DNA from: Macrostomum hystrix
Taxonomy: Eukaryota > Animalia > Platyhelminthes
Direction: 5' to 3'
Length of the DNA: 64,000 nt
Assembly (NCBI GenBank): GCA_950097015.1
Contig: CATNEN010000001.1
Coordinates: 4,898,001 to 4,962,000, forward strand
Part shown: positions 1 to 64,000 of the stretch, one piece after another
Layout: every line of letters starts with the position of its first letter
Position numbering within the stretch: the stretch's first letter is position 1
The notes under the pieces: generated by a model
Seen by the model: only the letters and a program-made list of their open reading frames with translations
Databases searched by the model: none
Told to the model about the DNA's origin: nothing
Position numbers and translations under genes: made by a program

Positions 1-574
1 GAAATAATAAAACCAAGATTAGAGATAACAATAACTAGTACAGGGTAGTCTTGTAAATGTTAGGGCACAGTAAATAGGTCAATAAAGATGCTAGAGGGCA
101 TGGTGGACTTGTTTGACATTATTAGATAATTCTAAAGTAACAACAGTCAGGTGCCCAACAACTGGATCAAGCAACCTTTCAACCTTTATTGCTTTCATAT
201 TGCTACCCATAGTGAGGAAATGTTGACAAAATTTCCATAAAACTTTTTAACTAGCCAGCAAGACTGGATGGTTTTATAAGAGGACATTTGGCTTTCGACA
301 AACCCCAACTAGCTAGCGACGATAAACAAAACAGATACACAGAATTTCAATTGTAACTAAGTAGCTAAGATAAACGAAAAATCGCAGGATTGCATTTCTT
401 TGTGACCATTGAGTGAGTTATGTAGCTAGCAAACTCAACTCGTAGCTAGATTTTATAATATATAACAGCAACACAATTCACCGATATTCACCGTTACAAT
501 TTTCAATTTCAATTATAAAATTTTTAACTAACTTTAAAACAAAAATTACAGAGTGATAAATTGAGATGGTTTAA

Positions 575-2315
575 AGAGAAAGGAATAAGAGGAGAGACAG
601 AAAAATAGAGGGCGTGAGAGGTCTAGAGGATGATGACAGAAGGGGAGAGAGGGCTATGGGAGAGAAGGAAGAAAGAGAGGGGAGATGGAAGAAAGAGAAG
701 AGATTGCAAGGGGAGAAAGAGAGGAGGGGAGAAAGAGAGGAGGGGAGAAAGAGAGGAGGGGAGAGAGGGCTAGGGGAGAGAAGGAAGAGAGGGGAGAGAA
801 GGAAGAAAGAGAGGGGAGAGAAGGAAGAAAGAGAGGGGAGAGAAGGAAGAAAGAGAGGGGAGAGAAGGAAGAAAGAGAGAGAAGGAAGAAAGAGAGGGGA
901 GAGAAGGAAGAAAGAGAGAGAAGGAAGAAAGAGAGGGGAGAGAAGGAAGAAAGAGAGAGAAGGAAGAAAGAGAGGGGAGAGAAGGAAGAAAGAGAGGGGA
1001 GAGAAGAAAGAGAGGGGAAATGGAAGAAAGAGAGGGGAGAGAAGAAAGAGAGGGGAGATGGAAGAAAGAGAGGGGAGAGAAGGAAGAAAGAGAGGGGAGA
1101 GAGGAAAGAGAGGGGAGAGAAGGAAGAAAGAGAGGGGAGAGAAGAAAGAGAGGGGAAATGGAAGAAAGAGAGGTCTGAGAGGAGAGATGGAAGAAAGAGA
1201 GGGGAGATAGAAGAAAGAAAGGGGAGAGAAGGAAGAGAGGGGAGAGAAGAAAGAGAGGGGAGATGGAAGAAAGAGAGGGGAGAGAAGGAAGAGAGGGGAG
1301 AGAAGAAAGAGAGGGGAGATAGAAGAAAGAGAGGGGAGAAGGAAGAAAGAGAGGGGAGATGGAAGAAAGAGAGGGGAGAGAAGGAAGAAAGAGAGGGGAG
1401 AGAAGAAAGAGAGGGGAAATGGAAGAAAGAGAGGTCTGAGAGGAGAGATGGAAGAAAGAGAGGGGAGATAGAAGAAAGAGAGGGGAGAGAAGGAAGAGAG
1501 GGGAGAGAAGAAAGAGAGGGGAGAGAAGAAAGAGGGGAGAGAAGAAAGAGAGGGGAGATAGAAGGAAGAGAGGGGAGAGAAGAAAGAGAGGGGAGAGAAG
1601 AAAGAGAGGGGAAATGGAAGAAAGAGAGGGGAGAAGGAAGAAAGAGAGGGGAGATGGAAGAAAGAGAGGGGAGAGAAGAAAGAGAGGGGAAATGGAAGAA
1701 AGAGAGGGGAGAGAAGAAAGAGAGGGGAGATAGAAGAAAGAGAGGGGAGAAGGAAGAAAGAGAGGAGAGATGGAAGAAAGAGAGGGGAGAGAAGGAGGAA
1801 AGAGAGGGGAGAGAAGGAAGAAAGAGAGGGGAAATGGAAGAAAGAGAGGTCTGAGAGGAGAGATGGAAGAAAGAGAGGGGAGATAGAAGAAAGAGAGGGG
1901 AGAGAAGGAAGAGAGGGGAGAGAAGAAAGAGAGGGGAGAGAAGAAAGAGAGGGGAGAGAAGAAAGAGAGGGGAAATGGAAGAAAGAGAGGGGAAATGGAA
2001 GAAAGAGAGGGGAGATGGAAGAAAGAGAGGGGAGATGGAAGAAAGAGAGGGGAGAGAAGGAAGAAAGAGAGGGGAGAGAGGAAAGAGAGGGGAGAGAAGG
2101 AAGAAAGAGAGGGGAGAGAGGAAAGAGAGGGGAGAGAAGGAAGAAAGAGAGGGGAGAGAGGAAAGAGAGGGGAGAGAAGGAAGAAAGAAAAGAGTTGGCA
2201 AGGATAGAAAAAGAATGGAGAGAGGGCGAGGGGTGAATGAGAGGGGAGAGAGCTAAGGAAGAGGGGAGACACGGAAGAAAGAGGGGAGAATGTTTTAACG
2301 AGAGGGGAGGGGAGA
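575..2315. repeat. ~1.7 kb near-pure polypurine (GA-rich) low-complexity tandem array in the intron after the first coding exon of yorkie
   Basis: Built from GAAGAAAGAGAGGGGAGA-type units with almost no C/T on the + strand. The ORFs across it are repeat artefacts. Confidence 0.95.
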
Positions 2316-2338
2316 ATTCCACAAGCGCATAAACTCAC

Positions 2339-3402
2339 TCCTTGCCCATATTTGCCAAATCTGGATGCTGCTCATGATAGAACTCCAAGTTGGTCGCCCC
2401 AGATACTACAGGGACGTTGCCGCCTACAGCTAGATTGGGATGGCTCGACTGCTGCTGCTGTTGCTGAACAATCATTGATTGGGACATCAGATTCTGCTGC
2501 TGCTGCTGAAGTAGTTGCTGATGCTGCGAATATTGGATATACGTTTCACTCATTGCGAAAGGAGCCTGCATTTGCTGCTGCTGCTGCTGTGCTGCATAAA
2601 CAGTTGAAGTTCCGCCAGCAGCTTTCTTCACTGAGTTAGAAGAGATCGGTCCACCAAATTGCTGCTGCTGGTTAGACATCTTGGCTGGCGAGGAGTGCGC
2701 TCTGGCGTGTACAACCGGACTGAGCATGTTAGCAACTGGTCCAGGTGGTAACTGCAGTTTGTTATTGCCGTTATTAGCGTGCCCATTGCCCGCGTGTATT
2801 GCTAGCTGGCGCTGGTGCAGAGCTGCCGCCGTCGCTGCGTGTTGATGCTGATGGTGAAAGTACAGTCCACCGCCGCCAGTAAAGCTGCCGCCACCACCTC
2901 GCACGTGCTGAATGAGCTGATGCTGCACCTGCGGCGGCTGCTGCTGCTGCTGCTGCTGGAGATGAAGGAACTCGCCAGATTCCGAGAACTTGATGTTGCT
3001 GAAAGTCTCGTTTAAAGCTAGATCTGAGCCACAGCTGCTCTTGGTCGAAGAGGCGTGTGGCAGAAATGGCACCGAGGAGGGCTCAGTGCAGGGACCGTCA
3101 GGATACAGATGATCCAGATTGGGCGACACCGAGGAAGCCACGCTGGGCGATTTTGAAGCCGATGGGCCGAATGCTCTAGACGCAGGCGCCAGGTGCGCGT
3201 TGGGCTCGAAAAACGACGCGGGGAAATTTCTATCCTTCATTGGCTTCGCCGAAATTGACGACCGTGGATCGGTCACAACTCGAAACATTTCCTCGATGCT
3301 ATTGCCCGAATCTTCTCTGGTGTGCACTTGAATATTACCAGCACTCATTGTGCCAGTATATCCTCCGCCAAAATCCTCAGAATACTGAGGAGGAAGCGCC
3401 AT
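2339..3402 (-). CDS. yki: Yorkie/YAP homolog, first coding exon (no further exon identified; gene probably continues beyond window start)
   Basis: The TEAD-binding domain is recognisable (IQVHTREDSGNSIEEMF...PMKDRNFPASFFEP vs YAP IVHVRGDSETDLEALF...PMRLRKLPDSFFKP). The LATS/14-3-3 motif HARAHSSPA matches YAP HVRAHSSPA (S127). ATG at 3402; donor GA|GTGAGT at 2339/2338. WW exons are not seen in the window. Confidence 0.92.
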
Positions 3403-4686
3403 TGTGCTTCGTCGAAAAGGGAGGTCTAACTTTTTGCAGAAAAAATGTTGTTTAAATACCAGCAAAACATTTTGTAAGGGTTAAACAAAATACAAAAAAA
3501 GAAATAAAACTTACGTAGGAAGATATAAAATAACTTATTTAAGAAATGTAGAAAGTATTTTTAAGATAATAAAAAAGATTTATGTAATAGCATTGTTTTT
3601 TAACGTGCGCGATAAGTTAGCGTATTGATGTTTTGATTTTCTATATAGTGTGACTTCAATTTGGCAGAAAATCTATTATAGAGGATTCGTATACTTATAA
3701 GCAAATTACAAAATAAAAGCTTTGATACATTTTAGCGGGCGCAGAGAGTCATACGAAAACTTACTACTTAATTTTGTATAAAAGACTACATCGTTAGCAA
3801 ACTCACTTTAGTGAGTTTAGTGAGTTTGCTGCTATTGAAATTGAAAGATTGTGTTGTTGTCTTGCTGAACGAGTATTCCTTTTTGTATATGCTTTTCTCC
3901 TTTTTAAATTTGCTTTTGTATTCGTACGCATTTAAATTGAGCATTCTTATATAATTAACCAATAGTTTGTACTGTTCACAGAAAAGCAGCAATCATATGA
4001 TTTTACAGACCAATAAAATTTGTCTTTTTCGTTAGAATTTGAAAAAATCATGAAATTTCTTTGAATTAGAAAAGAGCATTAAATTTTGTGACATCTTATC
4101 AGTTACGCAATTTTATTTAGACATAAAGCACTTGAATTGTACATAAACAGCACTTGAAATTATGTTTTAAATAGACATTTAATTATTCAATGAATTACCA
4201 TCTACCCCAAGTCCAGTGAGCAACTAATAAATTAGAAGTTGATATTGTAATTATGGATAACTGTTTGATTTGTATTTGAGACTTCTTTAAAGGAAATAAA
4301 TTTAAATATAATATATATATCAAATAAAAAATATATATAACGATATAGTAATAAATTATATTATAATTTTCATAATATCATAAATATATTTTAGTAAGAA
4401 TGAAATAATCGGCGCACAAATCATGAGTGTAATGAGGTAAAGAAAGCAGCTCCTTTGGCCTAAAAGACAAAATATATTAGTGAGCCTATTCTTTTGCTTA
4501 GTATTGCAATGTCGTCATGTCGGGCAGGATTTTTTAAGATTCAAAGATAGTTAGTGCTTAATCTAGATAAAAAATGAGTTAAATTATTTCTAACTACTAC
4601 TCATAGTAGCATAATTTAAAAGCCTCACGCATATTTTAAGTACATATTTATGCGATTTTGTGTATTTCGATTTTATACAATGGCCA

Positions 4687-6432
4687 GCCAAATGACAGCT
4701 GAATCAAGTGTAATGACCGCTGCCAAATGACAGCTGAATCAGTGTAATGACCCTGCCAAATGACAGCTGAATCAGTTTAATAACCCTGCCAAATGACAGC
4801 TGAATCAGTGTAATGACCCTGTGAAATGACAGCTGAATCAGTGTAATGACCCTGCCAAATGACAGCTGAATCAGTGTAATGACCCTGCCAAATGACAGCT
4901 GAATCAGTGTAATGACCGCTGCCAAATGACAGCTGAATCAGTGTAATGACCCTGCCAAATGACAGCTGAATCAGTTTAATAACCCTGCCAAATGACAGCT
5001 GAATCAGTGTAATGACCCTGTGAAATGACAGCTGAATCAGTGTAATGACCCTGCCAAATGACAGCTGAATCAGTGTAATGACCCTGCCAAATGACAGCTG
5101 AATCAGTGTAATGACCCTGCCAAATGACAGCTGAATCAGTGTAATGACCCTGTGAAATGACAGCTGAATCAGTGTAATGACCCTGCCAAATGACAGCTGA
5201 ATCAGTGTAATGACCCTGCCAAATGACAGCTGAATCAGTGTAATGACCGCTGCCAAATGACAGCTGAACCAGTGTAATGACCCTGCCAAATGACAGCTGA
5301 ATCAGTGTAATGACCCTGCCAAATGACAGCTGAATCAGTGTAATGACCCTGCCAAATGACAGCTGAATCAGTTTAATGACCCTGCCAAATGACAGCTGAA
5401 TCAGTGTAATGACCCTCCAAATGACAGCTGAATCAGTGTAATGACCCTGCCAAATGACAGCTGAATCAGTGTAATGACCCTGCCAAATGACAGCTGAATC
5501 AGTGTAATGACCCTGCCAAATGACAGCTGAATCAGTTTAATGACCGCTGCCAAATGACAGCTGAATCAGTGTAATGACCGCTGCCAAATGACAGCTGAAT
5601 CAAGTGTAATGACCCTGCCAAATGACAGCTGAATCAAGTGTAATGACCCTGCCAAATGACAGCTGAATCAGTGTAATGACCCTGCCAAATGACAGCTGAA
5701 TCAGTTTAATGACCCTGCCAAATGACAGCTGAATCAGTGTAATGACCGCTGCCAAATGACAGCTGAATCAGTGTAATGACCCTGCCAAATGACAGCTGAA
5801 TCAGTGTAAATGACCCTCCAAATGACAGCTGAATCAGTGTAATGACCGCTGCCAAATGACAGCTGAATCAGTGTAATGACCGCTGCCAAATGACAGCTGA
5901 ATCAGTGTAATGACCCTGCCAAATGACAGCTGAATCAGTGTAATGACCGCTGCCAAATGACAGCTGAATCAAGTGTAATGACCCTCCAAATGACAGCTGA
6001 ATCAGTGTAATGACCGCTGCCAAATGACAGCTGAATCAAGTGTAATGACCCTGCCAAATGACAGCTGAATCAGTGTAATGACCCTGCCAAATGACAGCTG
6101 AATCAGTGTAAATGACCCTCCAAATGACAGCTGAATCAGTGTAATGACCGCTGCCAAATGACAGCTGAATCAGTGTAATGACCGCTGCCAAATGACAGCT
6201 GAATCAGTGTAATGACCCTGCCAAATGACAGCTGAATCAGTGTAAATGACCCTCCAAATGACAGCTGAATCAGTGTAATGACCGCTGCCAAATGACAGCT
6301 GAATCAGTGTAATGACCGCTGCCAAATGACAGCTGAATCAGTGTAATGACCCTGCCAAATGACAGCTGAATCAGTGTAATGACCCTGCCAAATGACAGCT
6401 GAATCAAGTGTAATGACCCTGCCAAATGACAG
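4687..6432. repeat. 33-bp minisatellite (CCAAATGACAGCTGAATCAGTGTAATGACCCTG), ~52 copies
   Basis: Direct tandem units with 1-bp indel variants. The translated track shows an 11-aa period. Confidence 0.97.
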
Positions 6433-7531
6433 CATAGGTAGGTAATATATTATAATTAAAGGTGAAAGCCAGACTAAAGCGCACCAAACTACCATATCCT
6501 TTTGTCCAACTTTGTTAGGGAATAAGGACAAAAGTAAAAAAGAGTTCTTACAAAAAAAGGAAAGATATTTATATAACATAGCGTATAAGCGATTTGTGCT
6601 AATTAATTTACTGACGTAAAAAATTCAATACGAATTCCTGACTGAATGACATGGCGCCAGAAACTACTTCCTAGACAAACCTAGCTTGGACTTAGGAAAT
6701 CAGTAATTAATATGTTTTAATACTACTAATACTAATACTACTAGTATTAGTAAACTATCTTTAAACCGCAATTTCAAGAATAAAGTTAGCTAGATTGCCT
6801 GTTTTATTCAAATTAGGTATAGTCCCAGAGAGGTAGGGTACTTGTGTAGGAAAGCTCGACAAGAAATTAATCAAAGCAATAATTTCAACTCTGATGTAGT
6901 TTGATAATACCATAATTGTCTATGCAACGCACAATGCCATTGCTATGCCAACGCACAAAAAGAAGAAAAAAGCAATGGGCTATGTACATTAAAGTATTTT
7001 GTATGTCTCATTAGACCAGAACACTACATAATTAAAGTAATGCAACTTCGACTCTATGATAGGAGGGCAGCGCTCAGTTCAAGATACAGTAACGTGCAAC
7101 ACCCCGTGCTGAAGAAAGAAAAATTTTCTCGCTAATTCTCTTCTTTTTCTCGTCGCTTTTGCACGTCCGTCTGTCGCTGCTTGTGTGCGTGCGTGTTTGG
7201 CTCTGTTGGCTTTGGACCCACCCCATTTGGGACAGCATATTAAGGGGTTGGTTGGTTAACCCAGGCTAGCAGGGCTATTTGCAATGCGCACCACACGTTG
7301 CATCTGTGCGAGCTAGTGAGCAACCCACCCTCCCCGCTAAGACCTCCGTCAATTGTGCCGACCGCTTATACAATAGGTTGAATAGAGAGAAGGGCCTTCC
7401 AATATCAGAGAGACAGAGGGAGAGAGAGCACCGCTTAGGCTTAGAAAAAGAACAGTGAAAGCAAGCTAGAGCCGGAAGACGCAGGCTTTTAGAAACGACA
7501 GCAGCATCGCTGCTAGCTGGCAATTTGCATC

Positions 7532-10294
7532 ATGTCTAAACTGCTACTGTTGCTGCTGCTGCTGTTGCTAGTCCCGCTTCATCCCTACGCGCATCATATC
7601 ACAACTAGCGGCACGCCGGATTGTCGAGTTGAAAAAATTCTCCCGTATAGCACCATCACCTGCTCTGGTAATGGCATCAACGAGGTACCAACGGTCGATG
7701 CCGGCTTGCAAGTGAAAATCTTCTACCTGGACTCTTGCTCAATCACAGCCATTGGACCAGACAGCTTTGCCAATCTATCTGACTCGCTGACCTATCTCAG
7801 AATAAACAGTACAGTCCCGATCGCAGACATTAGCGGCCACGCCTTTCGAAATCTTCGCATCCTCACCGAGCTCATAGTTGTTGCTTCGGCGCTGCAGCCA
7901 ACGCCTGCTCAACCCGATCAGTTGTTGAGCACACTCTCTAGCCTGAATTTCCTACACCTGGAGAACGTGAAGCTCGGCCACCTGCCAACTGAATTCGCCG
8001 CTGGCACCAAGTTGACAACAATTCGCTTAATCAACGCAGACATTGTGAGCATTGCCAACGATGCCTTCAGTCGCTTGCCAACTCTGAGCGTCCTGGAGAT
8101 GTGCAAGAACCCGGCGGCATCGTCTTACATGCCCAGCCTACTGCGACAGATTGGCACGGTGGAGAATCTCACAATGACCTATTGTAGCCTGACCCAGGTG
8201 ACAACAGAAGCCAGCTTCAGTCGATTGTGCAGCATCAACCTGTCCAACAACCAGCTAACCTATCTCGACCTGCGCGGCTTCGGTGGCGTTGGGAAAACCT
8301 TGAAGGAGCTCAATCTTAACAACAATCAGCTCGTCTTCGACGGGCTCCCGGGGCTCGAACTAATGACAGCCCTGCAACGAATGTACATCACTGACAACCC
8401 GATGAAGCTTATGCCGGAAAAACTAGGCGAGCTGCAGTCGCTAGAAGTTCTGGATGCCCGTTCAACATCAATAACCCACCTCCGAGTTAGCGACTTCAGC
8501 GAGCGTTCCAACATGGTCTCGCTGAAAATGGATTTCACACCGTTGAAGATTATCGAAGTGCCGATGTTTAAAAAGCTCGGCCGGCTGGCTGAACTCAGCC
8601 TGATGCTGCCTACCTCTCCGGTGCTAATCAGATCAATAGCGGACCAGCAGATCGCGAGCTGGACCGAGATGCTGACAAATCTCATTGCGCTGCGGAATCT
8701 TACACTCAGAGGCTACGGTTCGGAACGTCACAGCGGCCTCGACGACACTGTGTGGCCTGGCTTGACTGGCAATCAGGAGTTGCGGCGCCTTTTCCTAGAC
8801 TACAATAAAATCGCCAGCGTGCCAGATTTTCAGTTCGCCCAGACGCCTCTAGATTTACTCAGCCTGCGTGGCAACGAAATCAAAGCGCTTAACTCGGCGA
8901 GTCTCTACGGCTTGTCTCCTGGCGCCCAAGTGCAGCTGCAGGAAAACAGTCTGACGAGCCTGGACAACTGCACATTAGCTGGCCTCACTAGCTTGTCTAG
9001 GGTGGAACTCGACGGGAATCCATGGCGCTGCGACTGTGGCCTGGTGTGGCTGCTCGATCGAGTGCGCAACGAAGCCGGGAGTGCCGCCCTCTCACGCCTC
9101 ACCTGCCACCAGCCAACCAGCTTGCGCGGCCGCTCCTGGTCCGACCTGACAGCGGCTGACTTCTGCCCGGATGGGGCGCCAGCTCCGACTGCTTGCGAAG
9201 TGCGCGAGCCGCCGACAACTCCAGCTCCGACACCGACGGCTTTCCCGTATCCTCTAGACATCAAGCTGGCCATGGAGCCGGGAGGTGAGCAGATGATGGT
9301 GCGCATGACTGTCAATGTCAGCAGCTTGGCCAGCCAATTCGCACGGTACATCGTTCGATACGGCATCGAGAGAGACTATCAACTGAAAAGTGACGTCAAA
9401 GACGCGCTAATATCGGTGAACTCGCTCACATTTCACCTGGACAGCATGCTGCCGCATCGCTTCTGCGTGATTCTTCAAAGATCGGCAACCGAAGCAGGCG
9501 CTGGTGATATTGATGGTCCGACAAACTGTAGAACCTTCACACCGACATCCCCAGATGCGCAACAGCAGCAACTGTCTACGGCGCAAATCACAGCCGCCGT
9601 GATTGTGCCGATTATTGGTCTAGTCTTAATTGTTCTGCTCATCTACTGTCTCGTCAAGAGGTCGCGTCGTCAAGAAGAGAAATCAGTCATGGCTGCTAGA
9701 GGAGACGACTACAATTCGTACACTTATGTGGAAAGCGAGGACCCCAACAGGGTTGGCCAATTTCTGAGCGCTCGAAAGCCCGAGAGTCGTCGCTTTACGA
9801 GGCGCAACGGAAGCAACCCGATAAACGGCTCGCAGCCAAGTTTGATCGCGACGCCTCCAACGAATCTGCAGCAGCAGCTACAGCGCCTTCAGCAGCAGAA
9901 CCAGATTCAGCAGATGGAGCTTCAACGAATGCAGCGCATTCACAGCATGAGCCAGTCGATTTTGCGCCAGTCGAATTCCGATCCATTCTCAACTAGCCTG
10001 CCGTCGGATCCTAGAGCGGCGATGCGATCCGCTCGCAGCACTGACGCCCTGATGTCGATGCTGTCACCTACCGGCGGCGGAGGTCCCTCCATCGGCGCTG
10101 TTGGCTACGGCAACCGGGCCCACAGTCAGGAGTTCGGCCTGGGCGATCATCCGATGCTGCAGCGCAGCAGGTCCGGCTTCGCTCAGTACCCCGTCGGAAC
10201 GGCGGACGAAGACGTCCCGCCACCGCTGCCGATGCGCAATCCGTCTCTGACCGCACTCAGACAGGAGTCCGTGTACGAGGAGATGGACACGTAG
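7532..10294 (+). CDS. Leucine-rich repeat type-I transmembrane protein, single exon, 920 aa
   Basis: Poly-Leu signal peptide, LRRNT cysteines, many LxxLxLxxN repeats, LRRCT (GNPWRCDCGLVWL...LTCHQP), a possible FN3-like segment, a TM helix (AAVIVPIIGLVLIVLLIYCLV), and a cytoplasmic tail with Tyr motifs and PPPLP. Confidence 0.93.
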   Translation: MSKLLLLLLLLLLVPLHPYAHHITTSGTPDCRVEKILPYSTITCSGNGINEVPTVDAGLQVKIFYLDSCSITAIGPDSFANLSDSLTYLRINSTVPIADISGHAFRNLRILTELIVVASALQPTPAQPDQLLSTLSSLNFLHLENVKLGHLPTEFAAGTKLTTIRLINADIVSIANDAFSRLPTLSVLEMCKNPAASSYMPSLLRQIGTVENLTMTYCSLTQVTTEASFSRLCSINLSNNQLTYLDLRGFGGVGKTLKELNLNNNQLVFDGLPGLELMTALQRMYITDNPMKLMPEKLGELQSLEVLDARSTSITHLRVSDFSERSNMVSLKMDFTPLKIIEVPMFKKLGRLAELSLMLPTSPVLIRSIADQQIASWTEMLTNLIALRNLTLRGYGSERHSGLDDTVWPGLTGNQELRRLFLDYNKIASVPDFQFAQTPLDLLSLRGNEIKALNSASLYGLSPGAQVQLQENSLTSLDNCTLAGLTSLSRVELDGNPWRCDCGLVWLLDRVRNEAGSAALSRLTCHQPTSLRGRSWSDLTAADFCPDGAPAPTACEVREPPTTPAPTPTAFPYPLDIKLAMEPGGEQMMVRMTVNVSSLASQFARYIVRYGIERDYQLKSDVKDALISVNSLTFHLDSMLPHRFCVILQRSATEAGAGDIDGPTNCRTFTPTSPDAQQQQLSTAQITAAVIVPIIGLVLIVLLIYCLVKRSRRQEEKSVMAARGDDYNSYTYVESEDPNRVGQFLSARKPESRRFTRRNGSNPINGSQPSLIATPPTNLQQQLQRLQQQNQIQQMELQRMQRIHSMSQSILRQSNSDPFSTSLPSDPRAAMRSARSTDALMSMLSPTGGGGPSIGAVGYGNRAHSQEFGLGDHPMLQRSRSGFAQYPVGTADEDVPPPLPMRNPSLTALRQESVYEEMDT

Positions 10295-10319
10295 GAAAAC
10301 TAGTCTTATCCAGCTATCG

Positions 10320-10489
10320 CAGGGGTCAGCAAACTTATTAGCCTGCGGGAAGACGATAGATGAGACTCTCCATCTCCAGCTGAGAGAGATATGAGATAGG
10401 ATACTGTAGGTGTTTCTGGGGGCAACGGGCCGGATTTGGGAGCTTCGAGGGCCGCATCTGGCCCGCGGGCCGGAGTTTGCCGACCCCTG
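10320..10489. mobile_element. 170-bp hAT (Charlie/MER5-like) MITE just downstream of the LRR stop codon
   Basis: TIRs CAGGGGTCAGCAAAC ... GTTTGCCGACCCCTG. 8-bp TSD AGCTATCG / ACCTATCG (7/8 match). Confidence 0.88.
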
Positions 10490-11227
10490 ACCTATCGGAT
10501 TAAACAGCCATTATACTTGTCTAACTAAGTTATACTAAACGTGAATCAACTGTTGCTCTGTTCTCTACCCCCAACTGTCTTTGTCCATTTTGCATGCCCT
10601 ACCTGCTCATTTCTCCATGATATTCTGTGCTAATTGTTCGCCGTAATATTGTGATTGCAATTCAATTTTTTGTTTTTCATTCGTTCTTAGACTTTGACTC
10701 GAGTTCCGTTGACTGTACTTTACTGTAATAGACAGTCAATAACAAATGTCAGCAGACAGCAGTAAAATAGTTTACTCATAAAATAAGCATGTTAGATCGC
10801 CAAATCAAATTTCAAATGCGTCATACTTTGTTTTTAAACTCGGTTATAACTAAATTAATTGCACTTAAAAATTTACTCACTGCTCTTTGATAGTATTTTA
10901 TTACTTGTAATACTTGAAATGCTACATTTTTGTACTAGTAATTCTTCACATAAGCAGTCGATTTTTACTGAACAAGTTTGAACATTTATAAAACAAAGAA
11001 GACTTTATAACTGTGTTGTTTCATCAATTGCTGTTCTAGGATAACATGCTTCACACACTCGTAATCTTTGTACATTATTTGCTCTTTATACTCGTACTAA
11101 AATTTAGTGCTTTGAAAAGTAAATTTTACATTTCATAATAAATATTTGTTGTTAGTGATGAGCTTCTGAAACTGTAAAATTGATTGCCACGACTTCTAAC
11201 CTTTTTTTAAATATATACTTTGGGATT

Positions 11228-11470
11228 GGGATTCTACGAATTGGGATTCTACGAATTGGGATTCTACGAATTGGGATTCTACGAATTGGGATTCTACGAA
11301 TTGGGATTCTACGAATTGGGATTCTACGAATTGGGATTCTACGAATTGGGATTCTACGAATTGGGATTCTACGAATTGGGATTCTACGAATTGGGATTCT
11401 ACGAATTGGGATTCTACGAATTGGGATTCTACGAATTGGGATTCTACGAATTGGGATTCTACGAATTGGG
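11228..11470. repeat. 15-bp perfect minisatellite (GGGATTCTACGAATT) x16
   Basis: Perfect tandem array, followed by degenerate CTCATAGTCAA repeats. Confidence 0.97.
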
Positions 11471-12139
11471 ATTCAACTCATAGTCAACTCATAGTCAACT
11501 CATTGTCTAATCATAGTCCACTCGACTCATAGTCACCTCACCTCATAGTCAACTCATTGTTAGCTCCATCTCAACTATATTGCTTCAATAAGCTAAACAA
11601 TAGGTGAACTATGTCTCACTCACAACCTATTCTAGTTGCAGTCAAACTCCACTCATCACTATGTAACACGCTATTCTCAATAAATAAATATAGACTTCAG
11701 TGATTGAAGTGTACAATTTCAGTGCTTGAAGCCAAACACCCATGGCTATATTGCTTATCGAGTGTCGTCATTAATAATTAATGACAGGCATTGTTCTATT
11801 ACATTTATAGGGCTGGGAGTAAGTACACTACAATATATAGCCCAGCCATCAGGGACTTTGCAACTAACTCCCCATTTTAATGATTATTCTCTATAGACCG
11901 GTGGACTTGCTCCGGTCATCTCAAGTGTTTTACTGACCCAGATGCACGTGACTTGGGAGGAGCAGCTCTTTTGACGATAATAACAACGCTCTAACAGTTG
12001 TTTTCTTAATATGCCACAAAAATGTTATAGAAAACTATAATGACTATTATCATTACATGCATAGACCAACAGTTGCAGACTTTTGTGTTCGGGTTGTAGC
12101 CTATAGTTGTTAGAGAGTCCGTTACCAAGGAGAGTTCGT

Positions 12140-12270
12140 TAACTCTGCATTGCTTCAGTTCACTCAGCTGTTAATAACGGGTACCAGCATCAGCTTGGAG
12201 TAATTGAGGGTGGGTGTGGCGTCTCCCCCCCAGTCCATGGACTGAACAGCCTTACGCTGCCTTTAGCGCA
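12140..12270 (+). mobile_element. SINE family A, 5'-truncated copy
   Basis: Highly similar to 18333-18455 (AACTCTGCATTGCTTCAGTT...GGGTACCAGCATCAGC...CCAGTCCATGGACTGAACAGCC). Confidence 0.8.
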
Positions 12271-12284
12271 CGAAAGAGTAAACA

Positions 12285-12450
12285 AACAATAACATTTTGC
12301 AGGAGCACTAGACCCGCAGCCAGCGAGGAGGCAATTCTGCCCCATTCCACTGAATCCTGAGCACATTCTCACACAGGGGTGCGAATTTGGCCTAACTGCG
12401 GAATCGAGCTCAGGGGCCTTGGCGCCAGAGGCAAACACTCACACTTACTC
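12285..12450 (-). mobile_element. SINE family B, internally deleted copy
   Basis: The tRNA-like head is joined directly to the 3' part. Similar to 30013-30395 and 18535-18856. Confidence 0.75.
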
Positions 12451-13122
12451 CTTACTAAAGCGTATGAAACAGGAAGTGAAGTTTGTTTTCCAATTTTGTC
12501 TTCAAAATCGTCTGTCTTTTGGCTACGTAGCATTGCAATAGAAACAGACTGACAGAAATAAAGTAAGAAAATGACGGAGGGAAGAAAACATTTGACTTTT
12601 CCATTTAATCAGATCATTTTCATGTGGGTCTCCTAACAAAAGATTTTAGCGCCTAAATATGGTATTAGTACTTGGAAGCATTCGTTCAGCATCTAGTCTT
12701 TATTTGGCATTACCACAGTGACTATATAGTCAGCAGTCAACCATTCGCTATATTCAGGGATGGAGAAATTTCTTTACAAGTAAAACTTTAGAAAGAGGAA
12801 GAAAGGAAAAGAACGTTAAAAGCGACAGCAAAGTAGGGTAATAGTTTTTGTGGGAACAAATTTTCGGAGGTATAAGTCTGATCCCCTCTGTGGCCACCCA
12901 ACCCCGGAGTACAATGATGAGTCATCAGTACCCAGCACTGCAGCCAAAAACTTAGACCAATTGATTTCTTCAGCCTTACATTCCTATTCTAGCCAGTCAC
13001 AAACGACCACAGGCATAGGCTAACATACACACATATATAGGGACAGACCTTTCAGGATCGCATCCCTAACTAAAGCTGTGTTCCTGCTGTCAAACAGTTA
13101 AATTGTTCGTGAAATCAGAATC

Positions 13123-13158
13123 ATGGGATCTGTGCTGTCGCGTTGTCGCAAAGCAGAT

Positions 13159-13190
<32 letters not shown>

Positions 13191-16100
13191 CTCTGGCTCA
13201 GTTAAAAAATCTGAAGTTAAGCCATTGTCTGGCTGCGTTGCCTCTTCTGCCAATGGTCAAGATACCGATACTCATGGTAATTTACTAAGCTGTACAATAT
13301 TTTATGCTAGGTTTCTACTTTTAACAAAAAATAACTATTCAATAAAGTATTAAAAAATGGTGCTGATGTTAGTATTCGCGGTAAAAGACTGTCTATGAGG
13401 TTAGATCTTTGGCCTGGTGTGACAGCATTCTCTAGTCAGCTGTACATTACCGTGCCATTGCTGCAGCTTTGCCACTGGCTGTACACGTGGCGAAACTGGA
13501 CTCGATGTACTTTCTGTTATATAATATATATTTTAACTTCTATTTTAATTAGTTAGTTATTTCGCTTCAAGACCAACCCCTGTTCAAAACGACACCCCAG
13601 CAGTGTCAGTGGTGGACACAGAAACTGCAGTCCTGCCAGCCTACTTAAGGTACAGAGCTGACAGCGCAGCTATCGCAGGTATTTTTTTCAACACGGTTGT
13701 TGTTTATAATCAAGATTAGCATATTGCTGTGTCGTTATAGCCATTGCTGCGATGTTCCAGCTAGAAGCAAACTTTTGTAGACCTCAAAGTCCTTTGGTTT
13801 GCCAAGCGCTTGGTTCGCAAATTAACCAAAATGAATATAAATATGCAAGATAATTGTAATGAACGATATTTTCAATAATAACTACAATGCGGATAATCCT
13901 TTTATCAATTTAAACCTTGAAACCATGTGAGTCTTGCCTGGGACTTGGACAGTGGTTTTTCGCATTTGAACTGATCCTTGCAATCAGAATACATGCATGT
14001 GCTTTTTTAATATTATTTAAAGCAATGAACTTACAAGTCATTGTTTCCAACTTACAGATGCAACCGAAGGAGACAGCACTGATAGCACGGCATTGAAGGC
14101 CGTTCCAAAAATTAGAGCCACTAAATTGACTTGCGGTCAAGAGGACGAGCAAGCAGATCAGAATGGTCTCGACGACCTTGGTGTTGCGCAAGTTGAGCTG
14201 CATATAGTACAGCATAGCGAGGACAGCAATCCGATCGGTAGAGACGATACTGGCCAATTAGCTTTCTCGACACTAATATCCGATGGGCATCGTGAAACAA
14301 CGGAGGATCTGCAAGAGCGAATGGAGGAATACCAAGAGACCACAGAGAAAAATTACAAGTCAACAAAGGAACATCACGAGCGAACGGAGGGGCATCACGA
14401 GACTTCGGAGGAACATGATGAGCCAAAGGAAGAACATCATGAGCCAACGGAGGAACATCATCTTCATGAGCTAACTGAGCCAACGGAGGAACATCATGAG
14501 CCAACGGAGGAACACCATGAGCCAAAGGAAGAACACCATGAGCCAAAGGAAGAACATCATGAGCCAAAGGAAGAACATCATGAGCCAAATGAAGAACATC
14601 ATGAGCCAAATGAAGAACATCATGAGCCAAAGGAAGAACATCATGAGCCAAATGAAGAACATCATGAGCCAAATGAAGAACATCATGAGCCAAAGGAAGA
14701 ACATCATGAGCCAAATGAAGAACATCATGAGCCAAATGAAGAACATCATGAGCCAAATGAAGAACATCATGAGCCAACTGAGCCAACGGACGAACTTCAT
14801 GAGCCAACTGAGCCAACGGACAAACTTCATGAGCCAACTAAGCCAACTGAGGAACATCATGAGCCAAAGGAGGAACATCATGAGCCAACAGAGGAACATT
14901 ATGAGCCAAAGGAGGAACATCATGAGCCAACGGAGGAACATCATGAGCCAACGGTGGAACATCATGAGCCAACAGAGGAACATCATGAGCCAAAGGAGGA
15001 ACATCATGAGCCAACGGAGGAACATCATGAGCCAACAGAGGAACATCATGAGCCAACAGAGGAACATCATGAGCCAAAGGAGGAACATCATGAGCCAACG
15101 GAGGAACATCATGAGCCAACGGAGGAACATCATGAGCCAACGGAGGAACATCATGAGCCAACGGAGGAACATCATGAGCCAACGGAGGAACATCATGAGC
15201 CAACGGAGGAACATCATGAGCCAACAGAGGAACATCATGAGCCAACAGAGGAACATCATGAGCCAAAGGAGGAACATTATGAGCCAACGGAGGAACATCA
15301 TGAGCCAACAGAGGAACATCATGAGTCAACGGTGGAACATCATGAGCCAACGGAGGAACATCATGAGCCAACAGAGGAACATCATGAGTCAACGGTGGAA
15401 CATCATGAGCCAACGGAGGAACATCACGGAACACCAGAGCAGCGTCACGAGCGAAGGGAGCAACATCACGAAACCACGGAAAAAAATCTCGAGACAACGG
15501 AGGAACATCATGAACGAAAGGAGCAACATCGCGAACCAACAGAGCCAACTAAAGAGCATCAAGAACCAGCGTTGGAGCATCACGAACCAACGGATGTACT
15601 CCAGGAATCAACACATGTACAACGTGAACCAAAGGATGTACACGATGAACCAACGGAAGAACGTCACGAGCCTGAGGTGGAGCATCACAAACAAACGGAT
15701 GTACATCCCGAACCAACGGAAGAAAGTGACGAGCCTGAGGTGGAGCATCAGGAACCAACGAATGTACATCCTGAACCAAGGGATGTACATCGTGAACCAA
15801 AGGATGTACACGATGAACCAACGGAAGAACGTCACGAGCCTGAGTTGGAGCATCACGAACAGACGGATGTACATCCCGAACCAACGGAAGAAAGTGACGA
15901 GCCTGAGGTGGAGCATCAGGAACCAACGAATGTACATCCTGAACCAAGGGATGTACATCGTGATCCAAAGGATGTACACGATGAACCAACGGAAGAACGT
16001 CACGAGCCTGAGGTGGAGCATCACGAACAGATGGATGTACATCCCGAACCAACGGAAGAAAGTGACGAGCCTGAGGTGGAGCATCAGGAACCAACGAATG

Positions 16101-16600
16101 TACATCCTGAACCAAGGGATGTACATCGTGAACCAAAGGATGTACACGATGAACCAACGGAAGAACGTCACGAGCCCGAGGTGGAGCATCACGAACGTAC
16201 CCACATTCCAACCGAAGAACAAGGTGAAATATGGGCGATTCACCTGGACTCGACAAAAGAACAACAGGAGAGAACAGGCATTTATCGCGAGCCAAGTGAG
16301 CAACATCATGAAATGACGGCATTACAGCAGGGTACAGAAAGCAATCATCATGAGTCTACTGCGAGGCAAATAATATTAAATCATCACAATGATCAGTCAA
16401 TTAGTCACTGCAAACTAGCATCTAATATGGATCACAGCGATACGGCTGTCAATCAGACTAAAGTTAGCGCAGCATCGGAAGATTTCGAACCTGAAAAACG
16501 CTTCAGCAACTGTTATGAAGAGGAATCGGAACAACTGGTAGGCCGCGTGATGGAAGAGAGCCTTGCAAGCCTGAGCTTGTCTGATCGAGTGCCCGAGTAA
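13123..16600 (+). CDS. Putative N-acylated, His/Glu heptad-repeat disordered protein with C-terminal AKAP-like helix (~940 aa, 3 exons)
   Basis: Exons 13123-13276, 13553-13678 and 14058-16600 join through GT-AG phase-1 introns into one open frame. N-terminus MGSVLSRCRK fits myristoylation (G2, S6) with a nearby Cys and basic residues. EEHHEPT repeats follow. C-terminus EEESEQLVGRVMEESLASLS. Confidence 0.75.
14400..16200 (+). repeat. Coding 21-bp repeat (EEHHEP[T/K/N]) followed by a 168-bp (8-heptad, 56-aa) higher-order repeat x3 plus a partial copy
   Basis: GAGGAACATCATGAGCCAACG units. The higher-order unit starts at 15623, 15791, 15959 and 16127. Confidence 0.93.
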
Positions 16601-18024
16601 CTCTGATATGATAAGCATGCCCGTTAGCACACTTTGTAAAGCCGTTTGATCTCGGATTTGTACTTAACAATTTCTGCTGCGCAAATTTTATTTATCCTAA
16701 GTTTTTACAAACCAATATTTGGTTTATAAAAATGTAACATTTATCTATTCAGTATCTAGCTATTGACATATTGACACACACTTTTAGTACAATTGATTTT
16801 TTAATTCTTTCAGCTTTAAATATATTTAAATGTTAAGCATTGAAATTGTTTTGAAGAATGAAAGCATGTTTACAAATTTTTAAACTCCGTATTTTCTAGC
16901 TTCTGTCAGACTTAAATGTTTGTGCGGTACTTTTAACAAAGTTTCTAACTATTTATTATAATTCATTATAAAGTATTGCATACCATTCAGTTAGCTATTA
17001 AGTCATAAGTCATTAAGTCATTGTTCATGATGCTTGTATATTTATATGAACAGACATGTATTGCATCTAAAAATTGATAATCCGCTTTCCCATATTTCCT
17101 GGATCATATGCATGTGGCTCTAACGGTACCTTCGATCGTTTGTATTTTAAATTCGATCCTACTTAATAAACAGAGAAGTTAAACAAAAATACACACTTAA
17201 ATGTTAAAAGTACTAAAAAAGGGAGCTGTTTAAGACAGAAAATCTGCCAGTTAATAGACATTTGCTACCGTTTATTTATCAAAGAAAATAATATGTATTT
17301 GAGTGCATTATGCGATCAGAGACACAGATAGGCTTACAACATACAAGTTGTAGTTTCAACCAGAAGAAGCTCTTTTACATAGGGGTGCAGAGTCTTAATA
17401 AGATCTATTTATTTGTCAATAAAGCTTTACAGCAAAAGTGATAGCGAGTTAAATTTATTTAAGGATTTCGCTTTGTCTGTAAGAATATAGAAAAAATAAA
17501 GAAAAGAACATTTTATTCAAAGACAAACTATGTGAAAAAAATAGTATTTGTTCTATTCGAACAGAAAATTAACTGTACAGATATAATAAACGATATCTTC
17601 AGAAGACAACAGCCCAAAAAATGTTTTTATGAGTGAAAACGAAGCATATATTATTAAATTTTTTGGCAGTAACACGAAAAAAAGAGCTAAAACGATGCCG
17701 AACACCTGGTTTCTATGAATGAGCACTTCAAATCTTACGCCCATTTTATGTACTTTGGGAATTGCCTAATGTTTTTCGTCAAACACCAGGATTTACCGAA
17801 AGGCAAATATCATTTTTTAAATTAAGGAAAACAAAAAATAACATACCGAAGCAGAGTCAGCTCATTGTTTCTTGTAAAGAAAGTGCAGACAACATAAAAA
17901 GAGACTGTTTAAAAAAACAAAAAATCTTCGTACAAAAATATCGCAGGCAAAAAAAATTGTTTTGCTGTGAGAGAGTTCTTTCACAAAGAGGGGCCACAAA
18001 TCAAGCAGGAAATCAGAAAATTGG

Positions 18025-21000
18025 TCACTTCTTGGACAGATTCTTGCGCGTTTGATAGCCGCGGAAATTCGCCTGGATCTTTGTCGCTGCCTCCTGCTCT
18101 TCCTGGCTTGGCGATTGCGAACCAGCTGGCTGCTGCTGCTGAAATTTTTGTTCCAAAATCTTAGGAATCCCATAAACTGAGGGGGTTATTTGCTATAGCT
18201 GCGATGAAAAAATTCAGGGGATATTATGTTTATAATAATAATAATAATTAGGGCATCGGTCTCACGATTTGAAGATCGGTGGTTCGATTCCCGACTCCAC
18301 TGGAACAATTTCTGTCCTTAAGCAAGACACTTAACTCTGCATTGCTTCAGTTCGCCCATCTGTTAAATGGGTACCAGCATCAGCTGGGATAATTGAAGGT
18401 GGGTGTGGCGTCCCCCAGTCCATGGACTGAACAGCCGTACGCAGCCTTCAGATGCGCCGCGCAATAGCTGCGGCTGTGCTGTCGGCTGCACATCTGACCC
18501 GATTATGGCAAGTTTAATTAATAAAATAACTAAAAAATAATAACTACAGGAGGCTTGCGGGCAGAGGTACATCATTTGGTGACACTAGACCTGCAGCCAT
18601 CGAGGAGGCAATTCAACCTATTTCGCTGACTCCTGAGCACACACGCACACGGGTGTGTACATCTGCCCTGACTCTCATAGTCAGGCAGTGTAAACTTCAC
18701 TGTGCCTTGGAGGTTGGCCCTCAAGGGCGTAAATTGTACGACTGTAGCCCCCAAGCATTTTCTACGCTGCGCCCCAAATGCATGTGGCCTCGCCGCGGAA
18801 TCGAGCTCAGGGACCTAGAGGCGAGAGGCGAACGCGTAAGACCGCTCTACCACTCACCATCAGAGGTTATTACATGTTAGGTAAGTGGATTATTTTCACG
18901 CTGAGGGGATAACAAGAAAATGTATGGATAAAAAATAGGAAGTATAAATTATATTGAGGATATTGAGGGGATGACATAAAAGCGAGTATTTGAACCTACA
19001 ATATGCTACGTACTACTGTACTGAATATGTTTAAGTAGGCTAGTTGGAAAAAGTCAATGATAATGAACTCTCGAACTCACCTGAGCGGCGGCAAACTCCT
19101 CCCTGGTCTTGAAACCTTCGAATGCGGCCTGAATAGTTTCCGCCGCAGTCTGCTCGTCCATCGTCTTGACTTCACCGGCGCCCTGATCGGCCGAGTGGGT
19201 CTCGGCGAACTCCTGCCTGGTGATGAAGCCCTCGAAGGCGGCCTGGATGATCTCGGCTGCCCTGGCCTCCTCCTGCTGAACATGCTGCGGCTTCTGGTTG
19301 AAGAATACGTAGTCGAATAGGCCGGCCATGTCGTAGAACACCTCGCTGTCGTCTCGATCGCCGAGAATCTGAAATTTCAAGGCAGAATTTTGCAGGTCAG
19401 AATTATTTATTTACTCGGAAGCGCTCTGCAGAGAGCATAACAAGCCAGCTGCAGTGCGACTCACAATGCAGAGCTTGCCGGCCAGGTCGAAGTGGCGCAC
19501 AACTGGCAGCGTGTGCTCCTTGAAGTAGGACATCCGCTTGGACACGGCACCCAGGTTGTCGCCGATGCCGCCCTTCTCCCGCCCTCTGGCTAGAAGCCGA
19601 CGGACCATGTAGGCTTCCTCGCAGTCGAGCAGAACTGTCAGGTCCGGCTGGCCGACGGTCTGGTAGAAGTCCTTTAACTGGTTGGCGTTGATCGGGTAGC
19701 CTTCGAGCAGGATGCAGTTGGCACCGCGACCTTTCTCGATCAGCAGCCTTCTGAGCTCGGCGGCGTCAACTTCTTCGTCCAAATCGCCCTGGGTGGCGAT
19801 GTCAACTAGAGCGGACCAGGCGGCATCGGGGCCAGCAGCCAGCGACTTGCTTCTGGCCTCCTCGGACGCATTGATATGTACGAAGCCGGCGTAGCGTTCA
19901 GCAACTCGGCGAAGTTGGCTAGATCGTCCGCTGCCTGGACCGCCCATCACTAGGACAATCGGGCACTGCGGCAGATCCGACGGTCGTTTGACTGGCGCTG
20001 GCAGGTCGCGAAGCTCTTCAATATGTGTCACTCCAGTCGCAGATGCAACCACCTTGGCGTCGGAGTCCTCCATGGCAGCGTTGGCATCTTCGTCATTCGT
20101 CTGGTCCGCTGTTGGCGCCGCTTTGGGTCCGACCGACGTGTCCAGCGGCTCATAGAGGGCGTCCATCGCTCTGGCGGCCTCGGCAAACAGAGCGGCGTCA
20201 TCGAGGTCCTCGTCAACTGGTACAACCACGAGGCGGCGAGATTCGTCATAGAGGCGACAGGCGGGCAGGCCGGCCGTGCGGAAGTGCCCGATTCGTCGGC
20301 CGATGTTGGCCGGTTGGTCTTCAATGGCGCCAAGGCGGTGAAAGCGACGAAGCAGCCTCTCCTGGAGCAGGTCCTCTTCGAAGTCCAGCAGCAGGACGCG
20401 GTCAGGCTGTTTGATCTGCAAAAATGAGGGCAGGTGCGATAACGGTCAGGTATGATCTTATTTGGCGCAGGTGTGATTATTGGCAGAACATACGAGCCTC
20501 AATTACTGACATGGTCAGCAATAGCGTCAGCTTGTTCAATCGAGCGCGGATATCCTTCAACGAAGACGCCACGGCAGCTCCGCCCCGCGACAAGTTCGTT
20601 GACGGCCTCAATCAGAGCTGGCAGCAGCAGCTCTTCAGGCACAGCGTCGCCCCGCTCGAAAGCCGCCGCCGCCACAGCCCAGCGCTGCTTGGAGGCGTCG
20701 CGCGACTCACGAATGCCGCTGCGTACCAGGTCGCCAACGCAGAGGCTAGCGAAGCCGTAGCGCTGGGCCAGGTATCGGCAGATCAGCCGCTTGCCGCTGC
20801 CGGGTCCGCCCATCACCAGCACAAGCGGGCAGGTCAGCGGAGCGCTCAGCTTCGGCAAACTGGATGATGCCGATACCGACGATGCGTCTCGAACTACAGC
20901 CGCAGGAGCGGCGGCGGTTGACTCGGCTTTTGGTGCAGCCGATGCTCCGATCGGTGGCAGAACTGGCTTTTTATCCACTAACTCCGATGCCACAGACGAG

Positions 21001-21284
21001 GCTAATCATGAAAAAATGTTGATTTACCGTCAATTTTAGCCACCTCACAGTTGTTTTGCATCTTGCCCTTGGGTTTGGTCATGGACGTAAATTGCACGAA
21101 TAGCAACCCCAAGTCTTGTCTTCGCGGCTGCGCCCCAAAATAATGTTAACTAAGCCGAAGATTCGAGCTCGGGACCTTGGCGGGCTTGATAATAATAAAA
21201 GCACTTGCAGAACGGCTGCAGGCAATGCTACATTTTCTGGTCACACTAGTCCCGCAGCCAGCGAGGAGAGAATTCTGACTGCTG

Positions 21285-21324
<40 letters not shown>

Positions 21325-21945
21325 CGCACATCCCCAGGTTTGTACATCTGCCGACTTTCTCATCGACAGGCAGTGTACACTCTCACTGCGCCTTGGAGGT
21401 TGGCCCTCAAGGGCGCAATTTGCACGATAAGCCTTTAGGCTATCTACTGCTGCGCCCCAAATAAATGTGAACTCGCTGTGAAATCGAGCTCAAGGACCTT
21501 GACGCGAGAGGCAAACGCGTTAGACCGCCCTGCCGCTCCACCCCTGGGCTGGCTTGTTACTAGTAGAGCAGAAAAGCTAGCACAAAAATACATAGAAGAG
21601 CTCTCACCGTGACTGTCTGATCTCTTGGCCGATCGCGGCGGAGTCACAGGCGGCAGCGGGGTCTTGGTCCGTTTGGCCTCGAGGAACAGGTCCCAGCGCA
21701 CGCCTGACACGCCCTGGACTTTAATCTTGTCCAGACACTGTTGCAGATATGCGATATGGTCCGATGGCCGGTGGTACATAAGGCCAGTCATCAGGCACTA
21801 AAATGATAATTTTGAAGATTAATAAAATAGTTGTTTGTTTGTTTGATTGAATGTTTGTAAATTTCAAACATTTATATATTCAATAGCTCACCTCAAAAAG
21901 CTGCGGTATCTGCTTCTTGGAGATGTACTCCTTTGCGTCAGACAT
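18025..21945 (-). CDS. Adenylate kinase 5-like protein: D/D (Dpy-30/RIIa-type) domain + two degenerate AK domains + three IQ motifs (~695 aa, 6 exons)
   Basis: Exons 21945-21892, 21797-21608, 21001-20511, 20415-19465, 19368-19081 and 18138-18025, all GT-AG and frame-consistent. N-terminus AKEYISKKQIPQLFECLMTGLMYHRPSDHIAYLQQCL resembles the AK5 N-terminus. P-loops GGPGSGK and GGPGSGR; EGYP motifs; IQAAFEGFITR, IQAAFEGFKTR and IQANFRGYQTRK. The last acceptor could alternatively be 18159. Confidence 0.85.
18255..18500 (+). mobile_element. tRNA-derived SINE family A with CORE-like segment
   Basis: Pol III B-box GGTTCGATTCC (18281-18291), then GTCCTTAAGCAAGACACTTAAC. A second copy lies at 12140 and a head fragment near 43475-43530. 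Confidence 0.8.
18535..18856 (-). mobile_element. tRNA-derived SINE family B
   Basis: The reverse complement matches 30013-30395: A-box GGTAGAGCGG, B-box-like GCTCGATTCC and an AT-rich tail. Confidence 0.85.
21045..21545 (-). mobile_element. Two tandem SINE family B copies (full ~21190-21545; partial ~21045-21185) in intron 2 of the AK5-like gene
   Basis: Same head and body as 30013-30395. The internal TG tract is expanded into a (CA)n microsatellite at 21287-21321. Confidence 0.82.
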
Positions 21946-23951
21946 TTTTGGTTTTGATTAAATGCCACCCTTTGCTGAAACAATGCGCATTTTGATTTAG
22001 TTGGGAAATTTGGCTTTTCCATTGGAAGGGCAGAAACGAAAGAAACATTTTTTGCTTAGATTCCTGGTGCTTCATAATTTTCTCAACAGTATATGTTCAT
22101 TGTTTTTCAAAGATGTCATAAAAAAGAAACCAATATATAATATAGTAATATAGTAGGTAAAATAAAACAAAACAAAAAGTTTGAATTCTTATGCAAACCT
22201 TATAGTTGTAATTATTGCAAGTCAATAATTATCTAGCTATATTATTTTTTCATAAATAAGCTAGCAAATGAATCTTAAGGGCCTTTAAAGCTGAGGTATA
22301 CTCTGAGAAATGAAGTTTATTTAAACATAAATTAAAATCCAAATAGAGTGTAAGACATACTACCATGTAAATTAAATTAGGAAGTACAGGGAAACCAATT
22401 AATATAATAATTGGTCAGTAGTTTTAATATGAAAATATGATATTGTTCTGATAGTAGGACCATAGTATTTTTTACTTACCTCAATAAATATGTACAGATT
22501 TCGCAAATAACTATAAAATCTGAAAGTTGTGAAGTTTTAGCTAAAATAATCGATTTTCTCTGATGGAACAGTAACAAAGTGTAAAGTAGCAAGCATTATT
22601 CATGTTTTTGCATTAAACTAGCAATAACTAACTCACAATTAATATATTGCCACACATGTGATGCAATGCCCTAAGGCTTAAGGCTTAAGGAATAAGGAAT
22701 AAGGCTTAGTGCTTAGTCATGGGATAAATCGAAATTGGAATGATAAGACTGATAAGTACAGTTAAAAAAGTTTTTCACTTTTTGCAGCAGTGGATGGTAA
22801 AAAACAATTATACTAAAGGGGAAACGTATGCACTATGTTTAATGCGGTTATTGGTGCTGTTAGGCCAATTGAAATACGATAGTTAGAAAATGTCAACTAT
22901 CAACACTCAACAGTTATTTTGTATTTTTCTTGAATTTTCAGTAACAGAAGGTTTATAAAAATTGTTTTTTTTGCTAAGTCGAAATTTAAGGGAAATTTGG
23001 GTAGAATAACTTCTAGAAATAATATTTATAGCATACAGTTGCTCCCAGAGTACAGGCTTATGTGGCCGCCGTTCTAATCGAACGATCGAATCGAAATGCA
23101 AACATCAAGTCAAAAATTTTGTTTGACAACCTTAGTAACGTAGCTATATTTTTTCGTTAGGTAAAAATAACTAAAATACAGCTTGTAACCTTGATTTCAA
23201 GTAATAATTTAAGTAACTTAAGTAACTTAAATTTTCACGGTTATGTTTTTAACTAAAGCTACACACTATTTGTTAAAACAGTTAAAACGTTAATTTTTAA
23301 ACAACCCCGTTGATTTTGCAGCGTGAGGCGTGACTAACTAAATGTAGTGTGTTACTTGGTTTTAGAGCCAACATAGTACTGTGACACTATCCAAACTAAA
23401 ATTTTGACTGCTTTCTATGCAATAAGTCCGATTCTTTCGATTCTTAAACACTAAAAATATGTAATTTATTTCTTCTCAAGCGAAGAAGGAAAGAGCGGCT
23501 GAACCCATGGCATGCTAACTGGTTGGGACAGCCAGGCTGAATTTTTAGCTCTGCCCTTAAGTGAGTTGATGAAGTTGGCAGATTAAAAACAGTATGCATG
23601 CATAACGAGTTAGTAAACATTGTGTCCCAATCATGTGATTGTTGAATAATTTGTTAGAAACAGTTTGAAATATTTTACTGCAGGATTCTCTGCCACTTGG
23701 ACTCAGCATTGAAACTTTTTGTATTAGATAGAAAGTGAATTTATCTAAAGAACTAGCGGCTAGCTCTACAGGAGTGCAAATAAAAATAATAGAGCATCTA
23801 AATATATATATGAACTTTCTATTTCGAAAAAGTTATTAAAAAATTAATTCGTTTTGTCTGCTTTGGTACTTGGCATTTTGCAAGTGACTTCCAGTGAATT
23901 ACAGTGCATTGTCACCTCTATTGAATTCCACCAACGACTTCAGCAGCCGGG

Positions 23952-24441
23952 TTAAGTCACGACCGGCTTCAGCATGCTCAGTACAACACTGCCATCTTTC
24001 CCGTCGACGTTTCGATTCGTGAATGTAACGCAGCCGCTGCTGTTAATGCAGGCGGAACCGCCGCCACCACCGATGTGTCCGTAGCCAAGACCAGCTCCGC
24101 CTCCGCTGAAGCCGCCTCCAGCGCCAGGTGCCCCGATCCTGCCGAACGCCTGACGGCCTCCGCCTCCGCCCCCACCGAATCCGCCCCCGCCTCCACCGAA
24201 GTCACCACCGCTGCCGCCGTGAAAGGAGTCGGCCAGACTGCCGACTCGTTCTCCGTATACGCTGCGCCTCGGGTTGAGAGCCTTGCCCAGCCAGCGGCTC
24301 CGCAGCCTCCGTGGTTGCTCATAGATGAAGTGTTATTCGGCTCATTGAAGCCCGGCTTACCACTCATGCCGCCGGAACCAGAGAGCTCCGAAATCGAGCC
24401 TGACGAGTCGGCTCCGCTGGTTGAGCCCTGGCCTGGCAAAC
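23952..24441 (-). pseudogene. Orphan last exon of the PAN + glycine-rich-domain family (copy 1), with a 1-nt frameshift
   Basis: Acceptor CCAG|GT at 24441, then GLPGQG...NHGGCGA. A 1-nt deletion relative to paralogs lies near 24295. The shifted frame continues GKALNPRR...GGFGGGGGG...GAPGAGGGFSGGGAGLG...GSVVLSMLKPVVT*. No upstream exons of its own were found. Confidence 0.8.
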
Positions 24442-24454
24442 CTGGCATTTTGCC

Positions 24455-25240
24455 AGGCCAGGAAGACCAAGAAGACCAAGAAGACTAAGAAGACCAGGAA
24501 GACCAAGAAGACCAGGAAGACCAAGAAGGCCAGGAAGGCCAGGAAGACCAGGAAGACCAAGAAGACCAGGAAGGCCAAGAAGACCAGGAAGACCAAGAAG
24601 ACCAGGAAGACCAAGAAGACCAAGAAGACCAAGAAGGCCAGGAAGACCAAGAAGGCCAGGAAGACCAAGAAGAACAGGAAGGCCAGGAAGGCCAAGAAGA
24701 CCAAGAAGACCAAGAAGACCAGGAAGACCAAGAAGACCAAGAAGACCAAGAAGGCCAGGAAGGCCAAGAAGACCAAGAAGACCAAGAAGACCAGGAAGAC
24801 CAAGAAGACCAAGAAGACCAAGAAGGCCAGGAAGACCAAGAAGGCCAGGAAGACCAAGAAGAACAGGAAGGCCAGGAAGGCCAAGAAGACCAAGAAGACC
24901 AGGAAGGCCAGGAAGACCAAGAAGACCAGGAAGACCAAGAAGACCAGGAAGACCAAGAAGGCCAGGAAGACCAAGAAGAACAGGAAGGCCAGGAAGGCCA
25001 AGAAGACCAAGAAGACCAGGAAGGCCAGGAAGACCAAGAAGACCAGGAAGGCCAGGAAGACCAAGAAGACCAGGAAGACGAAGAAGGCCAGGAAGACCAA
25101 GAAGGCCAGGAAGGCCAGGAAGGCCAAGAAGACCAAGAAGACCAGGAAGGCCAGGAAGGCCAAGAAGACCAAGAAGACCAGGAAGGCCAGGAAGGCCAAG
25201 AAGACCAAGAAGACCAGGAAGGCCAGGAAGGCCAAGAAGA
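24455..25240. repeat. 9-bp variant minisatellite (GAAGACCAA / GAAGACCAG / GAAGGCCAG), ~87 units
   Basis: Direct tandem 9-mers, giving LPG/LLG, KKT/RKA, FLV/FLA and EDQ/EGQ reading frames. Confidence 0.95.
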
Positions 25241-26420
25241 AATTGATTAACCAGAAGAAGTCCATGCAAAACCGTCCATAGGAAGAATAACATTTTGCTG
25301 TAAGTGACACGTGATTAATATATACAAACCTAGGCACTTGTTACACAGTGTTTAAGAAGTGGGAGTCTAAGAAGTTAGGAACCAGGTAAAATCCTCTATC
25401 TAAAATCCTCTCTCGCTTGTATCTCTCTCCTATTTTCAGGTTTTCATAGTGCGCTAAAGCCAGACTCTTCAGTTGCAGTGATCTGTAAATTTAATAAACT
25501 CATAGATTGAGCTGCCAGCCAACTACCAACTCTATATTAGACAGACGATTTCAGTCAGTATAGGCAAGACAGTAGGCCAAATGGCGCCATTTTAATGGAT
25601 CGACAATTTCTATCCTATCTACAAGCTTGTACTAACGTGGACAAAGCCCCCAAAACATGGAGTCTCAAAACGAAATGATCAGACGTATATTTCTAACTGA
25701 AAAAATGTTTTTCTGAAACAGTTACGACTAAAAGGATCATTAAAAATGTATCATTTTTTCTGATAAGAATTTTATTTTATAGGCTTGGACAAACGCATTT
25801 GCTTAATTGCATCTCCAGTGACGGATGCTCTAAAGTCGAGTACATCCGTCCTAATTTAAAGTAGAAAAGCACAGATAATTTAAGTAATATTGAGTTTTCG
25901 TGTTCTCAAAGGCATCAATCAACTTTAGTTGGAGTTTTATCGATAGAATAATTGTACTTTTATCGACCAATCGCATCACGCCACTTTTCTAACCCTCTCT
26001 CCACCCTCCACAGCCACCGCTCCGGGATCGATAATGTACATGTCAACTATTTCAGTTCGACCCACTTCAATGAGCTCAATAAAAATCGATGACTGCACAA
26101 TTAAAGCTTGATATAAAGCTGCTGTAGTCCAATTTTCTGTCCGATGTCTTTAGCATTGGAGAATTGGGGGAATTGGAGAGCGTGTTGGGCATCCATCAAT
26201 ACTTGGAAATGCTGAACTTTTTGGGTCTAGTGAATCTATCGCAGTCCCCTATTGAGTCGAAGCTGACGGCTTGCAAGTCAACTCACAATTAAATTCAAGG
26301 TGCTCGGCTTCATCAAGTTCGTTGGAAATCAAAATCCTCTAGGCATATTGTTCAGGCCGTTAGTCCTTCAAGCTGGAATCGGACCGTGAGTGACTGGGGT
26401 ATCGGTGTTTCTAGACAACT

Positions 26421-27447
26421 GTTTGGTTCAAGGATCGACCAGCTACTGATTTCAGTCGGTTTGGTTCAAGGATCGACCAGCTACTGATTTCAGTCGGTTT
26501 GGGTCGAAGATCCACCAGCTACTGATTTCAGTCGGTTTGGTTCAAGGATCGACCAGCTACTGATTTCAGTCGGTTTGGGTCGAAGATCCACCAGCTACTG
26601 ATTTCAGTCGGTTTGGTTCAAGGATCGACCAGCTACTGATTTCAGTCGGTTTGGATCGAGGATCGACCAGCTACTGATTTCAGTCGGTTTGGTTCAAGGA
26701 TCGACCAGCTACTGATTTCAGTCGGTTTGGTTCAAGGATCGACCAGCTACTGATTTCAGTCGGTTTGGGTCGAAGATCCACCAGCTACTGATTTCAGTCG
26801 GTTTGGTTCAAGGATCGACCAGCTACTGATTTCAGTCGGTTTGGGTCGAAGATCCACCAGCTACTGATTTCAGTCGGTTTGGTTCAAGGATCGACCAGCT
26901 ACTGATTTCAGTCGGTTTGGATCGAGGATCGACCAGCTACTGATTTCAGTCGGTTTGGTTCGAGGATCGACCAGCTACTGATTTCAGTCGGTTTGGTTAA
27001 AGGATCGACCAGCTACTGATTTCAGTCGGTTTGGTTAAAGGATCGACCAGCTACTGATTTCAGTCGGTTTGGATCGAGGATCGACCAGCTACTGATTTCA
27101 GTCGGTTTGGTTCAAGTATCGACCAGCTACTGATTTCAGTCGGTTTGGTTAAAGGATCGACCAGCTACTGATTTCAGTCGGTTTGGTTAAAGGATCGACC
27201 AGCTACTGATTTCAGTCGGTTTGGGTCGAAGATCCACCAGCTACTGATTTCAGTCGGTTTGGTTAAAGGATCGACCAGCTACTGATTTCAGTCGGTTTGG
27301 TTCAAGGATCGACCAGCTACTGATTTCAGTCGGTTTGGTTAAAGGATCGACCAGCTACTGATTTCAGTCGGTTTGGATCGAGGATCGACCAGCTACTGAT
27401 TTCAGTCGGTTTGGATCGAGGATCGACCAGCTACTGATTTCAGTCGG
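26421..27447. repeat. 38-bp minisatellite, ~27 copies
   Basis: Constant CCAGCTACTGATTTCAGTCGGTTTGG plus a 12-bp segment with a few variants. Confidence 0.96.
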
Positions 27448-27669
27448 CTTTGTTCGATAAGTTGACATCCGCTTTCTGAGCTGAGATTTCATTTCCTGTT
27501 AAAATGTTTCAAAATGTAATTAAGGTAGACTGCCGCCTCAAATAGTCGGCGGGCGCATTGGTGACCAAAAAGGGAAGGCCTAGCTTAGATGGCCCGCCTC
27601 GTCCTTGCAGAAAAACAGATTTGTCTTAACAAATTACTTGTAAATTTGAAGATTTGTAAATTTTCTAGT

Positions 27670-29045
27670 TCAGCAATTCGGAGAACTCAACAGCCGGATC
27701 ACCACGCTGCCGTGATCGCCCTCCTCACTGCCGCCTCTTCGGTTCACACAGCCGCTGCCGCCGCAGTTGGAGCCGCCACTTCCAGCTGCTTGACCCTCGC
27801 CGAGGCCCGCGCCACCTCCGCTAAACCCGCCTCCGGCACCTGGGGAGCCGCGGCAGCCGCCACCGTCGCCACCTCCGCCCCCGCCGCCGCCGAATCCACC
27901 GTTGCCACCGTTGCTGTCGCCGCCTCTGCCGCCAAGCCAGCTGTCGTCAAGACTGCCGCCTCGCTCGCCATCATTTGGGCCGCGTCGCGGGTTGACGGCT
28001 TTGCCCAGCCAGCCAGCACCGCAGCCACCGTGGTTGTAAACAGAGCCTGTGTCACTCGGTACATTGAAACCTGCGAGACCATTTATTCCACCGAAGCCAG
28101 TGTAACCATACGTGTTACCAAGGGAGTCTCTCCCGTTTTTTCCGTCTTCTCCTGGAAAACCTAGATCGATAAGTAAGAATACGTATCTTTGAAGACAGTC
28201 CGGCATGTACAGGCCAATCGCATCAGTACCACACTCCACTCACCATTGCGGCTAAAAGAGCCACCACCGCCACCGCCGGCAGCCAGCAGCAGCTGCCTCT
28301 GCGCGGCATCAGCTCTCCACACGAAGCTGCCGCCACCGCCTCCTGGAGCTACGTTGTTCACTGAGACGTCACCGCCCGCCTGTCCGACGACGATGAAAAG
28401 TCGGGTGCCGGCAGTCAGACTGAAGTTTCCAGCAGCGGTGGCTCCGTTGCCGCCCACTGTGCCTTTGAATGAGTTGCTGCCGCCCCTGGCTCCGGCGGCC
28501 TCGATGCGGTAGCAGCCGGTGAGGCCGATCAGCTGCTGCTGCACGGACCCGTTGCTGCCCGAGCTCGAGTCTGAAACACGCAGTGAGCAGTCATGAGTAC
28601 ACCTGCTTACTTGAGCACACCACAAAATGACAATGAGCTCACTTTTGAAGAGTACATTCATTGAATAGCCCCTCTTCCTCAGCAGCTCGTCGAGGTTGTC
28701 CACAGTCCACACCGAGTCGCCGATCTCAGAGCTCAGCACTCTAGTCACGTGACTCTCCGTCGGTCCCAGAGACTTGGACGCTTCGTTGATGACGACGAGC
28801 TGGCAGATGCGTCCGCTCTCTCGAGCGACAGCCACAGCGCAGCCTCTCATTCGACACCTGAGCAGACACTCGGGCACCGATGCCACATTGATCTCGTTGA
28901 TGACGTCACTGCTGACTGTCGTATCGAGCGAGACTGTTTGAAGTGAGCGAACAAGCTTTGCTGGTCCACAGCTGTCAGCTGCAGATGCTTGACCAATATA
29001 TAGAAAGGCAGTGAGACAGTTTACCAAAACAAATTTGGTGTACAT
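27670..29045 (-). CDS. Secreted PAN/apple-like + ALK/LTK-type glycine-rich-domain protein (copy 2, ~406 aa, 3 exons)
   Basis: Exons 29045-28643, 28570-28244 and 28160-27670. Signal peptide MYTKFVLVNCLTAFLYIGQASA. PAN-like SVPECLLRCRMRGC...CQL. GRD motifs GCYRIEAAGARGG, LFIVVGQAGG, GGGGGSFV, LLAAGGGGG, GGFGGGGGG and GAGGGFSGG. No TM or kinase segment. Confidence 0.85.
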
Positions 29046-30012
29046 GTCGAACTGCAAATTGCTGTCTGAAGTTTCCAGCTGCGGTGGCTCCGTTGCCACC
29101 CAGTGTGCCTTTGAATGACTTGCTGCTGAGTTGCTCTAGCGCCTGTCAGTTTGCTGCTTTCAAGCCTATAGTTTTGTTGCTGAATAATTTTAGTGCTTAT
29201 AAAGACCTTGAATGAAGCTCCGTTTCTGCCACTGCTTTTTCAATGCAATGTGCAGACCAACTGTCCACTGTTACTCAGTTTTAGCTGAGCCATCAAAAAT
29301 ATTTATTCTGCTTATTTCATATTCAACGTAGGCGTTAGCTTAAGCATCGCAATAATGGAAATGTAGATTTTTTTCAGCAATAGCTTCCAGTACGCGATAT
29401 TTCGTTTTTCCCCTATGCCTTTTTAAGTGGTAAAAGCCCATTTTCAGTTGTGAAGTGATGAGACAGACGTGGATGAGCAAGATGTGTGGGGGTGCTCCGC
29501 CATAAGACTGCTCCATCGACTAGGGAGAGCCGAACTATCAAGTATATTAAAGTCTTGATAGTTGTGTAAACCTGGCTCCTTGGGATCAACAGCCTTTTTG
29601 GAAGAGGTCTACATCAGGAGCATCAGGTCAGCCAAAATACAGACAGCAATGCGGTCCTCTTCGTAGTTAGGCAGATGATTATAAAATATCCAGAAGAGAA
29701 GCGTATCATACTGGGCCTCCATAACAAACCGGCTAGATTCCATAATTGATGTTCTGTTCTCTATTGAACAGGGAACTCGAGCGTGCTATGTCACTACAAC
29801 TATTTTTAAACAATATTAGTCTACCGAAAAATATGTCAAAGAAATCTGAATTTGTAATAGGCATGGCTCCGTCCGTTCGAAATTAAAAATGTAAATTTTA
29901 TAGAAAATTCCGAAATTTCACGTTTCAAACTGTAGAAGACAAAATCAAACCACTTAATGACCAAAAACTATAGGGAATCCACGAAGCCATAGCAAAGTAT
30001 ATTGCAGAGAAG

Positions 30013-30358
30013 GGGTCGGTGGCAGAGCGGTTAACGCGTTTGGCACTCGCACCAAGGTCCCTAAGTTCGATTACGCGGCGAGGCCACATTCATTTGGGAC
30101 GCAGCCGCGGATAGAAGGCTTGGGGGCTTGCCGTGCAATTTACGCCCCTGAGGCCAACCTCCAAGGCACAGTGAGAGTGTACACTGCCTGACGATGAGAA
30201 AGTCAGGGCAGATGTACACACATGTGTGAGCGTGTGCCTGCGTACGGTATCTGTTTGCGTGTGTGCTCAGGAGTCAGCGAAATGGGCAGAATTGCCTCCT
30301 CGCTGGCTATGGGTCCAGTGTCCCTAAATGATGTACTATTGCCCACAGCCCTCCTGCA

Positions 30359-30395
<37 letters not shown>
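30013..30395 (+). mobile_element. tRNA-derived SINE family B, full-length with (ATT)n tail
   Basis: A-box GGTGGCAGAGCGG, B-box GTTCGATT, a body shared with at least four other copies in the window, and an (ATT)~12 tail. Further fragments lie at ~30730-30860, ~35320-35370 and ~50080-50195. Confidence 0.9.
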
Positions 30396-30398
<3 letters not shown>

Positions 30399-30959
30399 GA
30401 CAGAGATGCAAATTTATAAAAAACAAATGCCCCTAACAATTGTGAAAGCATGTTGTCTTTGCAATTTATCTCACTGTCCTTAAATTATTTGTTCTTTCTT
30501 GTCCTTCCGAAACATAGTTTTTTATATTCCTTGTTTCTTTAATCCATTCGCTTAAAATACTCGTGTTATGTTCACAACAGTTTAAGTATTAGTTTGCAAT
30601 TTCCAAAGTATAACTATTTTTCGAAAATAAAGTCTTCGTTTTTAAAAAACATCAGCGACGATAAAAATGGCGTGCGATTCACGCAAACAACTGTACAACG
30701 TCTGAGAAATAGGTTCGTGGCGGATGTACATGTACACCCGTGTGTGAGTGTACACCCGCGCACAATTTGTGAACGGAATTCGCCAGAACTGTCTCCTGGC
30801 TGGCTGCTGGTCTACTGTCTCTAGACACACTGCCGTGAAGCAAACATTGTTATTATTATTGTTAACAGCTATTGCCAGTTTGTCAAGTAGAATGTCTGTT
30901 ACAGTTAGGCGTTCAGTTACAATTCAATGTGACCATCAGCAAAAATCAGCTGATGCACG

Positions 30960-32418
30960 CAGTAGCTCCAGCTTAACTCTTCCATGCTCATTGTGGGCGT
31001 CGGCGCCGCTGCCACCTATCCAGCCGTCGTCCAGACTGCCGCCTCGCTCTCCGTCGTTGGAGCTACGTCTGGGGTTGACGGACTTGTCCAGCCAGCCAGC
31101 ACCGCAGCCGTCGTGTTTTGATGACGAAACAGTTTTCATTGGTTCATTCGAAGCCAGGTTGTCCATTAGCACAGCCAGTGCTTGCCAGGCTCTGAACAGT
31201 GCCGAGGGAATTGCCGACTAAAGCTGTCCGTGGGAAACGTCAAGGCACGTTTATTTATTGTGGCGCCGTTTAAACTATGTTTAACTATGTTAACTATGTT
31301 CTATGTAACTAAACAATGTTCATGATTGTTAACCATATCTGCGGTACTGTACGTGTTTGCTAAACGAATGTACTTATAGTTTGTAATGTCCACGTGCGGC
31401 ACGTTACTCTGGTTTGTTGCTCTATATGTACATCATGTTGTGGGTGGCACGTGGCCGCCAGGCATGTCCAATTATAATAATATAAAGGGCAGAGTGAGTT
31501 TTTCGGCTGAGCTATCTACTAAAACAAGAGTTTACTTCGGTACAAACGGCACGACATTTATTATATAATATTATAATTGCTTATCTCTTCATTTAAGAAG
31601 GAACTGCAGATTCCAAAAAATGAAACCATCTAAATTTGAACCGTCCGAATTGATAGTGCAGCAGCCAGCAGCAGCCTCTGCGCGCCGTCAGCACTCCACA
31701 CGAAGCTGCCGCCTCCGCCTCCTGGAGCTGCGTTCTCCACGGAGATGCTGCCTCCAGCCTGTCCGACGACGATGAACAGTCGGGTGCCGGCAGTCAGACT
31801 GAAGTTTCCAGCAGCGGTGGCTCCGTTGCCGCCCACTGTGCCCTTGAATGAGTTGCTGCCGCCCCTGGCTCCGGCGGCCTCGATGCGGTAGCAGCCGGTG
31901 AGGCCGATCAGCTGCTGCTGCACGGACCCGTTGCTGCCCGAGCTCGAGTCTGAAACACGCAGTGAGCAGTCATGAGTACACCTGCTTACTTGAGCACACC
32001 ACAAAATGACAATGAGCTCACTTTTGAAGAGTACATTCATTGAGTAGCTCCTCTTCCTCAGCAGCTCGTCGAGGTTGTCCACAGTCCACACCGAGTCGCC
32101 GATCTCAGAGCCAATCACTCTAGTCACGTGACTCTCCGTCGGTCCCGGAGACCTGGACGTGTCGTTGATGACGACGAGCTGGCACATGCGTCCGCTCTAT
32201 CGAGCGACAGCCACAGCGCAGCCTCTCATTCGACACCTGAGCAGACACTCGGGCACCGATGCCACATTGGTCTCGTTGATGACGTCACTGCTGACTGTCG
32301 GATCGAGCAAGACTGCCTGCGTTGCTGTGAGAAATCTTACTGCCCTACAGCTCTCCGCTGCATGCAGCTGAGCCATCGCTAAGAGGACAGCCAGGAAGCT
32401 TATGAAGTTGAGTTTCAT
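30960..32418 (-). pseudogene. PAN + glycine-rich-domain family copy 3, pseudogene
   Basis: Signal peptide MKLNFISFLAVLLAMAQLHA. GAG>TAG nonsense codon at 32199-32197. Exon 2 is truncated after LLLAA (~31660). The exon 3 remnant (~31220-30960) is frameshifted and truncated. Confidence 0.85.
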
Positions 32419-33490
32419 GTGTCGTCTTGAAATGTTTCTACAATGTTTTTTGATGAAAACTATGCAAGTTTTTTACAATGCTTGGGACAGGTTTTAGCTT
32501 TTTTTCAAGACTGATATCCTTGATTTTGGCTGCACCTGTCACACGCGTCAATCACGAACTGTTTGAATGCATTGGCAAATTGAAATCGGATTATATTTTC
32601 TTGAGGGAGTGTTTGTCCTGTCAACAGGGAGTTGATGGCTTGAGTTTTGAGTTGATGCCAGCATGGATTGTTGTCTGCAGTAGCATTCTACGATTTTAGT
32701 AAGTTCGGATTGACGTGTTGCTTTTGGTGGTGCTAATAAATTATGCGTTGGTGAGTGGCAGAGAGCTGTTAACGCTTTCACGTCTCACACTAAAGTCCCT
32801 GCTATTGCTATTTGAATAGCTTATTGTCTTTAGGAGTGACATATTGCTATGAGCTAGGAATTGGAGTGATTTCTAGGAACGCGCATCCTATACTAGAAGC
32901 GAAATTTACTCCTAACCTCCTAACTCTTTGTGAAGAGTTGAAGTCCTGAATTTGACTCTTAAAAATTAGTTTTTTTTTAAAAGAGTCTTGACTTCTTTTT
33001 TAACATTTCGATCTTGATACATTTTGTACCAAACCCGCAATGTGCCAAACCATTCGAAATCCGCAACCAAAAATACGAGTACGAGCGCATATCGAATTCG
33101 TCAGAGCAGCTACCTGCATCCACTTTAACGCTGCTCTCGCGTCTTTCTTTTCAAAGTGAAAAGTCTTTATTGTGCGGCCTAACTTACACTAGCTCATTAG
33201 AACACGTTACTTACTACTACAAGTATTAGTATTGCCTTAGGAGTACTCCGTAGTAGTAACGCCTGGTTCAGTGATTACTCTAAGTTCACTTGGTACTGTA
33301 GGCCGGGGGCCCCGACCTGACCGCAGTCCCTACAAGTGCATACTCTCAAAGCTGTTATTTACAGAATCAAGGCGATCAAATTTATTCATCTGGGAACAAA
33401 AAAATTTATCGTTTAGTGAAACTCAAGAAATGTCCATTTTTATTGAAATATCTCATCAAAAAACACTCGTGTACGAACTTTTTTATATAA

Positions 33491-34989
33491 TTAAAAGCAT
33501 GAGGACCAGGTGCTCAGCAGCATCAATGTGACACTGCCCTGCTTGCTCCAAACATTTCCTCCGGTGATGGAGACGCAGTCACTGCCATCGATGCAGACGG
33601 AGCCGCCGCCACCAGCTGAGTGTCCGTCGCCGAGGCCCGCACCACCGCCGCTGAAGCCACCGCCGGCACCAGGTGCACCTCGCCTGCCATCGCTATTGTC
33701 TCCGCCTCCACCGCCTCCACCGAAACCGCCGTCTCCGCCGCCGTCGTCTCCACCGGAGCCGCCAAGCCAGTTGTCGTCCAGACTGCCGCCTCGCTCGCCA
33801 TCGCTGGAGCTCCGTCTGGAGTTGACGGCTTTGCCCAGCCAGCCAGCTCCGCAGCCTCCGTGGGTAAAATATGGCCAAGTTTCGCTGGGAACATTGAAGC
33901 CCGGCTGCCCGACAATGCCTCCAAAGCCTATTAAATCGCTGCTAGCACCAACTGAGTTTGATCCATCACTTCCGCTTTCTCCAGGCAAACCTGCAAATTG
34001 CAATGGAACAAAGATCACCGCGGTAAAAAGATCATGACAATGAACTCTAGAAAATAATTAAAATCTGAGAAAAATAAAATCTTTAAACTAGATAAACAGT
34101 TTTTTAAGCGAATATCAACTCCGTTTGCTACAGAAGCACGGACTTTGGCACAGGTGTTGTTAAAAGTGTCCGAATCAACGAGTTGAATCCCACCGTCTCG
34201 AGTGCTCGCGCTTCCACCGCCCCCGCCGGCAGCCAGCAGCAGCTGCATATTCGCGCCGTCAGCTATCCACACGAAGCTGCCGCCTCCGCCTCCTGGAGCT
34301 GCGTTCTCCACGGAGACGCTGCCTCCAGCCTGTCCGACGACGATGAAAAGTCGGGTGCCGGCAGTCAGACTGAAGTTTCCAGCAGCGGTGGCTCCGTTGC
34401 CGCCCACTGTGCCTTTGAATGAGTTGCTGCCGCCCCTGGCTCCGGCGGCCTCGATGCGGTAGCAGCCGGTGAGGCCGATCAGCTGCTGCTGCACGGACCC
34501 GTTGCTGCCCGAGCTCGAGTCTGAAACACGCAGTGAGCAGTCATGAGTACACCTGCTTACTTGAGCACACCACAAAATGACAATGAGCTCACTTTTGAAG
34601 AGTACATTAATTGAGTAGCTCCTCTTCCTCAGCAGCTCGTCGAGGTTGTCCACAGTCCACACCGAGTCGCCGATCTCAGAGCCAATCACTCTAGTCACGT
34701 GACTCTCCGTCGGTCCCGGAGACTTGGACGCTTCGTTGATGACGACGAGCTGGCAGATGCGTCCGCTCTCTCGAGCGACAGCCACAGCGCAGCCTCTCAT
34801 TCGACACCTGAGCAGACAGTCGGGCACCGATGCCACATTGGTCTCGTTGATGACGTCACTGCTGACTGTCAGATTCAGCGAGATGACCCGGGAGCGGATC
34901 AATCTCATTGATATACAGCTGCTCTCGGTAGGTTGCAATGAGGCCATCAAGGCAGCCATTGCGAATAAGCTGAATGCAAGAAAGAGCAT
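33491..34989 (-). CDS. Secreted PAN/apple-like + ALK/LTK-type glycine-rich-domain protein (copy 4, ~407 aa, 3 exons)
   Basis: Exons 34989-34593, 34520-34194 and 33990-33491. Signal peptide MLFLAFSLFAMAALMASLQP. Same PAN and GRD motifs as copy 2. The second donor is the weaker GTGGGA. Confidence 0.85.
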
Positions 34990-36174
34990 GATTGAGTATA
35001 GCTTAGAATTGTAGAGTTCTAGCGAGACGAGTTTTAAATGAGTTTTTTTCTGGTACTTTGATCGTAACTGATTTGGTACACTCGACCTTTTTATAATGGA
35101 GTACAAACTGCGATTTAGTTTTAAGTACAGCTGTAAACTGGTAGACAGAAACGTTAATTTAAATGATTAAAGTGGAATTGTTTTTTTTCAATGCAGGGGT
35201 ATTGTTCCTGATAATTGAATGAGCGCAGACGAGAGGGGACCCAAAGCCAGCTATGAGCTCACCAATGAGGCACTAAAGCACGACAGGCTAGTGCTTTAGT
35301 GCCTTAACACCCATAGATGCTATGGATTCGAGCTCAGGGACCATTGTGCGAAAGTTGGACACCTTAGCTAGCTCTACGCTAGTCAACTCCCTAGCTATTG
35401 CGTAAAGTAGGCATAAACTCGATCCCCAAAGTCATTGAGTCGAATACCAGAAGACGTAGAAGTATGCCCTTATTTATCAAGCGGCATCATTGCGACATCA
35501 TTCCAATAGTGTTAATATTCTTGACACGGTTGCGTAAATATAGGACGCTTGATAAGTGCGAGAATACAGTTCGGAACAGTCTCAATGACCACAAGGACGG
35601 GAAATTATACGTTTCTTAGAAAAAAACAAAGACGACTGATTTTCACGAAAAATACACTACCGGGATAGGAAATGTCACATTTTTCTGATTTAAAAGGTGA
35701 CATCTTTTGATCGGAAGCAGATACAAAGCTGTTTTTTCAAATAACTTGCCTAACTTGTTGCTCTACCGATCAATGTTATAAAGTTTTGTACATGACAATT
35801 TGATCTTCTTAAGGTAAAATTCTTTACTTTTACAGATCCAATTCACTGACAATGGTTTTGCCGTTATGTTTTTAGCGATTTATTCTTAATGAGTCTAACT
35901 TTAGACTTTTCAGCTGTTGTTTTTTACTAGCATAATGCAATTAATAGCGACTGGGGCGCCGACCATGGCGCCGACCGGGGTGCCGACTGGAGCCGCGACC
36001 GGGGCGCCAAACAGGGCGCCGGCTGGGGCGCCGACTGGACTGGCTACCTTGCAGGACTTCAGGCGATTGAAGTGCACGACCCGTGTAGTGTCGGCATGTT
36101 TATTTTATAATGCGTATATTTCTACTTGAAGTAACATATTCGCGCACTCAATATTAATGAATTATTATAATGTA

Positions 36175-36615
36175 TGTTATAGGGTTGTTTTTTGTACATG
36201 CGCGCCCAGCCAGGCCTACGCACGCGATCGGCCGGTCACCCTGCTCTACAGCCAAGGCATCGGACTAACCCCGGTCTGATGGGCCCAGCCAATCGGAGGA
36301 CGGCTAGCCAATTTGATGCGACCCGACTTAAGCGCGATACCCCGGGCCGGGCCAATCGGCAGCCGGTTCGTTAACCGGCAGGGTCGACCTGGCAGAGGAA
36401 CAAGCGGCGCGGCCGGCACCCAGGCTTTGATGAGGGTTGGGGCGGGCGCTTGACTATATAACTGACTATTGCGTTCTCATTTTGCTTCTATCGTCGTGTG
36501 TCTTTTCGTGTGTATTTTCGTGTGTCTTTCGTTGCAATCGTTGTTACGCATCCTAGTAATAGATACCGGGACAGGTAAACCGGTCCAACTAGCTAGTCGA
36601 AGAAAACCCCACACT
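36175..36615 (+). promoter_or_regulatory. Pol II promoter-like module, possibly a retrotransposon LTR
   Basis: Three CCAAT boxes (~36289, ~36308, ~36352), a GC box GGGGCGGGCG (~36439) and TATATAA (~36456). A Gypsy integrase remnant lies nearby. No paired LTR or PBS could be confirmed. Confidence 0.4.
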
Positions 36616-37149
36616 CAATCCCACGTCAGTAAGTAGCTTGCGCTGAGCTCGGCACGTCTGGCCAACTGCTGACGGAGTGTTAGATAGGGATTGGCAAGCA
36701 CGGAAGTACTCTCCATATCGCCGACAATCATCGGTGGGACGCCGTCGAATTGACATTAGGTGTGGCACGATAGAACTATCGTTGTGTCATAGTGCAGAAG
36801 TGCTTGCTGGTCGCCTGCGTTTCAGACTAGGGACTTTGGGTTAGGTTTTGTGTTATTTGTCTTGTTTGTGATAGGGACTGTCTGTTTGTCTAGGAGTTAT
36901 TTGTGTCAATTGTCGTGTTATTTTCGTGAGTTCTTGTTGATGTCCAGAGCATTTTCGAGTAGAGTTCGCGTGTTCTTGTGTTGAGGCTACCGAGATTTTG
37001 TTAGTAATTTACCAGTGCGAATTGTGAGTTTAATATTTAATCAAGTACAATACCTGGCAGGGAACGGAAAGAGCGCTGCCAGGGGAATTAATCATTCATA
37101 GCTTTCTCTTGTTAACTAATTAACACTTAAATACCAGCTGTTTAGCTTG

Positions 37150-37445
37150 GAATCCTGAATCGTCTTGTCTTCGTTATTTTCGAGTTACGGCAATAGAGTC
37201 TCTCGCAACGAGTAGGACATCTCTCGCATCCGTTCGCAGCCGCCGTCTCCTTCAGGGTGATAGCCTTTCGTCCGTGTTTTGTCGATCTGCAACATCTGCG
37301 ACTCCCAGTTCCGGCCCTGGTCCGTGTGCACTGACTGCGGAACTCCGAGCGAGCCACCCACTCGTTGACAAATGTGCGGGCTGTAGTCTCAGCGTCTTGG
37401 GATGGCAGTGGGATGGCCTTGCGACTCCGTCTCCATCGGCTCGAA
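37150..37445 (-). mobile_element. Gypsy/Ty3 integrase remnant (frameshifted)
   Basis: AIPLPSQDAETTARTFVNEWVAR, then a shifted frame reading VHTDQGRNWES...YHPEGDGGCER, matching rve core motifs. Confidence 0.75.
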
Positions 37446-37659
37446 ACTCCCCAGTTTGGTTCCGGGGTAAAAAGTATGAGGCTTAGTGTCCGTGTTGACA
37501 TAGTGAAATATTTTAGATTCGCCTCTGTTCTATCTATGTCTAGCTTAATGAATATTCTTATTATCTTCAATTGTTATCTTTAGCAGAAAGGCCAATTAAA
37601 AACGGCTGTTTCAAAGAAAGAAGGAGGCGTGGGAAATCGACTATCTTTTCCTGTCGTGT

Positions 37660-37900
37660 CGTGTCTCTGCAGACTCTATATCTCTCTGTCTCTCTGTCTC
37701 ACTCCATGTCTCCCTGTCTGTATCTTTTCTCTGTCTGCATCTGTCTCCCTGTTTTGTATATGTCTCTCTGTCTGCATCTGTCTCACTCTATGTCTCCCTG
37801 TCTGTATCTGTCTCTTTAGCTGTATCTGTCTCTTTAGCTGTATCTGTCTCTTTAGCTGTATCTGTCTCGTTGTCTCTCCGTCTCTCTGTCTCTCTGTCTC

Positions 37901-37963
<63 letters not shown>

Positions 37964-37975
37964 GTCTGTCTCACT
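37660..37975. repeat. (TC)n/(TCTG)n microsatellite and low-complexity tract
   Basis: Direct inspection. Confidence 0.9.
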
Positions 37976-38493
37976 TGAATATCTCTCGCTAGCCCAATCA
38001 GTTCATGACAATAATAATTCTCCCTTTGCAAATGCGTTTCCCAAGCAGTTGATTCTCCCAGCTAGTCTAACATTTCAGCACGCAACTCCCTTCAGTCCAA
38101 AGAGTTCATCAAATGTACGAAAGTATTAACGAATGCAATATTGTCTGCAGCTGTTGGCAGACCGTTGCTAAAGTCACAAATCTCCCAATCGTGCAATTCT
38201 GATTGGAGAAAATCAAAGGAAGCACAATAATAGCACATAGAAGCCAGACAGTGCAGACACTTCTCAGTACATCTACAGTACAGTACTGTACAGTACTAAA
38301 AGACTTAGTACAACTTTTCAGTCCGCGGACTGTCCTGTCTACTCCTAGACTCATCAGCGATACGTCAGATGGCTTTGATTTTTATTCATTTTCATTCATA
38401 TTCATATGGTGAACTTTCACAAAAACCGGTTTGGGAGCTTTCGTGAAGTAGTCAGTTGGGAAAAATTCCTTAGTTCAAAGTAATTTCTTAGTA

Positions 38494-40127
38494 TACCTTT
38501 TCAACTTCGGATTCGTCAAAAGTGACTTCGAATTCGTCAGCCTATATAAAACTATAGAGCGCTCAAGGGAATGAGAAGGGGTGTCTATGGTGTAATTTCT
38601 TTCGAGAAAGTGACTTCGAATTCGTCAAAGTAAGTGAAATTCGTCAGTGCAACCAGTATACTTCGTATATTGTCAATCGTGAAGTAAAACAGCAACTAAA
38701 CAAACAAGACAGGAAAACAGACGCATAAAATCACGCTTTAAAGTCGCTTGAACAGGTTAACACGCTGTAGTCAGTCCAAAATGTATCCGTGTGCCAGACA
38801 CCGCGGTCCGTACCGAAGTGTGAATTCGTGCCATTGTCGGCATTTCTCCTCCGTGATCGCAACCATCGCAGCTTCCACTTCTCGACTCAAAATGCGAAGA
38901 CGCCGGTTCTGAAGTGTCTCACCTGCTGCTACAGCCGCCTGACGATCATGCACTTCAAAGACAACTTCAGGGTCGGTCATGCGCCGTTTCAGGGCCGCCT
39001 TCATGCAAGAAATTGCCATTTCAGTGGCGTTCAAGAAAGGCGAGTAAGGTGGAAGAAACTGAAGCCTTTGTTCAGGACGCCCAAAATTCACGACTCCATG
39101 TGCCCTGGCGTTGTCAGCAAGTACCATGAACTCGTCATCAACAAGGGTCCCGACTTCAATCATAAACTCACGAAACCTCTCTGCTGTAAAGCCACCAACA
39201 AAGATGCGGTGGTGGACCAGGCCCAACTGTGGGCTAACAGCAAGTGCTACCGTCAGATTGTGCCCACGCTGCGAATTCGCAATCATTACTGCGCGATTGC
39301 CAAAATCCGCCCATCCTTTAGTTCGTGACGTCCATAGGTTGCACCCACACTCATCTACGTAGATTAAATTCCTTACAAACAGTCCAGTTTCTAGCATCCA
39401 GGTCATGTGTAGAAATCTAACTTCTTTTGTCACGTCACTATTCCAATCTCCGTGAACCCGCCGTACATCTTTCAATGTAATGCACAAAGTCCCGTCAAGC
39501 CGACGACTAATTGCCTGCGTTGTCACGACAGGAGCAGCAGGAAAGTCTGCCACAAGCTTTTGCTGCATTTCTTTTAGCGTTACAGTCGGCTTCTCTTCCA
39601 CGTACCTCGTCAATGCCTCCTCAGTGAACTTTGGTCTCACCACACCTCCACGCGCGTTAAGATCAATCCTATCTTCATCTACATATCTTCTGATAATGTC
39701 ATTGGCAGTCGTCCTCTTGATGTCCAGTTCAACTGCGAGAAGTCTCCAGTCTCGTCCCTGTTGAAAACATCGCACGAGTCTAGAGCGATCCACAGACGAA
39801 ATTCTCATATATGGCATCTCTGACAACAATAAGAGCAGGAAATGAGTAATGAAAGATTGCTGTCTTATTTTACATTGACGAATTTCACTCACTTTCTCGC
39901 TTAAATTTACACTGGGCACTTTGCTTTCTTGCCATAGACGAAGCGAAGACACTTTCTGATCAGGCTGCTTTTGCACTGACGAATTTCACTTACTTTGACG
40001 AATTCGAAGTCACTTTCTCGAAAGAAATTACCATAGACACCCCTTCTCATTCCCTTGAGCGCTCTATAGTTTTATATAGGCTGACGAATTCGAAGTCACT
40101 TTGGACGAATCCGAAGTTGAAAAGGTA
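38494..40127 (-). mobile_element. Full-length Tc1/mariner-IS630 superfamily DNA transposon (~1.63 kb) with ~158-bp TIRs
   Basis: TIRs 38494-38652 and 39971-40127 are nearly identical. TA flanks both ends. Each TIR carries two AAGTGACTTCGAATTCGTCA direct repeats. Confidence 0.95.
38771..39817 (-). CDS. Transposase (HTH + DDE), 348 aa, intact
   Basis: ATG at 39817. N-terminal HTH (LAVELDIKRTTANDIIRRY). Catalytic motifs IYVDECG, LADNARAH and FLPPYSPFLNATE. Confidence 0.93.
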   Translation of the reverse strand: MPYMRISSVDRSRLVRCFQQGRDWRLLAVELDIKRTTANDIIRRYVDEDRIDLNARGGVVRPKFTEEALTRYVEEKPTVTLKEMQQKLVADFPAAPVVTTQAISRRLDGTLCITLKDVRRVHGDWNSDVTKEVRFLHMTWMLETGLFVRNLIYVDECGCNLWTSRTKGWADFGNRAVMIANSQRGHNLTVALAVSPQLGLVHHRIFVGGFTAERFREFMIEVGTLVDDEFMVLADNARAHGVVNFGRPEQRLQFLPPYSPFLNATEMAISCMKAALKRRMTDPEVVFEVHDRQAAVAAGETLQNRRLRILSREVEAAMVAITEEKCRQWHEFTLRYGPRCLAHGYILD

Positions 40128-41998
40128 TATTTAAACTGTTAATTCTCCTAACCATTTTACAGCGGTTGCGGGAATAGTCATGGCTTCGACCATAGACAAT
40201 AAGAAACTTAACTGACTTTGCCATCGATTATTTAACTGCTTGTCCGTATTCTCTACTAGCTTGCAAAATGCTATATTACTTACAAGTCTACTTTCAGTAG
40301 TGACAAAAACATTTTCGCTTCTCTGTTCTTAAATTTTCTCAAATTTTAAATAAATCTAGCCTGAAATTTATCTTTCTTTCTTTTGATAAATTCAAAAGCA
40401 GTGAAGTTAGTTTTACGACACAAAACTGTAGATTTGATTAAGGATTCATGCGATGCTAGAAAGAAGACGGGAAAAAAAGAGATTTAGGCGACGAAAGAGA
40501 GAGGTAGAATGAGATGGTTCATAACGGAGTGTAAGATATATAGGGGAGACAAGATGATGTCTAAAATTATAGATACAAATGTTTAGGACTACCAAGCCAT
40601 TTTGACGTCCGTTTTTATACCAAAGGTCTCCCTGAATTTTTTGAAAAATTCAGGGCCGTTGGTGACTGATTGGTTGACAGACTAGACGATGGTGTACTGT
40701 GGTTGAGCTGCGCCTAATGTTCAGGCTTGATCATAGAAATTGGAAAAATTCGCGTCAGGGTGTATATAATGGCCTAGTTCCACCTGTTGTAGCCAATTTC
40801 TGGAAGACGCCTTGAAGGTCCAGCAGTCCGTCTAGATAAAAGTTGGTGACCACCGAAGACGGAGATGATGCAGGCTCATTCGGATGCTGATAAATTTTGA
40901 AGGCCTGGCTAGGCCGCACTGAGGCGCAGTGCTAATAGGGGTGAATGAAATACACTAGCGCTTATAGGAAAAATCAGACCTTCGGTCAGAAACATTGAAT
41001 ATCTCGACGGTCTGAAGAGCTGGCGACTTGATTCTTGTTTCAGAAGATGCGCAACAAAAAGTTGGCCCGTGTTCTTGAGTTTCGTGTGCTTGTGTTGTTC
41101 CGTTCGGGTGCAGCACAAAAAATTGTCACGGGGACAATGCCCCCCTTGGTAATTTGACTGTTAAGCAGACTCTAATTTTTATAACGTTTTACGAATAACT
41201 TTCCATGAGTCACCCTCTGAATATAACTTCTAAAGATAAAAATCATGTCATGTTCTCTTAATCTTCTGCCTTACTTTTACAACCAATGCTAAAAAGCATC
41301 ACAATTGAGAGCTGAAAGTCATAAATGACTAATGCAGACAAACCGATTACAATGCCGAACCGAAGCTTTTTTGACTAATATCCAGGGATAGTGTTATAAG
41401 CCTTGTGTTGAATGCCTTTTGGGAAAGAAATCATCGTTTATATTGGCCACACCAGGAATAGCTTGTGCGGTCAATGTCAGAAAAACTCCATGAAAAAGGG
41501 GAATACTTTAGACTTTCGGACATATTCGTAGGGGATAAAAGGGGAGTAGATACTATACACTAAACTGCGGTAGGATGCGAAGCTGCTGCAGCTGCGGGAA
41601 GGGAAGCGCCGTACATCGCAGGTCGAACTGCAGCTATAACGATAAAGGCATTTTCGGGAGGCTATGGGAAAAAACCTGCCTAGCATTCTAGGCCAGCGAA
41701 ATACTTCAGCTTCGTATCCGGGTAGGGAACGGACGCCCATGCCTGCCCTGTACCAGCAAGCATCGATCGCGTCGGTTCGGTCTTTGGTCTTACCCCCGCG
41801 GACAGTAGCAGGCATCCAATCCGAATGCGGCTTATTGCGCACAGCCTCCACCCCGCGAGGGGAGGCAACGACGTTCTATTAGTCTCTATTTTCCGAAAGG
41901 TTCAACACACACACACCTTCCGGTTGAAAAATATTCAACACTCGATTGGAAATTGTTCAACTTCAATCTATAAAGCAAAATCCAGAGATCTGCGCTGA

Positions 41999-43311
41999 AT
42001 GACCGAGAAGTCAGTCAGCTTGTCGCTAACCGGCGGACCGCCGTGGGGCTTCCGGCTGCGCGGCGGTCCGGCGTCCGGCGGCCTCAGGGTCAGCCGGGTC
42101 CGGCGACGCAGTCCAGCCACGGCTGGCGGTCTGCGCGAAGGCGACCTACTATTGAGTGTCAATTCGCTGCCGGTGGCTGGCAGGACCTACGCCTTCGTGA
42201 TGGAGTACGCCGAGAGGCAGCGAATCCTTCAAATGGAGGTTCGCCGATTAGTCGGTCCCGAGGGCACCCTGCTAGCCGCATCGGCGACTTGGGCCTCCGA
42301 GGAAGACGACGAAGACGAGGAGGCGCTGATGGCTTTGGAGGTGGCGCCGGAGCCCGAGCCGCCGCTCCAGGAGCTGCAAGTGGCTGAGCTACAGCTAGCC
42401 CCGTCTCGTCCTCTGCCGCTTCAGCAGCAGCCGTTCAGCAGCTTCGACGAGGACACAGTGATCCCGGCCGATCCCGAGGTGCGCCCGGTGCCGCTGAGCA
42501 AGCTCATCACCGAGGCGGAGCCAGAGCCGACGCCGCCGCGGTCGCCAGTGAAAAAGTACGCCGACTCGGCTTATTTCGACGCGTCGGACGCCAGCTACCC
42601 GACTGTAGAGGAGCAGAAGGAGATGGCCAAACGAGTGGCTGAGACTCTAACAGATGTGCGCAACCGAGGCAGTCGCGGCGCCAGCATGTTCGAGAAGCGA
42701 CGCGAGCGCGCCGCGAAGTACACGCTGGAGGGCCCCGAGCCAGGAGATAATGACTTCCCGGGCGCTGGTGCAATCGACGAAATGATTGACACGTCGGTCG
42801 GCGGTTCAGTAGACGAGGGTGGAACTGTTCGAGTTCCGCTTCCGACTAAGACTGGGCCGCCCCCAGCGCCGCCACCACCGCCGCCTCCTTTTGCACCGCC
42901 GCCTCCACCGCCGCCCCATCTGCAAGGCGGCTTTCCTCTCTTTGGCCTCGGAAGCGGCATCGGTGTTGGGAAGCGGCCAGAGCCACCGCCGCCGAAGACC
43001 GTGGCCGAGTTTGTTGAACGCGAAATGCGTTCAGCGCCCAAGCTGACGCATCGCGACTACGATCCGAAAAAAGCGTTCGACATTGCCTCCGCCCTACACT
43101 CCAGCTCCGGCAAGGCCGGGCAGATGTTTCAAAAGCGGCGTCAGCGCGCGCTGAAATTCACCATGGAGAGCGACGGTCGGGTGGAACCGCCGGCGTCGCA
43201 GCTCAAGCCGCTGATGGTGTCAGGCGCGATGAAACCGCTCGGCGTTGGCGGCAGCGACGCCAGTATGGCTGCCAAGATTCAAAGACTTCAAAATTGTCTG
43301 GGCGGAGGTGG

Positions 43312-43342
<31 letters not shown>

Positions 43343-43384
43343 AGCGGCGGCGGCGGCGGCGTTGGTGGATTATCGGATCTGTGA
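41999..43384 (+). CDS. PDZ-domain synaptopodin-2/myopodin-like (calsarcin-motif) muscle protein, single exon, 461 aa
   Basis: N-terminal PDZ (LTGGPPWGFRLRGG...GLREGDLLLSVN). Two synaptopodin/myozenin-type motifs, SRGASMFEKRRERAAKY and GKAGQMFQKRRQRALKF. Polyproline tract. Confidence 0.85.
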
Positions 43385-44879
43385 TGCTTAAATATATACT
43401 TTGAGAATAGATTACTTCATGATTGGAAAGTATTGCTGAGTTTGGTTTGGTCTTCAAATAAAACTTCACCAACAGGTCGGGAGTTCGAATCCTAAAGTCA
43501 AATATTGTTCTTTAGAAAGACACATAAATACTTGCTTCTTCTGTTTAAAAGCAACAGCTAAAACGTATAGAAGCATTAACTTTTGTACTTATTAATGCCA
43601 ATCAGACTCAGATGGCTTAGGTATCTTTTTTATTTTATTCCCTAACAACAGAAATTTTTACTACACCAAACTTCGCCATACTAAGTTCCTCAAGAACATA
43701 AGCAATTTGCGGAAATTGACTTCGAAAAATTGCTTTGATAATGTTCTTTTTTTATTCATTCTTTCTGTTCTTAAGATGCTTCGAGACAAAAGCTTGTAAT
43801 TTTGTTTTTACGTCGCAGTATTAACCCATTCTAGTGCTTTTAGTAAACTCGATTAATATACCGATTAATATACCATCTATTATCCCAGTAGGATCAATCA
43901 CAATCTTAGTTGAGATCTCTTTAATATAATTTTTGTATGTGTAGAAGATATTCTTTGTTAAAAATACTCATAAAAATATAAATAACTACTTAAAAATGTG
44001 TTCCACTGCTTAGAGCATTGCAAAATTATGTTAAAAGTTAATGGCTTCAAAGTTTATTTATGAACTTTAACGAGATAGTGTCGTGTCGTTGTGCGTAATA
44101 TTGTAGACAAGATGCACTACTTACAGTAGGTAGGTTGGTAGAGTTCTAATTTTTTAAGTTAGAGTTGTTTTATTTTTTTATTATAAAGGTTTTTTTAGTT
44201 TCCTTTAATTCATTTTTTATTGTAATTGAAAAAAAGTAATTATTTTTGTACTTTTTTAATTGCAACAAATTAGTCAAGTAATTAATAAGTTATATGCGAA
44301 TTATTCGCATTGTTACTACAAGCAAAACTTTAAAATTCGTATATATAAAACCATACGCGCGGTTAGAATAGAATCTTCAGGTGTCTTCTTAGCATCTATT
44401 TTCGGTAAACTCAAATTTAAAAGTAGACAATTTATTGATTGTTTCTTTAGTCAATGCTAATTAAGGCACAATGTCCACCAAAATTTTTTAATTGACTGTA
44501 AATCGTTAATAGTCACTTTGTAAAGGTTTTGGTTTAAAGGAATTGAGCGAAGTCGGTGGTTCTTTTATTGTTCGAGGAAGTCAATCGATTGATTGAGAAA
44601 AACTTTAAAATGGCCAGGCTTGCAGTTGCGTGTATTTATTGATCTATTGCGTAAGGCCTCGCAACCGGAAATTTCAAGAAAATGGATATGGTATAACAAA
44701 ACAATCTAGATAATATTATTTTCATACTACGAGCGTAAATAAATACTGCGTATATGGAAGACAATATTTATAGATATTTGTACAAGTAAACTATATTTGA
44801 ATAACATCATGCTACTGTACAGAATTTAATGGACAAACTGTGAATATACAGCAATTTACGGCAATTACAAATAATGGTA

Positions 44880-45620
44880 GTCATTGTCCTTTTTAAAAAG
44901 CACGTGCCGGCCACTCGGGTAGTTTTTTGGACTTTTTCAGCGGTGGGCGCATCTGGCGTGTCGTGCCGGCTGGGCTCAGGTGGCAGCTGGATGCGTCCGT
45001 GTGGAGACTCCGAGGGCTGCGAGGCCTTGTCCGGTGCCATTGGACGTTTGGCGTTGCTGATCGTGCGCAGCGGCTTCAGTCGGTCGATTGACACGGCCTC
45101 CTGCTGTCCAGGGTGTCTCGACGATGAAGAACTTTTCAGCACGATGGATGACGTGGTAAGGCTCTCGGTACGGCACCTCCAATGGCTTGCGAACGCGGTC
45201 TACGCGGATCGCCATACCTTCTCAGCAGTTCAGAGGTCAGTAGGAATGTACTGCTTCTTCGTGGAAGGAGAAGGTCGAGGAGCTTCCGTGATGTAGTGCA
45301 AGCGAAGCCGAACTGCTTGAGGATTCTTGTCGCCAGTCGCCAGCACTCGGGGTAGCATCGGGTGCTCACCCGTGAGACGCGTGAAGGGGCTGACCCCGTT
45401 GTCGCCCGGAGATACGTGCATTGCGAGCGGCAGGTTGTCAAGCCAGGACTCACCGTGTGCCTTCAGGATGTTCTTGTGCGTCCGGTGAGCAAGCTCGATC
45501 TCTCCGTTGGTCTGCGGATGATATGCAGTCGTGCGGAGACGATAGAAGCCGACGTTGGCAGCCAGCTGTTGAACAGGTCCACGTCGAACTGCGCGCCGCG
45601 GTCAGTGACGACGTACACCA
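44880..45620 (-). mobile_element. Gypsy/Ty3 integrase C-terminal remnant
   Basis: VVTDRGAQF, a shifted RTTAYHPQTNGEIE, and GPY/F-like RKPLEVPYREPYHVIHR and VSIDRLKP. Multiple frameshifts. Confidence 0.8.
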
Positions 45621-46803
45621 AATCGTGCGATCCAACCTGTGACTCATTTTCTGGTTCTATCAGAAAGTCCAGTAGATCCGGAGAAATCTCAATATCTGGG
45701 CTCTCAAAATCGCCAGGATTGGAAGGCAAACCGCCTTCGATGTTGAATTGGACTTGCCAGAAAGTACGATTGCGAGTTGATTAGATGCTTGAGATTCGCC
45801 TGAGCTTAGAAGCCCTCCCATGCTAATAATAGCCACGGTGGGCCCACGGCACAACAAACGGAATCTGAGTAGGGGTGTTGCTAGGAGGCAAGGCTTAGGA
45901 TGCGTACAGAATGCGAATGGGGGCTTGGGGATGGGACGGAGTGCAGCATTGGAGGAGGCCTTGGTACGGGATGGGTTGCAGGATAGATAAGAGGCCTTGG
46001 TTTGAGGTGGGTTTGGAGGGTCAGGATGGGGCGTGAGGGCGTGCGAGGGCGTGAGATGGAACAACTTTCTCACTACTATTATCACACACTTACTGGACCT
46101 TAGGAAGTTGACCTTTTTGTTCAGTTGCGAATTAGGAGTCTATCTAAAAAAGGCCTCATTTCCTTGTGTGTCATATCCTACCATATCGAGTCGTGATGCG
46201 CAACAAGCCGTCAGTACTCGTATCTTGATTTTCAAGAATTTTATTTTTCTGATTTTTCATGGCCTCCTGGACTTGTTAATGAGTTCTGCCAACTAGATTG
46301 CTTCTTTGCCAGTACTTAGGGCACCTTCGGGGCATTATATACGATCAGTCGCAGCTAAGCACCTGCATACCAACAATACTGCTCTAGTCCTTAATAACGA
46401 ATTATAATTTAAACACTCTTGATTTCAATAGAATATCAATCGCAGTTAGAGTAGTCAGGGAATTTTTTGTAATTGTCATGCGAAAAAAAGACAGTTTGCA
46501 ATATGCTCAACAGAAAAAATGCCGTGTCAGAATCTAAATTAACATTAGAAAATCTGTTAGTAAATCTGGGCTGTTCTATGGTATAAATAATTCTAGTGTA
46601 GGGTTGGGAAGGGATGTGGGGTCAGTGTGGAAGGGGTATGTGGGGTCAGTGTCTAGGGTTGGGGGCACGAGGGGTCCGTGTGAAGTGTTAGGGAGGGCTC
46701 TGAGGAGAGTTCTTCAAATTATCCAAAATCTAAAACTCGTTCTCGCAGTTTTGTTATAGCTCTAGCTCAAATTCAAACCTTGCAGCACTGACAGTACTAA
46801 GCT

Positions 46804-48270
46804 TCACACACACACGGCTCCTGTCGAATTCAGGACCACTCGGCCGTGCAACTCAAAGTTAGCGCCAGCGGCGGTGACGCAACCGAAGCCGCTGCAGAAT
46901 GAGCCGCCGCCGCCTCCGCCACTGTCTACGGTAGACCCTGTGCCACCGCCGCTGAAGCCGCCACCACCGCCGGCACTACCGGCACTGCCAAAGGCGCAGC
47001 TACCTCCGCCGGCGCCGCCTCCACCGAAGCCGCCATCGCCGGTGCTGCAATCGAAGCATTTGACACCCCCGAGCCATCCGCCGCAGCGGCCCAGCCCCGG
47101 TTGTCCAGAATTTTGTACGCTAGACTGAACGCCGGTGCCGTTCCAGCCAGCTCCGGGGCCGCCGCAGCCGAACGCAGGAGCATCTGAGTTCTGGTTGATC
47201 GCAACCTGGCCCGGCTGTCCAGCATTACCGCCCCAGCCGATAAAGAACGGATCTGACGTATTTGAGGCCGTTCCGTTGGTACCGCTGCTCCCATCCATGC
47301 CTAGAGCAAAATTGGCTTAGTACATCGTGAATGTAGACTTGGACTGCCATCGCTACGTGACTCAACCCCTACTCAAAATACTGAACTCACCGCTGCGAGT
47401 AGAGCCCATTCCGCCACCTCCGCCGGCCGCCAAGAGCAACCGTACACTGGTGTTGCTAGCGTACACGAAGCTGCCACCGCCGCCGCCTGTACCGTAGTTG
47501 CACGTGGTGGTCTCGCCAGCCTGGCCAATCACAATTTCAAGTCGGGTGCCTGCGGAGAGAAGGAAGCTGCCAGCGGCTGATGCCCCCCTGCCTGCTCTGA
47601 TTGCTACTGCAGAGAGCACAGAGCCCCCAGAGGCTCCGAAGGCCTGGATGTGGTAGCAGCCGGTGAAATTGATGGTTAAATTTCGGACGACTCCAAGCTT
47701 GCCAGTGCTGCTGTCTGGAGTAAAAAGTTTGATTTTCTGGCATTTCTGTCAAGATAAGCCTTGATTATGAATAATTTGTCACTCACTTCGAAACTCATGA
47801 AACACCGAAGGAATAGAAGGCATTTTGAAATCCGTCTTCCACAGCCTTGTGGTGCCATTGGCAGTCAGCAGCAGATTCGTCGAGTTGCTGTCCCCAGGCC
47901 TCTGATGGTCAGCAGGGATGTCCTTGATGACCGCCAAGTGGCAGACTTGCCTGAGCTCATTCACGACCGCGACAATGCAGCCTCTCTGCTCACACTTTGC
48001 CAGGCACTCGCCCTCTGAGCGGATACCGGATTCGTTGAGCAGGCTGCAGTTCAACGAGCCGTCAATCAGGATGGAACCGTTGGCAACGAGTTCGTAATTG
48101 CGACTTGTTAAACCGATCGAATTGCCAGCAACCGGCGCTAAAAACAAATGCAGAGTAAGAACAGTGGCTTAAACATGAGCAGACAAAAATTGAGCACAGA
48201 TTTGAGAACTACTGCAACACTTACCGACTGTGCGAACTAACAGCAGAACAAAGACTGCTTTGAAATTCAT
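46804..48270 (-). CDS. Secreted PAN/apple-like + ALK/LTK-type glycine-rich-domain protein (copy 5, divergent, ~405 aa, 4 exons)
   Basis: Exons 48270-48225, 48137-47787, 47714-47391 and 47300-46804 in one frame. Signal peptide; ECLAKCEQRGC...CHL; GCYHIQAFGASGG, LEIVIGQAG, LLLAAGGGGG and GGFGGGG. Confidence 0.85.
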
Positions 48271-48402
48271 ATTTAACTACTATTTATTTACGCTGTCCTG
48301 GCTGGGCGGGAGCGACTGGGCGATTGTTCGGAATATTTTATGCAATTTTCACTGTCCAATAGAATGCAGCAAGCCCCTGCTGCTTATCGGGTAGGGGAAT
48401 AA

Positions 48403-48416
48403 GTTTCCTTGGCAAC
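48403..48416. promoter_or_regulatory. RFX X-box-like motif GTTTCCTTGGCAAC ~135 bp upstream of the copy 5 ATG
   Basis: Imperfect palindrome fitting GTTNCC-NN-GGCAAC. A GC box lies at ~48304. Confidence 0.4.
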
Positions 48417-48999
48417 GCAAAAGCAAACGAACGATTCCTACCCGAGCTTTGTTTCGCGAGTCTCCGATCCTGACAGTGCTGAAAAAACTCGTTCTATCGA
48501 AATTCACTTTGCATTGGTCTCCACATTGCAAGTGATTCTGTTCATGATCATGCTGTCAGTCAATCATTGATAACGATTTTTCAAGTTGCCACACTGCGAC
48601 ATCCATAGCAGTTGGGGGACACTGAAATTTTAGCCGGATGACTCGGGGCAGCGAGTCGAATCTACTCAACTTTTTTACTCGTAGATTCAGCCAAATTGCA
48701 TTGTGCTTTAAGATTTTTTTCCAGTGTGCTTTTTTATTTTGGTTCAATATTTTTTTAGCAAACTCTTCACACTTCCCGAAGCAACAGGTATGTTATCGAA
48801 AATCGCTTGCAATACGAAATCACTTCTACGAGTATCTTATACCTATCAGGCTAAGAACTAATGAAGATAATTTTAATTTATTCACTAACTCCCGCCAGCG
48901 TAGATGATACCATCCAGCTGGCTATATTGCCGTTAAAATTTTGTCGAATGAATTGTAAGAGCTCCAGATGCCGCTGCCATGGCAGGAGGATTTCAACAC

Positions 49000-49620
49000 C
49001 GGTTCATTGTGATGTTGTGCAGTTCGCTCGCACCTGACATGGCGTTGTGAGTCTCAAGGATCGCCACTGAGGTGGAATCACAGAATCGTGCCAACAAACA
49101 TTTTCGGCATCCCGAAGAATGCGGGCACCACGCAGACAGAGGAGCCTCACGGAATTTCGCTTATATCCTGCGCTGCGAAGCTTTTCAACCGGCTTCAATT
49201 TGGCTTCAACAATTTCAGTCTGTGCCTGTGCCCAGTGCAGTATTTTTGGCGGCGTTATCTTTGTCTTCGCTGACGTCCTCCCGGCTATCGACTCGGTGGA
49301 GACCACTCCGTGCCTATAAGTTACCGCTGCAACTGATCTCTGCTATCTTGACAATCAAGACACCACTGCTGCGGTTGCAATAGACGGACCATCGGACCTG
49401 TTCTGCACGACCTCCGGGGTGCTGCAGGGTGATACACTCGCGCCTTTTCTCTTCGTGTGGGCGACACCCCGAAAACTGACGCGGACGACCAACGGCTGCT
49501 TGACGGCCTCACTATCAATGAAAAGAAGACCGAGGTGCGCGCAGTGGCACACGACCTTCCTGTGGAGATACAGGTGGACCTGTGTCAGACGTGGGCGATG
49601 ACATGACGAGACCTGGGCGC
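49000..49620 (+). mobile_element. Non-LTR retrotransposon (LINE) reverse transcriptase remnant
   Basis: Fragments HGISLISCAAKLFNRL and GVLQGDTLAPFLF match LINE RT motifs. Heavily deleted. Confidence 0.75.
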
Positions 49621-49724
49621 GAATTGACCCGGCCTTCTGTACTGCTGAATCAGCTAGGGACTTAATTGAAATTGAAATATAATTTATGATGATTTAATCG
49701 CCTAAGCTATATCTGCTACAATTG

Positions 49725-50532
49725 CGCTCCAGCGGCTACTTGTTGAGCCCTGAAGCTGCTGCTACCGCTGCCGCCGCCGCCACCAAAGCCGCCAGAAGCG
49801 CCATTTGCATCAGCGCCAACTCCAGCTGCACCACCGATTTAACCATCAGCCAAACTGCCTACATGGTTGTCGTCATGATTCTTAATTCTCGGTGTCAGTA
49901 TCGACAGGAACGTTTGAATCCTGGCAGACCGTCGTAACACCGACGCCAGTCTTCTTGGCAGACAAGTTAAAAAACGTTAAAAACTGTGCCTGTCAGGAAA
50001 CTCCTGTTCAATTATCAGCATGGAACATATATAGATTATTATGAATGGAGATTGCATGCCGACGTGTCTGACACATTTAAATTGGGGCGCAGCAGTGTAA
50101 AGTAGACAGGGGATGTGCAGTTGTATTTAATTACACCCATGAGGGCCAAATTTCAAGGTAACAGTAATATTGTAGACTTGCCTGACGATGATAGCTATTC
50201 AACTCAATAAAAACGGACATTAATAAATAATATTAAAAAGCAATAACGAAAGGTAGATCGGAGCGAATTGATTTGGTCGAATCGTTAAAATCGCCGTTGC
50301 TGACGATATCACCGCCGCCAACGGCACCGACGGTGTTGAGAGCCACCGAGCCGCCCGCCTGGCCGACAATGATGGTGCACGCTCTCAGATTAAAGTGACC
50401 CCGCGCTACTATGGAGCCGTTTTCCGCCGGTGGTGCCAACGTTGACGCTGTTTCCAACTCTGGCACCGATGGCCTGAATCCAAAGCAGGTGGACACGGGT
50501 ATCAAGTAAAAATCAAGGCTTGATTTTGCCAT
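49725..50532 (-). pseudogene. Highly decayed glycine-rich-domain family copy 6
   Basis: RGHFNLRACTIIVGQAGGSVALNTVGAVGGG (exon-2-like, ~50300-50480) and GGFGGGGG (last-exon-like, ~49730-49930). A SINE B fragment lies between them. Confidence 0.65.
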
Positions 50533-51678
50533 GTTATTGATGCAGCTGTCGCTGCAATCGCTGTAGACTTCGAGATCTTTTTAAACTGTCAAAAAACTGA
50601 AGTCCATAATTTACTATGACGTTTTAAAAATGATATTGTAAGGATATTATGAGAAAGATATACTAATTTGAAGTAATTTCGTGTCTAAAAGTTTGCGTTG
50701 CGTTTAAACTATTTTCAGCAGGAATTTTTGTTTTAGATAAACACCGGTGCGTGAATTTTAAAATGTCGGTCAAAGTCGTTTTCTACAATTGACCTTAATT
50801 GTTCTCAAGACGTGTTACAGTTACAACTTACAACTTCTTAGAGTCAGTTGTTTTATGTCCGTTAATATATTCCATAATAATGCCATCTGCACACTTTTCA
50901 TTTATGCTTCATCTTAATTTTTACTTTTTAGCAAAAAGTAACAGGTACTAATTGCGGCAATGATATTCTGCCAAAAATGCAAAGTGCACCTGAAGGTCAG
51001 TAGGCCTAACGTTATTTCAAGCAGCTTATCTGCCCTTTTTATTTTTGAACTATTTTAGTGCTTTAGTTATTCTGTCTGTTGACTCTGTAGTAGGTATATT
51101 AATTGTTCTCATCTTATTTAGATAAGATATTGTTCCTTTCTTAGTCAAACGTCAATTTCCGAATGATGACCTATTTGACTATTTGACCTTCGAGTGTGAC
51201 TTAGTATTAGCTCTTAGGTGTTCCCTAAAATTATCGTTAGGCCTGTCTTTTATTACCTAGTTAGATTGCATGCAACGACAGACCTAAATTAGAGCACAGG
51301 TGCGACTTCTTATGCTAATTTCTGTTAAGTTGTGGACTCTGAGTCTGAGCTATCATTTGTATTTAAAGCATGGAATTGAAGTCAGAACTAGGCCTAGCGA
51401 TTAAAAAATCCATCGTATGCTATCGCTGAGCTATGTCTAGAACAAAAATTGCTGTTTTTTACTTACAATTAGCATTTTTTATTAGCATTCTTTTGATTTT
51501 GTTTAAACATTAAATATATCTATAAATTGCCTATTTTAGTTCTAGAGCTCTATATTTCTGTACTATTTAGCTAAATTAAATACTAGAAGCTATCTATCTC
51601 TGATAGGCCTACAACTATCCATTAATGATTCATGTGTATTCATAAAAAGCAAAAGCTATCTACAATGACTACCTATTA

Positions 51679-52328
51679 GGGTAATGTATCATCAACCGAA
51701 CAGTGTAGGCCTATCTTCAAAACCGAACAAGAATTTTGACTCCTTCCTTGGTCTTGTGCAAGACAGAAACAAGCTATTGTATTTCACAGAACAACTATTT
51801 TGAATGTCAATGAAATTATTTACAAGCTAAGGCATGGCATGCAAAGAAGCATTAAAAGGAAAGAAAGATATGGATGTTTCAGTAGAAATTTTTATCACAA
51901 AAGCATACTTTTTGACAGCATTTTTTAGCATGTACTTTAGACTAAGATTGTATGTGGTTGCTTTCCAATTAAATTACCATAAATGTAGACTTTATTTATA
52001 GAGCATGAAAAATGCTTTCAAATGACATAATTCATGATAGATCACTCCTTAAATTAAGATTAAACCACTCACTCAAATTGTAAAACCAAACATCAAATTC
52101 TCTGTTTGGTTTGAAGATACATGAAAATCATCGTTTGGTTTTAAATGAAAAGCATGAATAACTTTTTTCTTTTTGACAAATTTGCAAAAGCATATACTTT
52201 TTAGAAAGACAAAACAGTTTTCTATAACTTGGCTTTTGATTTATCATGATATCTTAAATAGAAAATCTGTAGCTTAGGTTTGAAGTTAAAAAATTGCATA
52301 TTCTTGTTCGGTTGATGATACATTACCC
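51679..52328. mobile_element. ~650-bp non-autonomous TIR element (copy 1)
   Basis: TIR GGGTAATGTATCATCAACCGAACA ... TGTTCGGTTGATGATACATTACCC, flanked by TA on both sides. Confidence 0.88.
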
Positions 52329-52726
52329 TACCATTGTTTTGTGTGCAAGTTTTATGTAACTATAAGATAAAGAATCAAAATGTAATATTATGAATACAAT
52401 GGTTATTTAATTTCTTAGGTATGAGTTACTAAACACTTGCTAGAGTAATACCCAAATAAGTTAATCAAGTAATATCTTATTGATCCTAGTTAACCTTGTG
52501 TATTGTCCTAATAATTCCACTTCACATAAGTTAAAATGTACCAGTCAATCAAAAGTAAAGTACAAAATATTACGGCTTAGTAACAATATTATCAATCAAT
52601 AGTGTAGCAGTATGTATATTAATGAAGCTTAGCCAAAGTATTTATTGTTTAATATATTTATTGTAGTACTATTTTTTCTGAAAATAGTATAACATTTCTT
52701 TCAAAAATTGTGACAATAGTATGTTA

Positions 52727-53369
52727 GGGTAATGTATTATCAACCAAACAAGAATGTGTATTTTTTTAACTTCAAACCTAAGCTACAGATTTTCTATTTA
52801 AGATATGATGATAAATCAAAAGCCAAGTTATAGAAAACAGTTACATCTTTCTAAAAAGTATCTGCTTTTGCTATTTTATCAAATAGAAAAAAGTTATTCC
52901 TGCTTTTTATCTAAAGCCGAACAATGATTTTCATATATCTTCAAACCAAACAGAGAATTTGATGTTTGGTTTTACAATTTGAGTGAGTGGTTTAATCTTA
53001 TTTTAAGGAGTGAACTATCATGAATTATGTCATTTGAAAGCATTTTTCATGCTCTATAAATAACTACATTTATGGTCATCTAATTGGCAAGCAACCACAT
53101 ACAATCTTCTTCTAAAGTACATACTGAAAAAATGTTGTTAAAAAGTATGCTTTTGCAATAAAAATTTCTACTGAAACATCAATATCTTTCTTTCCTCTTA
53201 ATGCTTCATTGCACATCATGCCTCAGCTTGTAAATAATTTCTTCAACTTTCAAATTAGTTGTTCTGTGAAACACAATAGCTTGTTTCTGTCTTGCATGAG
53301 ACCAAGGAAGAAGTCAAAATTCTTGTTCGGTTTTGAAGATACGCTGTTTGATTGATGATACATTACCCC
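52727..53369. mobile_element. ~645-bp non-autonomous TIR element (copy 2, inverted relative to copy 1)
   Basis: Same TIRs. The internal sequence is the reverse complement of 51679-52328 with scattered substitutions. Confidence 0.88.
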
Positions 53370-53502
53370 TATTTCTAGTCATTTGAATAGTCATTGCTTA
53401 TATTATTTTTAATTTAAGATGAAGTCTAAGACAAAAATTTTATGAAATTTATTTTGTCTTCTTTGGATTTCATGTAGGTTTCTATTCTTTCATTAGTGCA
53501 TT

Positions 53503-53774
53503 CATACATGCGCAACCTCCCAAATCTTAGCCGGCCGTGCGACTTAGTTTTTGCTCTCATTTGTGACTTAGTTCGTTTCACTGCTCTATTTATGACTTAG
53601 TTTGCTCTCATTTGCTCTCTTTTTCTCTCCCCTTTTTCCTTTTCTTCAGGCCTTCCTTTTTTGTCCCTTGGTCCCCCCTTTGATTTTTTTGCGCTTGGTC
53701 GATTGGTTTTTGTGACCTACCTTGCTTGGCCTTCATTTCACCTGGCCAGTCTGGCCGGGTGTTGCGCATGTATG
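53503..53774. mobile_element. 272-bp MITE with perfect 8-bp TSD (hAT- or P-type)
   Basis: TIR CATACATGCGCAAC ... GTTGCGCATGTATG. TSD AGTGCATT at 53495-53502 and 53775-53782. Confidence 0.9.
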
Positions 53775-53941
53775 AGTGCATTCCAATATTTCTACTTGTA
53801 ACCCTGAAAAGAGTGTCTAATAATATACTAATGAAATATGTTTCATTTTCAGTATTGAGTATCTTAACCCATCAAAACCAAAACCAACTAAATTCAATTT
53901 GACTGCTAGAAAGCCAAAAGAACCTTAATCTAATTAACGCA

Positions 53942-56563
53942 ATGGAGTGCAGCATCTGCGGAGCCCCACCATCTGGTGTACATTATGGCGCCACAACTTG
54001 CGAAGCTTGCAAGGCATTTTTTAAACGCACAGTGCACTCTTGCCTAACCTATTCGTGCATCCGGCCTGGCAATCCTGGACAGTGTCCTGTGCGAGGCAAT
54101 CGACGCAGACAATGCGCCGCCTGCCGCTGGCGTCGCTGCTTGACAGTCGGTATGCGACCTGAGCTTATAAGATCCACTGGAGCTTCCAAATCTGGCATGA
54201 ATGGTGCGCAGTCGGCTGAGCCAATGCAACTGCCACTGCCGCCGCCTTCGACTAATGACAGTCAGCCAGCTGTCGCCAAAGGTAACTAAAGATTGCGTGT
54301 TTCTTTTTTGGAAAATTGTCTTTTTAAGGTTCTCTCCTGTCTCATCTCTCCCGTGTCTCATCTCTATTCCGCCTCATCCCTGTCCCGTATTATCTCTCCC
54401 CTGTCTTTAGTCTACCCGTCTCATCTTTCTCCCTTGTCTCATCTCTTTCCCATTTCATCTCCCCGTGTCTTATCTCTCTCCCGTGTCTCACCTCTCCCGT
54501 GTCTCACCTCTCCCGTGTCTCATCTCTCTTGTGTCTTATCTCTCCCTTGTCTCATCTTTCCCGTGTCTCATCTCTTTCCCTTGTCTTATCTCTATCCCCT
54601 TTTATCTCTTCCCTGTCTCATCTCTCCCCTGTCTCATCTCTCTCTCATGGCTCATCTCTCTCCCGTGTCTCATCTCTATTCCGCCTCATCCCTGTCCCGT
54701 ATTTTCTCCCCCTGTTTTAAGTCTATCCGTCTCATAACTCTCCGTTGTCTTATCTCAATCCTATTTCATCTCTCCCGTGTCTCATCTCTCTTCCGTGTCT
54801 CACCTCTCTCTGGATGGTTTGGATTTAATTTATATTAAATATTTTAGATTTTAGAGTGAAAATATTGAAAAACAAAGCAGCAATATTTGGTTTCCATTGT
54901 CAGATAAGTTCCCAGCCCTACTCCAGCCATTGGCCGAACCGCGTCGCGATCATCATCAGTTCAACAGTGGTTTAGTTCAGCGCCTGCGGCTGTTGGATTG
55001 TCCGCTCGATCCGCTGACCGCTCCGGTTGATAGCTTCGGCCAGCCGGTTAACACAGGCGAGGATATCACAGCCAGTGTGTCCCAGGCCAATGAGACTCTG
55101 GTTCAAGGTCTGGTTGCATTCGCCAAGGGCCTGCCAGAATTTGGTAGCCTGCCATTGTCCGACAGGAAATTCTTGCTGCAGCATCATTGGCTGGCTCTGA
55201 ATGTCTGGGAGATTGCTAATAATTCTGTGCCCTATGATGGTGAGTTAAAAGGAAATTTTCATTTTTTATTAGCCTATTGTGCAAGTCCTTGATTGTTACT
55301 TTAAAAAAATAAAAATTATTACTTTTAGTGTCTACCTCTCAACTTTCTGTAAATATATTTCACCTTATCTTACAATACCTGACCTTTAGCTAATAAAAGC
55401 TTACAATTTTCTCATAAGATCTCACCTTTATTTCACTGAATCTCAATTTTATCTTAGCCATTCCATTTCAATCACACAAAAACTGAATTAAATCTCATCT
55501 TTATCTCACTTTACAAAAATATAATCTCAGATTTTCTCAGAAAATCAGAAAATTTATCTCAAGATGTTTCGCTTTTGTCTAAAAAAGAACAAACCTTCAT
55601 CTCACAAAATGTCACCGTCATCTCACCTTTGTCTCACAAAATGTCACCGTCATCTCACCGTTGTCTAACAAAATGTCACCTTCATCTCACCAATATCTCA
55701 CAAAATGTCACCTTCATCTCACCTATATCTCACAAAATGTCACCTTCATCTCTCCATTATCTCACAAAATGTCACCTTCATCTCACCTATATCTCACAAA
55801 ATGTCACCTTCATCTCACCAATATCTCACAAAATGTCACCTTCATCTCACTTATATCTCACAAAATGTCACCTTCATCTCACTCACCTATATCTCACAAA
55901 ATGTCACCTTCATCTCACCAATATCTCACAAAATGTCACCTTCATCTCACCTATATCTCACAAAATGTCACCTTCATCTCTCCATTATCTCACAAAATGT
56001 CACCTTCATCTCACCTATATCTCACAAAATGTCACCTTCATCTCACCTGTATCTCACAAAATGTCACCTATCTTGAAAGTTGTTATACAATGCCTAGCAA
56101 CAATCGCTAATGCCCGCAATGTCCGCAACCCTTCGCAGGCAACATTAGATTCAGCAGCTCATTTAGCTTGCACGAATCGCAATCTTCGCAGCACACTCGC
56201 TCATTCTCTAGTAGAGCGGGCCAACAGATGCGCACCCTGATTCGCAGATTAACCGGTCTGCAGATTAGTCGGCTAGAATTCTTACTGTTGAAAGCCATCT
56301 TCTTATTGGACGCTGATACTCAAACTAATTGGATTGATAAGTCGGCCATCGATGCTGCTCAGAGTTGTTACATTGCCGAGCTGGCCAATGTGTGCGGAGA
56401 TGTCACGCGTAAAAGTACACTTCTACTTCTATGCGGTACCCTGTCGGCTATGAAGATACACTCTGTTGGTTTCTGGGCCTCGGTCATTGAACGGACCAAG
56501 TACCTGCCACAGCCGCTGCTGTCTGAGATGCTGGACTATTCGCTCACTGCTAACGGTGTGTGA
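53942..56563 (+). CDS. Nuclear receptor, estrogen-related receptor (NR3B)-like, ~366 aa, 3 exons
   Basis: Exons 53942-54281, 54904-55239 and 56139-56563 with phase-1 GT-AG introns. Two C4 zinc fingers with P-box CEACKA. LBD signature FAKGLPEFGSLPLSDRKFLL, EFLLLKAIFLL and AF-2 LLSEMLD. Confidence 0.88.
54330..54810. repeat. TC-rich degenerate minisatellite (TCTCATCTCTCCCGTG) in nuclear receptor intron 1
   Basis: Similar to the reverse complement of the array at 58640-59365. Confidence 0.85.
55596..56068. repeat. 32-bp minisatellite (ATCTCACAAAATGTCACCTTCATCTCACCTAT), ~14 copies, in nuclear receptor intron 2
   Basis: Direct tandem units. Confidence 0.93.
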
Positions 56564-56784
56564 GCACTTATTGCACGCTCTTGAGTATCTGCTAACAAGC
56601 AACTGGTTCGCGGACTATTGTTGACTAACTTTCTCGTGGCTATCATTTTTTCTCTAATATCTTGTCACTTATTATCCTTTCCTCTTATTTTTTACGGTTT
56701 TCTTTTCCAGATTCAAGTAAATTCCGCGTTCTCTGCAATACTCCCATATCCCATCTCTTTATTTTCCTATGTAAACCCTTTATT

Positions 56785-57065
56785 ATCCCATCTCTTCTTT
56801 TCACTATCCTATCTCATCCCTTTAATATCCCATTTCTCCCCTCGATTATCCTATCTCATCCATTGAATATCCCATTTCTCCCCTCGATTATCCTATCTCA
56901 TCCATTGAATATCCCATTTCTCCCCTCGATTATCCTATCTCATCTCTTAATTATCCCATTTCTCCCCTCGATTATCCCGTCTCATCCCTTTCATATCCCA
57001 TTTCTCCCCTCGATTATCCTATCTAATCTCTTAATTATCCCATTTTTCCTCTTCGTAATCCTATT
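56785..57065. repeat. 42-bp minisatellite, ~6 copies, downstream of the nuclear receptor stop
   Basis: ATCCCATTTCTCCCCTCGATTATCCTATCTCATCCATTGAAT units. Confidence 0.85.
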
Positions 57066-58568
57066 TCTCCTCAAAATCATCCCATTCATTCGCTTTATTC
57101 TACTTCCTCTTAATCGTTGTATTTTTTCATTGCTTTTGTTATGATCGGCTCTGTGTTGAACATAGAAATATATTTTTACTTTAAAACTATGTACACACAA
57201 CAATAAAGCCGCATTAATATTTGTACATACATAAAAATCTATCATTTAAAAGTTAAAAGCTCTTACCACCAGGCGCCTAAGGCTATTAGTTGGAATTATC
57301 GATGGAAAATTATCGATATGTTTGATCGATAACCCAATTAATGGTCATAATGGTCATAACAGAACTATTGAACGAACATTTTGTGTCGAGTAACCTTTAT
57401 TGTCACTATTGCAGTTAAATTCTGCTACAAAAAAGCTTTTCATGCTGAAGTTGTCATATAGAATCTCTTCTAGTGCTCTTTTCAAAAACTTTTAAAACCA
57501 AGTACTACTTGTCAGTAGGTTAAAATGCTTGATAAAAAAACAATATATATATTGCTTTTCTTTCAGATTGGTATACTTTTGCCTTCATTATCTGGCTATG
57601 TAAGCAGCCAAGTCTATTAAAATGGCATTATTTACATTATTATACGCTATTTTTACACTTTACATTTTCATTTTGGTTGTATATACCGTTCAAGCCTAGA
57701 TATTAAACACTGAGACGCTAAGAATAGAGACGTGTAAGGCTACTTCATTAAAAACTTGTATTTGACAGATGTTTTTAAAAAGTCAAACCCAGTTAATCCC
57801 TAGTTGTTTCTGAAGCCATAGTTATTTCTAATTTCCAATCCCCTACTATACTAAAAATATGTAAACTGTAATTAACAGAAACTAAGTGTTTTCTCTGTTA
57901 AAATACGTATTCTTTTTAAACTTACCAAGTCAAATGTAGCGTGTTTTTTTGTTTTTGTAAGGCTTCTGTTTTTTTAATGTTTGTTACAAAGGCTACTAAA
58001 ATGACTATAATGCACTTCTCAAAATATGTATGTTGAACGTGAAATTTATATTTAGTAAATATTTTTTTTGCACTAAGATGCGCTAGTCTTTGTTAATAAT
58101 TGCATCATTCTGTTATCGCACATTGTTAATTCTAGAGCTACAAAACTATCTAATTAAGTAAATTTATTTCTAATTCTGATTGATTTTTGTTTTCTAGATC
58201 ATCATGTTCGATAGATACTACTTAACTAATAGATTCTGACCAAGACTGCAAAATAATTGTAAAATAAATATTTACTTATTTCTTTGTAACCTATAAATTA
58301 ATACATTCCTTTCTGCAGATTAACGCAGTAATTAGTACAGTTTCTTTAATTTGTGTTATCAAGTTGGCCTAAAAGGCAATGGTTATATATTTCTTGTTTT
58401 ATGTTTTTTCGTGCTAGGCACAAAACATAACCTTTTATTTGAATAAAACTGAAAATGTAATAATTTTGCTTTGAAGTAAAGCTAAATTTTAGGCCAGGGA
58501 TTATTTAATCTTTGTTACTTTTGTAAATCTCTTGTCAAGTAATGCTCCCCTAAGCTGTACCTCCAAAG

Positions 58569-59464
58569 CATTGTTCTGCAAAAACTTATTAACTAGCGGG
58601 CCAAAGAGAGAAGCTAAAATACGATCGCGGGCTGTAGAAATATGAGATCAGACAGAGAAGAGACGAAAGCTGGAAAGATGAAACACGAGAGAGATGAGAC
58701 ACTGGAGAGATTAGACACGAGAGAGATGAAACACGAGAGAGATGAGACACAGGAGAGATGAGACACTGGAAAGATGAGACACGATAGAGATGAGACACAG
58801 GAGAGATGAGACACGAGAGAGATGAAACACGAGAGATGAGACAGGAGAAATTACACACTGGGGAGATTAGACACGAGAGAGATGAGACAGGAGAAATTAC
58901 ACACTGGGGAGATTAGACACTGGAGAGATAAGACACGAGAGAGATGAGACACAGGAGAGATGAGAAACGAGAGAGATGAGACACCAGGAGAGATGAGACA
59001 CGAGAGAGATGAGACACAGGAGAGATTAGACACGAGAGAGATGAGACTGGAGAAATTACACACTGGGGAGAGTAGACACTGGAGAGATAAGACACGAGAG
59101 AGGTGAGACACAGGAGAGATGAGACACAGGAGAGATGAGACACGAGAGAGATGAGACACAGGAGAGATGAGACACGAGAGAGATGAAACACGAGAGATGA
59201 GACAGGAGAAATTACACACTGGGGAGATTAGACACTGGAGAGATAAGACACGAGAGAGATGAGACAGGAGAAATTAGACACGAGAGAGATGAGAAAGGAG
59301 AAATTACACTCTGGGGAGATTAGACACTGGAGAGATAAGACACGAGAGAGATGAGACACGGGAGTAATGAAGCAGGGGAAAGATAAAGCAGGATACTGTA
59401 GGGGCAACAGGCCGGATTTGGGAGCTTCGAGGGCCGCGTTTGGCCGGAGTTTGCCGAATATTCG
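58569..59464. mobile_element. Degenerate relative of the 10320 hAT MITE, inflated by an internal GAGAGATGAGACAC minisatellite (~58640-59365)
   Basis: The right part, 59391-59457, matches 10399-10483 (GGATACTGTAGG...GGCCGGATTTGGGAGCTTCGAGGGCCGC...CCGGAGTTTGCCGA). The left part, AAACTTATTAACTAGCGGG, resembles AAACTTATTAGCCTGCGGG. No TSD is recognisable. Confidence 0.7.
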
Positions 59465-59819
59465 GCATTTTAAAAGCATCTCCAAAAACGAATGTCACCT
59501 TGAACCCAAATTGTTTAGATACGTTTTTAGATACGAGGCCAAAACATTCCTTAGGGTTAGGCTATAATTCCGTATATTACTTGTATATTTCCTCATACTA
59601 AAAGAAGCAAAAATTATTTGTCTTTTAAGGTAAAAATTTAAGCTCTTGAATTTAAACGGATTATTTAAAGCGGTACAAATATAATTTAAACATTAACGTA
59701 GCTTATGTAATTTTACGTAGCACATCTGATGAGTCTTCTCAAAACAAAGACACAGAAGGGATAAGCACTGCAGTGCAGTGGTTACCTGCATTGTGCCTAC
59801 CGAAACTGAATACATTTTC

Positions 59820-61808
59820 TTAGATGCTGCCATCTTCTGTACCATCTGGCTTCACATAGAGGAAAGCGGCCAACGAAAGCGTAGCAATTTCCAGTAACTT
59901 TGCCACTCCAACAAAGACTAACACCATCACCCAGAAGCTCTGGCCGTTGTAAAAACTGCAGGAACCCTGATGACCGCAGCCGCCGGTCCAAAGGCTGCAG
60001 GTGCTGTCGATGAGTTTGCCCAGTACCAGAGGTCCTGGAATACTGCCCAGCAGTCTGAAGATCACCCACTGCAGTCCCAGGCCGAAGTCCTTCAGCCTTG
60101 CTGGAATCACTCGCATTGTGCACTGCAGGATTGGAATGACGGTTGATGATAGCAAGAAAACAAACATGAAAATCATGCAAAAAAACACGGTAACTATCCG
60201 ACAGCTCTGATCTGTACAGGTTCCTTCTACTGCTGAAAACTTCCTCCCGCCGGATAAACTGATCGAGCCGGAGATGCAGCTGCAGTTTTGATAGTATTTT
60301 GTGCCGTCAATCAGTGTGTCATTGTTCTGACAGCCAGCGTAGCACGGGGAGTAGTAGATGATCGAGTCGGCACCGCAGAGAGGACTGTACATGAACTTGC
60401 TCTCCTGACAGTTGCAGTTCATGTTGCAGGTCGAATTCAACGAATTGTGCTGATTCGGCGTCAGTGTGTAGTCGTGATTGATGCCAGCAAACTTCTGCAC
60501 ATCGCATTTAGCCAACAAGCCAAGGCCAAAAATTACACCGATTGCAGAAGTCGTGGCGCTCAGCCTTAGAAGGCCTAATACCGACACTTCGGTATATCGG
60601 AGGAAAATGCCCCCACCAATGACGCCCAAAGCTGCTGCTGGAACTATCGAAATTCCCAAACTGAGGGTAGAGGAGCTGGCGGTGAAAAAAAACAAGATCT
60701 GCAGCATCTTTGGTCCGAAAGTTGAGAGACCAGTTAGCAAGATGTTTTGCGTAGCTCCGGCGAACGATAAGAACAAAAAAGTTGGGTTCTTGAGCAGAGC
60801 AATGCAGGCTTTCCATGCATCCGTGAAATTCAGCTTCATCTCAACATTTTCCGCATTATGGCCTCGATGAGTCTCTAGCTTCTTTGCTGACTGAGTTTTA
60901 TCTGCACCTGGGAATCTTTTAGGAAATCCAAACAATGGAACTACGGCTACAAGCGACAGTAAACCGGATAGCAGGAAGCCTATCCACCAACCCCCAACCC
61001 AAAGGTTTCTGTTTCTAGGGCTGATATCTGTTGGCGTGATACCCGGTTCGACGAAGATGTTCAGGAATATTCCTCCTAGAAGGTAGCCCATAGCCGGTCC
61101 GATCATGCTCATTGTGTAGTAGGCGCCAAGAAAGGCGCCCGACTGCTGAATGGTCAGGTTGTCATCAAGGTAGGCTACAGCCAGAGTGTACAGCGGAGAC
61201 GCACCGACGCCATGAAGGAACTGGCCAAACCAGAACACAAACTTGTAGTTGTTAAGGGTCTGCTTGTTGCAGAAGTTCGGATAGGTCTTTCCAGTCAGGT
61301 AGCACAGAGGCGACACCGGGCTCTCGTAGTTGTACGCGTCCGTTGAGAACTGCGGAATGGTGAAGACGAACGAGCCGACGCCCATGATGAGCATTCCGAT
61401 GGAGATCAGCCGGCTGCGACGGTAGCGGTGTCCGATATAGGTGACGGGCACGAGGCACAGCACACTGCCAATGTCGTACATGGACGCAATAAGACCGCTC
61501 TCAGACGAGCTGAGGTCATAGCGCAGCTCCAGAGTTGTGAGCACAGAGTTCACGAAGCCGTTGACAACCAGGCCCTGGGTGAAACTGCTCAGGCAGAGCC
61601 ACACGAGCAAGCACGACGGTCGAGCGAAGCACTGGCAGGCCTGTGGCTGGCAGTTCTGATACCAGCTGCAGGCGAAATCTTCTGAATTTTCAGTATCATC
61701 TTCATCTTGAGGGCTTTGATCAGACTCTGGCTGCGTTGGCGAATCTGCGACTACTTGCTGCTCTGCCGCCTTCTGACCAATTTGACTTGCTTGATTGATT
61801 GACTTCAT
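59820..61808 (-). CDS. Organic anion transporting polypeptide (OATP/SLCO family, SLCO4-like), single coding exon, 662 aa
   Basis: LTTLELRYDLSSSESGLIAS; OATP signature-like LWVGGWWIGFL; Kazal-like loop CNMNCNC...PLCGADSIIYYSPCYAGC; RLLGSIPGPLVLGKLIDSTC; multiple TM helices. Confidence 0.95.
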   Translation of the reverse strand: MKSINQASQIGQKAAEQQVVADSPTQPESDQSPQDEDDTENSEDFACSWYQNCQPQACQCFARPSCLLVWLCLSSFTQGLVVNGFVNSVLTTLELRYDLSSSESGLIASMYDIGSVLCLVPVTYIGHRYRRSRLISIGMLIMGVGSFVFTIPQFSTDAYNYESPVSPLCYLTGKTYPNFCNKQTLNNYKFVFWFGQFLHGVGASPLYTLAVAYLDDNLTIQQSGAFLGAYYTMSMIGPAMGYLLGGIFLNIFVEPGITPTDISPRNRNLWVGGWWIGFLLSGLLSLVAVVPLFGFPKRFPGADKTQSAKKLETHRGHNAENVEMKLNFTDAWKACIALLKNPTFLFLSFAGATQNILLTGLSTFGPKMLQILFFFTASSSTLSLGISIVPAAALGVIGGGIFLRYTEVSVLGLLRLSATTSAIGVIFGLGLLAKCDVQKFAGINHDYTLTPNQHNSLNSTCNMNCNCQESKFMYSPLCGADSIIYYSPCYAGCQNNDTLIDGTKYYQNCSCISGSISLSGGRKFSAVEGTCTDQSCRIVTVFFCMIFMFVFLLSSTVIPILQCTMRVIPARLKDFGLGLQWVIFRLLGSIPGPLVLGKLIDSTCSLWTGGCGHQGSCSFYNGQSFWVMVLVFVGVAKLLEIATLSLAAFLYVKPDGTEDGSI

Positions 61809-62106
61809 TTACCTGAGTGAAGTGTCATAATTGGGATTAGCTGATGAGCATAGTTTCAGCTGGTTGTTAAGTTAAGAATGGTTAGACTAGAAGTTACTGG
61901 ATGAAGTTTTGTCTATGGGCGTGAGTCTTGTGGGTTGTGGAAATTGAACAAATCGTTTATACGCTCGTACTTCAACCACTTTAAAGTCCCTCCCAGAAGG
62001 TTATTGACATTTTTAGCGGGTCTTCCCTGCCTTCTTCCCTGATTAAATTTAATCTTAATCGACGCTTATGTTTCTCATTTATGACAATCAGAAAATCTAC
62101 TTTTAC

Positions 62107-63075
62107 CATAGACTACAGATCATACGAGTCTGCTTTATACGAAAAGCATACGAATCATACAACCATACCATCCTAGATGGCTCACAGCTACTCTGCTACA
62201 ACTAGCACACAGAGAATCTTGGACTTCTTAAACTTTAATCCTATGAAATACTTCGGGTATTCCCATCAACTTCAAACTTCACCCGCTGTCTTGACCCACT
62301 AGAAGACAGCGCGGGTTGTCGACCTAATGTATTTTGTAGCTTACCTGGTGCTTTACAAAATAGCATGTAAAGTAATAGTGCATATTTACGGTTACTTTTT
62401 AATTAAAAATGAAATCTAAACTAGTGCAACTTGACCTTATTTTTTTGTTGTAAATGTTGCTTTGCAAATAAAAAGGCTATTAATAATCATTAAGGTTTGG
62501 GACTCGACCTAAAGGATATTCGACAAAGAGATCTAGAATTTTGAAGCGAACACTTCGATGATGATGCCTACACTTGCCCACCAGAAATGCGGAACGATGC
62601 AGGAGTGCAAAGATGTTGCCGCAATTGTTTTCAGATGCAACCCATCATTTACGCTCGTGTCGAAGCGTCGAGGCCGAAGCCGACAACGTCTAGAAAATTT
62701 ATTTTAACCAGTGATATGTCATTTGATCAACACGTTACTTGCGATACACATAAAAACTGTGTTCAAGCTCCTGCCACTACAATGTGACCAGCTGTATGCG
62801 CAAGTCGAAGCAAGCCAAGAAAACGGTTGCAAAAGCCAGACAACGGAAGAACGAGGGCCGACAAGTTGCTATCATGAAGCTACGGCAAAAAGTCGACAAG
62901 CTACTTGCACAGCGCACGATTGATCAAGGGCAGATCGGAAGAGTTTTTGCAAATAAGCTTGAAATGCGAAACAGCGCGAGGAATGCGGTGGAGGGCGAAA
63001 GACGTTGCTATTGCGATTCAACTGGACCACAAAAGCCCTGCGGCCAACCGGCTACTTAAACGGGACTTCTTCATT
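62107..63075 (+). mobile_element. P-element/THAP9-like transposon 5' remnant
   Basis: Possible CATAG terminus at 62107 with CATACGA subterminal repeats. THAP-like SEHFDDDAY (~62546), a coiled-coil stretch, then RGMRWRAKDVAIAIQLDHKSPAANRLLK, resembling the P-transposase N-terminal motif. Stops and frameshifts are present. Confidence 0.6.
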
Positions 63076-63581
63076 CGGGAATTTCATTACATTCTTTATG
63101 AAAAGCCTACAGACAGCTGCGTGCAACGCTTCTGCTCGAAGAAAAACTTAAAATACTGTAGGACAGCGCAAGTCTTAATATACGTTGCATACACTATGTT
63201 TCTTGTGTATAATAATGTAACGGATCTTAATGAAACAGCTGAAAATAATATATGTTCATTGTCCAGTTCTATAAGCGTTTGTCTTAACTTTTATTACGCA
63301 ATTCATATGGATGACTTCATTCGCAATTCAATTCTAACATGGTCGCTAGTCAGTGCTTTTAGAAATTTGTCTATGGTAAAAACTATTGCAACATTTGGAT
63401 TTCACTCTATAAGTCTGTGATTCTAGCGTCACTTCTGGATAATGTCCACAATATATATTTAGAAGAACAGCATGCCACGTACTGTGAAAATACAATAAAA
63501 TACAACAATCCGCAGTAACAAAAAAGGTGACGAGAAACACTAGGAAATACAGTCAGATTTCCTATTTCAACATTGCTAAGG

Positions 63582-64000
63582 TCAAAACCGCTTAGTTCTA
63601 AAAATTTGGGCTTGTGTCAGCTGCACATTAACACTCACAAACTGACGAAAATGTTTTTTTCCATTTGGATTAGCGCTTGCTAAGATGACCGCCTCCTGGA
63701 CCATTGAGCTCTTGATGTTGACTGGGCAGACGCTTGTGCTGACTGCTGGGCTATCTGTTGTACTGGCTGATCGGCATGCGCTCGTAATAGCATGGACATC
63801 TGAAACTGGTGTCGTGATTTTCTCCATGTCAAGTACCTTGGTTAAGGCGTCGCTGCACTTCTGTAGCACCTTGTCACGCCTCGTTGAGAGATATCGGCTA
63901 ACATTCTTTGCGCACTTCTGGCCGGTTATCGCCACGATGTCGGCCATGGGATGCCCAGCTGCCTCCAAGTCGCACACCCTGGTGGCTCCAACATAGTGGG
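63582..64000 (-). mobile_element. Tyrosine-recombinase (Crypton/DUF3504-like) C-terminal fragment, running off the window end
   Basis: HYVGATRVCDLEAAGHPMADIVAITGQKCAKNVSRY resembles HSLRAT...L..AG.....I...TGHK.......Y, with catalytic R>G and H>Q changes. Confidence 0.6.

What the first reader, a model, noticed from the sequence alone, without database searches (positions are those of the whole stretch)
23952..50532. Tandem family of secreted, kinase-less 'ALK/LTK ectodomain-like' proteins (signal peptide + PAN/apple + glycine-rich domain) undergoing birth and death
Seen: six same-strand paralogs, three intact (~405-407 aa) and three broken. Intact copies have a signal peptide, a CxxxCxxxxC...C PAN-like module and a complete glycine-rich domain, and stop with no TM or kinase. 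Intron positions and phases are shared. Established: this motif series (YRIEAxGAxGG, LxIxVGQxG, GGGGGSFV, LLxAxGGGG, GGFGGGG, GxGGGxSGG) is the ligand-binding TNF-like/polyglycine-helix domain of ALK/LTK receptor kinases, and PAN modules bind proteins or glycans. Inference: a lineage-expanded secreted system, such as soluble ALK-ligand decoys or mucus, adhesion or immune-recognition proteins. I do not recognise this architecture as a characterised family.
Basis: partly seen in the sequence, partly recalled or inferred. Interest (0 to 1): 0.85.

Follow-up and report, generated by a model that had tools for sequence, protein, structure and literature searches.

The report
Secreted kinase-less ALK-type glycine-rich gene cluster
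This stretch of the flatworm Macrostomum hystrix holds three working and three decayed copies of a gene for a secreted protein that joins a small PAN/apple head to the complete ligand-binding module of the ALK/LTK cancer receptors without any membrane anchor or kinase; it is one cluster of a family of about 150 such genes that nobody has studied.

Summary
On the minus strand lie three intact genes (B 406 aa, D 407 aa, E 405 aa), three decayed copies (A, C, F) and a 19-codon remnant.

- **Domains:** each intact gene encodes a hydrophobic leader, a PAN/apple-fold module and a full ALK/LTK-type glycine-rich (TG) domain, then stops.
- **GRD evidence:** the GRD exon passes Pfam PF12810. A model of a 419-aa M. 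lignano homologue matches LTK/ALK at Z 29-30 (2 Å rmsd, about 225 residues).
- **PAN evidence:** a model of copy D's own first exon matches only PAN/apple domains.
- **No receptor parts:** no transmembrane segment or kinase exon was found.
- **Family size:** the genome is M. hystrix. It holds at least 109 GRD exons and 147 PAN-like exons, about 166 loci.
- **Range:** by sequence the head is found only in Macrostomum.
- **Evolution:** B and D are old paralogues (exon 3 dS 1.3) under purifying selection. A recent 640-nt gene-conversion tract is shared with pseudogene C.

Function is inferred, not shown. Soluble extracellular binding or recognition proteins are most likely; ALK-ligand decoys are unlikely. 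Expression could not be tested, because no RNA run was listed.

The scan had already found this family on other DNA of this genome (s1-846605, s1-332718). The papers I searched describe nothing like it.

The parts
23970..24439 (-). Copy A: orphan exon 3 (C-terminal half of the GRD), pseudogene with one frameshift near 24290. No exon 1 or 2 lies upstream; a tandem array starts at 24458.
   Evidence: tblastn gives two HSPs in different frames, 51% and 69% identical to D exon 3. Translations.
27670..28160 (-). Copy B exon 3 (GRD C-terminal half, stop codon included).
   Evidence: 64% aa identity to D exon 3, dS 1.27, dN/dS 0.21.
28244..28570 (-). Copy B exon 2 (GRD N-terminal half).
   Evidence: PF12810 scores 40.2 bits against a cut-off of 24.5. 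Splice sites.
28643..29045 (-). Copy B exon 1: signal peptide (ending ..GQASA|ADSC) plus the PAN/apple module.
29068..29124 (-). 19-codon remnant of an exon 2, 23 nt upstream of B's ATG. It is a scar of an earlier duplication.
   Evidence: 89% identical to D and B exon 2 residues 31-49.
30999..31148 (-). Copy C exon-3 fragment (residues 32-81 only), followed by unrelated sequence and a stop.
31657..31949 (-). Copy C exon 2, truncated after residue 97. The LLxAAGGGG motif and the donor site are lost.
32022..32418 (-). Copy C exon 1, with an in-frame TAG replacing the Glu codon of ..VAR-E-SGR.. .
33491..33990 (-). Copy D exon 3 (GRD C-terminal half, TAA stop at 33493-33491).
34194..34520 (-). 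Copy D exon 2 (GRD N-terminal half).
   Evidence: PF12810 scores 37.3 bits against a cut-off of 24.5, profile positions 7-113.
34593..34989 (-). Copy D exon 1: signal peptide plus the PAN/apple module.
   Evidence: The AF2 model of this exon has pLDDT 81. Its Foldseek hits ranked 1-27 are all PAN/apple domains.
34230..34870 (-). Gene-conversion tract, given in copy D coordinates. The same tract lies at about 28280-28920 in B and 31660-32300 in C. It covers mid exon 1, intron 1 and most of exon 2.
   Evidence: 95-97% DNA identity over 643 columns. The 72-nt intron is 100% identical in all three copies. The flanks are 49-57% and 54-67% identical. dS is 0.02 in the tract and 1.27 in exon 3.
46804..47300 (-). 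Copy E exon 4 (GRD C-terminal half, TGA stop).
47391..47714 (-). Copy E exon 3 (GRD N-terminal half).
   Evidence: PF12810 scores 30.0 bits against a cut-off of 24.5.
47787..48137 (-). Copy E exon 2 (PAN/apple module, five N-glycosylation sequons).
   Evidence: PAN_1 scores 13.6 bits, below its cut-off. It aligns with the family's Cys core. Sequons counted.
48225..48270 (-). Copy E exon 1 (signal peptide, MNFKAVFVLLLVRTV), followed by an 87-nt GT-AG intron.
49725..49898 (-). Copy F exon-3-like remnant, with an in-frame stop.
50311..50529 (-). Copy F exon-2-like remnant. It is degenerate: the YRIEA and GGGGGSF motifs are lost.
   Evidence: 33-34% identical to D and B exon 2.

Best explanation
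**What it is.** The region is one local cluster of a Macrostomum-specific family of about 150 genes. Each intact gene encodes a protein of about 405 aa with three parts:
- a cleavable signal peptide;
- a disulphide-rich PAN/apple module of about 100 aa;
- a complete ALK/LTK-type TG domain, that is, a TNF-like beta-sandwich wrapped around a lattice of polyglycine-II helices.
The protein ends a few residues after the last strand of that domain, so it has no membrane anchor and no kinase.

**How it most likely works (inferred).** It is a soluble, glycosylated extracellular binding protein. The more variable PAN head supplies glycan or protein recognition. The better conserved, rigid GRD supplies a second binding or scaffolding surface. 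The large set of paralogues then gives the worm a diversified set of recognition or coating molecules for its surface, mucus or gut, for example against microbes.

**How the cluster evolves.** It evolves by tandem duplication, decay of copies and local gene conversion, under purifying selection on the intact genes.

**Shown:** the gene structure, both folds, the missing transmembrane segment and kinase, the family size, the conversion tract and the purifying selection.
**Inferred:** secretion, what is bound, and the biological role.
For: - **Gene models and lesions:**. Intron 1 is confirmed by the insertion against M. lignano proteins.
- **GRD by sequence:** PF12810 above its cut-off in B, D and E. 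A family profile hits only LTK (1e-8), SCD-2 (4e-6) and ALK (8e-6) in the PDB.
- **GRD by fold:** the AF2 model of M. lignano homologue P0016 has pLDDT above 90 across the GRD. Foldseek E is 1e-10 to ALK/LTK. VIA-align gives Z 29-30, rmsd about 2 Å, 221-229 residues aligned and 31-37% identity, covering ALK 678-986.
- **PAN:** in copy D's exon-1 model, Foldseek hits ranked 1-27 are all PAN/apple domains. Z is 5-5.8 on the full model. The Cys core C-x3-C-x4-C-x11-C is invariant. A paralogous M. lignano module passes Pfam PAN_1.
- **No transmembrane segment or kinase:** hydropathy; no kinase-like match in the window; 12 of 13 paralogues stop 0-7 codons after the GRD.
- **Family size:** 109 GRD exons and 147 head exons. 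84 GRD exons have a head exon 124-1952 nt upstream on the same strand. The three-part order recurs in most of the 20 loci fetched.
- **Selection:** dN/dS is 0.2-0.67 in all exon comparisons.
- **Age of the lineages:** M. lignano sequences interleave with this genome's copies. The B/C/D clade has an M. lignano sister at 99% support.
- **Secretory hints:** several N-x-S/T sequons and many cysteines.
Against: - No expression data could be obtained. No RNA run was listed, so transcription, splicing and the 3' ends rest on sequence and on M. lignano gene models.
- No signal-peptide predictor was available. Secretion rests on hydropathy and A-x-A-like cleavage motifs.
- The window's own copies do not reach the Pfam PAN threshold.
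- The full-length fold was predicted for an M. lignano homologue, not for a window protein, because the spliced window protein was not assembled.
- Nothing measured here bears on what the proteins bind. The head is only moderately more diverged than the GRD: 35-55% against 44-61% identity to D.
- dN/dS gives no sign of diversifying selection.
Confidence: 0.55

Rival explanations
1. Reproductive proteins. The family encodes seminal-fluid, sperm-surface or egg-coat and shell proteins, which often form large, fast-turning tandem families in Macrostomum.
For: The family is secreted, lineage-restricted and tandemly expanded, with many dead copies. Macrostomum is known for rapidly evolving reproduction-related genes (title and abstract of PMC7336406).
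Against: dN/dS is 0.2-0.67, which is purifying rather than rapid. Several lineages are shared with M. lignano. No GRD, PAN or glycine-rich term occurs in the held supplements of the prostate screen, the three-species RNA-seq paper or the positional RNA-seq paper. That is weak evidence, because those tables may not list Pfam names.
Confidence: 0.15
2. Soluble decoys or modulators of ALK/LTK-type signalling. The free GRD would capture the ligand of a flatworm ALK-like receptor.
For: The GRD matches the whole ligand-binding TG domain of ALK/LTK, including ALK 678-986.
Against: About 150 diverged paralogues is hard to square with a decoy for one ligand. Among 109 GRD exons, only one lies within 60 kb upstream of a scored tyrosine-kinase exon on the same strand. 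That gene ends in a stop, and an unrelated ING/PHD gene lies between the two. MAM domains occur only in one unrelated array. The PAN head has no counterpart in ALK. Caveat: only 130 of 862 kinase candidates were scored, so an ALK-like receptor is not excluded.
Confidence: 0.05
3. Structural secretion. The proteins are bulk components of mucus, rhabdites, adhesive or another extracellular matrix. The rigid glycine lattice would act as a building block rather than a recognition surface.
For: 32-37% glycine in the C-terminal half, many cysteines and glycosylation sequons. Distant fold relatives are phage fibre and tail-tip proteins, Z about 9.
Against: The proteins are small, globular and two-domain, with no long repeats. 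No family motif was found among the peptides in the held (truncated) supplements of the M. lignano adhesive-footprint study. High paralogue diversity is not expected for a bulk material.
Confidence: 0.15
4. Mostly non-functional DNA. The family would be a decaying or selfishly amplified repeat with no organismal role.
For: Half of the copies in this window are dead. Tandem arrays, a DDE transposase and RT fragments lie among them.
Against: The three intact copies keep open frames, splice sites and stops. dN/dS is well below 1 even at dS above 1. Orthologous lineages persist in M. lignano.
Confidence: 0.05

Closest known systems
TG (TNF-like + glycine-rich) ligand-binding domain of the ALK/LTK receptor tyrosine kinases (PDB 7NX0, 7NX1, 7NWZ, 7N00, 7LRZ; C. 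elegans SCD-2 7LIR)
   Same: The whole domain matches: Z 29-30, rmsd about 2 Å, 221-229 aligned residues and 31-37% identity, spanning ALK 678-986. Pfam PF12810 is matched. A family profile hits only these chains in the PDB.
   Different: There is no MAM, LDLa or EGF-like module, no transmembrane helix and no kinase. A PAN/apple head sits in front instead. There are about 150 copies instead of one or two. No ALKAL, Jeb or HEN-1-type ligand is known here. Whether the family descends from an ALK-like gene or from an older free GRD is not resolved.
Kinase-less GRD proteins of bacteria, phages and other eukaryotes (PF12810 'glycine-rich protein'; Monosiga brevicollis MONBRDRAFT_33536 with five GRDs; Branchiostoma belcheri RING/B-box + GRD proteins)
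   Same: A stand-alone GRD outside any kinase, and detectable by sequence. Bacterial and metagenomic hits reach E 1e-9 to 1e-16. Amphioxus reaches 8e-46 and Monosiga 7e-26 against an M. lignano GRD. The nearest ESM Atlas clusters are bacterial and phage PF12810 families.
   Different: Those proteins carry bacterial sorting tags or Ig-like domains, tandem GRDs with EGF, or TRIM-type N-termini. None of the listed hits pairs the GRD with a PAN/apple head. In the exon-2 tree the Macrostomum sequences group apart from them, at 82% support.
PAN/apple domains (HGF N-domain, plasminogen PAp, factor XI apple, Sarcocystis lectin SML-2, leech antiplatelet protein)
   Same: The same fold for the head and the same kind of Cys core. 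Some of these domains bind heparin or galactose, according to the titles of their PDB entries.
   Different: Sequence similarity is below Pfam's cut-off in the window's copies. By sequence this head occurs only in Macrostomum: 17 hits among 1.8 billion representatives, 16 of them M. lignano and one an unnamed 592-nt ENA contig.
Expanded families of secreted invertebrate recognition proteins, such as snail FREPs and amphioxus VCBPs (comparison from general knowledge)
   Same: A signal peptide plus two extracellular binding-type domains, large tandem families, and birth, death and gene conversion.
   Different: The domains are unrelated. No immune induction, binding or somatic diversification has been shown here, and dN/dS shows no diversifying selection.

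Membership tests
ALK/LTK-type glycine-rich (TG) domain, Pfam PF12810 | Match to the curated profile above its gathering score | tested here: met
   GRD N-half exons score B 40.2, D 37.3 and E 30.0 bits against a cut-off of 24.5. The C-terminal-half exons alone give no hit. Full-length M. lignano homologues align over profile positions 7-203 of 243, at 21-24 bits.
ALK/LTK-type glycine-rich (TG) domain, Pfam PF12810 | TNF-like beta-sandwich enclosing a polyglycine-II helix lattice (complete TG fold) | tested here: met
   Tested on the M. lignano homologue P0016, whose C-terminal half is 59% identical to D exon 3 in the alignment. Z 29-30, rmsd 1.9-2.2 Å, 221-229 residues, ALK 678-986. The spliced window protein itself was not assembled or folded.
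ALK/LTK-type glycine-rich (TG) domain, Pfam PF12810 | Sequence homology to solved ALK/LTK GRDs | tested here: met
   The profile of alignment A1 hits LTK at 1e-8, SCD-2 at 3.7e-6 and ALK at 8e-6, and no other PDB chain.
ALK/LTK receptor tyrosine kinases | Transmembrane helix and cytoplasmic tyrosine-kinase domain downstream of the GRD | tested here: not met
   A stop codon follows directly after the GRD in B, D and E, and in 12 of 13 paralogues. There is no transmembrane-strength segment beyond the leader. No PF07714 hit lies in the window or within 260 kb. No kinase-like tblastn hit lies in the window.
ALK/LTK receptor tyrosine kinases | MAM / LDLa modules before the GRD and an EGF-like module after it | tested here: not met
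   Pfam finds none in the exon translations. MAM hits in the genome are confined to one array at C38:5.25-5.29 Mb.
PAN/apple domain (Pfam PAN_1 and relatives) | Match to a curated PAN profile above its cut-off | tested here: not met
   D and B give no hit. E scores 13.6 bits against 21.4. A paralogous module inside M. lignano P0121 does pass, at 23.5 bits. UniProt names several homologues 'Apple domain-containing protein'.
PAN/apple domain (Pfam PAN_1 and relatives) | PAN/apple fold (helix packed on a curved beta-sheet, disulphide core) | tested here: met
   The model of D exon 1 has pLDDT 81, with the core above 90. Its Foldseek hits ranked 1-27 are HGF N-domain and plasminogen; further down come factor XI apple, the SML-2 lectin and MANEC. 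Probability is 0.92-1.0 and E is 0.009-0.1. Z is 5.0-5.8 for residues 40-140 of P0016. These Z values are modest.
PAN/apple domain (Pfam PAN_1 and relatives) | Conserved cysteine core | tested here: met
   C58 (nearly invariant), C62, C67 and C79 of D form C-x3-C-x4-C-x11-C, conserved in 29 family members. An upstream Cys is present in most.
Secreted (classical pathway) protein | N-terminal cleavable signal peptide and no other membrane anchor | tested here: inconclusive
   The leaders are hydrophobic, with 19-mer Kyte-Doolittle means of 1.55-1.95. B and C have ASA|A- and LHA|A-type sites. No second hydrophobic segment exists. No dedicated predictor or experiment was available.

The most novel reading that the evidence does not exclude
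The ALK/LTK ligand-binding module works in Macrostomum as an autonomous secreted binding domain. Joined to a variable PAN head, its roughly 150 paralogues would form a previously unrecognised diversified extracellular recognition repertoire (innate immune or mucosal). That would also give a handle on what the GRD did before, or apart from, its fusion to a kinase.
Probability: 0.25. Interest if true: 0.75.

Novelty: new variant of a known kind. Interest (0 to 1): 0.55.

Why it matters
The glycine-rich TG domain is known functionally only as the cytokine-binding part of ALK and LTK, two receptors of medical importance. Its polyglycine-helix lattice is one of the oddest folds in animal receptors.

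A free-living flatworm that makes this module as a stand-alone secreted protein, in about 150 versions behind a PAN/apple head, offers two things. It is a natural experiment on what the module can bind without a kinase. It is also a tractable system, since RNAi and in situ methods exist for the sister species M. lignano.

There is a practical point too. Dozens of these M. lignano proteins carry the automatic name 'receptor protein-tyrosine kinase' in UniProt, although they have no kinase domain.

Tried and rejected
- **RNA evidence.** The look-up of sequencing runs listed no run for 27600-35200, so read laying could not be used. Expression and splicing remain untested.
- **Literature.** Eight searches found nothing on this family. 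They covered Macrostomum with glycine-rich, ALK, PAN/apple and signal peptide; PF12810; and ALK GRD with bacteria. The held supplements of five Macrostomum papers contain no GRD or PAN term and no family peptide motif. Several of those files were cut when stored.
- **Looking for a true ALK-like receptor.** I compared the places of GRD, MAM and tyrosine-kinase exons by eye. The single candidate pair, C38:10780800 and C38:10795239, turned out to be an ordinary family member ending in a stop, then an ING/PHD gene, then an unrelated kinase. This is inconclusive, because only 130 of 862 kinase candidates were scored.
- **Placing ALK in the tree.** No ALK or LTK sequence could be obtained under a tool id. 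The long-protein search returned amphioxus, Monosiga and chimeric M. lignano models, but no ALK. So the question of whether these GRDs are closer to ALK or to bacterial GRDs is left open. I dropped an early impression that bacterial GRDs are closer, because the search excluded ALK by length.
- **M. lignano models named 'kinase'.** P0122, P0137 and P0142 are chimeric gene models. P0142's Ser/Thr kinase lies about 2,000 residues away from its GRD. They do not show a GRD-kinase fusion.
- **Positive selection.** It was not found. The only ratio above 1 (10.5 nonsynonymous against 1.5 synonymous differences inside the conversion tract) rests on too few changes to interpret.

Full report
**What is there.**
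The window is C1:4898001-4962000 of a 220,453,370-base, 42-contig genome whose longest contig is 35,345,953 bases. These figures equal those published for Macrostomum hystrix (PMC10468722).

Three copies are intact:
- B: 29045-28643 / 28570-28244 / 28160-27670, 406 aa.
- D: 34989-34593 / 34520-34194 / 33990-33491, 407 aa.
- E: 48270-48225 / 48137-47787 / 47714-47391 / 47300-46804, 405 aa.
All introns are GT-AG. The intron between head and GRD is phase 1 and 72 nt long in B, C, D and E. The intron in the middle of the GRD is also phase 1. E has one more intron inside its signal peptide.

Read straight through, D's intron 1 adds 24 residues. These form an insertion against every M. lignano homologue, which read ..F-K-N-S-S.. 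exactly as the spliced junction would.

The other three copies are dead:
- A is an orphan exon 3 with a frameshift.
- C has a TAG in exon 1, has lost the end of exon 2, and keeps only 50 residues of exon 3.
- F is two degenerate pieces.

Lengths come from exon coordinates. Searches and folds used single exons by reference, the in-frame read-through of D (window:34195-34989:-), or full-length M. lignano homologues returned by the tools.

**Domains.**
The GRD N-half exon of B, D and E passes Pfam PF12810 (ALK_LTK_GRD) at 40.2, 37.3 and 30.0 bits against a cut-off of 24.5. Full-length M. lignano homologues align over profile positions 7-203. A profile of the family hits LTK (1e-8), C. elegans SCD-2 (4e-6) and ALK (8e-6) in the PDB, and nothing else.

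An AlphaFold model of the 419-aa homologue P0016 has pLDDT above 90 through the GRD. Foldseek gives E 1e-10 to ALK/LTK TG domains. VIA-align gives Z 29-30, rmsd about 2 Å, 221-229 residues and 31-37% identity, covering ALK 678-986, which is the whole ligand-binding supradomain. The next matches are phage fibre and tail-tip proteins at Z 9.

The head does not reach Pfam's PAN cut-off in the window's copies. However, a model of D's own exon 1 (pLDDT 81) finds PAN/apple domains in every Foldseek hit from rank 1 to 27 (HGF N-domain, plasminogen), and further down factor XI apple, a Sarcocystis lectin and MANEC. Its Cys core C-x3-C-x4-C-x11-C is conserved in 29 family members. A paralogous M. lignano module passes PAN_1.

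The only hydrophobic segments of membrane strength are the N-terminal leaders. The proteins carry several N-glycosylation sequons and 10-15 cysteines.

The frame stops a few codons after the last GRD strand in B, D and E, and in 12 of 13 paralogues checked. No kinase-like sequence lies in the window.

**Family size and range.**
The genome holds at least 109 PF12810 exon matches and 147 matches to D's head exon. 84 of the GRD exons have a head exon 124-1952 nt upstream on the same strand. Merged, this gives about 166 loci, two thirds of them on contig C1, in many clusters.

Most of the 20 loci I fetched show the same order of head, GRD half and GRD half.

By sequence the head is found only in Macrostomum: 17 hits among 1.8 billion cluster representatives, 16 from M. 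lignano and one from an unnamed 592-nt ENA contig.

M. lignano has dozens of homologues in UniProt under automatic names: 'Apple domain-containing protein', 'receptor protein-tyrosine kinase' and 'PE-PGRS family protein'. The long ones are chimeric gene models.

**Evolution of this cluster.**
B, C and D share a 640-nt core running from mid exon 1 through intron 1 to near the end of exon 2. It is 95-97% identical, and the intron is 100% identical. The 5' ends are 49-57% identical and exon 3 is 54-67% identical.

Between B and D, dS is 0.02 in the 3' part of exon 1, 0.17 in exon 2 and 1.27 in exon 3.

All exon comparisons among B, D and E give dN/dS of 0.2-0.67, which is purifying selection.

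In a tree of the GRD N-half (104 columns, quick search):
- The Macrostomum sequences group together, at 82% support.
- B, C and D form a clade (95%) whose sister is an M. lignano sequence (99%).
- Sequences of the two species interleave, beside species-specific bursts.

Several lineages therefore predate the split of the two species. The family turns over by duplication and decay.

**Relation to ALK and to other GRD proteins.**
The GRD is not confined to ALK/LTK. It also occurs in:
- bacterial proteins with sorting tags;
- phage and bacterial clusters;
- a Monosiga protein with five GRDs;
- amphioxus RING/B-box proteins with several GRDs.

None of the listed hits pairs the GRD with a PAN head. 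I could not place ALK in the tree, because no ALK sequence was available under a tool id. The origin of the flatworm family is therefore open.

I also looked for a true GRD-bearing receptor kinase. The only GRD exon within 60 kb upstream of a scored tyrosine-kinase exon belongs to an ordinary family member that ends in a stop, with an ING/PHD gene in between. MAM domains occur only in one unrelated array. This does not exclude an ALK-like gene, since only 130 of 862 kinase candidates were scored.

**What it most likely does.**
The anatomy is shown: a secretory leader, a PAN/apple head and a complete TG domain, with nothing after it. The function is inferred.

Some PAN/apple domains bind glycans or proteins. 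In ALK/LTK the TG domain is a rigid ligand-binding body. A large, diverged, purifying-selected set of small two-domain secreted proteins fits a role as soluble extracellular binding or recognition molecules of the surface, mucus or gut. I put about 0.3-0.35 on this role, and 0.9 on the structural description.

The rivals are:
- reproductive proteins (0.15);
- bulk structural secretion (0.15);
- ALK-ligand decoys (0.05);
- mostly non-functional DNA (0.05).

The remaining probability stays open.

No RNA run was listed for this stretch. Tissue, induction and even transcription are therefore untested.

**Novelty.**
Eight literature searches and five sets of supplements gave nothing on this family.

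Earlier agents of this scan met the same family at two other places in this genome. They reached the same description and the same count of about 150 genes (s1-846605, s1-332718). I reached both independently before reading those notes.

Both domains are known, and the sequences are public but unstudied. The architecture and the scale of the expansion are new. I therefore rate it as a new variant of a known kind, of moderate interest.

Noticed in passing
window 24458-25240: Tandem array with a 9-nt-based unit (periods 27 and 36, CCAAGAAGA-like, 22-29 copies), directly upstream of dead copy A. The long 'KTKKTRK' and 'LLGLPG' ORFs across it are artefacts of the repeat.
   Followed up: partly
window 26421-27455: Minisatellite of 38 nt x 27 copies (93% matches), lying between copies A and B.
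   Followed up: no
window 38774-39976 (-): Intact 401-aa ORF with a DDE_3 transposase domain (57.9 bits) and weak HTH matches. A DNA transposon sits inside the cluster, between D and E.
   Followed up: partly
window 41999-43384 (+): Single-exon 461-aa ORF with an N-terminal PDZ domain (36.6 bits), a weak calsarcin-like stretch, a proline run and a C-terminal poly-glycine run. It is an unrelated gene on the opposite strand, in the middle of the cluster.
   Followed up: partly
window about 49000-49600 (+): Reverse-transcriptase-like fragments between E and F. One ORF contains 'LQGDTLAPFLF', and there is a tblastn match to the RT part of M. lignano model P0137.
   Followed up: no
window 666-2194; 4687-6433; 14367-16176: Other large tandem arrays: a purine-rich 18-20-nt unit x 75; a 33-nt unit x 52 at 95% identity; and a 21-nt (7-codon) unit x 40-odd, which may be coding.
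   Followed up: no
M. lignano proteins P0004-P0014, P0121, P0126 and others (UniProt): Dozens of kinase-less family members are automatically named 'receptor protein-tyrosine kinase', apparently because of the GRD alone. Others are named 'PE-PGRS family protein'. The long models (P0121, P0136, P0137, P0142) fuse family members to IFT140, RT or a Ser/Thr kinase, and look chimeric.
   Followed up: partly
L003:780-2108 (G000:C38:10780779-10782107): The best-scoring PF12810 exon of the genome (53 bits) belongs to a two-exon GRD gene with no head-exon match reported upstream. An ING/PHD-finger gene lies about 5 kb downstream.
   Followed up: partly
P0141 (Monosiga brevicollis), P0135, P0143 and P0150 (Branchiostoma belcheri), P0139 and P0144 (EukProt): Other eukaryotes have non-kinase proteins with five or more tandem GRDs. 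In amphioxus these sit behind RING/B-box (TRIM-like) domains.
   Followed up: partly
G000 contig C1: About two thirds of all family loci lie on one 27.6-Mb contig. Dense clusters sit at 2.0-2.1, 8.0-8.7, 9.1-9.6, 13.1-13.9 and 14.3 Mb.
   Followed up: partly
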